A DNA stretch of 64,000 bases, taken from NCBI GenBank assembly GCA_021432655.1, contig MU271318.1:1-64000 (forward strand). The letters run 5' to 3'. Positions 1 through 64,000 of this stretch are shown in pieces. The notes beneath the pieces were generated by a model. It did not search any database, was not told where the DNA came from, and was given only the letters and a program-made list of their open reading frames with translations. This stretch comes from Atractiella rhizophila (taxonomy: Eukaryota). Both the position numbers and the translations under genes were made by a program. Positions within the stretch are counted from its first letter, which is position 1. Every line of letters begins with the position of its first letter.

Positions 1-1319
1 TGCGCATTCTACACTGGACTAAACTTCTCGCGCTGGTCTGCAGGAGACGCTGAACAACTCGCAGCTATCTTTGCACCAGCGATTTATGGTCTCATTCCAA
101 CTCCAGCTATGCGCTGCACAGTTGCATTACTTGAGTTTATCTACTTCGCCAAACTTCCTGTCTTTGGTGCCGTCGAACGTGAAGGGTTACAGCAAGCGAA
201 GACGCGGTTCTTTGCTGATCTGCCAGCTTTTGCTCGTGTCCGTATTGGTAAAGACGGGGAAGATAAAGGGTTTGACAACATTCCAAAGATTCATTCATTG
301 CATCATTACGACGTTGACATTGCCAATGTTGGACCGGTAACTTTTGTCAGCACAGAGTACTCAGAAAGTCTTCATTCCATTGACCTCAAAGATCCATTCA
401 GAGGGACGAACAAGAACAACGCAGACACCCAGATTTTGAACCGAAACTTCTTGCAAGATGCATTCCAACTCAAAACTGCCTATCTTGAAGATGTTGGCTT
501 ACTTCCAAACGAGGCAGCTCGACCTCGAGGGGCGAGACATGTTGATTATGGAAGCACAGTAGGAGTTTTCATGGCAAAAACTCCAGGTAGGTAAGCTTTG
601 GTTCTCAACAGCTCCAAAAGCTCATACATGGCATAGAGGAAGGATACCCAATGCCAGTGTTGCAAGCAATCGAGAAGGAACAACTCTTCTACCTTCGCTA
701 CCACATTGGCCGCTTTCTAAAGTCACTGGAAACGGGAGAGTATGTCGGCTACGAACATGATGACCAGTTGCCCGATTTTCAGGGTTCCATTACGCGTTTC
801 GGAGCTGTTACCTCTATCTGGAGGAATCTTGCAGCTTTCACAAAGGCGAAACCACTCATCAAGTATTCTATTCGGGCTAAGGACTCTTAGTACGCTCGAG
901 ATATGCCAGGATCCAGCAACGATGCTTTTGAGCGCTTCGACTGCATTGTGATCCGCGAGAAGCGGGCAACAGCAAAGCGTCATTTCCGCCCTGCACAGGT
1001 TCTCCTTCTTTTCAGTCTCGAGTATGAAGGACAGCAGCACGAACTCGCTTTTGTGCAGTATTTCAACCTCGTGGGACATGATGTTGACCCTTCCACACGC
1101 ATGTGGAAGCTCAAAATTGCTGAAGTCTCCGTCAATCGTGAATGAGTTCAGGATGTGGAGGTGCTTCCCATCGACCGCATCATTCGACAGGCACATGTCA
1201 CTCCCATCTTCAAGGCAGAAACTCCTCGCGATCAAAACCGCTCAAACATTCTGGAAAGCCACCGAGAAGCTTGGCTTAACAAGTTCTCAGATCAAGACGC
1301 CTCTTTGCGCTTCATTTGA
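1..1319 (+). mobile_element. 3' part of a degenerate Plavaka-type transposase gene (runs off window start)
   Basis: Motifs FDNIPKIHSLHHY, STEYSESLHSIDLKDPFRGTN, PAQVLLLF, HELAFVQYF and IIRQAHVTPIF...WLNKFSD resemble the Plavaka C-terminus. Probable intron ~591-638. Frame 651-1319 is continuous apart from in-frame stops TAG 888 and TGA 1143. Confidence 0.75.
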
Positions 1320-2349
1320 GAAATTGAAAGTTGCTGGGCACGCTCGCAACGCAACAACTAGCGCTGATTCCACGTAGATAGAAAAGATGAGAAAGGAAAT
1401 ACATTCATGCTTGATCCAAGCTTGCAGTCTGACCGAAAACTCACTCTCTTCCAAGCTTGAAGCTGACATAACAAACCCTCTCACTTTCTCCATTTAGAAC
1501 ACTCACCAGTGTTCATCCTCTCTGCCCATCCCACCATATACTGCTTCCACACCGCAAATACCTCCTGCCCTTTGCCATTTACCCGACATTTTGTTCTCCC
1601 GACGAGTGTGAAACGAAAATTGAACTGGCATTAGAGTTGAGCGCGTTGGATAGCTTCGATGTCGCCTTCCTACTTTTCGCAATCTATAAGAGAACTTGGT
1701 GGTGGGAGAGGTATTCGAAGGAGATGAAGGGAAAGTCAATCGATCGGATAGTTCAGAAATGGGGGTGACTCATAGCCAATGTGGGCTTGTTGATGCATGG
1801 TGCCAGCATCAGCATCACTGCCTCACCGGCTTCACATCTAATAACTGCATGTTTCAACGATACTTAATAAAACAAGTGAGCGATTTATTATTGAGTCATC
1901 GTCATGGCTCGCTATGCCTCCCATAGCGCCATAGGGACCGCTAGGAACCACTCTATAACGAGGTCCTATCATAGATCCCCATAGGGCGAAGGAATGTGCT
2001 GATGTTCGTGTCCCAACTAACCTCCTCAATGAACTAGTTTGCAAGCAGCTAGCAGCACCGAAAATCAGAAGGTTGCGCTTGGATTGTCTGGAGGACGACG
2101 GAGGGAGAGGTCGAGATTCGTTAAGAAGGCGGGAAGTTTTCGTGTGGATGTGATGAAACTCCTGAAATTGAGATGACGAGGAGCTGGAGGCTGGGCTGAA
2201 GGACGTCGCAAGGAGAGATCGTGACTACTGTATCAGAACTAACCTGTGAACTGGTGAAAAGCCTCCCTCAAATATTTGGAATATTCCTGAAGTGTGATCT
2301 GAACCACGAACCTTTGCTGGTTCAAGCTCCGGTTAACCCTCGACTCCCA

Positions 2350-2536
2350 CAACCAGCCGTCTCACACCGTCTCAGCCGTCTTCGAAAGAGGGTTGGTGAT
2401 GAAGGACGGCACCCTGCCGTCCGCCAATCCCGTCCGTCTCCTGGAAAGGAAGTGCCAACGGTCGCGGGACGGGTGGCTGAAAAAGCCGTCCGCCCCGCAC
2501 CATCAGCCGTCTCGACGGTGACGTTGAACAGCCCTA
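2350..2536 (-). mobile_element. Possible hAT-like transposon terminus with subterminal repeats
   Basis: Minus strand begins TAGGGCTGTTCAAC at 2536, followed by many CCGTC/GACGG motifs (CAGCCGTCT x3, GCCGTCCGCC x2). No partner end found. Confidence 0.35.
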
Positions 2537-2879
2537 GTGATTTCGTGTCAGGTGTCCTTGTGGAGCGACTTCCAGAATAAGTCGTCCTGTACCAATGCGG
2601 AAATCCGCAAAAATACATCCGCAGGTTTCACACATTTGGTGGGCGGAGATCGGAGATCAAGTGAGGCCCAATTTATCCTCGAGCAGCCTCATACCCTCTT
2701 CTCCTAGCCACTGTTCCTCCACCCACTCACATGGATCGCCGACAGTCATCCCTTTGTCCCTGAGCATACGGAGCGCAGTCTTCATCCAGCTTCTCTGTGA
2801 GTAAGTGGCGAGGAAAATTCGACGTTTGTCAGCTTGTCACCCCAGTCGGCTCTCTTTGAGGCTTACGAAACCGAGAATT

Positions 2880-2923
2880 GAAGACCAGATTCACTGCCTT
2901 CGAAGACCAGATTCACTGCCTTC
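2880..2923. repeat. Perfect 22-bp tandem duplication abutting the left KDZ terminus
   Basis: GAAGACCAGATTCACTGCCTTC at 2880-2901 and 2902-2923. Confidence 0.9.
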
Positions 2924-2991
2924 GAGACCGTGCCCCAGCCAATTCTCAAAGCAGCTCTGAATTCGTGAATTGGCAGTGTGGTCTTGGGAAA
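2924..2991 (+). repeat. Left imperfect TIR of the KDZ element
   Basis: GAGACC...CCAGCCAATTCTCAAA...GTG..TTGGCAGTG(T/C)GGTC..GGGAAA matches the reverse complement of 10577-10645. Confidence 0.75.
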
Positions 2992-3639
2992 GGCGAATTC
3001 CAAAATAGGAAAGCACTGAAGGCGGGAAGGCACCTCTATATCTGCCTCAATATTCGTCGTATCCCTCTGCTGCTATCTCCTAAAGAGTGTCCTTTATATT
3101 CACCCTGAATTGTACACTAAGTTGAAAATGCACGCCATCCCACGTCTCCCCTGCTCTCCCCTTTAGATTTCACTGCTGTGGTCATGCGAAGAAGAGAAGA
3201 AGCCAGCTGCAGCGTAAGACAGAGCATACAGATGGTAAGCCAGTACATCTTTCATTTGTGTTTGTGTGGAAATGTCTTCTATTGCAATAGTACTATATAA
3301 CGTTCGTCTCTTCCTGACGATCTCTGAGACTACTAGGAAGAAGAAAAGACACCTCGTCTAGCATTGGTAGGCATGAGACATATCCCCTTTCAAGCACCGG
3401 CCTCCGAAGGTTTGTGGCCTCTTCGAGCAGCAACAGTGCCTTTCCCAAACATGACTTACATTTCTTTCATCACTGATGCCGTGTTTTCAGTACTCAGTAC
3501 TCAACTCTTTCAATTGAGCCGTAACATGCCGTTGCATGATATCAATTCAATGTGATTTACTTCCTGAAAGCAGAAATAGACAGAATATGGCACGGCGTCG
3601 ATTTGGACTGGATCATCAAAGCCGTCATCAGTTCCATTC

Positions 3640-5511
3640 GGTAGGAAATGAGAGAAGACATACCTTTACTATCCCTCCAACAGTTGTTTCTTCCTACTAC
3701 GTCCTGGTTTCTCCTGAAGGATGACATTACCTTGTTCTAGCTGTTCAATCAACACTTTTAGCCAGTTCTCATCTGCTCTTCGCAAACCAGCTTGCATGTG
3801 ATGTACGAAGTCCTCCGCACTAAGCACGTCTGATTTTTTACAGTAGAAGCTCCATCCCTTGAAGATTTTGTCAAACTTTGCGACCGGCCATTCCTTGAAG
3901 TCTTGCTGCAATGCATTACCTGTATTTTGAATTTCCTAAGTTCACATTTGTAACCAAATGGGGACAAAGCGCAACTCACTGGCAAGCCGTTTCAACAACT
4001 TTTTTGCGTAAGTTTCTTTTTCATCCCGATACTGGCAATCGTCTAACGAGTGGAGTTGATCTACACAATAAATCAGATGTCTGGTGGTGAGATAGAATTG
4101 TCAACTGACCTTCGTGCTTCCGCAAGTGGTACACCGGCTCTCTCTTGTTTACTGCCTCAGATCGTGCAATCCTGCTAGGGACGGTGTGTGGAGAATGTAT
4201 ATACGCTGCCATGTAGTTTAAAATTGAGAGACCGTGGGTCATGCCCTTGGTTTGAATTCAATTTTCCGTCAGGAGTGTGTTGACAAAGCAACTTGCATTG
4301 TCAGATGACGCTTCCATCTTGAATGCCCCATTTCGAGCCTGCGATGAAACGCAGAAAATGACGAATTCACAGTGGGCAGCAGCAGACACATTGTTGATCT
4401 AGAGACATTCGTGAACTCAGTGCAGTCATAATGGTGGCAGCGAATAGACTGACCTCTCTTTTTGCCTTCTGCATATAGGCTCTAGCTGTGCTCTCATCAT
4501 CGGCATGTGACACCTTGAAGCTGTGGAAGCTGCTTTCCGAAGCCGCTTTGATCTTCTCAGCCTGTAGAAACAGATGTTCTTCCCCCGCCTCAATGGCAGC
4601 AGCTTTCAACTCTTCATACTTCTTGCCCAACATCTTCCCCCTATCGCCACCTCTGCGCATAGATCTGACTTATAAAACAATGTATTATCATATTTGTTCA
4701 CAGGCTGGAGGTGAATAGCATATCACGTACACTCTTTGGATTGTGAAATTGTCTGGGCAGCCGGATGATACTTCACAAAGATGTTGTATTCATTCAGTTT
4801 TGTCTGTACAACGCTAGTATGCTCTATTAGTACTGCCACCTTTTTCACTTGAGATAGAATCACTGACCTATAGTGTGGTGCACTGTCGGGATGTACACCA
4901 AGTTCAATGGCTTTGACAATCATCTCACGCTCTTGCCGCTCCCTCAAAGCTGAGAACTCCTCCCTTTGCACGTTATTCAACGGCTGTTTATAAGCCAACC
5001 CACGCGCAAAGGATAGAAGGGCTGAATTCGTTGTGTTATCCAAGTCCACATGCTTTTCAAGATAATCAAGGCGTTCTTGATGAAATCGAGATTCGAGGCC
5101 GGCTGGAGCGTGGGACTTTGAACTGAGGTGGTGCGACATGGGTAGTGAGGAAGGTGTGCTTGGTTCTGCTGGCGAGGCAGAATTGGTAGATGGATTTGTC
5201 GTGGGCTTGAGCGAATGTTTGAGGAAGGATCGCTGGGAATGAGAGGAATTTTCAACGGGTAGATTCGGTAAACCTGAGGAAAGGAAAGATGGTACTTGGA
5301 CTGATGAAGGAGTGGGAAGGGACTGTATATTGAGAGCAGATGAACCGGTACTCTTGTAGGAGTTCATGAAAGTTGGCATCGGCAGATAGGAGGTTGAAAG
5401 TGAAGGCGAATTAGCGATTGAAGAAGTTGTGGCCGTTACAGGGTGATCAGGGTCCTGATTAAATGCCATTCCCTTTTCCAGTGCGAAAGAGAATGACCGG
5501 CATCTTTCCAT
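3640..5511 (-). CDS. Multi-exon accessory gene of the KDZ element (S/P-rich N-terminus, possible HMG-box-like segment); boundaries approximate
   Basis: Collinear ORFs 4723-5511, 4367-4660, 4021-4242 and 3669-3985, with GT-AG intron-like gaps. LNEYNIFVKYHPAA...GKMLGKKYEEL is reminiscent of HMG-like domains reported next to KDZ transposases (inference). Confidence 0.5.
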
Positions 5512-6888
5512 ACATCAGAGACAAAAAAAGGATTGTCCACAACTGAATTAAAGAGGTGATTTGAATATTGATGAGTGTCATTTTGTGTAGCATATGCTAG
5601 CAATTGTATCCGTTGACTTTTAGGATATCCCTTCAGCAAATGAGAAAAATACGCATAAAGTCTCTGATTAGTAGTGTTAAATCCATTTATACCTCCATAT
5701 TAGGCTCTGGACGATTACGTTCTCCCACTAACCGCTCAAATCCTTGACAGCTTTCAGAAACAGGCCAGCAGTGATCATTCGATGTATTGTCCATGAATTT
5801 GAATATCTGAAGGATTGTCGTATCTAGATTGCATGTCAATATGCTGAAAGCTTGAGAGGATAGGGAATAACTCACTAGATATTAGAGACACGAAAAAAAT
5901 ACGCTGAGGTTGCTGTAGTCAGCACGGAACGAAAAGAAAGGGGTAGCTCACGTGATTATGACACGTCTAGGAGTTCGTGTTTTCAAAGATGTTTAGCTTC
6001 TTAAAGATAATCAGATATTCATATGTGAATGCTAATATGGTACGCTTTACTTTGCATGAGTTAATAGCTACGGCTGGAATGATATCCGATTGCCAGATGC
6101 TATATAAATCTCTCACCGATTCCTTTGTGGTAATGAAAATCATAAGGAAGTAAAGTGAACACTCAAATGGTATTAATCAATAGAAGAAGGAGTCATCCTT
6201 ACCTTAATATCTAACAATTTTAGCCGTAGCTAAAAAGAGCATTAAGAGAAGTCGGACAAGGCAGTTGTCATCGCTTGCTTGTTGCCCTTTAAGTACTGCC
6301 AAGCTATTGCTTTCAAGTTTTCAATGCGCTTTTGTGTGATACGAGATTTGGGTAAGGTGAATAGGAAGAAATGAAACGCATTGTCAAAGGATTATTCATC
6401 AAACTTAAGCGAAAAATAATTATTCTTGGTAATTGAATGAGATTGTGTATGGTAGCCAGCAATATCGAAGCAATAGGCAATATCCAAGAACATGTTGATG
6501 GCTGCGGCATGTTTCTTTCTGCTACTGGGATCATAGGTATATTGATAATATTGATTGATTGAATGATAATATCTTTAAGAAAAGTATAACGAGACAAGTT
6601 TTGACAACAAACTCACGAGTTCTAAGCAGTACATTAAACGCGTCAATACTTATATCCGTATTGCAATGTCAGCATTCCTGCATCACTGCCACCATGGGTT
6701 TCCACCATAACCCACATCGTTGTTTGTGACAGCTACAGCTCAATGCTCAGCCAGCTCGAGTAAATGAATCTTACCAATTGGGGAATTTGGTCCGTGTCCA
6801 ATGCGTTCAATCAAGAATTCGAACACCAACTCAAAACAACTCTCTTCTGATATCAAAGGAGCACGATGTTAAGGAGAAAGAATGGAAT

Positions 6889-9800
6889 TTATTCTAAAGT
6901 GCTATCATCAAAAAAATTTACAGTACATTCTGCTTCCTGCAACTCTTCTGCAAAGTCAACTTCTTCAATACCCTCTTCGAATGCATCTTCATCTTCCCAC
7001 TCTTGCTCAAAATCTTCAGTGGAACTTCCTACCACCTCTGATCCTGTCCGAAGTCTGCCCAACCAGGCATGTACACCTTCCTCTTCGCTCCTTGTTTCTT
7101 CCCAAACCCAAGAGAGATAATTAAACCATACTTGTTCAAGGAATCGTAAACGACTCAATTCCTTCTGAAGGAGATGGAGTGTGGACCGTGCACGTTTGAG
7201 TGGTGAGATGGACGGGTTCTGGGTTAACTGAATATATGCTGACGGTTGACAGAACGGTGGGGGGGTTGCTGTAGCGGAAGGGTTATGACGGGAAGAGGAG
7301 TCTATCACTACCATTCCAAAGCATTAGCACAGAAAAATCGTCACAAGGAGAAAAAGACACACATGTAGAAAGATAATCTATGCCCCGAGTAAACTCCAAC
7401 CGTCTCTCGTTTGCCCAAGCCATCGCACGACGCACTTCCCACCCTACTCGCCTTAGCTCCTCCACTGCACGATCCCGCTCCATGGCCGTTCGTATCCCTG
7501 CCTGGGTGATCACATCTGTTTGCCACAGCCCTCGGGCACACGTCGTGAAGCCATCATTCCAGAAAGGGTCATCGAGGGAAAGGGACTTGAGTTCGTCATA
7601 AGTTGACAATTTTTTCGGGAGTGCTTCGTCAGGAAAGTCTTGTTGTACTTCGCAACATGCCGAAGGTAGGCATTGAAGGTTGTTTTGGCGGCAGCGTGAT
7701 GTTTGGATACAGAGGCAAGGATACGTTCACGCTTCTTGTATCCTACAAGAATTAGTCTTGATAATGATTCCTGAGGTTGACAAACCTGTCAAATAACCCC
7801 CGCGTCGTTCTTTGGCAAGAGTGATCGGACGCAGTTCTTCCTTAATACGAAGGTGACGCCGTTGCAATTCTAGTTTTGCATGCCGAATAAGGAGAAGCTG
7901 TTTTCTCCTCTCTTCTGTTATTTAACACATTGCAACGTAAGCATCCGGCCTAGAGAGCGAGAAGCACCTTACTTTCAGCAGGACGGGGGTCACGAAATGC
8001 ACCTCCCAACTCCTGTGCGAGTAGTTCCAATTCCGCACTATATTTGTCCATTGCGGCAAGCGCCTTTGCGGCTGTTTCTGGAAGGATCTGGCGTGTGGAC
8101 TCAAGTGTTCTTCTACCCTGATGGATCAGCAATGCGATAAAGACTGAAGGAGAGCATACATACGCAGTTTGTTCTAGTCGATACTGCAGGCCAAAGAATG
8201 CACCTAGTTTCTCCTCTGCCTCCTTTTGTCGAGTTTTTTTGGACTCTTGACCAAGGTCTCTCTTCTCCTGTCTCCATTGTTCGTAGAAAAACGCTTCAGT
8301 GTATTTTGACCCTGGGTGGTGAATGTTGTCGATGGATTTGAGAAAGTCGAGTCGCTTGGACGCCTGCCGCAAAGAGGTTGTAGCATTAGCATACTTTCAA
8401 CGAAGGGTTACAGCTATAGACGCACCTGTGAGCGTGCTGAATATAATTGGAACAAGTGGACGACATACCGACACCCACAAGTCCTTCTTCAACAATGTGC
8501 TGAGCTCGAAACTCAATGGTGAGGAGGCGGTTGTTACGCATCATGTAACGGCATCCTCCAATGATGGAGGACATCTTGCTCCATGTCCGCTCCGTTCCTT
8601 CACCCTCTGACTGGCCAAATCCAGTGGAGTACTTGGAGTTGTAATTGATCTGGCAGTCCCAACCATGAGCATAGCCATGAAAGGTCGGAAGACGGGCTTG
8701 AATTCGCTCTCGGATGTCAGTGGGGAGGAGGTTACGCTGACAATACATTCTCAATGACATTCCACGATTGAGGTACTACGCACTTTGTCCACATGCTTTT
8801 CGAAATTGCAGGCGATATCATATTGGGCTCCAAATCGTCGGTCCACGAAAGCTTGAGCAAGGTATTTAACAACCGCGACGGAATAGCAAAGTCTGAAGAC
8901 AGTCAATAAGGTATAAATTCATATGCAAGACTCTGTACTTCTCTCCCGATTTGAAGATGTTTGCAAAGATCAATGGTTGATCATGGCGGCAAACAGCAGC
9001 AAAGAGCCCCGTGTCATCTGAGTTCTTGAAGCTTGACTGGCTCCGTTTGTCGTCTGCAGCTTTGAAAGACTCCGTGCAAGCGTCCTGGTGACATCTAATA
9101 CTTCAGTCTTGATATAGCGGAAGTACATACCTTGTCATGGGACTTATACTTGCTAGTAGCTGTTTCATTCGTTTCTCGTGCGTCATCAATGGCCTCCTGA
9201 GGGATGAATGATGGAGGATGGCGAAGAGGAATGGCATTGATGGTGCTATTTGCTTGATGCCGCTGAACGAAGTTGCCATCCATACTGAAGATGTTGTCCG
9301 GCACTTTGTCTTCTTTTCGCTCGTTCTCCATTGGTCCGAAGCAGGGGGGGCAGATCATCGCGAGCCGATCAGAGTTGCGATGATTCAATGTCTCTTCAAG
9401 CAGTTGTTGCACTCCTAGGAGGATGCACCGGAACACAGAGACCGTCTTCCCAAATGGAATGCGAAACGACCGTGCCTGGTCCCAAAGTGAACACTTAGCA
9501 CATAACCCTAACATGGAGCAGGAACATATGAAGGCGCTTGGGCGAACGGTGTGGAAGACGAGCAAGGGATGGCGGACATACTTGATCAGTCCCGCGTCCT
9601 TTCAAAGCAGTCGATTTGCCAGGTAGCAGATGAAGATATTTCTGCCATCCCTCAATCCAGCTTTGGATTGAAATTCCGGAAGGCGCCCACATAGAATGAT
9701 GAAAGCGAAGGAAGCGGATAGAGAAGGCGGTTCGAGGGGAGTGGGGAGAGGCGGGGAGATATCCCATGCAGAGAAGTCGGACTGGCTCTGGAGTACATCT

Positions 9801-10490
9801 GCAGAAAGACACCGTCGCACGGCGTTCACCTTCCCAACAACCCCATGACCTCGTGTTCAACGTAAGGAGAGGCAGCATACCTAGGATATCCAGCAAATCT
9901 ACTTCTTTCTCACTCCTATCGCCCTGCTCGCAGCGACAAAGAAAGACCTCCCCAACCCGATCCTTGAAAGCTTCCTCGCCATCCGCCCAACCTCCACTCC
10001 AACCTTCTAGCAATAAATAATGCGCCACCATCTCTGGCATCAGTTCAGTCCAGCGTCTATCCTCTTCGACAAGCTTGCTAACATAACGTTCTGATCGATA
10101 GCTCTTGCGAAGGAATTGTCGAGCGCGATCCAAACTGGACTGGCTTGGGTCGGAGTGCGGTGTCACCATCCTCCCATTCCCAATCAAATGGTTGTGCACC
10201 TTCTGAAATATTCGTGAGAGGGATGGCTAAGGAGTTTGGTGATGGAGGGGAGGAAGGAGAGGAATGCGAGAAGTCGATGGCACCCATAATCACGTCCTGG
10301 GTTCGAGATTTGGCAAGAAATACGTCTGCTCTTCTGCCTGACAGACGACCTGAGCTGGTGAACAACGTTGTCTTTCCATTATCCTTGAGCGGTCTGACAC
10401 GCCGGCCGTTTCGCGAACGCTTCGTGGGAGCGAGGTTGTCGAGGCTATGGAGGGTGGATTGGGGATGGGCTGGTCGGTTCGGTTTAGACG
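6889..10490 (-). CDS. CxC1-type KDZ transposase, multi-exon (start approximate; one or two apparent frameshifts)
   Basis: CxC1-like CRC...FCRCTPEPVRLLCMGYLPASPHSPRTAFSIRFLRFHH. KDZ core CPPCFG, FSMDGNF, DTGLFAAVCRHD, QYDIAC, PTFHGYAHGWDCQ, GFGQSEGEGTERTWS. C-terminal DDPFWNDG...RAVEELRRVGWE and an acidic tail. Confidence 0.9.
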
Positions 10491-10576
10491 CTCAAGGTGG
10501 TTCACGAACGTACGCATCTTAAAGCTTGAAGGAGGGAGGATGGGAGCAGTTGTTATGATGTGGTCAGAGTTGTCAT

Positions 10577-10645
10577 TTTCCCGACCGCACTGCCAACCCA
10601 CAAGTTGTGAATAGTTTTGAGAATTGGCTGGCATGCTGGTCTCAG
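10577..10645 (-). repeat. Right imperfect TIR of the KDZ element
   Basis: Minus strand reads GAGACCAGCATGCCAGCCAATTCTCAAAACTATTCACAACTTGTGGGTTGGCAGTGCGGTCGGGAAA, matching 2924-2991. Confidence 0.75.
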
Positions 10646-11963
10646 TGATGATCAAGCTTGGCGAAAACGGTCCTGAGTAGCTGTTCCGCACAATCCTCTT
10701 TTCCCGTGTACAGGTGGTTGAACAGCGTCAGCAAGGCTGTATCGCTTAGGCCTCGAATCGATAGCTCTCGAAATTTCACATCTGTGACGTTCACTCGATA
10801 GATTTGATGTCCCCGATGTGCCACGATGAGAATGGACCCCGAGGTGCTCTTGGCAGAAAGGAGAGTTTGAAAGAATGACTGCAAGTGCTCCGTATCACGC
10901 TTTGCGGTGGTTTCAAAATTGTCCAAGATAAGGAGACATGTACGCCTTCGTGCAGCCAACAACGTTGTTCTTTCGCTCCCATTCCTCTCACCTGAAGTCT
11001 CCGAATGTATCAACCGAGAAGCAATGATAGCAATGACCCATCTCACGATCCTGCATCTTCACTTTTACGTCCTTCGAAATGTTTGAGACTATCGCTTTCA
11101 GCGCTTCCTCGATAACATCCCGAATGGAGCTCCACTCAACGGCCCGTGCAACTCCTGGGCCGAGAGACACAAGACAGGCAATCTCACTGCTAGGCCCCCA
11201 AATCCGCTTGGCTTCGTCGACAGCTACCGATGTAGGGTTGTTGGCACTAAGCTGAACGTAGACGGTAGAATCTTCGTTTATAGGAGTAAGGAAAGGAGGA
11301 CAGGCAGAGGTAGCCCTTGCAGCTTTCCGGACGAAATATGAGCAAGCGGATCGAGAGGCAGATCCAGCATGATGAATGTCGTAAGTGCGCATTTCCGTGG
11401 AAACGACAACGCTGGCTTGATAGGTAGAGAGGACGAACGTCCTGCACCTATCCTTCGGAAAAGGGACCTTCATAGGAAGGGGCTTCGTGGGATCTTTAGG
11501 AGGGGGCGTGTGTCGCTGGATGATGGAGATCAGAGTCTCTTCGAGCTTCTTTGCCGAGAACAAGTACTTGCCACTGGGGTCCGAATCCTCTTCAACAAAG
11601 CCATCTCGCGCGATCTCTTCGTACGCTGTAATGCACTGCCGTACTGTCATCCCCAGCCTTCCAAGCCTAAGTGCGATCCACCCGCCAGTAGAAGTCCCAC
11701 ATGAGATCGAAGGCATCGCAAGGTCGAAACTCTTCGTCCTCCGGGACTTTGAGAAGATGTGCAGCTTGACGCATGATGGATTCGAGCATGTAGACTGCTG
11801 AGATAGTACTGACGCCTCCATTGTCGATAGAGAGGACCGGTAGTCCGAGCGGATTCGCTTTCTTGATCTCGTCAGGGACTGTGAACACCTTGACGGAATT
11901 CGAGGGCAGTAGGGCAAAGTAACAGATTGTTCGATTGTAGTTTGAGCGTCGAAGAACAGCCAT
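10646..11963 (-). pseudogene. Patatin-NB-ARC NLR pseudogene, paralog of 34953-38371
   Basis: VLSIDNGG, RPCDAFDL, GTSTGGWIALRLGRLGM, ARATSACP, CLVSLGPG, then ILDNFE. Frameshift ~11700 and stop at 10988. An internal deletion removes the P-loop, and the gene is cut after LDHH at the KDZ terminus. Confidence 0.85.
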
Positions 11964-12726
11964 TGGTATCGTGGTTAAAGGTGAAAAGGAAGGAACTGCC
12001 TGAGGCTGGTACAATCTAGTCCCACTTCCGTTAGCCGTTAGCCTTGCTTCTGTGCGTTTCTTGGATACAATAGAAATGAATCCAGCTTTGTGCCTTTGTT
12101 AAAATTGAGGGAGCGATTGGTCGCAACCTCGCCAAACGCAGTGCTACTCAGTTCGTTCCCTTTGTGCCGTCAAAGCTGGCACTGTACCTTTCTCTGAACT
12201 GCACGTGGGTCTTTCCCGTTGTTAAATGAATTAAGTCTTGTAAGTCTTTTTGGAAACTCTGCCAGCATGATCCCTCGGCCCCAATTCTAGAATGAGGACG
12301 TTTTCTTGCTACTTCTAGTGCGTGAAAAACTCTTAGTTGCGAACCAAGCTTGTTTTCAATTCGCACCTTGGGCTTCTTTACGACCTAAGTGTGGTCTCTC
12401 ACTTGTCGACAGATTCAAGAAGTGTTCGACATGGACGTGCAGAAACACCTTAACTCCTCGTCTGGAATTCTACATGTTTGGACTTGACAGCTTCCTCGGA
12501 GTAAATTTGAACTGTCTCGAAGCACCGCAATTTCTGGATGAGCGATGAGAGGACACAGTTGAAAAGCAGGGTTCTAACCTTGCAAACAATCAAAGTTATA
12601 CTTCAGATACGGTCCATTGATGATCAGTTATAAAGATAAAGGGAAAGGCTAGCTTGTTCCTGCACTTTTCGCTCTTCCCCAGACTCCTCCTTTCCCTCGG
12701 CTTCTCCTTTCTAGCTGGCTCTCCCA

Positions 12727-14340
12727 ATGAACCGAAGCACTTTCCCCCGTCAGATCCGTTTACAGGTACGTCCTTGACTCCGTTCCTCAAACCTGATGAG
12801 ATGACCGAGGCAGCGTTAGAATGTTTGCAACATTACTGGTCGGGTTTTCGACTTTGGAGAAAACCCCCTCTACCCAGAGGCTAGCAAGACAATAACGAAG
12901 TGGTTTTCCAAGTGCGTTGCTCCCGTCCAGTGCTGATTCCGCCTGAACTATTATAAACAGGTATACAATGTATGACGAGAAGAAAAACCGAAAGTTTTTG
13001 GCAGGCCAGTTCGACTTTTTTGCTGGAATCAGCTTTCCCGACTGTGATCTTGAGCGTCTCGAAACTTGTCTAATGTTTTACTTCTGGGCATTTGCGGTGA
13101 GCGGCTTCCCAGCAGGAGCCTTTCGTTTCCGTATACTGAATTGTACACAGGCTGATGACCTTGCGGACGAAGGCGAGCTAGCAAATCGTCCAGAGGAAGT
13201 CGAGAAGGGTAGGTGCCAACTCGACACCTGCAGGCGTGTTTACACTTCATTTCTAGGGCATATGATCCAACAGAGCATCATCGACAAACTAGACGGCCCA
13301 GAACCTGAGTACCCCTATGCTTCAATGCTTTGGCAGTGCGTTTTCTTTCTGTTGCACTCTCATCCCTAATATCCCACTCAGCTTGCTACGCCGCATGAAG
13401 AAGACAGCCAGCCCTGGAGTTATCCGCAGATTCATCGAGTCTTATTACCTTCACAGCAACTCGCACATGGAGCAATGCACCCTTCGTCGGGAGGAGCGGC
13501 TCTACTCTATCCATGAGTTCATTCTGATGCGACGAGCAACCATCGGCTCAGGTCTCGTTAAAGCCATCACCGAGTATTCTGTCGACCTGGACATGCCCGA
13601 TTATGTCTTCGAGCATCCTGTCATGAAGGCGATGTCGGATGCGACCGACGACATCCTTACTTGGCCTAACGATCTCTGCTCCTTCAACAAGGAGCAAGCG
13701 GATGGGGACTACCAAAACCTCGTCTTTATCATTATGGCCGAGCATAAAGTCGACCTGCAGACGGCGCTTGACATGCTTGTGGATATGATTGCTCAGCGGG
13801 TCCAGGACTACGTGAACCTGAAGAAGCAGTTACCGAACTGGGGTCCAAAGGTCGATGCCGCGGTCGCGAAATACAACAAATATATCGAGTACATGGTCCA
13901 AGGTTGTGTTGTCTGGTACTACTCCAGCCCACGTTAGTTTTCTTTTCACAATGGTTCAAATTCTCAGTATTAATTTAGGGTACTTTCAAGGAGTCTCTGC
14001 GATTGGGAAGGACTACATCATGTGGGACTTGTATGAGCCTTCTGAGCCAACAGTCGAAACGACGAAAGCCGACTCGGAAAACTGTTCTCTTTCTGCGTCG
14101 CTTCTGCTGGGCGAGGACGACTCCGTTCCTTCCACACCAGGTACCGAGCAGGAGGGGTTCCGGGACTCATTTTCAGTGCAGAATCCCAGCACCGTCTCCC
14201 TTAAGCCAGTTTCGGTAATTGGGTCTTCGACTGAACGCTTTCTCAAGGCTCACCCCATCGTCTCTTTCACGGTCTTAGGGAAACTTTCTATTTCCTTTCC
14301 CTTCTCGCTCATCGATACCTTTCTCCATCCCGGCATTTAG
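12727..14340 (+). CDS. Class I terpene cyclase (sesquiterpene synthase-like), multi-exon
   Basis: Spliced model MNRSTFPRQIRLQ|NVCNITGRVF...NPLYPE...|...FWAFA|ADDLADEG (DDxxD), effector-like RRATIG, NSE motif NDLCSFNKE, and terminal SPR|YF. GT-AG introns at ~12766-12819, 12912-12960, 13097-13150, ~13209-13256, ~13337-13381 and ~13934-13978. The 3' end is uncertain. Confidence 0.9.
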
Positions 14341-14602
14341 AACTTTGATTCATTCTGTCTGTCCTTATTCTAGTAATGTCCCTTCTTCTTGGTAATCTGG
14401 GCAGCAATGCCCTCGAGGACATCTCACTTTCAGTGCCGTGCTTCTGGTCCTGTCTGTGTTCACTCCTTCTCCTTCCCTCTCCTTCCAGTCGTTCATTTAT
14501 CTACATTCATGTTCCTCCCTGTTTGAATAGTTGCTCTGTCTCTTGTTCCAGTTCATTAGACTTCACTTTGCAGTTTTGTAAGAAAAGCGCACAGCAACCC
14601 AA

Positions 14603-15654
14603 TTGGACAGTGAGGATGATGCCACTACTACGCTCGCCATCTCCTCCAAATGCCCTCATCTAAATCGAGAACTTTTGGAGCCAGATATCAAGCCACCTTC
14701 GCTACCTTCTTTTTGGAACTTTATAAAATCGAACCAGTCCCCATCTTCCACAAGTATGGATGTGGAAGCACAACCACCACCAGTTCCTCTGCCTATGAAT
14801 GTCTCCCAATCTCGAATGTCACAGACCTTTACTTCAGCAACAGGCACTTCGTTTGCAGATTATCAGGAGAAGAGTACAATTCAAATGTACTCTGATGCCT
14901 TCTGGAAGCTTGCAGCCTGCCGACTACAGTTCAAAGCTACTTCTTCAATGACGGAGAAGCAGCTGAAGTTATTTGCTGAGAACTATAATAACCCCCAGCT
15001 TATCTTGAACCCTGCGTATTACAATGCAGAGAAGGGTGTTCCGAAAGACAAAATCATTCACGATGGTTTGGTGCTCAAAAACGGATTATTTGCAATCGAG
15101 AAGGAGGTTGCTAGTCGTATTCAGAGAGTAGCCAGAGGAGACTATGAGTTTGAACGCTTTTATTGACAAGAAAAGGAATTTACTAATAGTGTTGAGCAGC
15201 CATCAAGCCATTCTGGAAACTTCAAACGACACTCCCTCCACCAGTGAAAGTGACATACATGAAGCCAACAAAGAAGGGCAACCTTGGAGCTGTAAAGACT
15301 TGTGGTCGATGCAAGAAGCAAAAGGATGGGTATGGTGAGAAGAATACAAACAACCACAAGCGCGATGTCTGTGACGACAACTTTATGCATTGGTCCAAAG
15401 TTCCGTACCCACTGCCCAAGACCAACCTACACAATGTCCCACTCTGCAAGAATATGTTGGGGAAGTGGAGCATAGATGAGAATGCGGTAAAGAAGTTTTT
15501 CACGGATATCAAGGATGGGAAAGTGCCAGATGTTGATCAATCGGTGGAGATGGTCAACATGCGAGTTTTTATGGCAATGACATGGGTAGAGGAAAAGATG
15601 GACTGGGTTTTGACAAAAGAAAGGTTGAATATTGAAGCAGGGAAAAGAAAGTAG
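14603..15654 (+). CDS. Hypothetical protein in two segments; possible Zn-binding motif CGRC...H...C
   Basis: ORFs 14603-15166 and 15244-15654 have protein-like composition. No family recognised. Confidence 0.35.
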
Positions 15655-15939
15655 TGGTTCACTTAGTGAGTAGTCAGATGCAAATGGATATCTTTTGTGA
15701 TTTTCAGTCCGGGACAAATAATGTACTAGCCTCCACTTTTGAAATTTTTATAAAGATCACGTGAACTATTCTAAAGCTAAGACAAATTTTGAGCTTTTAT
15801 CTGATCAATTACAGCTGCAGTTGCAAGAGGACTGAATGCACTGTTGCGGAGTCAGACAATGTAAATATAATGTGAGTTGATGCTCTGCTTTGTTAATATC
15901 CCCTCAATGCTAATAATCTTTATACATCGTGATAGCTAG

Positions 15940-16570
15940 CTCTCAGGCCTCGCATTCGATGTACTCACGCCTGAGATACGATGGATAATGGCGAAGTAAT
16001 ATGGAATCATATGTTTGACATATATAGGGTGTGTATTTTTTCCTTCGCTTTTTTTGATGTTTGCTCACTCTTATTACGCATTATACGTAGTAATATCTAG
16101 CCCCCAAGCCCATCGCTCCTCGCCCTCACGTCTAAAATACAATGGATAATAGCGAAGCAATGAGGAATTGCGTTTTTGATGTATATGAAGTGCGTGTTTC
16201 GTCCTCCGCTTTTTTTAATGTTCGCTCGTTCTCAATATACATTATACGTCGTTGAAGCTACATCTTAGGCCTCCCATTTGAGCTACTCACGTCTAAAATA
16301 CGATGGATAATGGCGAAGCAATAAGGAGTTGCGTATTTTGATGGATATGAGGTGCATATTTTGTCCTCCGCTTTTTTTAACGTTCACTCGTTCCCAATAT
16401 ACATTATACGTCGTTGAAGCTACATCTTAGGCCTCCCATTCGCGCTACTCACGTCTAAAATACGATAGATAATGGCGAAGCAATGCGGAATTGCATTTTT
16501 TGATGTATATGAGGTGTGTGTTTTGTCCTCCGCTTTTTTAATGTTCACTCATCGTTATTACATGTTATAC
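15940..16570. repeat. AT-rich tandem array, ~161-bp unit, ~4 diverged copies
   Basis: CTCACG...ATAC(G/A)AT(G/A)GATAAT(G/A)GCGAAG recurs at 15964, 16125, 16286 and 16448. Confidence 0.9.
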
Positions 16571-17047
16571 AGGGCAACAACAGCATCATATACGTTGTGT
16601 TCAAGCGACTTAATAGGAAAACACTTTGGGTATTGATGTCGGAAGGTGTGATTACATTTCAAGTTTCAACATACCCATATCTTTATTTATTTATTTTTCT
16701 TTTGCTTCAGAGACAGACACATTCCTTTTCATAGACACTGGATCAGTCTAAATTATGTCCATGATGAAGCATTAATCATTACTACGTTTTTGCATTCCAT
16801 AATATTCGATGGCGACCATTTTTGTGTTTGCAGCCCGATGCGGCGCAAATCTCCCCGAAATTGCGCGCAAAACCCCTTTTGAGCGCGGCCTTCGGCCGAC
16901 TGCGCAAAACCCTCGGGGGCGACCAGTTTGCCCACCCCCAGAATAACGTATCAGCGCCGATCCAACCCTATACAGCAAGCCCGTTTGAAAGACGAAAACA
17001 AAATTGTTTCCATGAGGGAGCCCAACTCCCATACGATGCAGCATACC

Positions 17048-19343
17048 ATGTCGACACCTTCTCCTCAGAAACCGAGACAGTCTTCCTTAGCAGTTCCGGA
17101 GCAACCCCATTCTACTCCTTTCAACCAGCGCCGTTCTGGATCAGACGTTCATGCATCTAACCTAGAATATCCTGAGGCGTATAGAGCGGCTGAAAGAGAG
17201 ACCAGGGGGAAATGGGTGTCTATGAAGATAGACAGATTTATGGGGATGGTCGGGATGAGCAGCCCTGAGGCTGAAGAGGCGCTGTCAGAGCTGCTCGAAA
17301 GACGCGAACCCATCATACTTCCAGCTGCTGAGACCAAGCAGTACGATGTTATGGTACGTGCCTTTATCAGTCATGGGGATGAGTTTCATAGATGCAATAG
17401 ATCGAATCGATGAGCTCTTATTTGGATAGCGGATGGCAGCAGGTTAATACCTCCGCTCATACGGACACACACATTCCCGAGCTCTTCGGTGCAACTGGGG
17501 TCAAACCAGATATAATTCTTTATTCCCCATCCAGAAGGGCTGTTGAAGGTCGAATTACGGATATGAAGGAGGCTGATTTGTTTTGGGAGTTTAAAATTGG
17601 TGTCCTCCCGTTTCACGACGCTCCAAACGAAAAGGGCAAGGGCAAGGAGAATCCCGACGAAGGTGAGATCGAAAACAATACCTTGGAAGCGACGATCAGG
17701 AAGGACGACGACGATGATATCCCAAGCGGCTTTGAGAATCGAGCCGACAACGCGGTGGAGCTTCGTGGCCAAATAACGCTTTACAACACTGTCATTCAAA
17801 TCCTCCAACACAGGACTCGCGTTTTTTCCATCTATATTGGTGGAGAAACAGCGCGCCTCCTTTGTCATTCTCGCGCCGGCACTGCCGTCACCCTTCCGTT
17901 CAATTACAATAAGGAACCCTATCTTCATGAATTTTTGTTTCGATACACGCGCGCTACCCGAGTTCAACGAGGGCATGACGACACGTACAAGGAACCGAGC
18001 GACCCTGTCGAGGAAGAAAATGCAAGGGACCGCCTTAGCCTTGGGGCTGACGATCCACTGTACGTCGTCAAGTTCGGTTTGGCGAGCTACTACGTCTCGA
18101 AACCTTTCACCGACTTTCACATGTATCCCGTCGGTCGTAGCACGAAATGTTTCTACGCGTATTGCCCTCGTCTAAAGGAGCTTGTACTTTTGAAGGATAT
18201 CTGGAGGAAGATGGAGTACGAAAAGGAAGGAGACACGCTTCGCAAATTAAATGTGGCAAACGTCCCCAACGTTCCCGCCATTCTTGACGACTGCGATATC
18301 GAGGGCGACCTTCAGAAGATTGAGGAGCCTTATCGCCAGGCGATGCAACATTACGTTCAGGTAACTGACAAGATCGGACGCCCTCTTTCTTCCTTCACGT
18401 CCAGCTGGGAAATGGTCAACGCGGTCTGTGACGCCATTCGAGGTGTGTTTCTGCTGCGTTTTTGTTTATCTGACCAGAACACAGCTCACGAAGCCGCATG
18501 GGAGAGGACGAACATTTTACACCGCGATATTTCCTCAGGCAACATCCTTATTTACGATCCACCATCAAGGTCTGACAGCGGGCCAGTAGAGTCGCAAGGA
18601 CTTTTGATTGATTGGGAAATGGCAAAAGTGGAGTCGTCAGAGTCATTCCCCCGCACTACCGAACGCACTGTACGCCCTCTCACTCAACTGCACGACGCGT
18701 TTCTGAATTGTGAGCGATGTAGGGTACCCACCAATTCATCGCTCTTGAACTCTTGAGTTCAGGTCGCGTCCAACACGAACCGCGGCATGACCTAGAATCG
18801 TTCATTTATGTCTTACTTTGGATCGCATTACGACATGCCAGTAAGTCCAAGATGCTAGAGGACAACAGAGACGACTTGCTGGGATATTTCGATCGCAAGA
18901 GAACGATGGCGAAAAGCCGCGCGGCGAAATTGAATCTTCTCAAGTCCCCCTCTCAAGTGTTACATCTCCATCTAGACACGCCAGGGTTGCGCGACGCGCT
19001 TGAGTCAGTTTGGCGGCCCTTTCAGGCTTATATGGAAGCCGTCGAACTTGGAATGAACCGGGAAGTTGACAAAATTATCTTGACGCATTCAATTCTGATT
19101 GAAAAGCTTGTATCTGCCCTTCGAAACAAGAATTGGAAACAGACGAAGGATGCATCAATCGAGTTCATGGTGCGGAAACGGAAGAGAAAGGATGCAGATG
19201 AAGATGAAGGCGGAGGAAGAGACGGGAAAAGATCACGGAGCGGAGGCAGGCGAAGTGAAGCGAGCGGTGGTGGAAGGAGTGGGAGGAGCACCAAGAGTGC
19301 GGCGGACAGTATGAAGAGCTCTGCAAGCCGAAGGAGAAGTTGA
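17048..19343 (+). CDS. Fungal-type protein kinase (FunK1 / Pkinase_fungal family)
   Basis: QHRTRVFSI, GRSTKCF, VLLKDIWR, ILHRDISSGNILI, GLLIDWEMA, RT|GTHQF, HEPRHDLESFIYVLLW. Introns 17354-17400, 18443-18484 and 18670-18722 give a continuous frame. Confidence 0.92.
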
Positions 19344-19680
19344 TGTGGTTGATGCTCGATTGTCTCCTGCATGACTGTCTCGAAGAGTTGTTGCGGCCCC
19401 TCCGGCTCGTCGTCACCTTCATTCCGCTAATGGCAAGTTGGATAGCTCCGTGCAACTTGGGAACAGAGGGAAACGGCTGAAATGGCCAGCCGTCGGTGCA
19501 TCGTAAGATCCATTTTGTGCCTTGCGCTGAGCACCTCTCTTTTCAACCTTCAGGCAATTTCAGCTGCTTTCAACGTGATTGTGAGTCAATATAATGCAAC
19601 GGAAGAATAAGCTTGAAAATTAACCATCTGAGATTGAGTTTGCTGCGACTTTTTCTGTCTTCAAGCGAGACTGTGTATGA

Positions 19681-22600
19681 ATGGGGTTTAATCACCGCAC
19701 ACTCTCGTGTCCCGTGACAGCCCTCGTATACCTGCAAGACGATTCTCTTTTACACTCTGAAGGGCCTTATTTGTGCGGTCAAAAGATCCTTTCACAAGGC
19801 AACAGAATTCACAAAATCATCGAAGATGTTGAGAACGGACAGCTGCTCGTGATCGGAGGACGAGAGGCGTGTATTTTGCGTTCTCAAAACTATGCTGAAG
19901 AGATAGCCCGTGTGGAAAGTCGCGATTGGCTGCTAGACGGGTGCTTTATCCGTGTCTGTCCCCCACCGTTCTTGACTCTGTCTAATTCTGTCTAATGGTC
20001 AAAGGTATTTAGGAAGGAAAGCAAGTCTGCCTTGTCACAGCTAACTTTTGCCTCGAATTTTACTATCTGGATGAAAATTCGAAAACTTTGCTACATTCCA
20101 GAACACAGCAAAGTCCCAAACACTCCTTGTTGTGGGCCGCGACTTTCTCGCATCGTGTCTACGACTCCATTTTTTCTCTCTGTGTCGCTGCGGGAACCAT
20201 TCTTTGTGAAGCGATTTTATCGCGCCCAGGCACATCCGTCACGGATGACAATCATTTGTTATCCATTAAAGCCCACAACGTTTGTATTTCCCTGCTGCTC
20301 ACCATAATTCCAACCAGAAACTTACAAAGCTCCATTTTCGACCTCTCCTTCTCTCCCGATCGCAAATCGATCGCTACAGTATCAGACGACCGTTCCCTTC
20401 TGGTCCATAAACTCACAGGCAACGCTATTACAGCTTCCCCACCCTGTTGGGAACACACCTCCCTGATCTGGAGAGTTACGTGGCTCTCTTCCTCCCGCAT
20501 CGTTACAGCAGGAGAGGTATTGTGGCCCTTTTCGGATCTTCAAGTTTGATGCTGATGTGCTATAGTGCAGGACAACCTTGTTGTTGTGTGGAAGAAAGAT
20601 GAGAGTGGGAACTGGAAAGTGGAGCGAAAGGAAGAGGTGCATAAGGGCCGTGGAATTTGGGCACTTGCGGTCTCGAAAAACGGCGAGAGATGGGCGGCGG
20701 GAGGATCCGATGGCGCAGTTCTCGAATGGGATATGAATGGAGGTCCGTAACTCCCTCTAGCATTGCTTGCTTTTACAAATCTACAGGAACACGGCCCGTT
20801 GACGATATGTATCATCTACGTGGGTTCGCCGCCAACGAGGTGGAAGACGTGCTCGCTGTCACCAAAACGGGTCTGTTGTCTTTCTTTCCGTTTGTACAGA
20901 TTTACCAAGAATGTGGCAGAGGCATCCTCCTGTGTCGGCAAGGAGAGCAGCCTCGTCTGATCTACGAGAGCGCAAGCTTAAAGGGTAGCTTTTGCATCAC
21001 ACTTTGTGATCTTTGGGGCATTATAGCACCGAGTGGTACGGCTAACGCTGAAGTGCTGATCGTGAACATCAAGGCAGAAGGTAAGCTTAAGCTATTTGCA
21101 CCTTGATGATTTGTATAATTCAACCATGGCCGAGTAGGTGTGAATACGACACCTGTGCAAACGACCTCTTGTTTTTCATACGTCCATATTCAAACATTAG
21201 GTTGTAAATTAATTCTTTCACTATCTACTCCTAACCAGCATCAAAGCAACCTGTTCTCGATCTCTGGCCATATACGACCGCCGTGCTACTGCCGTGCACA
21301 TTACCCAGCTACCTCATCTCTCCCATGTAAGTAACTGTCTCCATACCAAGCAGTGTCTGAATATATGTGTAGACAAGAACTATTCCTTGCCCACTCCCCA
21401 TCACCTACATTCGTTTGGATGACACGGGTGTGCTTTATGCCGGCACAAGAACTGGGCTTGTCTTATGCCTCACACATCAGGAAGAAAGGTGGGAACGACA
21501 CAGATGGTGTTCGAGATCTTGTGTTTCGGGGGAAGGAGGTTTGGAGTGTAGGAAGAGATGGAACCATTGTTTTTGATGAGAAGACGAAAGTCAAATTGAG
21601 GAGAGGATGGATGGAGCAGGTTCTTTCTCCCGGTTGTACCTGACGATGGAGCTGATGGAGTGGAATTAGATCGTAGGTGACGATGAGGTCGTTGTCTGGG
21701 GCGAGTTCGGGTGCGAGATCGTCAGGATGAACGGAGATTGTGTTGGGAGATTCAAATACGCGTTAGCTCCTTTCGCTTCCTCCTTCGACTAGGCTCAAAT
21801 ACAACAGTGGGAATCAACCTCCGTCCTGGCGCGTACTCAAAACTGATCCCAGTACCTATAAGCTATACTACATCCAGCGCTCCAGGTTGTACGTTGAAAC
21901 AATACATCCACCGGGCCAACATCAGTATCCAACACAGGGTCGCGAAATTCGCTCCATTTCCCTCTTTCCTACCTCCTCTTCCTACGACGATTACTTTCTC
22001 GCGTCTGTCTCCGAGTCCGGGATATTCCTACTATCCTCCCTATCCCAGTCCCATGGCAAACTGAAAACACTATTCCGAACCTGTGAAGTCGCCCAAGGAG
22101 CACTAAAGGCGATTCGCTATTTCGAATGATGGTTCATTCTCGGCGGAAACCGAGGGACAATACAGTCGGTTCAAGTTTTGGGATCAGGCAAAGGCGTTTG
22201 GGAGCACGCACGGTGGAGTACAAATGGAGAAGAGAGGCTGATGGATTTGGACATCGACCATTCCAGCAAAGTCATAGCGTGTTACTCGGATGGTATGGTA
22301 CGAGAATTTACTTTCAAGCCATCTACAGGGCAATTTGAATTGTTGCGATCCTGGAAAGCACATCAGAACGCTGCGCTGCAAGTCGGACGCGTCGGAACAT
22401 TTGCCCTCACTTCATCAAGCCGAGGAGAAGTGGCGCTCTGGGATGCAAAAGGAGGAGAGATGTGGAAGCGTCGCGTTCTAACGGCGGGTGTAGATGTCAT
22501 TGACTCCTACTGTCTACAAGATGGGTTCTTGCTCGCTCTTGCTGGTGACAGCGGGGACCTTGTCGCTCTGAAGTTCAATGAAAATGGGGAAGAGAGATGC

Positions 22601-22922
22601 GGGAGGAGGGAGCGCACGGAGCAGCAATTCATGGTTCGTCCCTTTCGTCTTCTTCTTGAAACAATCAGAAATGACAGGGACATGTGCAGGCTTGAGGTTC
22701 CTCACCGCTAGAGATATCTTAACCTGTTCCATTGATCAACCTCTCTCCCACTGGGTGCTGTCAGGACGTACGGAGTTCACGCTCAAAGAACAGGTAAACG
22801 TTGCGGATGTGGGTTGCATGGAGGTATCCCCTCTTCCTGCAAAAGACGAAAAGGAGAAGACTTGGCTCGTTGCAATTGGAGGAGTAGGGATCGAGAGCTT
22901 ACATTTTACACTGGCATCATAA
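19681..22922 (+). CDS. WDR6: WD40-repeat protein, WDR6/Trm734-like tRNA 2'-O-methyltransferase cofactor (multi-exon)
   Basis: PVTAL, GNRIHKI, DWLLD, VAAGT, SSIFD...IATVSDDRS, HTSLIWRV, TAGED, HKGRGIW, GGSDG, QGREIRSI, TCSIDQ, VADV and GGVGIE follow the WDR6 motif order. Confidence 0.8.
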
Positions 22923-23389
22923 AAGAATCTATACCATCAGTAGAGCTCAGTCAACCACTAAATTAGGCGAAATCGAAATATGGGTAATGCCATTAACGAC
23001 TTGTCAAAACTGGGCACTGTGACGGTCAAATGGAGTTACTCCATTAGCTCTCCAAAACGGCACCAATGCCACAGGCAACCAGACTTGTCCGCATATAATC
23101 AGACATCAGATTGACATACTATCACTGCCTACATGCGATACCGCAAGTTGCCTGGTGTTGAATCCCGAGTATTACAGCCTCGCCTTCTTGCCTTTGGACT
23201 CCTCCGCCTTCTCGTCTCTTCTCGTTTGAGCCATTTTAATGAGAGCATACAGAGTCTGCAAGCGAGGCATCTCAACACCTTTCTCTCTTGCCAGCCTATC
23301 CATACATATACCACGTATCATTAGCATTCTGATATCCCAAGTAAGAAAGTCAAGGAAAGGCCCACCGAATCGGAAACCCTAAATGACCT

Positions 23390-23700
23390 AGGCAACCCTA
23401 TCCCAATCTCCCCACATGCTAGGCATTCCGCCTTCATTCCTCTCGCTGCTCCTCAGAATCCTTTCCGCGTTAGCATATTTTCAAAGTCCATTTTCTTCCC
23501 CGTCACTTTCTCCGCAGCATAGAATATCTCCTCCATCACCCCTTTGAGGTGTTCACGAAGCTCTGGATCCTTCGATATCCGTGCGTTGGGGGTGCCGTTC
23601 GAGAGTACGGAGGATGGATTCATGCTCGAATTGATGGCGAGCTTGTGCCACCGAAGTAACTGAAAATCCGCCTCAGATTCGTAACTTGCCCCGTTGAAGT
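23390..23700 (-). pseudogene. Ketopantoate reductase (PanE/ApbA) C-terminal fragment
   Basis: RWHKLAINSSMNPSSVLS...DPELREHLKGVMEEI, then after a frameshift ILRSSERNEGGMPSMWGDW. No N-terminal Rossmann domain is seen. Confidence 0.7.
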
Positions 23701-23989
23701 GAGGATATTTAAGACCGTAAGAGTAAGATTTTCGGCCGTTATTGTACCCGACACATTGTATCAGCATGACGAGTTGAGCTTACTTGTCAGCGTTTACTGC
23801 GAGTTGTAGGAGCATCCCAGCAGAGGTAGAGGAAGAGAGAAGGAGTGAACACTAGGGGTAACAAGAAGTTTTGTCAGCCGTGACCTCGACAGCCACCAAA
23901 GATACCAAGCGCTGAGGTCGTAGGCGGCAGGAGCAGTCAGAGCGAGCAGACGTCCAGGTTGATAGCACGGCATTTCCTCCGCTTACCTA

Positions 23990-26230
23990 ACTGCGACGTC
24001 TGTGTAAGCAAACCTAGTATGGTGAAGAGAGGGCGGTCGTAAATAGGGAGATAGCTTCTACGAAGCTGCCGGTCTCCCCCTTTTCTCACCCTAATGGAGG
24101 ACCAGTGGAGGTTTCGGGAAGGACTGCAACTCCTGCCTAGTCATCGATAGCTCCGTAACCATCCGCTCTTCTGTCGGTAGCACGAGTAAGTCTTGCCTTT
24201 AACCGTAGCTCCTTGGTATAGCCTTCTCTAAGGGCGCGTTGGGTTAGTAGAGTCGTCATTGTCATCAAAGACGGAGGATCGGCAGAGTGCCATCCTAGCA
24301 CGTCTTAGCCATCTGCGCGTATAGAGAACCAGGTATGCCTCCGCTGCCTTTGTGTTAGAGCAGATAAGCCTGGGACCTCCGTGACAACTTCTGCCCTCCT
24401 TAGTTCCTGCGGCTCCATNNNNNNNNNNNNNNNNNNNNNNNNNGCGGACAGCGTTGGGCATCTCTGAGAAGAAATGAGCCATTTGGGTCAGTCCTACAAG
24501 CCCTAGTTGTTCCGGGCCACCGACGACCTGTATATAAAGAAGGAGATTAAGAGGTACATTCTTACGTAAAGGTTGCAGCTTGACAGGGTCCCAGGTAGGC
24601 AAATACCGCCGTTCGCGTTCCTGTTGAGACTACCACCTGTACGCATGGTAGCCTCGCATCCAAAGGCATTTTAGAGCTGGGAGGTGGACGAATAAAGGTT
24701 CCCGTTGATCAGCGCGGAATATAAAGTCTTTAAGCGGGGGGTTGAAGGAGAAGAACGAATTGTGGGTGAAGTCACCTTATCCTTGCTGAGACAGGCCAAA
24801 GCCGACATCGCCTGGGTTTTGGGGATAGGGACACTAAACAGGGGTGAGGGGAGGCGTACGAGGTCAGGTGGGCAGGGAAAGAAGCGGGTAGTAACGGAAG
24901 CTTTTGCATCCACATAGCAGTAAGGGCAGGGTTAAAAGACAGGTGGCACTTACGGGGTGGAGGTTGCAAGGGCAGGCAAACACGGAGTAGTTTTTAGCGA
25001 CTACGGACCTGGTCTAAAAGTTGCTGGCAGGAACGGAGGGCGTGAAAGAAGCTGAGGACAAGAGACTAGGGTCCGGAGTCCTGTTGTATACGTGAACCAT
25101 TCAGGACATATGGGCTCAAGTAGAAGAATATTAGAGCAGCGTCCCAGAAAGATCTACTAGCCGCTTGTAGACCAGATCCACACCAACGTACAGGGGTATA
25201 GGGGGCGGCATAGCAGCACAAGGAGTGCATAAGACAGGGGGTGTCCACGATGGAGTCAGACCAGAAGGCCTTCCGGGGGTATGGCACGCGCTTTAGTACC
25301 TGTGGGGTTAAGGAGGGGGTCTTAAGAAGATAGGGTCGGAGATTTCGGCGAGATCGGAGGAGCGCAGAGTAAGGGAAGGAAAGAGCTATCTTCTGGGGAA
25401 GCTTGGTAAGCTGTAGTCGGCTAAGTTTATGATGGGAGAAGAGGCGTAGGGTGTTAGAGGTAGGACGGCGCAGAAGTGTTATAGGGTCGTACATAGGAAG
25501 GGAAGGGGATCCAACTTCGAAGCTAAGAACTGCGAGGAAACCCTACCATCGTTGAGGGTTACAGGGTTTTCGTTGTTCCACTAGGTACCTGCCATTAAAA
25601 GGCATATTACGGAGCATACCCGAGGACCGTAGGCACTCACGGAATACACCATGGGGAGTTCATATCTATTTTGACTACAACGGTATCGCAGGGGGGTCTT
25701 TTGACTGTCCTTTTGGCGAGACATCATTATTGCGAGACCAGTACAAAGTCGTTACAGTTGGTGCCTACGAGGTAGTACGGGTATACCAACACAAATATCC
25801 GTTAGCAACAGAGTACGACTTAAGGAAGACAGGAACATTTCCAACGGTCTCAGTAAGGGTACATGAGACGACGGGATAGCCAAGCATAGAAGAATTAAAA
25901 TTGAGGTACAAAGGGCAAGTTTAGCCGACTAGGTAAGGAAATCGTGTGCTACCCACGCCTGTGGAAGCTTGCTTCGCCTTAGGTGGTATACCTTGCACAC
26001 GAGAGGAGGTCTTACGGGTACGGTATTGCAAGGGGTAAGGAGTAGGGTTGAGCTCGTCCAGGGGTATACAGTGAGTTTTAAGAAAGTGGGTCTTGCGAGA
26101 GGCTGTAGACGACGAAGCCGGACAAACAGAAGCATCAGCTGAATCTGTAGCGTGTGCAGTTCGTGAAACCTTAGGGAAGTAAACTAAAGCTAAGGCAATT
26201 GCAGTGTAAAGGTTCAAAGGGGAAAACGTT
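23990..26230 (-). pseudogene. Heavily mutated long reading frame of unknown identity (probably TE-derived), TpA-rich
   Basis: Minus-strand frames extend through repeated TAA/TAG stops, e.g. upstream of ORF 25066-25494. TpA is in visible excess. Confidence 0.45.
24419..24443. other. Assembly gap (25 N)
   Basis: Run of n characters. Confidence 1.
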
Positions 26231-27752
26231 GGGGAAGAGTTGGAACGAAGAATACAGCACGATGATGAAGGAGGAAGGATTCGTGAAATCACAGGCTGAT
26301 CACGGAATGTACGTTAGACAGGATCATAGGGGACTGGTAATAGTACTCTTACACGTGGATGATGGACTCGTTGCATCGACGTCGACGGATTTGCGAGACA
26401 GCTTGATGAAGAAAATGGTGGCGGTCTTCAAGAGAGTTACACATGGCGAAGTGGGAGAGTACCTTGGGATGCGGATTACCCAGGATCGCGAGAATCGGCG
26501 TATAACGATGGATCAGATCGACTACATCAAGAGATGTATTGCGAAATACGGTTTTCACGACTATTCTGTTGTCAGCACACCTTGCGATCCGAAGGACAAG
26601 TTGACAAACGATATGTCACCGAAGACTGAACGGGAGCAGGCGGAAATGGGAGGGATACCGTTCTCGGAGGCAGTTGGTGCCTTGATGTATCTGGCAGTCA
26701 ACACGCGGCCAGATATTCTATATGCCGTAAATCGAGTGAGTAGGTATATGGTAAACCCGGGGATGGGACATTGGAAGGCAGTAACGAGGATTTACCGATA
26801 TTTGAAAGGGACAACCGGAAGGGTTTTAAGATGGGATGGGAAGGGTACATCGAATGAACTGGTAGGATGGTGCGATGCGGATCATGCGGCGGACATCGAC
26901 AGCAGACGGTCGATATCTGGTTGCCATTTCAATCTGGCGGGCGGGATGGTCTCTTGTTTTTCGACTGCTCAGAAATCGGTAGCAATCTCGTCTACAGAAG
27001 CTGAATACATGGCACTCTCTTTGGCTGCGAGGGAGGCGGTATGGTTGAGAGAGATCCTGAGGACACTTGGATTTGAACAGAGATTCCCAACGATAATACG
27101 GGGTGACAATCAGAGCGCAATAATCCTCGCGAAACATCCGGCAAACCACAATCGAACGAAGCACAACGGCGTGCATTATCACTACACGAGAGAAAGGGTT
27201 CAGGGCAAGGAAATTGTGATGAAGTGGTCCCTACTTCGGAGATGTCAGCGGACGTGTTCACAAAAGGGTTGGGTGCTGAGCCACATTACCGTTTCTGCTC
27301 GTCGTTAGGACTGCTGTGAGGGGACGGGGATACGAGCGGGCGTTCTATTGAAGATGTAAGACCCGTGGAAACGGTCTGTCCAATTCTATTATCGGGTAAC
27401 CATTAGAACGCTGATGTGCACGGGGGGACCATCGAGACAAACACGGGGATTGAGTGGACTGAAACGGGATAGGGCATGGAGAGGCGGAAAGAGGAGGGGC
27501 ATAAAGGTGGAGGAGCGGTGTGCGGCGATCGAGGAGGGGTGTTGGAAGTATCCAGTGTGGTACGATCACCGCACACGGGTGTACGTACGAACGGTCAATG
27601 ACCTGCTCTCCCTAGGTGCTTACCACCAGGGATGAGCAGGTAGGAGTCTCGGATAATAGTCATGCTAGGTGCTTACCACCAGGGATGAGCAGGTAGGAGT
27701 CTCGGATAATAGTCATGCTAGGTGCTTACCACCAGGGATGAGCAGAACCACA
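26231..27752 (+). mobile_element. 5'-truncated Ty1/Copia copy (RT end, RNase H, PPT, 3' LTR)
   Basis: LLHVDD, RPDI, WCDAD, STEAEY, DNQSA. Nearly identical to the reverse complement of 48240-49762. Confidence 0.95.
27540..27752 (+). repeat. Copia 3' LTR (213 bp)
   Basis: TGTTGG...AACCACA, preceded by polypurine tract GAGGAGGGG. Contains internal 53-bp tandem units. Confidence 0.92.
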
Positions 27753-29260
27753 ATCTTTCATGTCACTTTATCCGGCTAGGCTTACCATCCGCTCCTCACA
27801 CTGGCAAAGCACCATTCGAACCGCAATCCGTGCACCGCGAATGGAGCCATTCCCCTCCTCTCCTTCCGAGTCCACAACCCACGCCTCTTCATCACCTCAC
27901 ATCCCGACCCCTTGCAAACCACTCTCGCCTGCACAAGTACAACCACTTTCGCCTCCTCACCAAGCACCACCCCTCACAACACTTTATCTCCACCTCTGCC
28001 CTCTCCGCCTCTGCTGTCGCCTTCACGTAGCACACCTAATGTACCACGCAGGCTCCTAGCCCGCGTTCGAAATGGACCCACTCGGCTTGCACAAGAGTGA
28101 GAGAGCATGAACTCTCCCCACTTCCCGCTCCTTCCTCCTTTCGCTTCATCCCCATTGAATGGCTGGAGCAGTCCTGCGACAGGCTGGTTCGGAGGACGCG
28201 TCAGAGGGAGGACGGAGACGGAGATGGGTTGATCGAAGTGGTTCGCAGCCTAGAGGGAGAGGAGCTGGAGGAGCTGATGATTTGTTTTACGGCGTATGGC
28301 TTTTTGAGGAGGAGAAGGAAGAGCACAGTAGGGGTAGGGAGCACTGGAGAGGCGTCAAAAACGCACCCACTACCGACCGCATGTCTGCTCTTCCTCCTGC
28401 AGGGCATCACGTAACCATGCAACAGGTTCTCTGGCAGGGATTTGGCGTGGCACTGGCGACCTCCATCCTCTCAACTGTCCTCTACATTGCAAATCCTGTC
28501 CCTCCGCTCTGCTCCCCCGCTCGTTCCGCTTCGCCTGCGCCATTCAGCTCCTATTTTCCTCGCTGGCTCACCGGCACCACTTGGGATAGGCACTTCCCCA
28601 TTCTCTAATATCTTCGTTAGGGGTGATGACGGGAAGGATTACGGAATGGGAGAGAAGGAGGAGAATGGATGGAAAGCTGGAGGAGAGATGGAGATGGAGA
28701 ACTGATGTCTTGGAAATAGAAGGAAGATGGGCATCACGCTGGAAAGAACTCGCGATGTGGTGTAACAAGGGAGAGAGCGGGTGCTGCTTCAGGGCTCTTA
28801 GAGACCTGATATGACGAAACTAGGACTGAGTGGATCGCTGGTTCCCTGGCATGGGGATATGGAACCGGTCGAGTTTCACGAATCGACTTCGTCGTGCGTC
28901 TTCCATGCGATGCGAGGGAGCACGACTAGGGATGCTGACATTGTTGAAGCTCTGGTGCCTCATCCAAAGGGGACGATCGCCACCTTCTTAGCTGCCCATC
29001 AAATATTCAGATCTGTGGCGAGGTGAGGGTATCGAACGACGAAACCACAGTTGTGCGCCTTCCTTTCCTAAGACAGTGGGGAGAATTGATATTGGCGATT
29101 GAATTCGGGCATTGGCCAAATTGGCCATCCGAAGGCAATTCGAAAGATGCACGCCGTTTCCTTCGTGCTCCCCTTCAAGCTTCGAGCGCATGCCGTATGT
29201 CAACGCACAATACGTTCCCATGTGCCAGCCTCACCAGAACGAAGGACTTGCCTGCCACAC
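27753..29260 (+). pseudogene. 3' part of a degenerate gene of unknown family (5' part at 54182 onward; paralog at 59400-61100)
   Basis: SALPPAGHHV...WLTGTTWDRHFP...GWKAGGEMEME and PKGTIATFL align by eye with SALSPAGHRV...RLAGTVCEKGLP...SWRAGAGVEME and QRGTTLTFL on the minus strand at 59.5-60.4 kb. Confidence 0.65.
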
Positions 29261-29289
29261 TAAGTAAGTACCTGGTAATTGCCGCTCAC

Positions 29290-31400
29290 TATCGAACCCT
29301 TGTATACATATTTGAATATATACTTGACTGAACGAATTGAGATACAGATCTCAGTGTTGATATGAGCTAGAAACTTCCTCAGGACCCAAGCATTAAAAGG
29401 CACTACCCATCGATTATCATATATAAACTCTTGGCCACGTATCATCTTGCGAAAAACCCGACCATCGTTACGCCGCCGATAGGTAGGGTAGCCACTATCA
29501 TTGATTCTCGTTTCCTCAACAAAAGGCTTGGGATACCCTTTGCCACACTTCCCATTGACCATGCAAGGTGCATCTGGATTATGTTCACCACATGGGCCAT
29601 GTAGCATATGCTTGGTGACTATTTCAAATAATACAGGATCCTTGTCCAGATCAGGCAGCTCTGCTTGAATTACTTGATCAATAGTTGCCTGGTCCCTGAT
29701 AAGATCTTCAGGATGAAGAATCAACAGGATGTGCGCATGTGGTAGACCCCTCTTCTGAAATTTAATGACCCAGACATATCCGATAACCCTTCCAAAGATC
29801 TGTCGTACCACTAAATCCTTGATGTACTCCAGAGCCTTCAGTCAAAAAAGCCTTGAAACCAAATCTGGCCGATCCTCTGGTTTTTGTCTGGTAGGAGGGT
29901 CCTTTGGCACCAACTATACCCATTGCATCCTGGAACAGCTGATTCATTGACCGTGGACCGCCAGTGAAACTTGATGGTAATATAGTCCGCCTCCCGATAT
30001 CTTCTAAAGAATAGCCTTCTGTAAGGGCATCTGTAAGACCTTGATACACCTCAGCTTGAAGAATAGACTGATTGAACTGCAGATAGCGGAGTCGATTGCC
30101 TCAATTTGAGCATAAGCATCGACTACCAATTCTTGCAGTAGCCGACCACCGTAGAGAGGGAGTGAGAATATATCATTTCGTTGATGCAACATGTAAGAAT
30201 AGAACTCCATTTGGCTGACACGTTGTCGAACCCCGGAATTATCAACTTGCATGCCGTCATCATTCAAGTGCTCTCGCTCGCAAGGAGGAAGATCGGCAGG
30301 CAGGTCTCGATACGGAATCTGTGGATGCCATCCTTGGTCCCCATATGGAAATAGAAGAGGAAAACGAAGTGGAAGGTAATTTGAGTTGAGCTCATTGACA
30401 CGCTGTAAGTTGCTACCGGTTGTGGTTGCCCTGAGCTGGATGACAATATCTCTGGCCACTCCATATTCTTCTCTGTTACCATCTCCTACCATCACTACAG
30501 CAACTTCACCGGCTACAGGAATGTTGTAGCATCTTGGGTCCCTATCTCGTGGAGCGACTGTGCGAAGATGTAATGTGGTAGTGGGATCCTGTTCCATTCT
30601 TTCTTTCACAAATTTGTAGATCCTGGGATATGGGTTGACACGGAAGAGCAGAGCCTGAAGGTCCTCAAGCATACTACAATTCAGTGAGACTGAAGTGTTG
30701 CCAACTCTTCGTTCAGTCTGTACAGCTGAATCTGTAATGTAGACCTGTGCAAATGTTTCACACCCTTCTTGTTGTGGTAAAAGAGTACCAATAAGGTGGC
30801 ATAGCTCTCCCTGAATTTCGAAGGAGTAGGGACCATGTCCAGGAATTGATACCTGGCGGACGCCTAAGGATGTAAAGGCAAAAGCATTATTGAATCCCCT
30901 GATATGCTCTCGAAATGTCTTTGATTCTATAATGATTGTTCCTCTCAGATATGTAATATGCAAAAAATTGAATAGAAATACTTACCTGTTGTATTGTGAT
31001 ATGTAAAAAGCTTTCGTAGCTCTTCAGGTGGAGGCGGGGGAACAGGTAGCAGCACCTTGCCATGGAGACAGCACAATGCAACCTTTGGATTTCATTGTGG
31101 GCTGTTAACGATCTTCTCTTCCATCCAATGAAAGGCTTTGCAATGTGTACAAAGTAATCCCCAAGTAGAGAGGTGGTGTGCCTTAAGATCCATATCAGAT
31201 GAGTAGTTGAATGCAGGATAGTGACGTTGCCTCATTTCGTCTCGCAACAATGGGACTAATGCCCTATCCTCATCACTGTCCGCACCGTCAGGATCAGGAG
31301 AGGATGGGTGTGATTGGGCTTCTTCTTCACTGTACTCCTCAGGGGAGGGTGAACGCTGTCTCTGATGTCGTCGAGCTGGTCGTGACGATATAGACAATGA
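29290..31400 (-). mobile_element. Helitron Rep (HUH endonuclease) remnant; helicase absent
   Basis: CTHCKAFHW, FNNAFAFTSLG, FAQVYITD, FPLLFPYGDQGWH, VVDAYAQIE, ILPSSFTGGPR, IKFQKRGLPHAH, MLHGPCG, YPTYRRR, KYIFKYVYKG. Truncated after KG. The segment normally carrying the FxTFTCNP motif appears deleted. Confidence 0.93.
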
Positions 31401-34400
31401 AGAGCTTCGACAGCGCCGCTGACGTGGAGCCTTAGTTGATCTTGTCTCATGTTGAGGTGGAGTAGGTGGAGTAGGATTGAAACGTGCAGGGTGTCGCCTC
31501 TCTCTTATAGGCCGACCTTGGTGTAGTGGTGCCTCCTGCTGCAGACATTGAGGTCGTTTGGATCGGCGCTCTCAATTTCTTATTTGATTTCTCTGAATTG
31601 CACGTGGCATGAGAGTGTAGCTTGCTGCACATAATAAAATGATATAAGTGAAGAATATATAAGCCAGAGTCCACACACCTATGCTCTTTTGGTTGATTTG
31701 ATTTGATGGTAAAGGGCTCAGGGATACTATGGTAGACTGTTAGGAAGTATATTTGTGGTGAAAGACACTGCATGAATGCTTGCTCACTTTCCCTCATAGT
31801 TGGCAAACAACAGTTTTTGGCGCACAACATGAGAAATCTCAGAAAGCGCTGAAGAAATTGCGTGCACGCAGTTTGCACGCAACGGGTTTTGGCGGTGACA
31901 AAATGTTATATGACTGAACCCAGACCAGCACAAAGTACTCTAGACTTGACTTTCAACCATACACCAACTCCACCACAGGACAAACCTGGATACTTCATGA
32001 CCTTACTTTGTGTATGTAACGCAAATTTGCTCAAAGTGCCAAGAAGTCACCTGACTCAGTGACTGAAACACTTTGTTTCGTCTTTCAAATGGGCTTTGCT
32101 ATATACGCTTCAAAGGGCGCCGACACGCGTATTCTGATGGTATGCTCAGATTACTGGCAGGGTTGTTGTGGGTGGTGAGAGAAGGGCTCAAAAGTACATG
32201 CGTGAGTCATGCTAACAACCCGTTGTTCTTTATATATAAGGACAATTTGGTTCTCAGAAATAGGCGTTCATCCAGCGGATGCATTAAGAATGACAGTTTT
32301 CATCCACACTTGTTCATGAGAATGGCTGTTCAAATTGGGGGGTAGTTTCATAGTTTCATCCATCCCCACAGAAATGACCTTATCTATTAGAAATGACCGA
32401 TTATTTGATCCAACGAATTTTTCGAATGGCCTAAATCACAGTTGTCAATGTTCGTGCATCTCGTATGCGACATGAGAGAAGTTGGGTTTAAACTTTCCGC
32501 TTCCAAGCAGCCTTCTTACTCAGCCTCATGCATTCCACGGTGAGACGTCTCACGTCATGACAACATTTGTTACAAGGACTTCTTGCATGCTCTCCTCCGG
32601 CACGCCGACACCGTAACGGTCATTATAGATGCCAACTTTATCCCTTGTCACACTTTTTCACCCCTCTGCTATCATCAGACAAAGGGTCCTTTACTACCTG
32701 TGACAAATCCTCTCCCCTGAATCCCTACAAAAATTTTCTGATTTTTAGGGAATATTTGTATGTTTCTCTTCCCTTTGACCAGGTCAACAAGAGTGCAGGC
32801 TGTCCTGTACAACGTTCTCAAGAAAACTGTACAAATCAAGTCCCAGGGCGAAGAAACCAAAAGTGGATACGCATAATGGGCGCTCGCTTTCGCCTACAGC
32901 AGCTTCCCACGACACAACTGCGTCTTCCAAATATGATGTCAAGAATCACGTTAGCGGAAAGGCAGTTGCATGTAGTCTGCAAGTTGACAAAGTAGGGTTT
33001 AGGTCGAAATCGAAGCCCGAATGCACTTTGGGATCAGTGCCAGCAATTTGCTCGATCGCCCAAGGAATAGAGCATTTCCCTCTAGATGACGTTGTCCGTC
33101 TAACCGCCGATATTCTGCGAGGTGAATTTTTGACTGGTCCGCCAAAGTGCCTCCTCTCGCCTCAACCCCCTCTCCCCACTGGTAGTTATTTGTCGGTCTT
33201 GAAATTCTCAAATTTTTTTGCATGCCCATATTAAAGACCATACTTAAGTATTTGTCATCTACTCGCTAAGAGATTATGAAACGACACATTCGCATGACCT
33301 CCTCTCGGATGGCGTTCTGCATCATTTCATCGATGTCTCCAGCAGGAAGTGCTTAAATGCCTTTCTCGATGGATGTGGTGTTGGATTTTGCAGTCTAGTA
33401 TCATGCCACTCAGTGGCAAAGTTCTTTAGTTTTCTGGAATGTTCTACTACTTTCCAGTTGCCACTGCTGTAAGCTATATAAACACATAGAATTCCATTTC
33501 CTGGTGCTCATGCAAACGCATGAGCTCAGCCAAACGTAACCAAGTCGTACTTAGCTTCGCTCCTCAGCCCGTTGATTTCCAACATGTTGTGAAAGGTCGC
33601 AAAACAAGGAGAAATGTTTGCATTTCCTTTTCTCGGCTATGGACACAGATGGCCCGGTTCTTAGAAGGATCCGAAAAGGTCAAGCAGTGAAAGGGCAGAG
33701 GAAGAATCTCAAAGCTTTGGTAAGCCAACATTTGAGGATGTGCCAGCATTCACCCTGAGACTTCACCCTGAGACTTCCACACTTAAAAGCAGATGATGTG
33801 TTGAGTTTGAGGGCAAGGGGAGATTGAGGGGATTTGAGAAGGAACTAGCTTGGGAGACAGTGACAAGACGAGTGACCTAAACCCCACAGAATTGCATCAA
33901 TAGACGTCAGTTGGTCTGTAGATACTACCTACCAAAGGAACAGCAGTATGAGGCAATGGGAAGGGAGGGGAAAGCGATAGAAGAGGAGACCCAGTTGATA
34001 TGACAAAGTGAGGCAACCCACTGATATCAAACAGATATTTCTCCCACAATAACTCCTCCCATGCTTAGCTTTATAGCGCTTCTCAGACCTAAGACCAACC
34101 CCTATCAACCCTGGTACCACTTCCCCTAACTCTCGATTGGGACCGCTCCAGCTCCAGTTGAACGAAAAAGTCGTGAAATTCCCCGAAAGGTCCGCACGCA
34201 CATTTCGCTCCAACACAAGCCCCCTCGTTCGTGATGCCAAGTTTACAAAACACAGCCAAATCAGAGCTGCCATTTCTGTGCTTGTTGACCACGAACCTCT
34301 GCTTGTGAGACTGTCAACGACCTGTGTCCTGAGTGGAGAATTGAACGCGCCTTGAAGAAATCATTGTTAGGAAAAGTCATTTCGAATATTGTGCGATTGA

Positions 34401-34952
34401 GGCCATTTTATAAAGTCGGAGAGCGCGGAAAGTGAGTTTCAATTATCTCTTGAAGGTCAGTACTTTCTTTGATGTTGTGCAGGAAATGCTGCGTGTAGAA
34501 GTAAGAGAGACGGGGTTGTGTGGTTGATTTTGGACTACTTCAGGAGAGGATTGAGATGTACATCTACATGTTCCATCCACCATCTCAATCCTCATCCACA
34601 TGTTCTTCCATCCACTGCAATGGTGGACGTACGTGGCAGAGCATGGGTAAGGGATAGACGCATAGCCGTGCTCTCCGTGAAGCTGCATCTGTGGGATCGG
34701 CAAAAATAGCTTGTGACGTGCTCGCGAACGCGATTTCCAATTGACCATCATAAGTCTTTGTCTCCTTGCTCTTGACGAAGCTACCACGCCGACCCGTGAT
34801 TCATTTAGATTGCATCTTATAACCCATAGAAGCGCTGATGAAATTGGTCTTAGAAACCCATTTGACTTGTAGAAACCATTCTTCTTCCTTCAGCCACCTG
34901 CCGCCTTGTGCTTCAACAACCGCATCGCAATCCAATTTCTCACTTTACCTAC

Positions 34953-37900
34953 ATGTCTAAAACTCCGGTCAAGGTTTTTAAAGTCCCCGAAAATATCAAG
35001 AAGGCGAATCCGTTGGGATTGCGGGTCCTTTGCATCGACAATGGCGGCATCCGCTACTTTTCCGCTCCATACATGCTTGAACAGATAACCCTTCAAACCA
35101 GTCACCTTCTCAAAGTGCCAGATAATGAAGATCTCCGTCCCTGCGATATTTTTGATCTAATCTGTGGGACTTCCACTGGTGGATGGATCGCGCTTATGCT
35201 TGGCAGGCTGGGAATGACCGTTCGACAATGCATTGCAGCGTACGAAGAGATTATGGAGAACGTGTTTTTGAATAACGTCCCAAGCCCCAGTGACGGTAAC
35301 GCTTAGCAAAAAAACTCGAGGAAACTTTGACCGCTATCTTCCAGCGACATACGGATTCTTCCCAAGACTCTGCGAAGTCTCTTCCGATGAAAGATGCTTA
35401 TTTGCAGGACAGATGTAGAACGTTCGTGGTTTCTACCTACGAGTCCAACGTCGTTATTTCCACAGAGATGCGTACATACGATATTCTTGGTGCTGGATCC
35501 TCGCCGTTTATACCTGCCTCCGCTTATACGGTCTGGGAAGCTGCAAGGGCGACTGCCGCTGCACCTCTCTTCTTCCCTCCCATCAACATGGATTCCACCG
35601 GGTACGTTTCGTTATTTCGCGACAATCCTACGGCAATAGCTGTCGAAGAGACCAAGCGAATTTGGGGGCAGAGTAGTGAGATTGCTTGCCTTGTGTCTCT
35701 CGGCTCTGGAGTTGCACCTGCTGTCAAGTTAGATAATGTCGAGCGAGCTTTGAAGGCGATAGCTGCGGACTGCTCGAGGGTTGCGAACGACATGAAGATG
35801 AAGATGCAGCGACGTCAGATGGGCCACTGCTACCATCGTTTCTCGGTTGATTCGTTCGGAGATTTCAGGTGGGAAGAATGGGAACGAAAGAATGAAGCTG
35901 TGGGATGCACGAAGGCTTACATGGATGCGCTGTGTTATGAAGTGCTCCCTGCTGCTCAATCGCTAGTGAAAGGTAAGTTCCTCCTGGTTGTAATTGCATG
36001 CGCATGCTCACTTTCTACTTGTCAGCTTGCATCGATCGTATTGCAGTGTACAAGAAGATTCCACTACCTCCTCTTGGTGGTTGTTACGGAGGAGGAGAGG
36101 AAGTTCAGAAAGCGATCAACTTCATTGTCAGCGATCACAGACACCTTGCCATCATCGGCGGCGCTGGTAACGGCAAATCTACGGTCGCACTAGAAGTCCT
36201 GCATGCAGACAAGATCAGGAGAGAGTTCACGACTGTGAGAGATGGAAAGGAAGAAGACTTTCGTTTTTGGGGCCGATGTGACCCTTTCTCCGACTTCTCC
36301 TCGCTCTCCGCCTACCTCTGCAATGACGTTTTTGGATTGGCTCGCCAACCTGGAGAAAACGACCTTGCCGCGGTAGCGAGATATTTCCAAGAGCACAAAT
36401 GCATCCTCTTCTTGGATAATTTCGAGACCCCCGCACGGTCGGACAAGAATACGCTGCAACCATTCTTCCAATCCCTTCTTTCCAGAAACTGCTCCTCTGG
36501 TTCCATACTCGTCGTAGTACACCGCGGCCATCAGGTGGAACGGGTGAACTCGACAGGAGTAAGATTTCAAGAGCTAGTAATTGGCGGCTTGAGTGACGGT
36601 GCCGTACTGGACATGTTCAACGATATGTACACTGCTGGGAGGAGAGATTGCTCGAGTCGGGAACAGGTAGTGAAAACCATCGTCAACATCCTGGACCATC
36701 ATGCTTTGTCTATCAAGCTCTTCATTCTTCGCGCCAACGCGGAATCAACCAAGCCGCTTGCATTTTTGGTTGAGGAGTGGGCGGCAAAGAAGACCACCCT
36801 CTTATGGAACGAAGATAGCGAGGAGACACTCACTCTCGCCACTTCGATATCTTTTTCGCTCGATTCACCTCTTCTCAGAAAAAATGAAAACCTCAGCACT
36901 TTTATCCTTGCCTTATTATCGTGGACTCCTGACGGTCTCCTGGCAGACGACATTATCGCTATCGGGGATAACAGCTGTCCTCATCAATCGAAACAGTCTT
37001 CCGTGCTCGTTACCTCCATCTTAACCGTCGGGCTTGCTGAAGATACCATGGATGTCCTGACAAACTCGAAACGTTTGTGCATGCTGGCACCAATTCGCGA
37101 ACATATCAATCGCTTGGCCCTAGGTCCCATTCTGCCTTTCAAAGACACTGCTTTATCACTTCAGCCGTTGACTAAAGTTCTCATAGAGAAGGCTTGTACA
37201 AATGTGCGACGATTCGAAGATGCAGCTGAGCGGATCGGACTGCTATTGTTTCGCAACGATTATCCAAACCTTGAATATGTCCTTCTAGCTGCCTTTAACA
37301 CCTGGATGATCCGACAACAGCATACATCTTCCTAGCAGAAACCTGGAGTTTTCTGCATCTTCAAGGCCTTCCCTCCATGGCACTGTTTCAATCCGTTTTA
37401 TTCTACACAAGATCCATCTCTGTTACATCAATGACAGCTGCATTGACGCTGGGTCTTGGATATGCATTTCGACGGAAGGGAACCTACAAGAGGCGCTGAT
37501 ACGGTTCGAGGAGGCGAAGGAGCTGTATATGGTTGTGGAAGAACAGCGGGGCCTTGCCTACTGCATTTGCGGCATGGGGATGATCGAGCAGGGTCGTGGG
37601 CGGAACAAGAAAGCGTTGAAAAGGTTCGAAGAGGCGAAGGAGCTGTATGTGCTGGTGGAAGATCAGGGCGGCCTTGCTGACTGCATTCGCGGCATGGGGA
37701 TGACCGAGCGGGATCGCGGGCGGAACGAGGAAGCATTGAAACGGTTTGAGGAGGCGAAGGAGCTGTACATGATTGTGAAAAATCAGCGGGGCCTTGCCCA
37801 CTGCATTTCCAGCATTGGGGAGATCGAGCAGGGTTGTGCGCAGAATGAGGAAGCGTTGGGATGGTTCGAAGAGGCGAAGGAGCTGTATGTGGTTGTGGAA

Positions 37901-38371
37901 GATGTGGCAGGTCAACTTAACTGCCTTGCCAACATGGCTTCCGTTTATGAGGAAGACCACCAGGTCAATAAAGCGATTGATCTGCTTTGGGAAATGATCA
38001 ATTTGAGCATGACGGTTGGAGGCTATTATGAAGCTCATAGCAGAGGGAAGATGGGCCGACTGCTCTTCAGGCTATCAATGCACTCAGAGGCCAGGAAGGA
38101 AACTATGCATGCCCGTCAGCTTTATGCGGAATGCAGTGCAGCTTCAGACATAACCAATTGCGACAAGTTGTTGGAGGCAATCGCTGGGACAGAAAAGGGA
38201 TCGGATGTGAGGGAAGGACCCCTAGGTGTCACAGAACAGGTATCCAGCGTGAGGGAGGGTTGTGCATCTCCTCCAGGGTTGGCATCCAAAGGATGGGAAG
38301 AAGGCTTCGAAACTGCGAGGCATGATTCGGTGGTTCCGGTACATTTCACCTCACAGTCTGGTACAAACTAA
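34953..38371 (+). CDS. Fungal NLR: patatin-like domain, NB-ARC/STAND NTPase and TPR repeats (three 1-nt frameshifts, possibly assembly errors; ~1120 aa if repaired)
   Basis: Patatin IDNGGIR, GTSTGG, ARATAAAPLFF. Intron 35973-36025. Walker A GGAGNGKST, Walker B ILFLDNFE, MLAPIRE, then 40-aa TPRs. Frames join if one A is added at each of ~35298, ~37297 and ~37488. Confidence 0.88.
37490..37960 (+). repeat. Four highly similar 120-bp TPR-coding repeats
   Basis: GGTT(C/T)GA(G/A)GAGGCGAAGGAGCTGTA at 37503, 37623, 37743 and 37863, encoding FEEAKELY. Confidence 0.92.
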
Positions 38372-38964
38372 TCTTCTGTTGCAGTTGATAGATACGTGAG
38401 CGCCTCACTGTTCTATGTCTCTTTCAATCAGCGGAGAGGCTCAGCGCTGCAAAGTAGAAAAGCCTTAGTTGGTCTTAGATTCGGTGCGTAAGGAGCAATA
38501 TATCAAGTTATATTCCACCTGCTCTGCAGGTGTTTTCTCAGGGCTTTTCAGTGGAATCTTTTTGGTATATGTTGACTTGAACAATGCAACTTGCACTTTT
38601 TGTTTAGCCACCAGAAGGCCGCTGGCTAAAAGTGGTTTTGTGCTTCAGTTTTTGAGAACACAAGTGTGTCAGAGGCCTTTGTCCCTCAGGTCCCCCAACC
38701 CACTCGCAAGGGGCATGGCCCCCTACTGTGACTCTGGTGAGGGTTCGAGCCCAGTTGAAATGCATTTTTTACCCCCTTCGGAATAAAATTTCCTCGCAGC
38801 TTCAGAAAGGCACAAGCATGTGCAGTAAGATGATGTAATTCATTTTGTCTCAATGGGCCTGGTGAGGGAGGTATAAAGGCTCAAAAGTGTGTTTTATGAT
38901 TCATGCCAAGAACGGATGGCTTTTAGAGGTAAGGATTTACACAGGACCCGCAATAATTTGAAGA

Positions 38965-39236
38965 TGACAAATTTATTAGCTCTCGCTACCAATTGACAAA
39001 TTTATTAGCGCTGCGAAGTGCGAGATAACAATGAGTATATGTTGCATTTAGTATGTAAGGAAACTACATTACCTGCGAAGTGCGAGATAACAATGAGTAT
39101 AAGTCTCGCACTTGCAGGTTTACAAGCTTTTATAACAGAGAGATCCCTGTGGCAAAAGATTGGCCACAGTTCCAGAAAGTGCTCCAAGGAAAAGAAACGC
39201 GCAAGTGGCGAAAGGAGGAGGCGCACGATTCTGTCA
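38965..39236 (-). mobile_element. Collapsed LTR element: one ~243-bp LTR, PBS and a duplicated LTR end
   Basis: TGACA...TGTCA ends flanked by GAAGA (38960-64, 39237-41). Minus-strand TATAAAAG and AATAAA. PBS-like TGGTAGCGAGAGC at 38991-38979. Confidence 0.55.
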
Positions 39237-39829
39237 GAAGATGAGGAAGTGTGGGAGAAGAGCCGTAGAGGAAGAGAATGGCAGCCCATTTACCCCTCGG
39301 AGATCTGCTAGTTCAACAACCTATGTGGCATTACACTTGGTCACGGAAGAAACCTCGTAGCGGAGTTCGCAAAAGAAGGCATCCCCTCAGACGCTGTGCA
39401 ACCCCTTTCCTAACTTACAAGTGATGACTCGCCATGACTCCCATTCGGATAAGTGATTTGCTTCTGTATGGGAGTCATGTTTTTGAACGCGTTTTGCGAA
39501 GGCCGAATCCCACACGCTCCCATTTCTTTTCTCTATTCTCCCGTCATTCCTTCCGTTCGAGGCTTGTAGTTAGACGGGAAAAGATGTCCTCTCACTGGCT
39601 TCTCGCCCCGTAGCCCACCGCATCCTCTCCAACCTCTCGTCGCTTCCCGCTACTCCAAGCCAAGCAATCTTCTTCGCCTTCTAAGCGAATTTATCGCACC
39701 CTCTCCTGCTTTCGCACCGGCCGCCGCCCAACGTAACTGACTTTCTTTTGAGCGTCACCCCTCTGTGGACGGCCCCCTTCTCTCCCCTTGCCTTAGTTAA
39801 TCTACTCGGAATAATAGTAGGCCAGACAT

Positions 39830-42800
39830 GAAAGCATGCAAGTCACCCAACCTGTAGTACAAAGAGCTGGCGATGAGGACACTCTGAATCTGGCATTGAT
39901 GAGAGATTTGATGAGCATAATGGGGACACTTAGATGTTCATCCCAATAAAGAGATTGTGCTGGAACCTTGCTATTTAGCTTGGCTCACCATGTCGAAGGG
40001 ACACTGCAAAACCATACTAGACAATTTGGATATCCTTAGTGGGAATCAGCAGGGTAATCCGAATGCTGCAACATCTCACAAGAGGTTGTAGGACATTGAC
40101 AATGGACCCTTCTAGTGGGTCTCTCTCAGAAGAAGCCTTCTCCTCAAAACCATCGCGGAGAAGATGTGTCGTCATTGACGAAAAGAAAATATCTCCATTC
40201 TTGGATGCAAGACTGAGGCAAGGCAGTACCGAGCGAACAGGCCCTCCCAGACTTCAGAGGGAAGTTGACTTCGTCGCCTCTGCCTCTGCCTCCATCTGTA
40301 CATGTATCAGGCTCACAAAGGTCTTTATGACAATGAGCGAGTGACAATGATTGAGTCTGAGGAAATCACAACAATACATCGCCTAAACAGCTTGATATCC
40401 TCCCTTGCCTTGTGGGGAGATATAGTAAGCGCCCATCATGAGGATTTGAACTCTCAAAGTAGCAACCTCTGCCTTGCAAGTCAATCTGCCTGACTGAGGA
40501 CAAAGATCCTCTTGAAGGGAGCTTGCTGAGCGGCTGGCAACCCATAACCCGACAAACCAAGATAGGAAAGGGAGCTGCCCTCATGCAGCTGGATCTCAGA
40601 GGCAAATCCACCATACAGAAGCTGATGGCTCAAAGGTAACAACCTCGCAAGTCATCTACCGCTTGAGTCCGTGAGCAGAGTCTGATGGAAAGCCCTCATA
40701 TGCTCTTCAGCACCTCCTCTGTGTGGTTACCTCTTGACAAACCAAGATATGACAAAAGCAGACGAGTATGAAAAGAGTATCCTAACCTCAAAGAAGACTT
40801 TGTGGATCAAGACATCAGAACACTTCTGAGACGTTATGAGGCGACCCTCGCCCCAAAGAAAGTCAAAGGAATCAATAGAACTCAGCCTCTCATGGTGCAA
40901 TGACAATATTGGTCATCTGAGATGAATCGTATGAATCACATATATTTCTTAGCCTCTAACTCTATGGACTGACCCCAAGGTACCTTGTGGGGCAATACAG
41001 AGTGCCTCTTGCAATGGTCAATAGCCTCCTTCTCTAGATCATGATCTGCAGAATCATCATACTGCCATCCCTCCTTCTCCTTCCTCCTAATGATCACTCG
41101 GAACTGTCTACGAAGTCGATCAAGAACCAGACCGGCCTCTGCAAAACCGTCCATCTTCCAAACATCCTGCACAAACTCGAGGCAGATTACAGCTCAGTTC
41201 TTTGCCTTGGGAAGAACGACTGGATGTCGCATATCTTCGTGACCGCAGTGCTAAGGAATATGAGCGGGAGTGTCTATAAATGTGATGGCGAGCGTAATGA
41301 GGATGGAGGCCAGATTATTAAGAGGGGAATAAAAGGAAGGCCATATCAACGGATCTGTCATGCCGATGGAGAAGAGAAATAGGGTGGAGAGTGTGAATGC
41401 AGAGCATGGTGAGCATCTCTCTCCTTGGACCAAATTGGGCCAACGAGGATCAGGGCTTGAAGGCTGTGGTTCCATCGCTACGGCAGTGAGAGTGGTGGAG
41501 AGGACTATGAAGAGGAAGAATGATAGACCAATGGTGCATTTCTGGCCTTCTAAATGACAAGATACTAATTTCCCAGCATATAGGCGAACCTCCCGAATGA
41601 CCCACTTCATGGGATCAGGGCAAGCCAGAACAAGTTGCTCAAGAGGCAGAATAACTCCACCTCTGTGCCTGACACCATTAAGGGATCAATTGGTCTGTAT
41701 TTTGTTTGACATGCCATTCTCCATATTTGAAACTAACAGGACAATAGATGAGCTCAAGAAAATGGTTGCTGACAATAATTGTCTCATCAACCTCAAAGTA
41801 CTGGCCGCATTTATTGAAGACGGCATTCTACCTCTCTGCCCCACCCATTCTCGCGCTATCGACAGCGAAACGCTTGCCCAATCCGCAACAAAACCTCTCC
41901 TCATCACCATAACGTCAGCGGAATGTGATATCAACCTCCCAATCGATGCAGACGAGGATGATTATACCTCTGAAGACTTACAAAACAATCCTCGAGGGGA
42001 TATGCTGGGCCATAACAGCCTCGGTGAGGAAACACTGTTCCGCTTGAGGAAGTGGAAGAATGTGGGTTCGCGGGAAGCGATTGGGGAGCTGCTTCAAGCT
42101 GTAGTGAGGGGTGCGAAGGTTGCGCAACGATTGTGCAAGCGATGGAAGGAGGCATATCCAGATTCGATGGATGTGACGCCGTTGCTTCTCAACTTTAGCT
42201 GTGTAGGGAGGTTGCCTGAGAGTCTGGCTGAGGCTTGGCTGGAGGGCGGTGGTAGCAATGCCATTTCTCTAAGTCCCGCTTTTTCCTTTCAACAGGATTG
42301 TCATGCTGGATTAGGATGTGTGTTCAGCCAAAGATCTCAAGAACATTATGGTGGCAGGCAAGTATTCAAAAGCATTGTTAGAAAGGTCACAGCAGCATAC
42401 AGATACTGTGTCCACCACATCGAAGGAGAAAAACCTCAAAGCCAAAAAACATCGATTTCCACAGAGCCCACTCCATTCTACTCTCCATTACCTCCCTTCA
42501 CCTTCTCTGCGAATCAACAATGTTGTCCCTCCTCCTGAACAAGGCGACACTTTCATTCTAACGTTGCAACAGGGTCATGACGTTCCTATTCCTCCTCCTA
42601 TCGACAAGCATCTTCCTCCTCCACCTCCGCAAGAATGCAGTATTGCTCCTATGTTGCCATGCAGCAAGATCTCTCACTTCCTACCTCCCCCCTGTAGCGA
42701 AGGTCCACCACCTGGACATATTGCACCACCATCAGACATCCGGCCCACGCCGCTCAAGCTGGGGCAGGTGGGACGGGCGAATGGGATTGGTGCAAACAAG

Positions 42801-43200
42801 AAGAGGAGAGGAAAGTCTAAGAAGAACGAAGAGAACTCGGATGCTCAGGAAGTTGCGTCACTGAGGGGGGATGTCGAGAAACTTAGACCGTTGCTCGACA
42901 AGCAGGATATGATGGCACAGGTGGTTAAGGCCAAAAAAATGGCAAAAGAGAACCATTGGAATGCAGAGCACTGGAAGAAAATGTTACAAAACCAAGTGAG
43001 TGTCCGTATTTCCTAGCTAGTTTCTCAACAGAGAATAGGAGTATGATGTAGGAGTTATGATTATGAAATTTAATTCCATCGACAAAAGGGTATTGGAGCT
43101 TCTTTGACTACTCAAAGGGGGCCAGGACGATCAGGAACATGTTGCTAGTACTAGTGGAAGTGGCAGAGGGAGTGGAGGTAACAGTGCAGGAACACGATAG
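39830..43200 (+). pseudogene. Degenerate coding region of unknown identity; best-preserved ORFs are 41597-42538 and 42318-43016
   Basis: Long ORF fragments interspersed with stops. The sequence looks TG/CA-rich and CG-poor by eye. No family recognised. Confidence 0.3.
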
Positions 43201-44655
43201 GGGCTTCGACTGTTAAGACCACGATAATATGGCACATTCAGTGTTTGAGGAGAAAGAGGGATTAGGGAGGGAACAGGGAGATGGCGATGGGAGTATCACT
43301 GCGTAGATCAGGGGTAAAGACTGTGGTGGAATCAGATCATTTCCATTATGCTCCTGTATAACTGAGCCGTGAATGGAATGCGACTGGAACCTTACTAAAG
43401 CTGCACTAACCGTGCACTGTTTTACGCGCTAGATTGGAACTACATTGCACTGACAGTGCGCTAAAGGCACTGAATATTCGATGTACACATGAGCACTAAC
43501 TGCAACACTAACAGCGCACCAGACGCACAAAACTGGCACTGCTGCAGAGCCAAATAGAAGAGATAAGACAGGACTTACCTTCTTCTCTTTAGCAGCATCG
43601 ATAGTTCTAGCACCAGTGCCAGTCTTTAGGGTTTCTTCTAATCCACAGAGCAGCAGAGAACCAGTCCATCTTCACAGTCAAGCACCACAGCACCCCCATC
43701 CGCTTCAAGTTCAGACTCATCAGAGACTCCAATCATCCATACATGACAACGTCAACGATTCAACCGACTACCTCCTCACCCTCCCTCACCATCAGCTGCT
43801 TCAAATAGAGCAGTTCACAAAGATGAAGGAGGACCAATGGACACAGAGGAGCAAAAGCCCATCGCTCAAAGCTACGAACTGTTGCAGCAACCAACAATGA
43901 GAGCCACAAAGGAGCAAGGAGCAAGAGCAATCAGGAGATGGGCAAGAGGAAAACTCTTCCGCCTTACCATAGAGATAGGGAAGGATCGGAGTGGCCCCAT
44001 GGATGCATACAAGATTGCGAGAGCAATCATCGACAAAGGAGCAAGACGAACTTTGATGAGCAGAGACTTCACTTGAAACATCAGTATTATCTCCCCCCTC
44101 TCACACCATCAGATAGCTCACTAATCATTGGGAATGGATCAGTCACGATCTCTATTGGAAGAATATCGACATGGTCAGCGGTTCGATACGGTCCTCACCT
44201 TAAGAACACAGAGTTTGAGATCTTAGATGCTGGACGGGCCTTCAATATCCTCCCCAGCAAAAGGGCGGAAAGAGCAAATGGAAGTTATCCATTTTTACAA
44301 ATGGGATGTCATTTGTTTTGCACCGCCGTTCATGTGGAACATGTTGCCGAAAAAAGTGCCTTTTGTGGTAAGTTTCTTCCGCAAGGAGTTGAAGAAGGGA
44401 ACGAATTTGAAAACCGAAATTGCAAACGCGCTGTGTAGGGTCAGGCTCCATGTCATGATTTCGACCAACGACAAAGCTGTTCAAATCCAAGGCTTGAATG
44501 GAAAGCTTACGCTGAGGGTAAGAAAGAAACGAACAAGGTTAGTGCTCTTAAAAGCTTTTGTAGGGCACGAGAAGTTGAGCCAACGCATAGGATTTCACTT
44601 ATTTGTTGTGAAGACCGAGAAGCTCAATCAAACCGCTTTATCCTCGCTCAGTATC

Positions 44656-45143
44656 ATGTCGCAGCCACCTCCTGTGGATTCGTTTTCTACGCTCAATGGA
44701 CATCTCGGCTCCTCCTTGCCCGCTGCAGATCCTGTCACTCCGATGTATGCGTTACAGTCCGAAAACAGCGAGCTCAAGAGTGAAAACGCTGCCCTTAAGT
44801 TGTCCAGCTCAAGGCCGACAATGAATCGCTCAGGGTCGAAGTCGTCCACTTTAGCGGGAGAATGGAGAACCTAGAAAGGCAATTGCAGCTAGTGTTGCAA
44901 AGAGCCGGTGTTGATTCTGAAGGTGCGGATCAAGATGTTGGCGAGCAAACTGGGTCTGGAAGCTACCGGGGTTTATCGAGTCACCATTCTCAGCTGGGGT
45001 CACATCATGGCTCTCATGCGTCATCATTGGTGCCAGCAGAGCCTGTCCCAGAATCCCGCGATGCAACCCCAGGGACGACAATCCAGCAGATCATCCTCAG
45101 AAGTGTGGGGAAGTATCCTTTGGCCAAACCCAGAGATGTGTAA
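44656..45143 (+). CDS. Small coiled-coil hypothetical protein (one 1-nt frameshift at ~44797)
   Basis: LQSENSELKSENAALK continues as VVQLKADNESLRVEV...MENLERQLQL if one A is restored. Confidence 0.45.
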
Positions 45144-45706
45144 ATTCCTGCACCTGCATGCTTCCCCTTTCTCCTGCTATTTACACTAAAATAAGGAAGA
45201 CTGACCTGTTTTTTCTAAACGTTGAGCAACTAGCATTAATACTGCACGGAACCGTGAGCGCCTCCAGTTTTAGCTAACCATTGTCCAAGCGGTGATTGGA
45301 CCTACTCTTTCTGTCCCAATACTGTGTATTGAAGCGCAAAACCATTTTTGGCTTGCTGCCCTGTAGTTTTGGAGAACATTTGTGCCCAAAAGCCAGTTCA
45401 AAACTGATCCACGACTTTCTGACTTCTATCACTGATCATTGATCCACTGTTTGTCTGCCATTTAGTGTCCAACGTCCGCACAAGGCCCCCAGCGAATTCA
45501 TCCAACATCGGCATGATCTGAAACTACTAAGTCCCATCTCATCAGTTATTTCTTCTCCAGCATCGATTTGCAGACATCCAGCGGAGTCTATCAAAATGGC
45601 ACAAGTTTCGGCGGGGAGGATAGAATAGGGGCATGATCTCTCTTTTCTTCTTCTCATCGCATCTAACATAAACCTTGGGCTGTGGTCTGTCATCTATTCT
45701 CAGGAA

Positions 45707-47550
45707 ATGACTGAGCAGCGACCATCAATCCCACTTGCAAATCAGGGGCCAGGCTCAAGCGCCACAGCCTTGCTCATGGATGATCGCCAACAAAACTTCA
45801 TTTCGCACTCAACCAGTATTCAAACTCCCACCAACACATCCGAACGTTCGACTTCAGTCCCGTTCGCGACAGATGCCATGATTGTGGACTTTCCGCAATC
45901 CAACTACCACGAACCCCCTTCATTTGTTCCTTCTCCTTTCACATCGGGCAAGCACTCATTGGTCGCGCATGAAGATCCTCGGCAAACGCTCCCACAACTG
46001 GTACCATCATTCGGGCATGCAGAAAAAGTCTTCGACAGTCCAATTAATCTCCCAGGACCTAATCCAATTTGGGGCTACAATAGATCTGTTGTGCCTCATT
46101 TTCAAGACGGATTTCTGGTACCTCTTCAAAGTCCTGCGCGTCCTCGCTTCTCATATCTTCCAGGCGACTATCCGAAGGCTCCGAGCAGTGTGCACCTACT
46201 CACCAGCTCTCGAATGGAAGACTCGTACATGCACTCGGGAAGGGAGAGAGTGTGTGAGCACGACGCTGAATTCCCTAATAAGAGGATACGGACAGACCAT
46301 GCTCTCCCGGATTCAAATGGAATGCCTCTCGAACATTTTGCATTGCCTAAAGAGCTGCCTGACGATCTGTGGGACCTCATTTTTGGGACAGAGAGAGAGC
46401 GCGAGGCTGAATTCCGTAATAAGAGGATGCGGACGGACCATGCTCGCCCCGATTCAAACGGAATGCCTCTCGAACATTTTGCATTGCCTGCATTACCTAA
46501 AGAGCTCTGGGACCTTATTTTTGAGTACCTCCTGGCAGATCCGTTTCAAATGGTAAGTGACTGGAAGTATGGATTAGTGTGCAAGCTACGGCGGGAGCGA
46601 CTGATGGGACTATCAGCGGAACCCAGCACGGCACGAAAAAAAAGAACTATCTGAAGCCCTTCAAAGTCTTTCAACGACGTTGGTTCACAACCAAATATGG
46701 CTATTCGAACACGAACTACATTCCCCTCCATACATTGATTTCAGACATCGTCCCTTACCAGGCTGTCTCCCACCTATGTCTCGCATATCCAGCGGAAAAG
46801 GAAGAACATTTGCAATTGTTGAAGCTACCTCATCTCGAAACCATCAAGGAGTTGGAGTTGGATGGTTGGGATGAGCATACGGCCATTGATTGTTTGCTCA
46901 ACCGACGGTCCTCAAGTCTCAGGTCAATCAAATTGGTGCGATTGCACATGCCTCTATCGGAACCTTTAGCCAAGCGTGACCTCGTCGAGAAGCTTCATGT
47001 TGAATTTGGAAGCGATTTGTTCATGACTTCTCTGATGAAGGTTGGAGTTCAAACGGCATACAATGTGGATTTACGCCCGCTTGGACCAATCTCTCGGTTC
47101 TCCAATCAACAACAACTAGCGCTCCAAACCCTTGTGATATGCTATGAGGCGGACTCACCCTTTGACATTCAGGAAGTTGTTTTCCATGAACCTTTGAGGA
47201 TATCGAATGCTCAGAATTTTGTTCGGCTGAATATTGATGGAGGACATTAAAACAGCAATATCTTGCCGAAGGATTTCTTCTTACAACTTTGAAGTGCTGA
47301 GCAGCTGAAGATACTTTTTCTGTACTTTTGCCTCTTCGACTTCAGAGAGTCCCTTAACTTCATTCGAAGTTTCATGCGGGTTGAAGGCATCAAAATGCGT
47401 CTCGTGCTCTTCTATGGGGAATGGACCGAAGAGGAAGAGAAGCTTATGAAACAGATCAGGAATTTACAGTTTCTAATGAACGAAGCATGTAATCTCTTGG
47501 TTCGGACCCCTCCTCCCCTCAAAGACATTCCCAAACGACAGAGGAGGTAG
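45707..47550 (+). pseudogene. F-box/LRR-like gene with internal duplication, a frameshift and two nonsense codons
   Basis: LPKELWDLIFEYL is F-box-like. A ~46-aa unit is duplicated at 46250-46520. Frameshift in the A8 run at 46636. The frame continues past TAA 47248 and TGA 47290 to 47550. The C-terminus is homologous to 56367-58037. Confidence 0.65.
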
Positions 47551-48239
47551 TAGTTAAGCCTCGCTTTTGGAGGGCAACCTGCAAGCTGATCAGGTAATCT
47601 AGCTTTTAATGATAGCTGTGTGCGCGACAAATTTGACACCAAACTAATAACAGTAGTTAAGGGTTCAACCCTGCCTCTGACAGGAACCAGATCCCTGTCT
47701 GAATCTTGCCTCCTGGTTCCCAGGGTTAGGGTTAGGGTTGAAGGTGGGACCAACATCAACAGGAGAAGGCAGAACCATCAGAGTCCAACAAAGTGGGACT
47801 CCAGATTGAACCAAAGACGAAACACTCACAGTGTAGCTTCTCCCTTCTTGATAAGTTCCTCTCAGGCCCTTCCAACAGTAAATAACTAGGAGCAGGAGGG
47901 AGAAGAGCTATAGTAGGGTGTGAGATGAGGGGTTCCACCAGGAGACAAGACTGGCTAGATCCTGTCTCACTAAGGCTTCTTCAGTTTCTGGTGATGGTGG
48001 GGGCTCTTTGGGAGGTGCTCTAAGTGGTTTATAAGTGAAGGAATTGATGGGGATTGCCCATCACATGCAGAATTGTCATCCTATGCTCCGTGTGCTTGCT
48101 CTGCATGATCATGGCAGCCATGAAGGGTCCTGAGGCTATTTATTCTGGTCCTTTTCGTTGGCAAAGTGCTGTGGGATCACTATTATTTTGCATCACATCA
48201 GTAGCTGTCCTGGTTTTAAGTAGATGATCCCATGATATA

Positions 48240-48452
48240 TGTGGTTCTGCTCATCCCTGGTGGTAAGCACCTAGCATGACTATTATCCGAGACTCCTACC
48301 TGCTCATCCCTGGTGGTAAGCACCTAGCATGACTATTATCCGAGACTCCTACCTGCTCATCCCTGGTGGTAAGCACCTAGGGAGAGCAGGTCATTGACCG
48401 TTCGTACGTACACCCGTGTGCGGTGATCGTACCACACTGGATACTTCCAACA
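48240..48452 (-). repeat. Copia 3' LTR (213 bp); PPT at 48453-48461
   Basis: TG...CA ends. Reverse complement of 27540-27752. Confidence 0.92.
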
Positions 48453-48672
48453 CCCCTCCTCGATCGCCGCACACCGCTCCTCCACCTTTATGCCCCTCCT
48501 CTTTCCGCCTCTCCATGCCCTATCCCGTTTCAGTCCACTCAATCCCCGTGTTTGTCTCGATGGTCCCCCCGTGCACATCAGCGTTCTAATGGTTACCCGA
48601 TAATAGAATTGGACAGACCGTTTCCACGGGTCTTACATCTTCAATAGAACGCCCGCTCGTATCCCCGTCCCC

Positions 48673-51600
48673 TCACAGCAGTCCTAACGACGAGCAGAAA
48701 CGGTAATGCGGCTCAGCACCCAACCCTTTTGTGAACACGTCCGCTGACATCTCCGAAGTAGGGACCCACTTCATCACAATTTCCTTGCCCTGAACCCTTT
48801 CTCTCGTGTAGTGATAATGCACGCCGATGTGCTTCGTTCGATTGTGGTTTGCCGGATGTTTCGCGAGGATTATTGCGCTCTGATTGTCACCCCGTATTAT
48901 CATTGGGAATCTCTGTTCAAATCCAAGTGTCCTCAGGATCTCTCTCAACCATACCGCCTCCCTCGCAGCCAAAGAGAGTGCCATGTATTCAGCTTCTGTA
49001 GACGAGATTGCTACCGATTTCTGAGCAGTCGAAAAACAAGAGACCATCCCGCCCGCCAGATTGAAATGGCAACCAGATATCGACCGTCTACTGTCGATGT
49101 CAGCCGCATGATCCGCATCGCGCCAGCCCACCAGTTCATTCGATGCACCCTTCCCATCCCATCCCAAAACCCTTCCGGTTGTCCCTTTCAAATATCGGTA
49201 AATCCTCGTTACTGCCTTCCAATGTCCCATCCCCGGGTTTACCATATACCTACTCACTCGATTTACGGCATATAGAATATCTGGCCGCGTGTTGACTGCC
49301 AGATACATCAAGGCACCAACTGCCTCCAAGAACGGTATCCCTCCCATTTCCGCCTGCTCCCGTTCAGTCTTCGGTGACATATCGTTTGTCAACTTGTCCT
49401 TCGGATCGCAAGGTGTGCTGACAACAGAATAGTCGTGAAAACCGTATTTCGCAATACATCTCTTGATGTAGTCGATCTGATCCATCGTTATACGCCGATT
49501 CTCGCGATCCTGGGTAATCCGCATCCCAAGGTACTCTCCCACTTCGCCATGTGTAACTCTCTTGAAGACCGCCACCATTTTCTTCATCAAGCTGTCTCGC
49601 AAATCCGTCGACGTCGATGCAACGAGTCCATCATCCACGTGTAAGAGTACTATTACCAGTCCCCTATGATCCTGTCTAACGTACATTCCGTGATCAGCCT
49701 GTGATTTCACGAATCCTTCCTCCTTCATCATCGTGCTGTATTCTTCGTTCCAACTCTTCCCCGCCTGTCGCAACCCGTAGAGACTCTTCTTTACTCGGTA
49801 AACCCAGTCAGGATGTTCAGGATCAACAAGGCCCGGTGGCTGCTGGACATATATCTCTTCCTCTAATTCTCCATGTAAGAATGCATTTCCAACGTCGAAC
49901 TGTCCCAGGGTCCATCCGTTTATGGCGGCAAGCGCAAGGACAACTCTGATGGTGGACATGCGTACCGTCGGAGCGTAGGTTTCCGTAAATCTCGACCCTC
50001 CACCTGCTTATTTCCAAGGGCAACTAGTCGCGCCTTATATTTCAGAAATTCGCCCCCCAACTTCCTCTTCTTGCTTAACACCCACTTCAGTGGAATAGGA
50101 ACGACTCTGTCCGGTTTCGGCTGTAGCGGACCCAAAACCCCCATCCCTGTGATTTGTCCCCACTCCCCTCCGCATGCTCCAGTCCACCCCTCCCTTTCTT
50201 CGCCCATCATTGCCTTCGAAAACGTAGGTGTATCGTCATTCCCGTCCCAATTTCCGTCCACCGCGAATGCCCCACCTCCAACGTTCCCGTCCGTTTGTGC
50301 CTCATCAAAAATCGCTGATGCCTGGACCAGATTTTCAACGACCGTCCTTGCCTCCCGCACTTTCTTCGACTCCTGTTCTCTGATCCCAGGCCTCAGGACA
50401 ACATATGCACTTGGTAAGTCCTGTATACCCGAGTTCATCTTCTTATAATCTCGTCGTAGGGTCTTCCTAGATGATCGGCGAACATCTGGTCTAGGTGTGG
50501 TTGCACGTCCCATATCCCCTGCCGTATTGTCGTGTTCCTCACGTATTCTGTCCCCCACAGGTGCTACCTCAGTCTGGTCTTCCGGAAGGCCCCTCATACC
50601 GTGCGCGAAATCATGGACACCCCAATTCCTCCCCCAGAATTCTTCTATCCCAGCCTCTAAAGCCGCTCTAGCCTCCTCGCGTCTCATTCCCTTCCTTTCT
50701 CGATAGAAGACCCCTTCAAACCATTCGACATCAGCCGATTCAAATACTACCCTCTTCTCCGCATCCCACAATCTCCATCCTGCCGCGTCTTCACAATATC
50801 CCAGCATGTATCCTTCCCTTCCCCTAGGTTGAAGCTTCGATTCTTGACGCTCCTTTGGGATGGTAGCAACTCCCAATGTCCCAAAAGCAACAAGGTGATC
50901 CATGGACGGTAATTTTCCGTATAACGCCTCGTATGGGCTCCTGGCATCCGTGAGTGCCTTATGTGGTACCCTCAAGTATAGATAAACTGATGTTGCCATA
51001 GCGTCCCCCCAGAAACTGACAGGAAAACCGCTCTGTAGTAATAACGCTCTGGTCATGTTCAGCAATGTCAACCACGGATGCTCCATCATGCCCATATGGT
51101 TGTGTTTATAGGCAATCGTTGTCTCATGCTGAATTCCTTCTGTCCTTGTAAAGGTTGCCAGAGTCATTCCCATGTACTCTGCTGCCCTATCGGTTCGTAT
51201 CTTCTTAATTTAACTCCATGTTCCCGTTCAAATCGGCTGATCCATTCCTTTAGCACGATGGGTGCGGACACCTTCGAACGAAGCGGAATCCACCATATGG
51301 AACGTGTGCTCTCCTCCAGAATGCCCATGCCATAACGTTCCCCGTTCCTCATCCCAACTCGAGCAGGTCCCCATATGTCACTCAAAATTCTTTCACCCAG
51401 AACGCTCTCCGACATCTGCTGCTTCGGCCTGTTTGTCTTCGTAGTCGACTTAGACATCGCACACGTCAAGCACTTTGGAATCCCTTCATTTGATTTCGAT
51501 TTCGTTAACGTCACATTTCCAAGTTTCCCCTTTTGCAACATATCCTTTATCTTTCCAAAACTCAGATGTCCCAGTCGTTCATGCAGGGTATGCAATTCAA

Positions 51601-52393
51601 CTGATTTCGCAATCGAGGACGTAGACGAAAAGCAGACATGAGCGTCGAACGTTGTGTGAGATGGGATGTAACTTGCCTTTACGGCGACGTTCTTTTCCCC
51701 AATAACCGCAAATCCTATCGATCTCCCATCGTCGATCCCATAGTATATCGTTTCGCGGTCGTTCGTGAATCGCATCCCATTGCGCATAAGCTGCATGGCA
51801 GAGATAAGATTGATCCCCAATTGTGGTAGATAGAGGACATCTTCGAAGACGACAATGAACCTGGTTCCATCCGTGTTCTCCATGACTGCATGGATTTCTC
51901 CAACAATCTTCGTGGTACCCGAACTATCAAAGACTCCTCGCAGGACGACCGGTTCCTCTATTTCTCGAACATTGTGAAGTAAGTTGAAGGAGGAAACCAT
52001 GTGATATGTGGCACCCGTGTCATGTATCATCTTCAATGTTGCCAGCGGAGTTCGCGGTGGAAGAATGTCCTCATGCCAATCAATTACTCGGAACTTCGAA
52101 TCCAGAATGGGTCCATCACCTCTTGCCTTCCCAGCAAAGGCTCCGTTCCATACACACCACACCCCATCCATTCCCGAAGGCATCTCCCAGTTCTGTACCC
52201 CAAGAGCGCCTCCCATGACATCTCTGTCATATTCTTCATATTCTATTCCTTCAGACGAATATCTGCATTCTTGGTTGAAGGCTGGATGTTCGGGAGGGAG
52301 AGGATTGTCTTTGCCATAACCAGGGACATAGATCGGGAAGGTGGATAATGCAGCAGGATTGTCAGGAAGGTGTCGCCCCCGCTGTTCAAACCC
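48673..52393 (-). CDS. pol: Copia pol (protease, integrase, RT, RNase H) with 1-nt frameshifts at ~51210 and ~49988
   Basis: HDTGATYHM, LHERLGH...CLTC, SDIWGP, IRTDRAAEY (after repair), YKARLVALG, FDVGNAFLHG, LHVDD, ADVFTK. Confidence 0.93.
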
Positions 52394-53905
52394 CTACTGT
52401 ACATAGGCAGGAACCCAAGCAAGGTCGTTAGGTCCGAACACGATTGATCCATCTCCAGTTCCATCAGCTCTCCCATCGTCAATGTGCACGTTAACGGCTC
52501 CCACAATGTTCTTTGTTCCGTCATCGTCCGCCGTCGTATTCAATCGAGAGACAGCCAGGCCACTGACGTTCCACTGAGTGATACCCGTATAATATCTCCC
52601 TACTTCTGCCGCTCTTGCTCTCATTCGGGTGTTGACATCCGCCCCCTTCAGTCTACATGTTTCTCCACGATGCCCCTCCTGAAAACAGACATGACATCTC
52701 CCATTCAACATCAGCTTTCCGCCAGCTGTAAATCCACCATTCCAAGCTCTTCCAGGAATCTCTTGCAATTGATCAACACGTGTTGGATTTCCTCCATTCC
52801 TCAGAGGTAGTGCATATATCATCCTCTCGGACGATAGGGGAACGTTTCGGTATGGTCTTAGTGTGGGCATAAGCTGTTGTGACTTCGGACGGAATACACG
52901 TTGAGGTGGCGTCATTGTCGTTGAACCTCTCCTTGTCGGCGTGCCTGGAATGAAGTTATGCGTCCTGTTAGCAGTAGGTGTACGTGAGCTCTGGACGGAA
53001 TATGCGCTGGAGGGTTTGTGAGTCGGATAATCGAGGTATGTCCCGTTGGTAGGAGGTTGTCCCATCTCGATCCTCTTTAAGTCCATGTCCCACTGCTTGA
53101 TACAGAAATCCAGGATTTCGTCTAACATGGACTCAAACTTCTTATCCCTTAACGTCGGACTGGTGTAATCCCTCGCCCATTTCGGATCATTCTCTACCTT
53201 CTCCATCAACCCCGTCCATGGCGGCATTGATTGAGCCTTCAGGAGGTCAAGGAAGAACGAATTCAGGACTTTGTCTTCAGATCTAGCATCACTAATAGCT
53301 CGTTTCTTGGTTCGCCACTTATTCCACCATTCCTTCTGGTCTTCTCCCGCAACTTGCCTCATATTGACGAAATTGAGGAGGTCGAATATTTCCGATTGCT
53401 TCTGTAGAGCCCCGTATTGCGTCTTCAGGACATTGATCCTCTCACGACATGTCCCAAGTTTCGCCATCGAATCCCAATCACTCTCCGTCACAAGAGCCTT
53501 CAGGATAGTATTGGCAGCCGCATCATTTGAGATCCATTTCTGATAGGTGGTCATCTTAGAGGTAAACGAGGTTGCATTCTCCTTCAAACCGCCGATCGCG
53601 AAAGTAGGAAGTTCTGGTTTAGGCGTACCTCCACTCCCTTCCTCAAGAACAACCTCCCCAAAACCACTCCCTACCGCCAAGCGAATAAACTCTTCATACC
53701 AAGATTTCCAGTTCCCTGCCTCCAGCTTTCTACCACTCCAAAGACTCATCAAGTGATGCGCCATTGTCGCGACCGCCGCCTTCTCTTTCTCGTGGTCCAA
53801 GATGAGATCCAGGGTCTCACTGGATGCGTTTGATTCGGTTTCCTGCTCAGGAAAAGGGGTTGGAGCCGGCGATGGGGGCAGAGATATTAACTTGTCAACG
53901 TTCAT
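52394..53905 (-). CDS. gag: Copia gag
   Basis: 503-aa ORF after the PBS, with KLEAGNWKSW and zinc knuckle CHVCFQEGHRGETC. Confidence 0.88.
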   Translation of the reverse strand: MNVDKLISLPPSPAPTPFPEQETESNASSETLDLILDHEKEKAAVATMAHHLMSLWSGRKLEAGNWKSWYEEFIRLAVGSGFGEVVLEEGSGGTPKPELPTFAIGGLKENATSFTSKMTTYQKWISNDAAANTILKALVTESDWDSMAKLGTCRERINVLKTQYGALQKQSEIFDLLNFVNMRQVAGEDQKEWWNKWRTKKRAISDARSEDKVLNSFFLDLLKAQSMPPWTGLMEKVENDPKWARDYTSPTLRDKKFESMLDEILDFCIKQWDMDLKRIEMGQPPTNGTYLDYPTHKPSSAYSVQSSRTPTANRTHNFIPGTPTRRGSTTMTPPQRVFRPKSQQLMPTLRPYRNVPLSSERMIYALPLRNGGNPTRVDQLQEIPGRAWNGGFTAGGKLMLNGRCHVCFQEGHRGETCRLKGADVNTRMRARAAEVGRYYTGITQWNVSGLAVSRLNTTADDDGTKNIVGAVNVHIDDGRADGTGDGSIVFGPNDLAWVPAYVQ

Positions 53906-53940
53906 TCAACAGCGTTTTCGAAAAAAATTTTCCCCAACCT

Positions 53941-53953
53941 GCTCTCGCTTCCA
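53941..53953 (-). promoter_or_regulatory. Primer-binding site of the Copia element
   Basis: TGGAAGCGAGAGC directly follows the 5' LTR. It has one mismatch to the TGGTAGCGAGAGC at 38991-38979, which is initiator tRNA-Met-like (inference). Confidence 0.7.
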
Positions 53954-54181
53954 TGTGGATCTGCTCATCCCTGGTGGTAAGCACCTCGCATGACTATTAT
54001 CCGAGACTCCTACCTGCTCATCCCTGGTGGTAAGCACCTAGGGAGAGCAGGTCATTGACCGTTCGTACAGAGACTCCTACCTGCTCATCCCTGGTGGTAA
54101 GCACCTAGGGAGAGCAGGTCATTGACCGTTCGTACGTACACCCGTGTGCGGTGATCGTACCACAACTGGATACCTCCAACA
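53954..54181 (-). repeat. Copia 5' LTR (228 bp) with a different internal repeat arrangement
   Basis: TGTTGGAGG...ATCCACA. Shares the core repeat with the 3' LTRs. Confidence 0.9.
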
Positions 54182-54450
54182 AAGATGATAACGGAGTGCC
54201 GTTGAAAAGAACAGACCATACCCGAATACATCGTTTAGCACTCCCACGTTCTCGACCTCGACCTTGACTTCCCGTTGAGTGACGTAGTCGATTCTCTTTC
54301 CCGCATTCGAGTTAGCCGCTCCGTTCCCTCTTTCCCTCGATCTTCCTCCGGCTTCCATCCCTATTTCGCTCCTTCGAGCTCCTTCCCCGCATTGTACGCC
54401 TGACTCCAGCGCCGCACCGACTCTTAGGGTCATCTTCAATCGCCATTCTC
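54182..54450 (-). pseudogene. 5' part of the degenerate gene whose 3' part starts at 27753
   Basis: Minus-strand AATGCGGGA...ATCGACTACGTCACTCAA matches AATGCGGGATCGACGACGTCATTCAA of the paralog near 61035-61060. Confidence 0.55.
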
Positions 54451-56366
54451 CTTCACACTCCTCACCTTTCTCTTGGGCGAGTCAGCGACAACACAGAGCA
54501 CTGCATGATCCCGACGTGTGGCTAGAGGCCAGAGGGGGTAAGGAGGCGGCGGAGAAGGTGCCGACAGCTGGAAGAAGACGGCGGAGGATGGGTTGATGCT
54601 GTCAATAAGAATGCGGTCGAATTCCCTCGCTTGTGGCTGAGGGAAAGCTGGATGTGGCCCTTAGAAGGGATGGTGGTTAGGATTTTGTGTAGGAGTGCAA
54701 TTAATAATCTGCTGTCATGCGAACCTGGAATCGGAAAAATTACTGGGGTGGAGTGTCTGGCACAGAGAGACACCAATCGAGGTAAGCCTGCCTCCTTTCT
54801 TTCTTTACGATGGTATTTTATGTTCTACCATTCAGAAGGTTGGATTGATAATTGCCTACAGATGCAGATGAAGTAGAGCAGCCGCCGCTGCGGACCATCC
54901 CTCCTCTCCGATTCTCCCCTTCAGCCTCTCTAAAGGCATCCAGCATCCCCCACTCTTTTGCATCTCCTAGTCCAGCAGCTTTATCAACTACCGTTCCATT
55001 CAGGCTTGCAGAAGCGGATCTAGAATTCTCCTAAAGCACCGGTTCCGTCGAAAAGAAATAGAAGCTCGCGGATTGGTGTATTGCGTTATATCCTGTCCCT
55101 CAACCATTCGACCCTAGCGGCGGGGATGGAGGCGGGGGGAGGAAATACGGCGGAAGAGGTGATGAATGTGCTGAAGGTTTTGAGGGGTGGGAGGGACGTG
55201 TTAAGGAAGTCACTGGAGGAGGGTTTGAATTCGAAGTTCTGAGCTGAGTGTGAATGAGTTCGTTTCCAATGCGCTGAAGGTGGAGCTAAATGGCCAGCGT
55301 CGTTGGACTTGACTACTTGACTGGACTTAGGAGAGGCCTCTTCTTTACTTTCTCCCGTAAATCGTATTATTCACAGTCAGGACTTCCTCTCAGCGAAAGA
55401 TATTTGTTGTACATTTTGTCAACGAGTTAGTTAACAATCATTTGAACGTCGGGCTGCCCTAGCGGTATCCTCTCAACTTGTAATCTAAGCATTTGCCTGG
55501 CTAGCGAAACGAAAGTCCCCCCGCGAACTCTTTCATGTTCACGGCCACCTCCTGTCAGAGTTTGGCACCGTTTTAAGCTGCATTCGTGCCACTGTCATTT
55601 GTGGCTCTAGTTTTCTCTCCCCTTTGCCGTTTCTCTCTTTTTGCCGAGTTCCTTAAGGTATAAAAAGTCCATTATAACTTCATTGTAATTCATTCCTTTC
55701 GACCCTTGGAATCAACACCTCCATCAATCATGGACTCCTCAGAGCGATCTGAGAGTCCGGAGTCTGATCACTATGCACATCGATTCCATTAGTTATATTT
55801 TTTACACCGAAATGCTGTCACAGAATAATCTCCGTCTTAATCGAGCACAAAGTTCGCATCCAGGTAATATCCAAGCGCAAAGCCTAGAAGCTTTGTTCAT
55901 CTGAAGTCAACACACGGCTCAATCAGATGAGAAGTGATATCTCCAACTGAGCTGCTCTCTGTCACTTCGCCACCCGTTTCGGCAGGGAAGCTTTGACGAA
56001 GCTTGCATGAGAGCGATTCTTCCGCGGTGGCAAGACAGAGAATTGAATCAGCTTGGTTCACGCTGTAGGCACTTTCTGTTCTCAATAGTTCTTCATTGTT
56101 CAACTCAGACATAAGACAACGTGTAAGGAACCACGAAATGTCCCAACCATCAACAGGCAAAGCAGATGATATCCCTCTCTCCTTGTGTCACCGTTGTTAT
56201 TCACACTTGACAACGGTCGAACTACGAATCCATCCACGAGGCCCCCTCGCGAGCGCTTTCATGTTAGCTCACCACTCCTTTAATCATGGGCAACTGAGGG
56301 TGATGTGAAAGAGTCTGACCTAGCCGCATCACATTTGGAGCCTGAATGGAACAATGCCTTCTGCCA

Positions 56367-58037
56367 CTACCAATACTTCTCCTGCTCCTCCGACTCCGAA
56401 ATGCCCGACCTCTCGCTGTTTGCGTACTCCCTCATCATCATCCTTGCAGAGGCAATGTCCGCCTCGCGCCAATCTCCATAGAATAACCGAACACCAACAT
56501 GCACCTCCATCTCCTGTCCATAGATCCCCCTCTCAACTGCCCTCAAACGCCAATCCCCGAAGAACCAGCGGATGAAGTCTCGAAAGTGGAATGCGTCCAC
56601 CATACAGTACTGGAGTGTTATCTGATATATTGCCGTTGCATTTTTTAGGGTGCTGAAGAATGCAGGGGAAACAAGGTTTGAGGTTTCTTCGCCCCCGTCG
56701 AGGAACAGCTTGGTGAGGCGTGTGAGGGGCGAAAAATCGAGCGGAGTGCGTAGGGTAGAAGTTTTTCCGCCATCGGAGAAGGGAGAGAGTATCACAGTGA
56801 TATTTTCTAGAAGAAACGGCAGAGGGTCGTCTGAGATGGAGGAAGGCAGGGGGCACATATTGCGGAGAGACAGGTAGCGGAGGGTGGATGGGAGGGACAG
56901 CGATGGCAGAGGTGGGTACCTGTAGAGGCGCAGATATTCGAGGCGAGAAGATAAGTGAAGGCCTTCTGAGGCTGAAGCAGAAGAGTCCTCCACATCGTAA
57001 GCTTTGAAATCTATGATCTGGTCACCCATCCTCCGCATCGAGTTCTCGACCTCCTCCCTCCTCCACTTTCTCGAACCTTTCCTAAACATCACGTCATCCA
57101 GTCGTTTCAAGTCTTTGATTGCATCCAACACAATTTTCGCCTCCTCTTCATTCCAAAATGCATCCACTCTCACTTCCGTGACATTCGGTGAGCCTGCGAT
57201 GACTTCTTTCACCATCCCAACATCCGCACTTCTGTCAAACCACAGTGTGCCCCACAGTCGTCCGGAATCAGGATAGCGTTTCAACCGCGCATACTTTTCC
57301 GCCACAAAACCAGGTTCTTTCCAATAAGGAGCTGAAACATTACTCCACAGCTGACACACCTCGGAGAGGATAGAAGTGTTGTTGACAAAGCTGAATATAT
57401 GAGAGAGGAGCTCGACAGGCAGCCTCGAGATTGAGCATGAGCATGGAAAATCATCTGAAGGTGGGACAGAGAGTTGGATGATGCTAGCTGTCCGGAGGGA
57501 TGGGAGGGGTGACGATTCATAGTCCCTAAAGGGAACGTAGTATCCTCGGTAATCGGGATATGATGCCAGGGGGAAAAACATGGCATTCTCACGAAGGAGA
57601 GGAAATGTGCGAGTGTATGGATTGTCATATGAATCTACGGAATCGACGTCTCGTTTGACGCCTCCTTTGACGGCTCCTTTGACAACCGGCAAACGCCCTT
57701 CAGCCTCCGAAAAGGTTACTGTCACATTTTCGCGGTTGATGGTAATACGGAAGTTGACGACACCATCCTTGTCGGCCACATTTTTGAACCCTCCAAGTGA
57801 TAAATTAGACAACTTTGAGGACAGCTTCCCGGGATTCCAATACTGGTTCAATGACCGCGATAAGACAAACGAAATCCGAAGCGTGTGAATTGACGGAGGT
57901 AGGCGAGAAAGGAAAGACGGAAGAATGGAGAGGTCGATCCTATGGAAGCTGGTCACTGGGGTGATGGCATGGACAAGTGCGCACAAGTCTGACGCCTCGG
58001 AACCTTGGAATAGACGAGATGTTTGTTGCGCTGTCAT
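56367..58037 (-). CDS. F-box / RNI-like LRR protein (may have further degenerate 5' coding sequence up to ~59066)
   Basis: 556-aa ORF with ISRLPVELLSHIFSFV...LSEVCQLW and LxxLxL repeats. Confidence 0.75.
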   Translation of the reverse strand: MTAQQTSRLFQGSEASDLCALVHAITPVTSFHRIDLSILPSFLSRLPPSIHTLRISFVLSRSLNQYWNPGKLSSKLSNLSLGGFKNVADKDGVVNFRITINRENVTVTFSEAEGRLPVVKGAVKGGVKRDVDSVDSYDNPYTRTFPLLRENAMFFPLASYPDYRGYYVPFRDYESSPLPSLRTASIIQLSVPPSDDFPCSCSISRLPVELLSHIFSFVNNTSILSEVCQLWSNVSAPYWKEPGFVAEKYARLKRYPDSGRLWGTLWFDRSADVGMVKEVIAGSPNVTEVRVDAFWNEEEAKIVLDAIKDLKRLDDVMFRKGSRKWRREEVENSMRRMGDQIIDFKAYDVEDSSASASEGLHLSSRLEYLRLYRYPPLPSLSLPSTLRYLSLRNMCPLPSSISDDPLPFLLENITVILSPFSDGGKTSTLRTPLDFSPLTRLTKLFLDGGEETSNLVSPAFFSTLKNATAIYQITLQYCMVDAFHFRDFIRWFFGDWRLRAVERGIYGQEMEVHVGVRLFYGDWREADIASARMMMREYANSERSGISESEEQEKYW

Positions 58038-59399
58038 CTTCTGAGGAGATACAGCAGACTAGACCCCATAATGCACATTAGATGAGAAGAAGAATTCTGA
58101 CAAAGAAATCGTGCCGTAATCGCATCATAAGCCTTTGTCATCCTAACCATCAGCCTTCTCATCCAAGTCGTCCTTCTCTTCCGCCTTCTCAGGTTCCTTC
58201 CCATGCTGACAACTCTGTCGAAGATTTGACGACAAAGATAAACCGAGATCCAAAACTGTGCGCTGTGAGACCAACTAGATGAATAGTTCTTAGGAGAATC
58301 AAGGATAATGCGTAATAGATGGAGGTTTCGTTGTTAGGGGGTCGTTGTGTGCCTTTATTTGAAACGGAGAACTCGGACTTCAAGTCATTGAGGATGTGGG
58401 GAAAGGTAGGTCTACCTAGCCGCTGGACAAGTTGGAGTAAAGAAAGAGCGCTGTTTGAAGGGGAGACGTCCATATCTGTAATCGTGAATATCATGGTTTG
58501 ATACTCATCCATTCCCTACCAGCCGAGTTATTTTGAGGAGGGCGAACATGGTGGTGAGTGTCGCCGTCGGATGAAGGAGAAGAGGAAGGATGAGGGGTCG
58601 CGAGACTCGAGTGGTCCTGCGGAGTAGAAGCGGGTCTTGAATGGTGGAGAGAATGCAAGTTGGCGTCCTGGCTTTGATTTGAGAAAAGTGTGTAAGCGAG
58701 ATATTAGAGCGCGAATAGCACGGAACTATCATCCGGGGATTGCTCTCCTCTCCACTTAGTGTCGGGCATCGCTTCTCATGAATCCCCCGACACCTCCAAC
58801 TCTGCTCCGGTACTCCACCTTCAGATGGTTAGTAAGGAGGAACAGGTGTAAGAACATTGGTAGTGCTGAGTAGCCGCGCTACCCAAACATCCTCCCGCAA
58901 GCGGAAACGATTCAGTCGGGTGCACATGGTGCTTGTTGGAGGGAGAATCGATTGGTTCGGAGAGGTGAGCGTAGATGTACCTGACTTCGGATAATTCTGC
59001 ATCTTCGGGGTGGGACTGGTTGCGTATGTCGGAGAGGCTCCTAGGGTGAGTGGAATGGCTCGGCAAAGGGCGAGCAGCGGATTATGATTGGTGTGTATGG
59101 AGGTAGCAGGAAGGAGGAAGATAGAGGAAGGGCCGTCATCAAAAGCTGTCCTTAATACATGCAACGTCAGTTACCGAATCCATCTAAAAGTCGCACACAG
59201 CAATTCAGACCTGAACACAAAGACGACAATCTCGCGAAAGATGATACCGTGACAAAAGGGTTGACTAAAGCGAGTTGGCGCTGGAGAAGGGGCAGTGTGT
59301 TATAACCTCCAACGGGTATGGTGACAAGGGCTGAGTTCTGATAGGATTGTTGAAGGAGGGAGTTCCGCGCTCTGATATAGGGCGATATGAGAGTAGTAG

Positions 59400-61100
59400 C
59401 ACTTGAAGCTTGAACCGGCAGTAGGAAGCGTTAGGTGTGCCATGTTTCGAATCGCCTCCGGGTGTGCGGTTCATCCAGCGTCTGATTTCAACCACTTTCA
59501 TCAATCTGCACTTGTCCTAGAAAAGGAAGGCGTACAAACTATATGTTTCGTCTTTGATGCTCCTACTGTATCGGATATGCGAATATCCTGGAGAAGCCAG
59601 CACTGCTGACAAGAAGGTGAGAGTTGTCCCCCTTTGGAAAACGCGCCAGATATTCGACAATGTCAGCTCCTGCATCCCTGCTCCATCGCATAGCATGAGA
59701 TCAGCGTTGTGAAGGTGAAAGAATGTAAAGTATGGAAGATTGACAACAAGTAGATTAGTGTTCCCTTCCCGGTTCCATCTCCTCATCCCTCATTCGTCGA
59801 CCAGAGTGCCACTCAATCGTTGTCTCTTCACAACACGCTCGCTAGTACTGTGCATCCCGATAAAAGCAGCAGCAATGCTGCACCCATTCTCTCCCAGGCC
59901 ACCTCCGTTCTCGACTCTCTTTCCTCGGCGATACCGTTCTTCAATCCATCCTCGTCCTTATCCTCTCATCCTCCCATTTCCTCGACATCACCTCTCCATC
60001 TCAACACCTGCTCCCGCTCTCCATGACATTCCGCTCCTCCTCCTCAATTCCAGAATCCCGCTCGCCCCCTCTCCTAACAAAGACATTAGAGAATTAGGAA
60101 GCCCTTTCTCACACACGGTTCCAGCGAGCCGGCTGGGGGAAGTCGGAGAGATGAATGTCGAAAATGACAGGTAGGTTGCTCGACGCGTCCCTCGCCAAGT
60201 TGTCAAAGTGAAGGAGGAGATAGGGAGGGGCAGGATTTCGGTGTACAGGACAGCTGAGGAGAGAGGCGTCCATGATAATGTCCTACAGAACTGGGGATCG
60301 GCTACGCGATGCCCTGCAGGCGAAAGAGCAGACAGACAGTAAGTGGTGCGATGTTGTCCGCTCCTCTCCACCACTCGCACCCCTACGGTTCTCACCCCCT
60401 CCTCCCCAGTAGGGCTCCTTCAAACAAAACCTGCCTGCCTTCCTCCTCCGCTTTCTTCCTCACCAAGCCCACCTCGACTGATCCATCTCGCTGTCCCTCC
60501 ACCTCCCTCTGCCACCTTCGAAACCGTCTCGTTGGCAAGACTGCTCTATCGACTCTATCGTGAGTGACCAAAGGGAAGGAGGACGGAGAGGGGAAGGGGA
60601 GAGATGCTGCAGCATTCGTTCCACGGTGCCCGTAGATCCGCTTCGTGTGGGAGCATTTGCAGCACATCGGGTGTAGCATGTCACGAGCGAAAGTGAAGGC
60701 CAAGGTGACGGTATAGAAGGTGTTGGAGTGGAGGTAGGATTTAAGTCTGGAGAGACTCGGAGGCAGTGCTTGTTGAGCAGTCAAGAGCGGATCAAGTTGG
60801 CGTGGGTGAGAATGGTTTGGGATCGCGAGGTGGGAGGGATGAAGAGGAGCCGTGAGCCGTGGGTAGTGGTAGCGGAGGAAGGGAATGTCTGCAGTGGAAC
60901 AAGTTTGCAGTTCAGATGGTCGAGGAGGCGCGCGGTGGGGGCGAATGGTGGACCTAGCTGGAGAACGTTGGAACCGAGGGAAGATCTTGGCGCTATGGTG
61001 CTGAGGAATGAGTAACTCATCGACTTTTGAATGCTTGAATGACGTCGTCGATCCCGCATTAAGCTTGGCGACAAGCCTCCTCCTTTGGAATGTGTCATGA
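59400..61100 (-). pseudogene. Degenerate gene of unknown family; uninterrupted paralog of the split gene (54182 onward / 27753 onward)
   Basis: Collinear similarity to both halves, with frameshifts and stops. Confidence 0.6.
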
Positions 61101-61169
61101 ATAAATGACAGCCAGTGTTCGCTCATCCACTGATGTTGCAGATTCTGCCGGTGACTCTGACATCAGCTC

Positions 61170-61720
61170 AGGTCAGGAAATGAGGAGACATACACTGCTG
61201 CCACCCATGTCCGACTCTGCGGCTTCTTCGAGATTGTACGAGCGCCTGTGTTCAAACTTCGCATCCGCAAACAGCCACCATACTGACCAAAAATCTAGAA
61301 GTTCAAGCAAGTGTTCAACCTCAGCTTTGGTTGCAGAAGATATGTTGTTGACAGGCAGCTTCCACTTCTCGCGAACGGCAGCTTTTGCTGCTGTCTGGAT
61401 CTCTCCGCGGTAGCTTGAGAACAAGGTAACGAACTGCATGGACGGAGTAACTTCAGCGGTGCTGATGAATTGGAAGCAAATCTTACCATTGCTAGTGCCG
61501 CTTTCGAGAGTGGCTTCAAGCTATGCTTCTGAAACTCCGCCTTGATAAGTTCTTCTCCCTTCTGTCTCGTGATGAAGGGGTCATCTGATGTGAGAATGTA
61601 TTGTCGAATAAAGAGCCGAGTCGCCAGATCTCCCACTTTGTCATGTTCTTCAGTGAAATCTATTAGAGTGCAATGGTCAGGCGCAAAGTATACACAAACG
61701 GCATAAAAGATGTACAACAC
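61170..61720 (-). CDS. Fragment of a multi-exon hypothetical protein, possibly DUF6532-like
   Basis: SSYRGEIQTAAKAAVREKWKL...VEHLL...F resembles a TE-associated basidiomycete family. Recognition is weak. Confidence 0.3.
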
Positions 61721-63339
61721 ATACCATGACTAACAAATCGATTGCGTGAACCGGTCCCCTTTGATCCAACAACGGGCTTGATGTCTGGCTTTACATCAGA
61801 ATCAATCTGATTTGCTTCTTCATTTGCAGAAAATGGGTAGTGAGATGGTGCAGGCTATAGCATTTTATGAAATCAGATCAGTAAAAATGTGCAAACTATG
61901 AGCAACTTACTGTGGAGTCGAGGAGGCGTTGGACTTGTACATCAAATTCATGTGGAGAAACAGCACGAGCTATCTGGCACTGTGTGTATTGGCTCATCAT
62001 CCAAAAGCAGAGAAAGGAAAGAACTTACTGCTTGCAGTGTCCCAGTCAGAGCTCCACCTCTTGTTCCAGTTCCTTGCTCCAAGTCCAGCACCTTTTGCAA
62101 CACCACAGGCTGCACGAGAGTGGTGGCCAGCTGGTGTGATGCAGCCAAAGGAGTTGCCTGCCTTGAGCCAGACATTGACAATGGCCGTTCGAGTGTGTGT
62201 GCGGTATCGGAATACTCGAACGCCGTTACCTTCTTGGAATTATGTGAGAATTATGGTCTTTACGATACACTACACAGTAATGGCAGCTTCCATCCATCAA
62301 CGTGCCTTCCACAATGAAGGCCATCAATTGATTGATCGAGCTTAATAATTTAGTTATGTACTTTTTATCCACGTGTCAAACCCTGATAAGTTCTTTGTTT
62401 ACCCGATCTGATAAATTACAAATTGTATCTGTTTCTGGGTCTGTCTCTTCTTGCCGTTTCTGCAAGTCAACGTCCTCGCTGGTCCTGGGCTAGGATTAGC
62501 CCAGAAAGAGTGCCCAAGAAATCCCGGAAGATTCTTGGTGACAGGGATGTGACGAACGTGAAGCGCTTGATGGATGATCAGAACTCCCTGGTCTTTAGCC
62601 TGTACAAACATAGAAGACTTCCAAGGTTCAAAGTACCATCGCACTCACAAGTCTCTTCAATGTGGTCCAGAAAACTGAAGAGGGCTGAGTGGATACGAAT
62701 CGTATTTTAATGAAGGCAACGCATGATTACCTCCTTTGACCTTAGCTTTCCAAATCAAGGTACCCTAGTATCCCCAAAATTTCCACAGAAACTTACCCAG
62801 TTCTCCAATGATGTCGAGATATTATAAAATAGTCAACTACATATACCTAGCACCTGAAGACTGAAACTGGCCAGAACGTTTAGACGCTGCTGCTTCGTCA
62901 CAGGAGGGATCTCAGGCTTGGCTTTCCCTTGCTTCTTAACCCAGTGTCTCAGAGTGGAGAGCGGAGAGGCAGCTGATAACGACGAGCCGGTTGATAATTT
63001 CAAGCAGGGATAAGTAGGAGGCATCCTGTTCAGTAACGACCCTACAGGGACAACGGTGAAACATGCTGAGTGGTGAACTTAATTTTCGACCCTTGGTGTT
63101 TCGACGAGTATGGAGTGTTTTCGCTTGATTCTTTAGTATTATGTGGAGCTAAGTGAATACGTTCTATATCCCAAAAAAAAGCTGGACTACTACTAATTTG
63201 ATTGAGTTTCACATATTGAATATGCCGAACTTGTCCTAATTCAAAATTTCGTGGCAGAGCATCTAGCAGGTAGCGACAAGCCAGACCTACGATATACAAC
63301 CTGTAATCAGACCTTTTAAAGCTTAGAATGTGAATAAAG

Positions 63340-63613
63340 TGATGTATACTGGTGTCGGCTTTTGCCGAAACTGCATGTCTTCGTCCTTTGTTTGATAGCC
63401 CTGCAGTCGGTTCACGAGGCTTTGGCGAGGAACACGAAATGTTCTTGCTATGGCAGTAACAGTGATGGGAAACTCCGTTCTCTTGTTCTTGGCCTGTCTC
63501 TTGATGTAGGCAGCGGTGTCTTGAATGAGCTGTCGAGCGTAGGTTTCGGATTTGTTGAGAGCTTCAGTCTTCACTTTTCGAGATTTGGGAGGTTGTTGTT
63601 TTGGTCTGGTCAT
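63340..63613 (-). mobile_element. Pogo/Fot1-like transposase N-terminal HTH (psq-type) fragment
   Basis: ITVTAIARTFRVPRQSLVNRLQG...RQKPTP. No DDD/E domain recognised downstream. Confidence 0.55.
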
Positions 63614-64000
63614 AACCTAAGAGCTCGTTTATGATGCTGAGGGTCTCCTGAGGGCTGAAGGAATGTTGGATGAGCTGTTGTGGTGGAGGAGGGAGCAGTG
63701 ACGCTATGTGCATGAGCGTGTCACAGTCAGGGGAATCAAGGTTCACCATTGACCCTGCATCCCAGGAACAGGGGACCACTACTTTCGATGTTGATTGCTC
63801 TCATAATCGTTACCCGATAAGCTACTCCACTTGACGATAACATCTAAACAATCGAGCTGAACATATGTTGTCACGGTTCCTTAAATTTCTCAAACCTATG
63901 AATGGCATCACACTTTTTGTTGCAAAAAAACCCAAAGTTGTCACCGTTGTCCCTGGGGGGTCGTTAGACAGGAGAATTGGAGGATTTCAGACAGAGAGTC

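Follow-up and report, generated by a model that had tools for sequence, protein, structure and literature searches.

A 20.5-kb segment of the Atractiella rhizophila genome (27753-48239), largely composed of repeats and lying between two Copia elements in opposite orientation, appears to have been inverted relative to the ancestral order by ectopic recombination between these elements, a reading to which we assign a probability of roughly 0.6. Positions without a scaffold name refer to the window, i.e. the whole 64,000-nucleotide stretch of DNA that was analysed. That the inversion is real, by whatever route it arose, we consider quite probable. An inversion via inverted Copia copies had been proposed in the initial annotation and is still the best interpretation, although its crossover cannot be assigned to the 1.5 kb originally named. 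The mechanism is textbook, and events like this one are well known. If real, it is a further example of repeat-driven inversion, from a part of a fungal genome where NLR and F-box paralogs abound.

The full-length Copia copy and the target sites

The copy at 48240-54181 (minus strand) is full-length but broken: its ORFs contain Pol_BBD, gag_pre-integrs, SH3_retrovirus and RVT_2 domains in Copia order, with one in-frame stop and two frameshifts. The Pfam domain order (protease, integrase, then a reverse transcriptase (RT) of RVT_2 type), the LTRs with TG...CA ends, the primer-binding site and the polypurine tract are those of Ty1/Copia. On the minus strand, the 3′ LTR lies at 48240-48452, the primer site at about 53941-53953 and the 5′ LTR at 53954-54181; the latter has an unusual 67-bp duplication and an extra base. 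Target site duplications (TSDs) of 5 bp are the rule in this family: matching ones occur in 7 of the 8 solo-type LTRs for which the two flanks can be read, as well as in the only other element of the family that is assembled whole (1/1). Other assembly oddities seen in the family tell against the inversion: the flanks of C636 are unmatched, and C1206 and C246 have an identical 1.5-kb flank in common.

The flanks ATATA (48235-39), AAGAT (54182-86) and ATCTT (27753-57) read as initially annotated. ATCTT at 27753-27757 (plus strand) pairs with ATCTT on the minus strand at 54182-54186 (AAGAT on the plus strand), and TATAT on the minus strand at 48235-48239 (ATATA on the plus strand) pairs with the TATAT preceding the 5′ LTR at C381:10983, a 5′ LTR on another scaffold that completes the second pair. 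The initially proposed TSD swap is borne out by scaffolds C76, C123 and C51, where the ATCTT flanks at 27753 and 54182 are joined with a 5-bp overlap: both halves lie end to end with a single 5-mer in C76 (88%/86%, ATCTT), C123 (79%/85%, ATCTT) and C51 (76%/84%, ACCTT). Likewise, both repeat parts at the second insertion site are joined with a single TATAT in C957 and C789. Because these empty sites, which are paralogs rather than an orthologous allele and stand for the ancestral state, carry one copy of each 5-mer, the comparison shows both TSD pairs to be true duplications at the sequence level. Given the base composition, two such 5-mer pairs would both match by accident with a probability of ~1e-6. 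The swapped TSDs and the ancestral order thus read are right, and their support is now better than that originally offered.

The unit interrupted at ATCTT belongs to a tandem F-box array, with its downstream half at 27753-29293 (plus strand) and its upstream half at 54182-55552 (minus strand). A nearby ORF of 563 aa (56367-58058, minus strand), with an F-box-like match below the cut-off (E 3e-4) and many paralogs, is a member of tandem arrays on several scaffolds. An in-window paralog of the interrupted unit, at about 60% identity, occupies 59316-61060 (minus strand) and has ATCTT at 60981-60985, the matching point, as had been claimed. Collinearity of the joined halves with this paralog (61.1k to 59.4k) stands in part. 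The 27765-29260 half aligns strongly with 60968-59316 (score 615; maximum of 30 shuffles 47), but the half running upward from 54182 aligns only weakly, over 51 columns at 69%, a score reached by 0/500 shuffles in a narrow window and 2/500 in a wider one. Over 54182-56300 another alignment with the paralog is best and is not significant (7/30 shuffles), and an unanchored alignment is likewise non-significant (score 44; shuffle maximum 49). This paralog is a poor test of the 54182 half, and the closer paralogs C76, C123 and C51 settle the join.

The interrupted unit had also been described as a split gene, a description that the analysis does not bear out: no reading-frame constraint was seen, and 0/11 ORFs contain a domain at a Pfam cut-off. 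Indels in multiples of three number 2/23, 5/21, 8/48, 9/54, 6/25 and 8/73 against its paralogs, compared to 19/31 in the F-box control. The unit may be a many-intron gene or a pseudogene. A substitution-spacing coding test failed the F-box control and was excluded, and a tblastx self-comparison of the window yielded largely noise.

A partner copy hidden by mirrored assembly text

The second copy is represented at 26231-27752 (plus strand) by its 3′ 1.5 kb, which contains the RT end (RVT_2 match), the polypurine tract and a 213-bp 3′ LTR (27540-27752), and is 99.1% identical to 49762-48240 on the minus strand (12 substitutions and 1 indel). It had been called truncated. However, 24444-26230 read backwards continues the element (51539 to 49762, 98.4%), and the 5′ end lies on scaffold C381. 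The copy is thus split across 24444-27752 and C381:10983-15923, in opposite orientation to the full element; the partner is probably full-length (~5.9 kb) and a sister of 48240-54181. By this alignment, the 1.79 kb at 24444-26230 (integrase to part of the RT), reversed but not complemented, is the true upstream part of the supposedly truncated copy, mirrored by assembly error. Bins covering 24439-25706 have zero depth in 3/3 runs, and one contig extends 204 letters beyond 26231, unlike the assembly text there. The mirrored piece is noisy, which counts against the inversion: it has 11 indel columns, one allele of the full element and two that are characteristic of other copies. A comparison of 25000-26230 with 47000-48239 found no similarity (41/50 shuffles score as high). 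We no longer interpret 24444-26230 as unique flanking sequence or as an allelic haplotype of C381, as the stretch proved to be mirrored Copia text.

A second mirrored block lies on the other side of the 25-N scaffold gap (24419-24443). Here, 23684-24418 is an extension of the left contig, also reversed but not complemented, which read backwards continues a C175 paralog (95.4% over 735 bp); its order-4 Markov score is negative, and bin 23805-24438 has zero depth in 3/3 runs. Beyond its match, C175 has no match of at least 150 bp to C381 or C139. We take the 25-N gaps to be a product of PBJelly. The join of window positions 1-24418 to the Copia element is without sequence support, and the left neighbour of the segment is most likely C381 rather than this stretch. 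We found no relevant account of a reversed-not-complemented gap-fill fault in the literature searched. Such blocks beside 25-N gaps produce false truncations and false neighbours, and structural claims near these gaps in the A. rhizophila assembly need read support.

Probable recombination between the copies and competing readings

These observations can be ordered into a scenario. According to the empty sites, copy A inserted into the F-box array unit with TSD ATCTT, and copy B, with TSD TATAT, into a dispersed repeat, part of which lies at 47726-48239 (plus strand) and which continues on C381 from 10982 downward. The two are independent insertions of the same Ty1/Copia family, 20.5 kb apart and in opposite orientation. 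Ectopic recombination would later have occurred between these 5.9-kb inverted repeats: gene conversion would have equalised them over long stretches, the two 5′ LTRs and the two 3′ LTRs among these, and one event resolved as a crossover would have flipped 27753-48239 and swapped the TSDs. The true order would then be the 54182 flank, an element, 48239 to 27753, an element, and C381 from 10982 downward, with the second element concealed in the assembly by the mirrored gap-fill text and the unsupported scaffold join to 1-24418.

The homology available for such exchange is the whole element, not the shared 1.5 kb originally named. The two copies are 0.85% apart, versus 1.8-1.9% to C111 and C5, and have 21 private changes in common (22 shared-derived sites were listed and one gap artefact was dropped). 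Their 53 differing sites are clustered (runs test p 0.004), leaving six identical tracts of at least 380 bp (p 0.0002). Their 3′ LTRs are identical (0/213 differences), as are their final 469 bp. Over the 160 bases that can be compared, no substitution separates their 5′ LTRs, but the 5′ and 3′ LTR sequences differ from each other. Among 23 LTR loci, the A alleles at LTR positions 8 and -6 are confined to the two 3′ LTRs; the position-8 allele stands at about double the single-copy depth in X1 and X2, and the -6 allele adjoins both unique flanks. Lesions are also in common, namely a change in the primer site and a one-base difference near 51209. This pattern of identity points to gene conversion having homogenised the copies. 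Conversion can reset LTR identity between neighbouring copies, and LTR-based dating and chimera tests mislead there. The chimera pattern expected after a crossover, in which each 5′ LTR equals the 3′ LTR of its TSD partner, is absent here (5′ = 5′ and 3′ = 3′ instead), a point against the inversion by crossover; conversion would erase that signal.

Support for the inversion comes from the mirrored extension of the ATCTT-ended copy, which equals the C381 (TATAT-started) copy at 10/12 sites where C381 differs from the full element; the inversion is therefore probably real. The ATCTT-ended and C381 copies also agree at 49328, the sole overlap site separating the two 3′ parts. A less likely alternative is that the organism has no inversion: the elements would be intact between their own TSDs, with conversion but no crossover, and the assembler would have joined the flanks incorrectly through the 469 bp that are identical at the 3′ ends, or placed the segment in the wrong orientation. 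Assembly faults are demonstrable at this locus (two mirror blocks, a gap and a partner end on another scaffold), and C381 and the 26231 copy differ at 49435 and probably also at 49431, which implies that the assembler phased the repeat imperfectly. Identity of the last 469 bp would make a mis-join there invisible, a fill junction may underlie the 67-bp duplication and additional base of the 5′ LTR, and in yeast haploids conversion without crossover is reported as far commoner, 9 versus 1 of 36 (PMC9879454). However, such a mis-join should have left a full-element-type extension at the 27753 flank, where the C381 type was found, and the other whole element of the family retained matching TSDs. 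None of the Logan contigs listed from three runs spans a whole element, and the contig comparison covered the stretch exclusive of 48239 and 54182. The three runs apparently represent the same strain or very close ones, with X1 and X2 coming from a single sample, and do not amount to independent support. A metagenome scan with the 27753 flank returned 0 matches.

Another reading is that both orientations coexist in the culture or species, with the segment toggling by repeated recombination and the assembly capturing one state. The mosaic pattern of identity suggests that the copies recombined more than once. Mixed templates could lie behind the mixture of alleles seen at 49435 and within the mirrored piece, but low-depth consensus error accounts for them equally well and there is no direct sign of toggling, which we regard as very unlikely.

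The LTR pattern is also exactly that predicted by a one-step insertion of hybrid ends at the TATAT site, with the 5′ end from one sister chromatid and the 3′ end from the other. A Copia integrase acting on the ends of an already integrated element would yield the additional copy, the flip and the exchanged TSDs together. It would also account for a 5′ LTR common to both copies, a differing 3′ LTR likewise common to both, and the lesions that they share, with shared changes along their whole length. Integrase, however, acts on free cDNA ends, and the 53 clustered differences require conversion anyway; long-tract conversion produces the same pattern via a known route. Hybrid insertion is described as leaving identical flanking copies, and ectopic recombination as leaving chimeric ones (PMC2775673). 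Here the LTRs are identical between copies and the interiors are 0.85% apart, in clusters. Hybrid-end insertion is described for cut-and-paste DNA transposons and was not found for LTR elements in the literature searched; if true, a form of alternative transposition familiar from DNA transposons would be operating in an LTR retrotransposon. We consider it highly improbable.

Finally, two haplotypes with one insertion each could have been merged by the assembler into an apparent swap, and near-duplicate loci do exist in the assembly (C829/C448, 97%; C143/C137, 99.8%). This is close to negligible in probability. No allelic copy was found for the parts of the segment searched, and depth at the allele that only the two 3′ LTRs carry is roughly double that of unique pieces with zero differences (183 vs 80-92; 256 vs 104-144). 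This suggests that each element is present at about the segment's copy number, depth not being copy number itself.

Comparable systems and content of the segment

Ectopic recombination, the reading preferred here, has a counterpart in inversion 2z3 of Drosophila buzzatii, attributed to recombination between two Galileo copies (PMC2775673). The same source describes breakpoint copies in opposite orientation, exchanged TSDs and a single ancestral copy of each target, as here, but its Galileo copies are chimeric and the inversion was physically mapped (PMC2775673). In our case the element is an LTR retrotransposon, its LTRs lack the chimera pattern and the orientation comes from an assembly that is faulty at the locus. 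Hybrid element insertion by DNA transposons likewise gives identical flanking copies and exchanged TSDs (PMC2775673), resembling the LTR pattern here, but needs a transposase that cuts integrated ends. In Saccharomyces cerevisiae, a crossover between inverted Ty1 elements on one arm inverts the intervening segment (PMC9879454, Fig. 1E), and conversion between non-allelic Ty1 copies occurs with and without crossover (PMC9879454). Those were laboratory-induced events, verified with long reads (PMC9879454), whereas here a past event is inferred from sequence.

The segment contains a predicted NLR-like gene (34866-38371, plus strand) with Pfam Patatin, NACHT and TPR_12 domains in its ORFs, a domain order like that of the fungal patatin-NACHT-TPR NLRs reported to occur in clusters (PMC12258605). 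Both breakpoints fall outside this gene, at distances of about 7 kb and 10 kb, and leave it unbroken. The initial annotation had argued that undoing the flip makes the paralog pairs co-oriented; this argument fails and carries no weight. The Patatin/NACHT paralog at 10645-11958 (minus strand), taken as the partner NLR, lies beyond the gap, and its status as a neighbour of the segment is without sequence support; a third NLR paralog (C139:67.4-69.3 kb) is on the plus strand and would become opposite. The presumed second F-box paralog is a distant, weakly matching F-box-like sequence at 45629-47493 (plus strand), with 27% over 115 aa (tblastn E 6e-6 at 47191-47493; DNA E 8e-5 at 45630-45726). 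The segment also holds a multi-copy Helitron-like insertion of high depth (29297-32046, minus strand; right end provisional), with a Helitron_like_N domain in ORF 29263-29841 and many genome matches starting at 29297.

Exchanged target-site duplications

The broken Ty1/Copia element at 48240–54181 (minus strand) has TG...CA LTRs, a primer site and a purine tract, and its protease, integrase and RVT_2 domains stand in Copia order. Its flanking 5-mers, ATATA (48235–48239) and AAGAT (54182–54186), and the ATCTT (27753–27757) that follows an oppositely oriented copy ending at 27752 agree on re-reading with the initial annotation, which had interpreted ATCTT as a target-site duplication (TSD) shared by swapped ends. 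Empty sites bear this out: in closer paralogs on three other scaffolds (C76, C51 and C123), the stretches 54182–55552 and 27753–29293 are contiguous with a single 5-mer, so the two halves once adjoined and ATCTT is a TSD. The proposed collinearity with the paralog at 59.3–61.1 kb holds for the 27753 half (score 615, shuffles at most 47), while the 54182 half matches weakly. The second TSD pair, of which only one TATAT had been noted, is completed on scaffold C381, where TATAT directly precedes a 5' LTR. The flank at 47726–48239 belongs to a dispersed repeat; in C957 and C789 this repeat runs on into sequence that aligns to C381 from 10982 downward. An empty site in the repeat has one TATAT. 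Two TSD pairs with single-copy empty sites indicate two integrase-made insertions, and the assembly pairs the 5' end of each element with the 3' TSD of the other. The TSD swap is real. In this family, 5-bp TSDs match at the one other whole element and at seven of the eight solo-type LTRs for which both flanks can be read (the remaining LTR loci, left out of this count, are element ends or unreadable).

LTR length steps by a 53-bp internal unit (107–109, 159–161 and 213 bp); a separate 67-bp duplication, absent from all other copies, lies in the 5' LTR at 53954–54181 and is either real or a fill artefact. A solo-type LTR at C636:287–446 has unmatched flanks (CCTCC/TGTAG) and is possibly another inter-element recombinant or a mis-join; CCTCC also lies 3' of 3' LTRs on C143 and C137. 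The solo LTR at C1206:2647–2806 and the full-element 3' end at C246:69–228 have a common 1.5-kb downstream flank (100%), which reflects either one insertion with a solo and a full allele or a collapse in the assembly.

Mirrored blocks in the assembly

The assembly consists of 1,998 pieces (51.5 Mb), and the window contains one gap, 25 N at 24419–24443. The partner copy at 26231–27752 (plus strand), 99.1% identical to the 3' 1.5 kb of the full element, had been described as truncated, but 24444–26230 is its continuation set down in reverse order but not complemented: when read from its end, it equals 51539 to 49762 at 98.4% and runs on into 26231. A second block, C381:11086–15923, mirrors 54010 to 49173 (98.9%). 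Because these two blocks continue it, the inverted repeat probably spans the entire 5.9-kb element rather than 1.5 kb. A third such block, 23684–24418, mirrors at 95% the continuation of a paralogous region on scaffold C175. A 25-N gap, which we take to be the product of a long-read gap filler, adjoins each block. A Markov scan gives a strong signal at the mirrored blocks and only scattered weak windows elsewhere, and depth is zero across 23805–25706 in all three runs; literature searches found no publication on a gap-fill fault of this reversed, uncomplemented kind. Part of the anatomy originally described is thus assembly error. Given the mirrored element text and zero depth, the far neighbour of the segment 27753–48239 should be C381, not 1–24418 of the window. 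Directly past the C381 gap (C381:15949–17713) lies an NLR with a long series of ~120-bp TPR repeats, whose join to the left part of C381 is also without sequence support.

Recombination between the two copies

The C381 copy is 0.85% apart from the full element and 1.8–1.9% from two other family copies (C111 and C5). From 22 listed shared-derived sites, one was dropped as a gap artefact; for the clustering test one further shifted site was dropped and two aligner-indel sites were added, which left 21 shared sites and 53 that differ. These differences are clustered (runs test p = 0.004), with six identical tracts of at least 380 bp (p = 0.0002); outside these tracts the other 3.0 kb is ~1.8% different by hand calculation, which is the family background. 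Both copies also have the same change in the primer site and the same one-base difference near 51209.

The 3' LTRs of both copies are identical and, over 160 comparable bases, their 5' LTRs have no substitutions; the 5' LTRs nevertheless differ from the 3' LTRs at three sites (own-LTR divergence in other elements is 3.3% and 5.6%). Reverse transcription renders both LTRs of one element identical, so this pattern implies that sequence was copied at the DNA level once the elements had inserted. It is unlike a simple collapse, because an A at LTR position −6, found in only these two of 23 LTR loci, abuts both unique flanks, and an A at position 8 has ~2x single-copy depth in two runs of one sample, depth not being equal to copy number. 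Judging from the sequence, gene conversion between the inverted copies would be the simplest cause. One-step hybrid-end insertion by Copia integrase predicts the pattern directly, but we regard it as very improbable since long-tract conversion, a known process, leads to the same LTR arrangement. The copies have evidently recombined in vivo.

The initial annotation proposed that recombination between the Copia copies inverted 27753–48239. Besides the TSD swap, the inversion itself stands as probable but unproven, with homology extending beyond the 1.5 kb envisaged and an untruncated partner; in our judgement, which is not a computed value, the DNA carries the inverted order with a probability of about 0.65–0.7. 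At 10 of the 12 sites that discriminate between the copies, the mirrored extension of the ATCTT-ended copy agrees with the C381 copy, which starts at TATAT, and the 26231 and C381 copies share their base at 49328, as expected if the C381 flank, the element and 27753 form one molecule. These agreements, like the evident recombination between the copies, argue for the inversion and against an assembly mis-join, which we consider less likely. In favour of a mis-join, the mirrored extension is noisy and of uncertain read origin; the 26231 and C381 copies disagree at 49435; and the last 469 bp are identical in both copies, so that a wrong join there yields the same sequence. Among Logan contigs from three runs, none crosses a whole element.

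By analogy, the mechanism that may apply here, inversion by recombination between inverted elements, is already known: the Galileo inversion 2z3 (PMC2775673) and Ty1-Ty1 inversions (PMC9879454) follow the same working principle, and opposite copy orientation at the breakpoints and exchanged TSDs are present here too, in the order given by the assembly. Two points from these papers speak against the inversion: the chimera expectation of PMC2775673 is not matched by copies that agree 5' with 5' and 3' with 3', although conversion would erase such a signal, and among 36 yeast haploid isolates crossover accompanied conversion far less often than it was absent (1 against 9; PMC9879454).

The interrupted unit and neighbouring genes

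The stretch interrupted at ATCTT had been called a split gene, but its paralog indels are mostly frame-breaking, unlike those of an F-box control, and none of its 11 ORFs has a Pfam domain. From sequence comparison, it is best described as spacer within the repeat unit of a tandem F-box array, although it may be a many-intron gene. Units of ~6–7 kb with one F-box ORF form tandem arrays on C51, C76, C88, C123, C43, C46, C554 and others, with 70–88% identity across many scaffolds. The arrays amount to a large F-box expansion in which the spacer is conserved and seems not to encode protein.

A patatin-NACHT-TPR gene lies inside the segment, 7–10 kb from either breakpoint. That paralogs become co-oriented once the segment is flipped back is not evidence for inversion, because a third NLR, further along the window's scaffold (C139:67.4–69.3 kb), is already co-oriented with the inner one, the left NLR paralog sits across a join without sequence support and the second F-box is a weak match. 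The NACHT match of the patatin-NACHT paralog at 10645–11974 ends early, and a CxC1/CxC2 (KDZ-transposon) ORF lies directly beyond it (9495–10226); the paralog may be an NLR that a transposon has interrupted. A WD40-gene region at 19446–23683 is a 92% duplicate of C175:34506–38792, and contig depth suggests about three further copies. The left contig also carries a terpene synthase ORF (13293–13937) and a fungal protein kinase ORF (17401–19343). Tandem repeats, 70–85% alike, occur at 15859–16659 (~160-bp period) and 46246–46523 (~140 bp).

Follow-up and report, generated by a model that had tools for sequence, protein, structure and literature searches.

A clade of patatin-headed NLR genes in the genome of the fungus Atractiella rhizophila has no catalytic Asp in any of its 51 open-frame members, keeps the nucleophile Ser in 50 of them and is under purifying selection. 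Fungal NLR patatin heads are usually regarded as direct lipase effectors. We put at roughly 0.5 the probability that this head is non-catalytic by the normal Ser–Asp route and has been retained for docking or nucleation once the NLR has oligomerised. The window, the whole stretch analysed, comprises 64,000 nt (contig MU271318.1 of assembly GCA_021432655.1, positions 1 to 64,000, forward strand) and holds two genes of this type, copy A and copy B, for which a preliminary description had proposed, from the letters alone, an NLR family with a patatin domain lacking the catalytic DGG motif.

Two broken patatin genes in the window

Copy A occupies 34953–38399 on the + strand and copy B lies on the − strand, with the following parts.

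34953–35306, +: copy A, N-terminal half of the patatin head, from ATG to the stop after the frameshift (Pfam Patatin positions 1–68 of 191, E 1e-8)
35037–35057, +: copy A, altered Gly-rich loop DNGGIRY (canonical DGGGxRG), with Asn here in 46 of 51 clade members
35166–35186, +: copy A, nucleophile elbow GTSTGGW (GTSTG at 35166–35180, Ser at 35172–35174) with a clade-specific Trp
35295–35312, +: copy A, frameshift, −4 nt relative to the paralogs (6 of 6 compared)
35315–35972, +: copy A, C-terminal half of the patatin head in another frame (Pfam Patatin positions 141–177 of 191)
35600–35632, +: copy A, D-segment GYVSLFRDNPT, with Ser (35609–35611) replacing the catalytic Asp
35973–36025, +: copy A, GT–AG intron of 53 nt, whose removal brings patatin head and STAND domain into one frame
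36026–37335, +: copy A, STAND NTPase, NACHT-like (Pfam NACHT, E 2e-6)
36157–36180, +: copy A, P-loop GGAGNGKS inside the STAND NTPase
about 37297, +: copy A, frameshift leading to TAG at 37333–37335, from comparison with paralogs
37478–38338, +: copy A, TPR array (Pfam TPR_12, E 1.2e-20), entered through a third frameshift at about 37478
38339–38399, +: copy A, second intron (38339–38384) and short last exon to the stop, from the joint in run X2 and translation
11964–10938, −: copy B, patatin head, pseudogene
11825–11805, −: copy B, loop DNGGVST
11698–11684, −: copy B, elbow GTSTG
11263–11231, −: copy B, D-segment VYVQLSANNPT, with Gln at the Asp position
10937–10645, −: copy B, STAND remnant, from BLASTN against three paralogs; a deletion of about 475 nt took the P-loop and no TPR follows

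Sequence and translation confirm loop, elbow and D-segment in both copies as the preliminary description gave them, and the Asp is indeed absent at the DGG site, given that Ser in copy A and Gln in copy B align with the D of YVDGG in CBASS patatins. In both copies the alignment to the Pfam Patatin model, which it had proposed as a check, breaks off at position 177 of 191. The C-terminal patatin half of copy A is 85% identical to the intact paralog L061/L002, and its D-segment is two residues shorter than the YVDGGMGTNNP of DGG paralogs. The NLR assignment stands for the parts, since patatin, STAND and TPR regions are all found in copy A, but not for the state of the genes: both are pseudogenes, which had been missed. 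Like the patatin–NB-ARC–TPR proteins named there, copy A has a patatin and a TPR part; its NTPase gives in Pfam a weak NACHT match (28.2 bits) and no match to NB-ARC (PF00931) at E 0.01.

There are three frameshifts in copy A; copy B combines frameshifts with a stop and the deletion of about 475 nt. In each copy the motifs are split over more than one reading frame. Compared with intact paralogs, copy A lacks 1 nt at about 37297 and 1 nt at about 37478 (5 of 5 paralogs reaching there), and contigs of the public runs X1, X2 and X3 cross the latter lesion without difference. At the 35306 lesion no correcting insertion is listed and no listed contig piece spans it; a tiny intron (GT..AG, 35296–35306) was rejected as too short at 11 nt, and both an intron and an assembly error were rejected on the plain 4-nt difference seen in the paralogs. 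The lesions of copy B are +8 and −1 nt near 11927 and 11908, −2 nt at about 11700, a TGA stop at 10990–10988 and the deletion, at about 10938 (3 of 3 paralogs). Because the window copies are pseudogenes, these two alone could not carry a family-level inference.

Run X2, whose type is unrecorded, was taken as RNA solely because it alone skips the two GT..AG introns of copy A. The spliced joint of the first intron occurs in this run only, in two contigs, and the X2 contig over the second intron matches exactly for 1,284 nt, with no differing letters. The skipping of both introns by X2 alone, together with this exact match, suggests that the contig is a spliced transcript of the copy A pseudogene.

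The window region is transposon-rich, holding fragments of Copia-type retroelements (RVT_2, gag-pre-integrase) and of a Helitron helicase at 26175–27305 (+), 29263–30981 (−) and 48676–53905 (−). Directly past the truncated end of copy B lies a CxC1/CxC2 cysteine-cluster ORF of a KDZ transposase (9498–10226, −), which may mark the truncation. A terpene synthase domain (13293–13934, +; Terpene_syn_C_2, E 9e-37) is found upstream of copy B on the opposite strand, and the window also holds a fungal protein kinase in two frames (17401–19340, +; Pkinase_fungal) and a 563-aa ORF with a weak F-box-like match (56370–58058, −). No SNARE, as in the SEC-9 linkage of PLP-1/HET-Z1, was found among the 29 window ORFs scanned.

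An Asp-less clade under purifying selection

Family searches of the genome carrying the window (G000) gave 150 and 115 matches, and the genome holds more than 100 family loci. We sampled 100 loci and later 20 more. Among the first 100, 64 domain matches span patatin in one frame; dropping two identical copies and one locus sampled in duplicate left 61 rows, and setting aside ten divergent rows (L127, L128 and L134 with DGG; L154–L156 with Asp and no GG; L140, L143, L144 and L158) left the clade of 51. The 37 of these 100 loci without an intact patatin frame comprise 24 with the clade-type Asp-less segment, 2 with a second Asp-less type and 5 with DGG, the rest being unreadable. The 20 later loci, 18 of them fragments, show a readable Asp-less site in four cases and DGG in none. 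In one locus (L083, G000:C98:1455-6955) the first ~105 residues of the patatin head are duplicated in frame, and L111, L112 and L113 carry identical patatin domains on two contigs, reflecting either very recent duplication or an assembly repeat.

In a FastTree tree of 60 rows a branch with support 95 separates the clade from all other rows, and a quick IQ-TREE tree gives the same picture at lower support; the clade call is based on branch support in these two trees. All sampled G000 patatins in the tree except L158 group apart from those of other fungi. The closest database proteins are labelled A. rhizophila, and no single domain from another species exceeds 37% identity. The head would have lost its general-base Asp once, ahead of the family expansion. 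A STAND match follows the patatin head in 49 of the 51 members, and at least 27 clade loci have 700 or more open codons past the P-loop, a lower bound given that loci end at the sampled stretch. Intact paralogs align through the TPR array of copy A, the TPR scan itself covering part of the paralogs.

In the family profile the residue after YV lines up with the Asp of the YVDGG motif in CBASS patatins of solved structure and was taken as the Asp position; relative to these patatins the profile has a two-residue gap just behind it. In the clade the site is free to vary, being occupied by Ala (14), Gln (13), Leu (8), Thr (5), Asn (5), Ser (5) or Gly (1), with 10 parsimony changes. The family-level loss put forward in the preliminary description is therefore supported by 0 of 51 open-frame members with Asp and by purifying selection, and the survey of paralogs it had suggested did not find DGG in most members but in none of the 51. 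Its alternative of a relocated acid residue found no backing in sequence: no conserved acid column was gained, all of them being acidic in DGG-intact sisters as well. The sole exception is a variable surface column with D or E. Asp197, which is near-invariant, lies at a hairpin turn between strands 194–196 and 199–202 and also occurs in DGG-intact paralogs.

The rest of the active site has fared differently from position to position. The nucleophile Ser is present in 50 of 51 members, with no Ala, Thr or Cys among the 51, is encoded by all four TCN codons (19/14/12/5) and shows 13 third-position changes against a single amino-acid change; Ser columns 101 and 232 are equally invariant, and the elbow Trp is found in 51 of 51. 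The loop starts with DN in 46 members and DS in 5, the first Gly of GGGx[K/R]G having become Asn or Ser. The phosphate-binding Arg is kept in 13 of 51 members and the two oxyanion Gly residues in 48 and 47, and residues 41–80 are the best conserved stretch of the head. Of the features of the patatin domain (PF01734), the fold and GxSxG elbow are there; of those of an active patatin phospholipase, the DGA/G Asp and GGGx[K/R]G loop are missing. The median dN/dS of the patatin head is 0.23 (439 usable of 1,275 pairs, all below 1), and patatin and STAND domains compared in 161 pairs from 38 loci give 0.24 and 0.26. Hence, the clade heads are under purifying selection.

The patatin alpha/beta fold is predicted to be intact in the clade. 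A model of the intact paralog L061 built from 125 sequences (pLDDT 88.6) superposes on patatin-17 with Z 34.7 and rmsd 2.2 over 297 aligned residues, followed by CapV, CapE and iPLA2-beta, with CapV, CapE and patatin-17 in the range Z 31–35. Because its alignment holds canonical patatins, the model is better evidence that the sequence fits the fold than of how the shortened segment is really shaped. Built from 47 clade sequences, an earlier model reached pLDDT 58 and was set aside as poor.

Dyad-intact sisters and patatins of other systems

DGG is present at eight G000 loci, intact in L127, L128 and L134 and broken or cut in L131, L136, L139, L152 and L160. Seven of the eight have no STAND match within the DNA sampled around each; L127, L128 and L134 terminate about 20 codons past the patatin domain, and four DGG loci share the stop LVDPEDQR. 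The exception is L160 (G000:C376:1-4432), the sole DGG patatin found fused to STAND and TPR-like frames, whose 5' half is off the contig. Given L160, active patatin NLRs may exist, and a sensor/executor split would not be clean. In the sampled stretches no stand-alone DGG gene was seen adjoining an NLR gene. A sister to the clade, L143 (G000:C209:68390-73890), combines DGGG, GSSTG and STAND with Glu at the Asp site and a shortened segment, and is possibly an intermediate state. Two further types occur in the genome. L144, L146 and L153 are Asp-less without STAND (YLAGVNDNSNP, YIAGVNGNVNP) and fall near the DGG stand-alone genes in the tree, and L154–L157 are stand-alone patatins with Asp and without GG (YVDASGAGHLNP), their loop reading DGSG or DGGGTWA.

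In other fungi the Asp is kept in 227 of 244 patatin domains. The 17 Asp-less domains have also lost the Ser in 14 cases and kept it in 3, one of which, P0012, matches G000 L146. Degenerate heads such as P0010 (Rhizoctonia solani), P0030 (Gloeopeniophorella convolvens), P0026, P0126 and P0150 share the Asp loss, several of them with a P-loop domain, but differ in having separate origins and an Asp-to-Gly point change without the two-residue shortening. Degenerate patatin heads thus arise repeatedly in fungi, and the Ser-kept, Asp-deleted state at such scale is confined to G000 among the fungal domains compared. Five fungal proteins (P0155, P0156, P0010, P0015 and P0040) have two patatin domains, one or both degenerate; in P0155 (Mycena leptocephala) an intact and a Ser-less domain are joined, possibly through a gene-model fusion.

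The family resembles PLP-1 (Neurospora crassa) and HET-Z1 (Podospora anserina) in its patatin head, P-loop STAND NTPase and TPR sensor. However, killing by PLP-1 is reported to require patatin activity (PMC12881547), whereas the Asp is absent throughout the G000 clade. In the study of Dyrka et al. patatin counts as a direct effector, with an average of about 1.7 patatin NLRs per species (PMC4986451), compared with the more than 100 loci of G000. CapV and CapE (CBASS) and patatin-17, the best structural matches, share the elbow and the ATSAAP...NP segment but are stand-alone enzymes with a Ser–Asp dyad and activation by nucleotide-induced filaments; the G000 family instead resembles the D192A state of CapV, for which abolished hydrolysis and retained filament formation are reported (PMC12480259). 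In patatins the Asp is described as deprotonating the Ser, and contacts of the D-segment within dimers or with partners as often ordering it and commonly activating the protein (PMC12871566). The available portions of PMC10197012 and PMC9815663 make no mention of inactive patatin heads, and a search of the openly accessible literature returned no description of an Asp-less patatin NLR family. The PLP-1/HET-Z1-type architecture is already known, and the large Asp-less, Ser-keeping family appears to be the new part.

Possible roles of the Asp-less head

Established NLR biology has the TPR array recognise a non-self or modified-self ligand and the STAND domain form oligomers. Sensing by the TPR array would thereby lead, through STAND oligomerisation, to clustering of the patatin heads, which would not hydrolyse lipid via Ser–Asp but would dock or nucleate instead, possibly lipid-bound. 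We read the head as a non-catalytic docking module because the Asp is needed to deprotonate the Ser and CapV D192A forms filaments without hydrolysis, and its conservation despite the loss of one of two catalytic residues makes such a module more probable than an ordinary lipase. The intact predicted fold, purifying selection, STAND–TPR fusion, freely varying Asp site and mostly lost phosphate-binding Arg speak for this reading, as do the intact DGG paralogs without STAND. Against it, a pure scaffold would not require so tightly held a Ser, the oxyanion Gly-Gly is mostly retained, L160 joins DGG to STAND–TPR, stand-alone DGG genes were not seen beside NLR genes in the sampled stretches, and the characterised relative PLP-1 is reported to need its patatin activity to kill (PMC12881547). 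The most economical downstream partner would be the few sister patatins of this genome that stand alone and have an intact dyad, through head-to-head assembly. A sensor–executor network derived from a single duplicated domain, in which ~50 Asp-less STAND–TPR sensors would nucleate and activate stand-alone phospholipases by patatin–patatin assembly, is a tentative proposal. A complex prediction for the L061 head with L127 scored 0.00 in two runs made without alignments and counts neither way.

The tightly held Ser could also mean that the head still works as a Ser enzyme but is activated non-canonically, be it substrate-assisted, through the clade-specific Asn of DNGG or by an acid supplied in trans from a protomer or partner, and such an enzyme might be slow or halt at the acyl-enzyme. 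Its retention through all four TCN codons, next to a mostly kept Gly-Gly and the best conserved stretch at residues 41–80, is unusual when 14 of 17 Asp-less heads of other fungi lost the Ser too, and plant pPLAIII is reported to be active in lipid metabolism with an altered esterase box (PMC4253999). Yet the clade gained no acid, Asp197 being shared with DGG-intact paralogs, structural reasons may suffice for a Ser no more invariant than columns 101 and 232, and the reported effect of D192A on CapV hydrolysis (PMC12480259) points the same way, so that we regard residual catalysis, the main rival reading, as possible but doubtful. Plain pseudogene decay would account for two broken window copies and 37 of 100 loci without an intact frame, but is extremely unlikely when 51 open-frame members share the loss at a dN/dS of 0.23 with many invariant residues, and 24 of the 37 broken copies are readable as the same inherited clade type.

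That the head is a bait or decoy, mimicking active patatins targeted by antagonists such as bacteria, mycoparasites or plant defence proteins, with its engagement triggering an NLR that signals otherwise, is unlikely. Fold and elbow have been retained with catalysis dispensable, and an arms race would fit the large expansion and its many dead copies; diversifying selection was however not seen in the head, where all 439 usable pairs fall below 1, and the head holds the N-terminal effector position with no other effector domain in the loci read. We consider it quite improbable that the head is a structural cap folding with or restraining STAND, with these NLRs inhibiting or modifying the few active patatin NLRs such as L160. 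That DGG-bearing, STAND-fused locus does exist, and pseudo-enzyme paralogs can regulate active ones, as reported for FLIP(L), a dead paralog regulating caspase-8 in a death pathway (PMC7586951), an analogy only, with an unrelated fold and a patatin–patatin interaction that is hypothetical here; but ~50 intact pseudo-heads against one partial active NLR are hard to explain by inhibition alone.

The window genes are dead and poor test subjects, but the family is real and testable. One genome offers test pairs of Asp-less NLR heads and dyad-intact sisters, ~45% identical, which address whether fungal NLRs use pseudo-enzyme adaptors or a patatin Ser works without Asp. With ~50 conserved members that have no general base, a patatin head can be retained for something other than canonical catalysis, and the sensor–executor network, if true, would give fungal NLRs a homotypic signalling route that is not amyloid-based.
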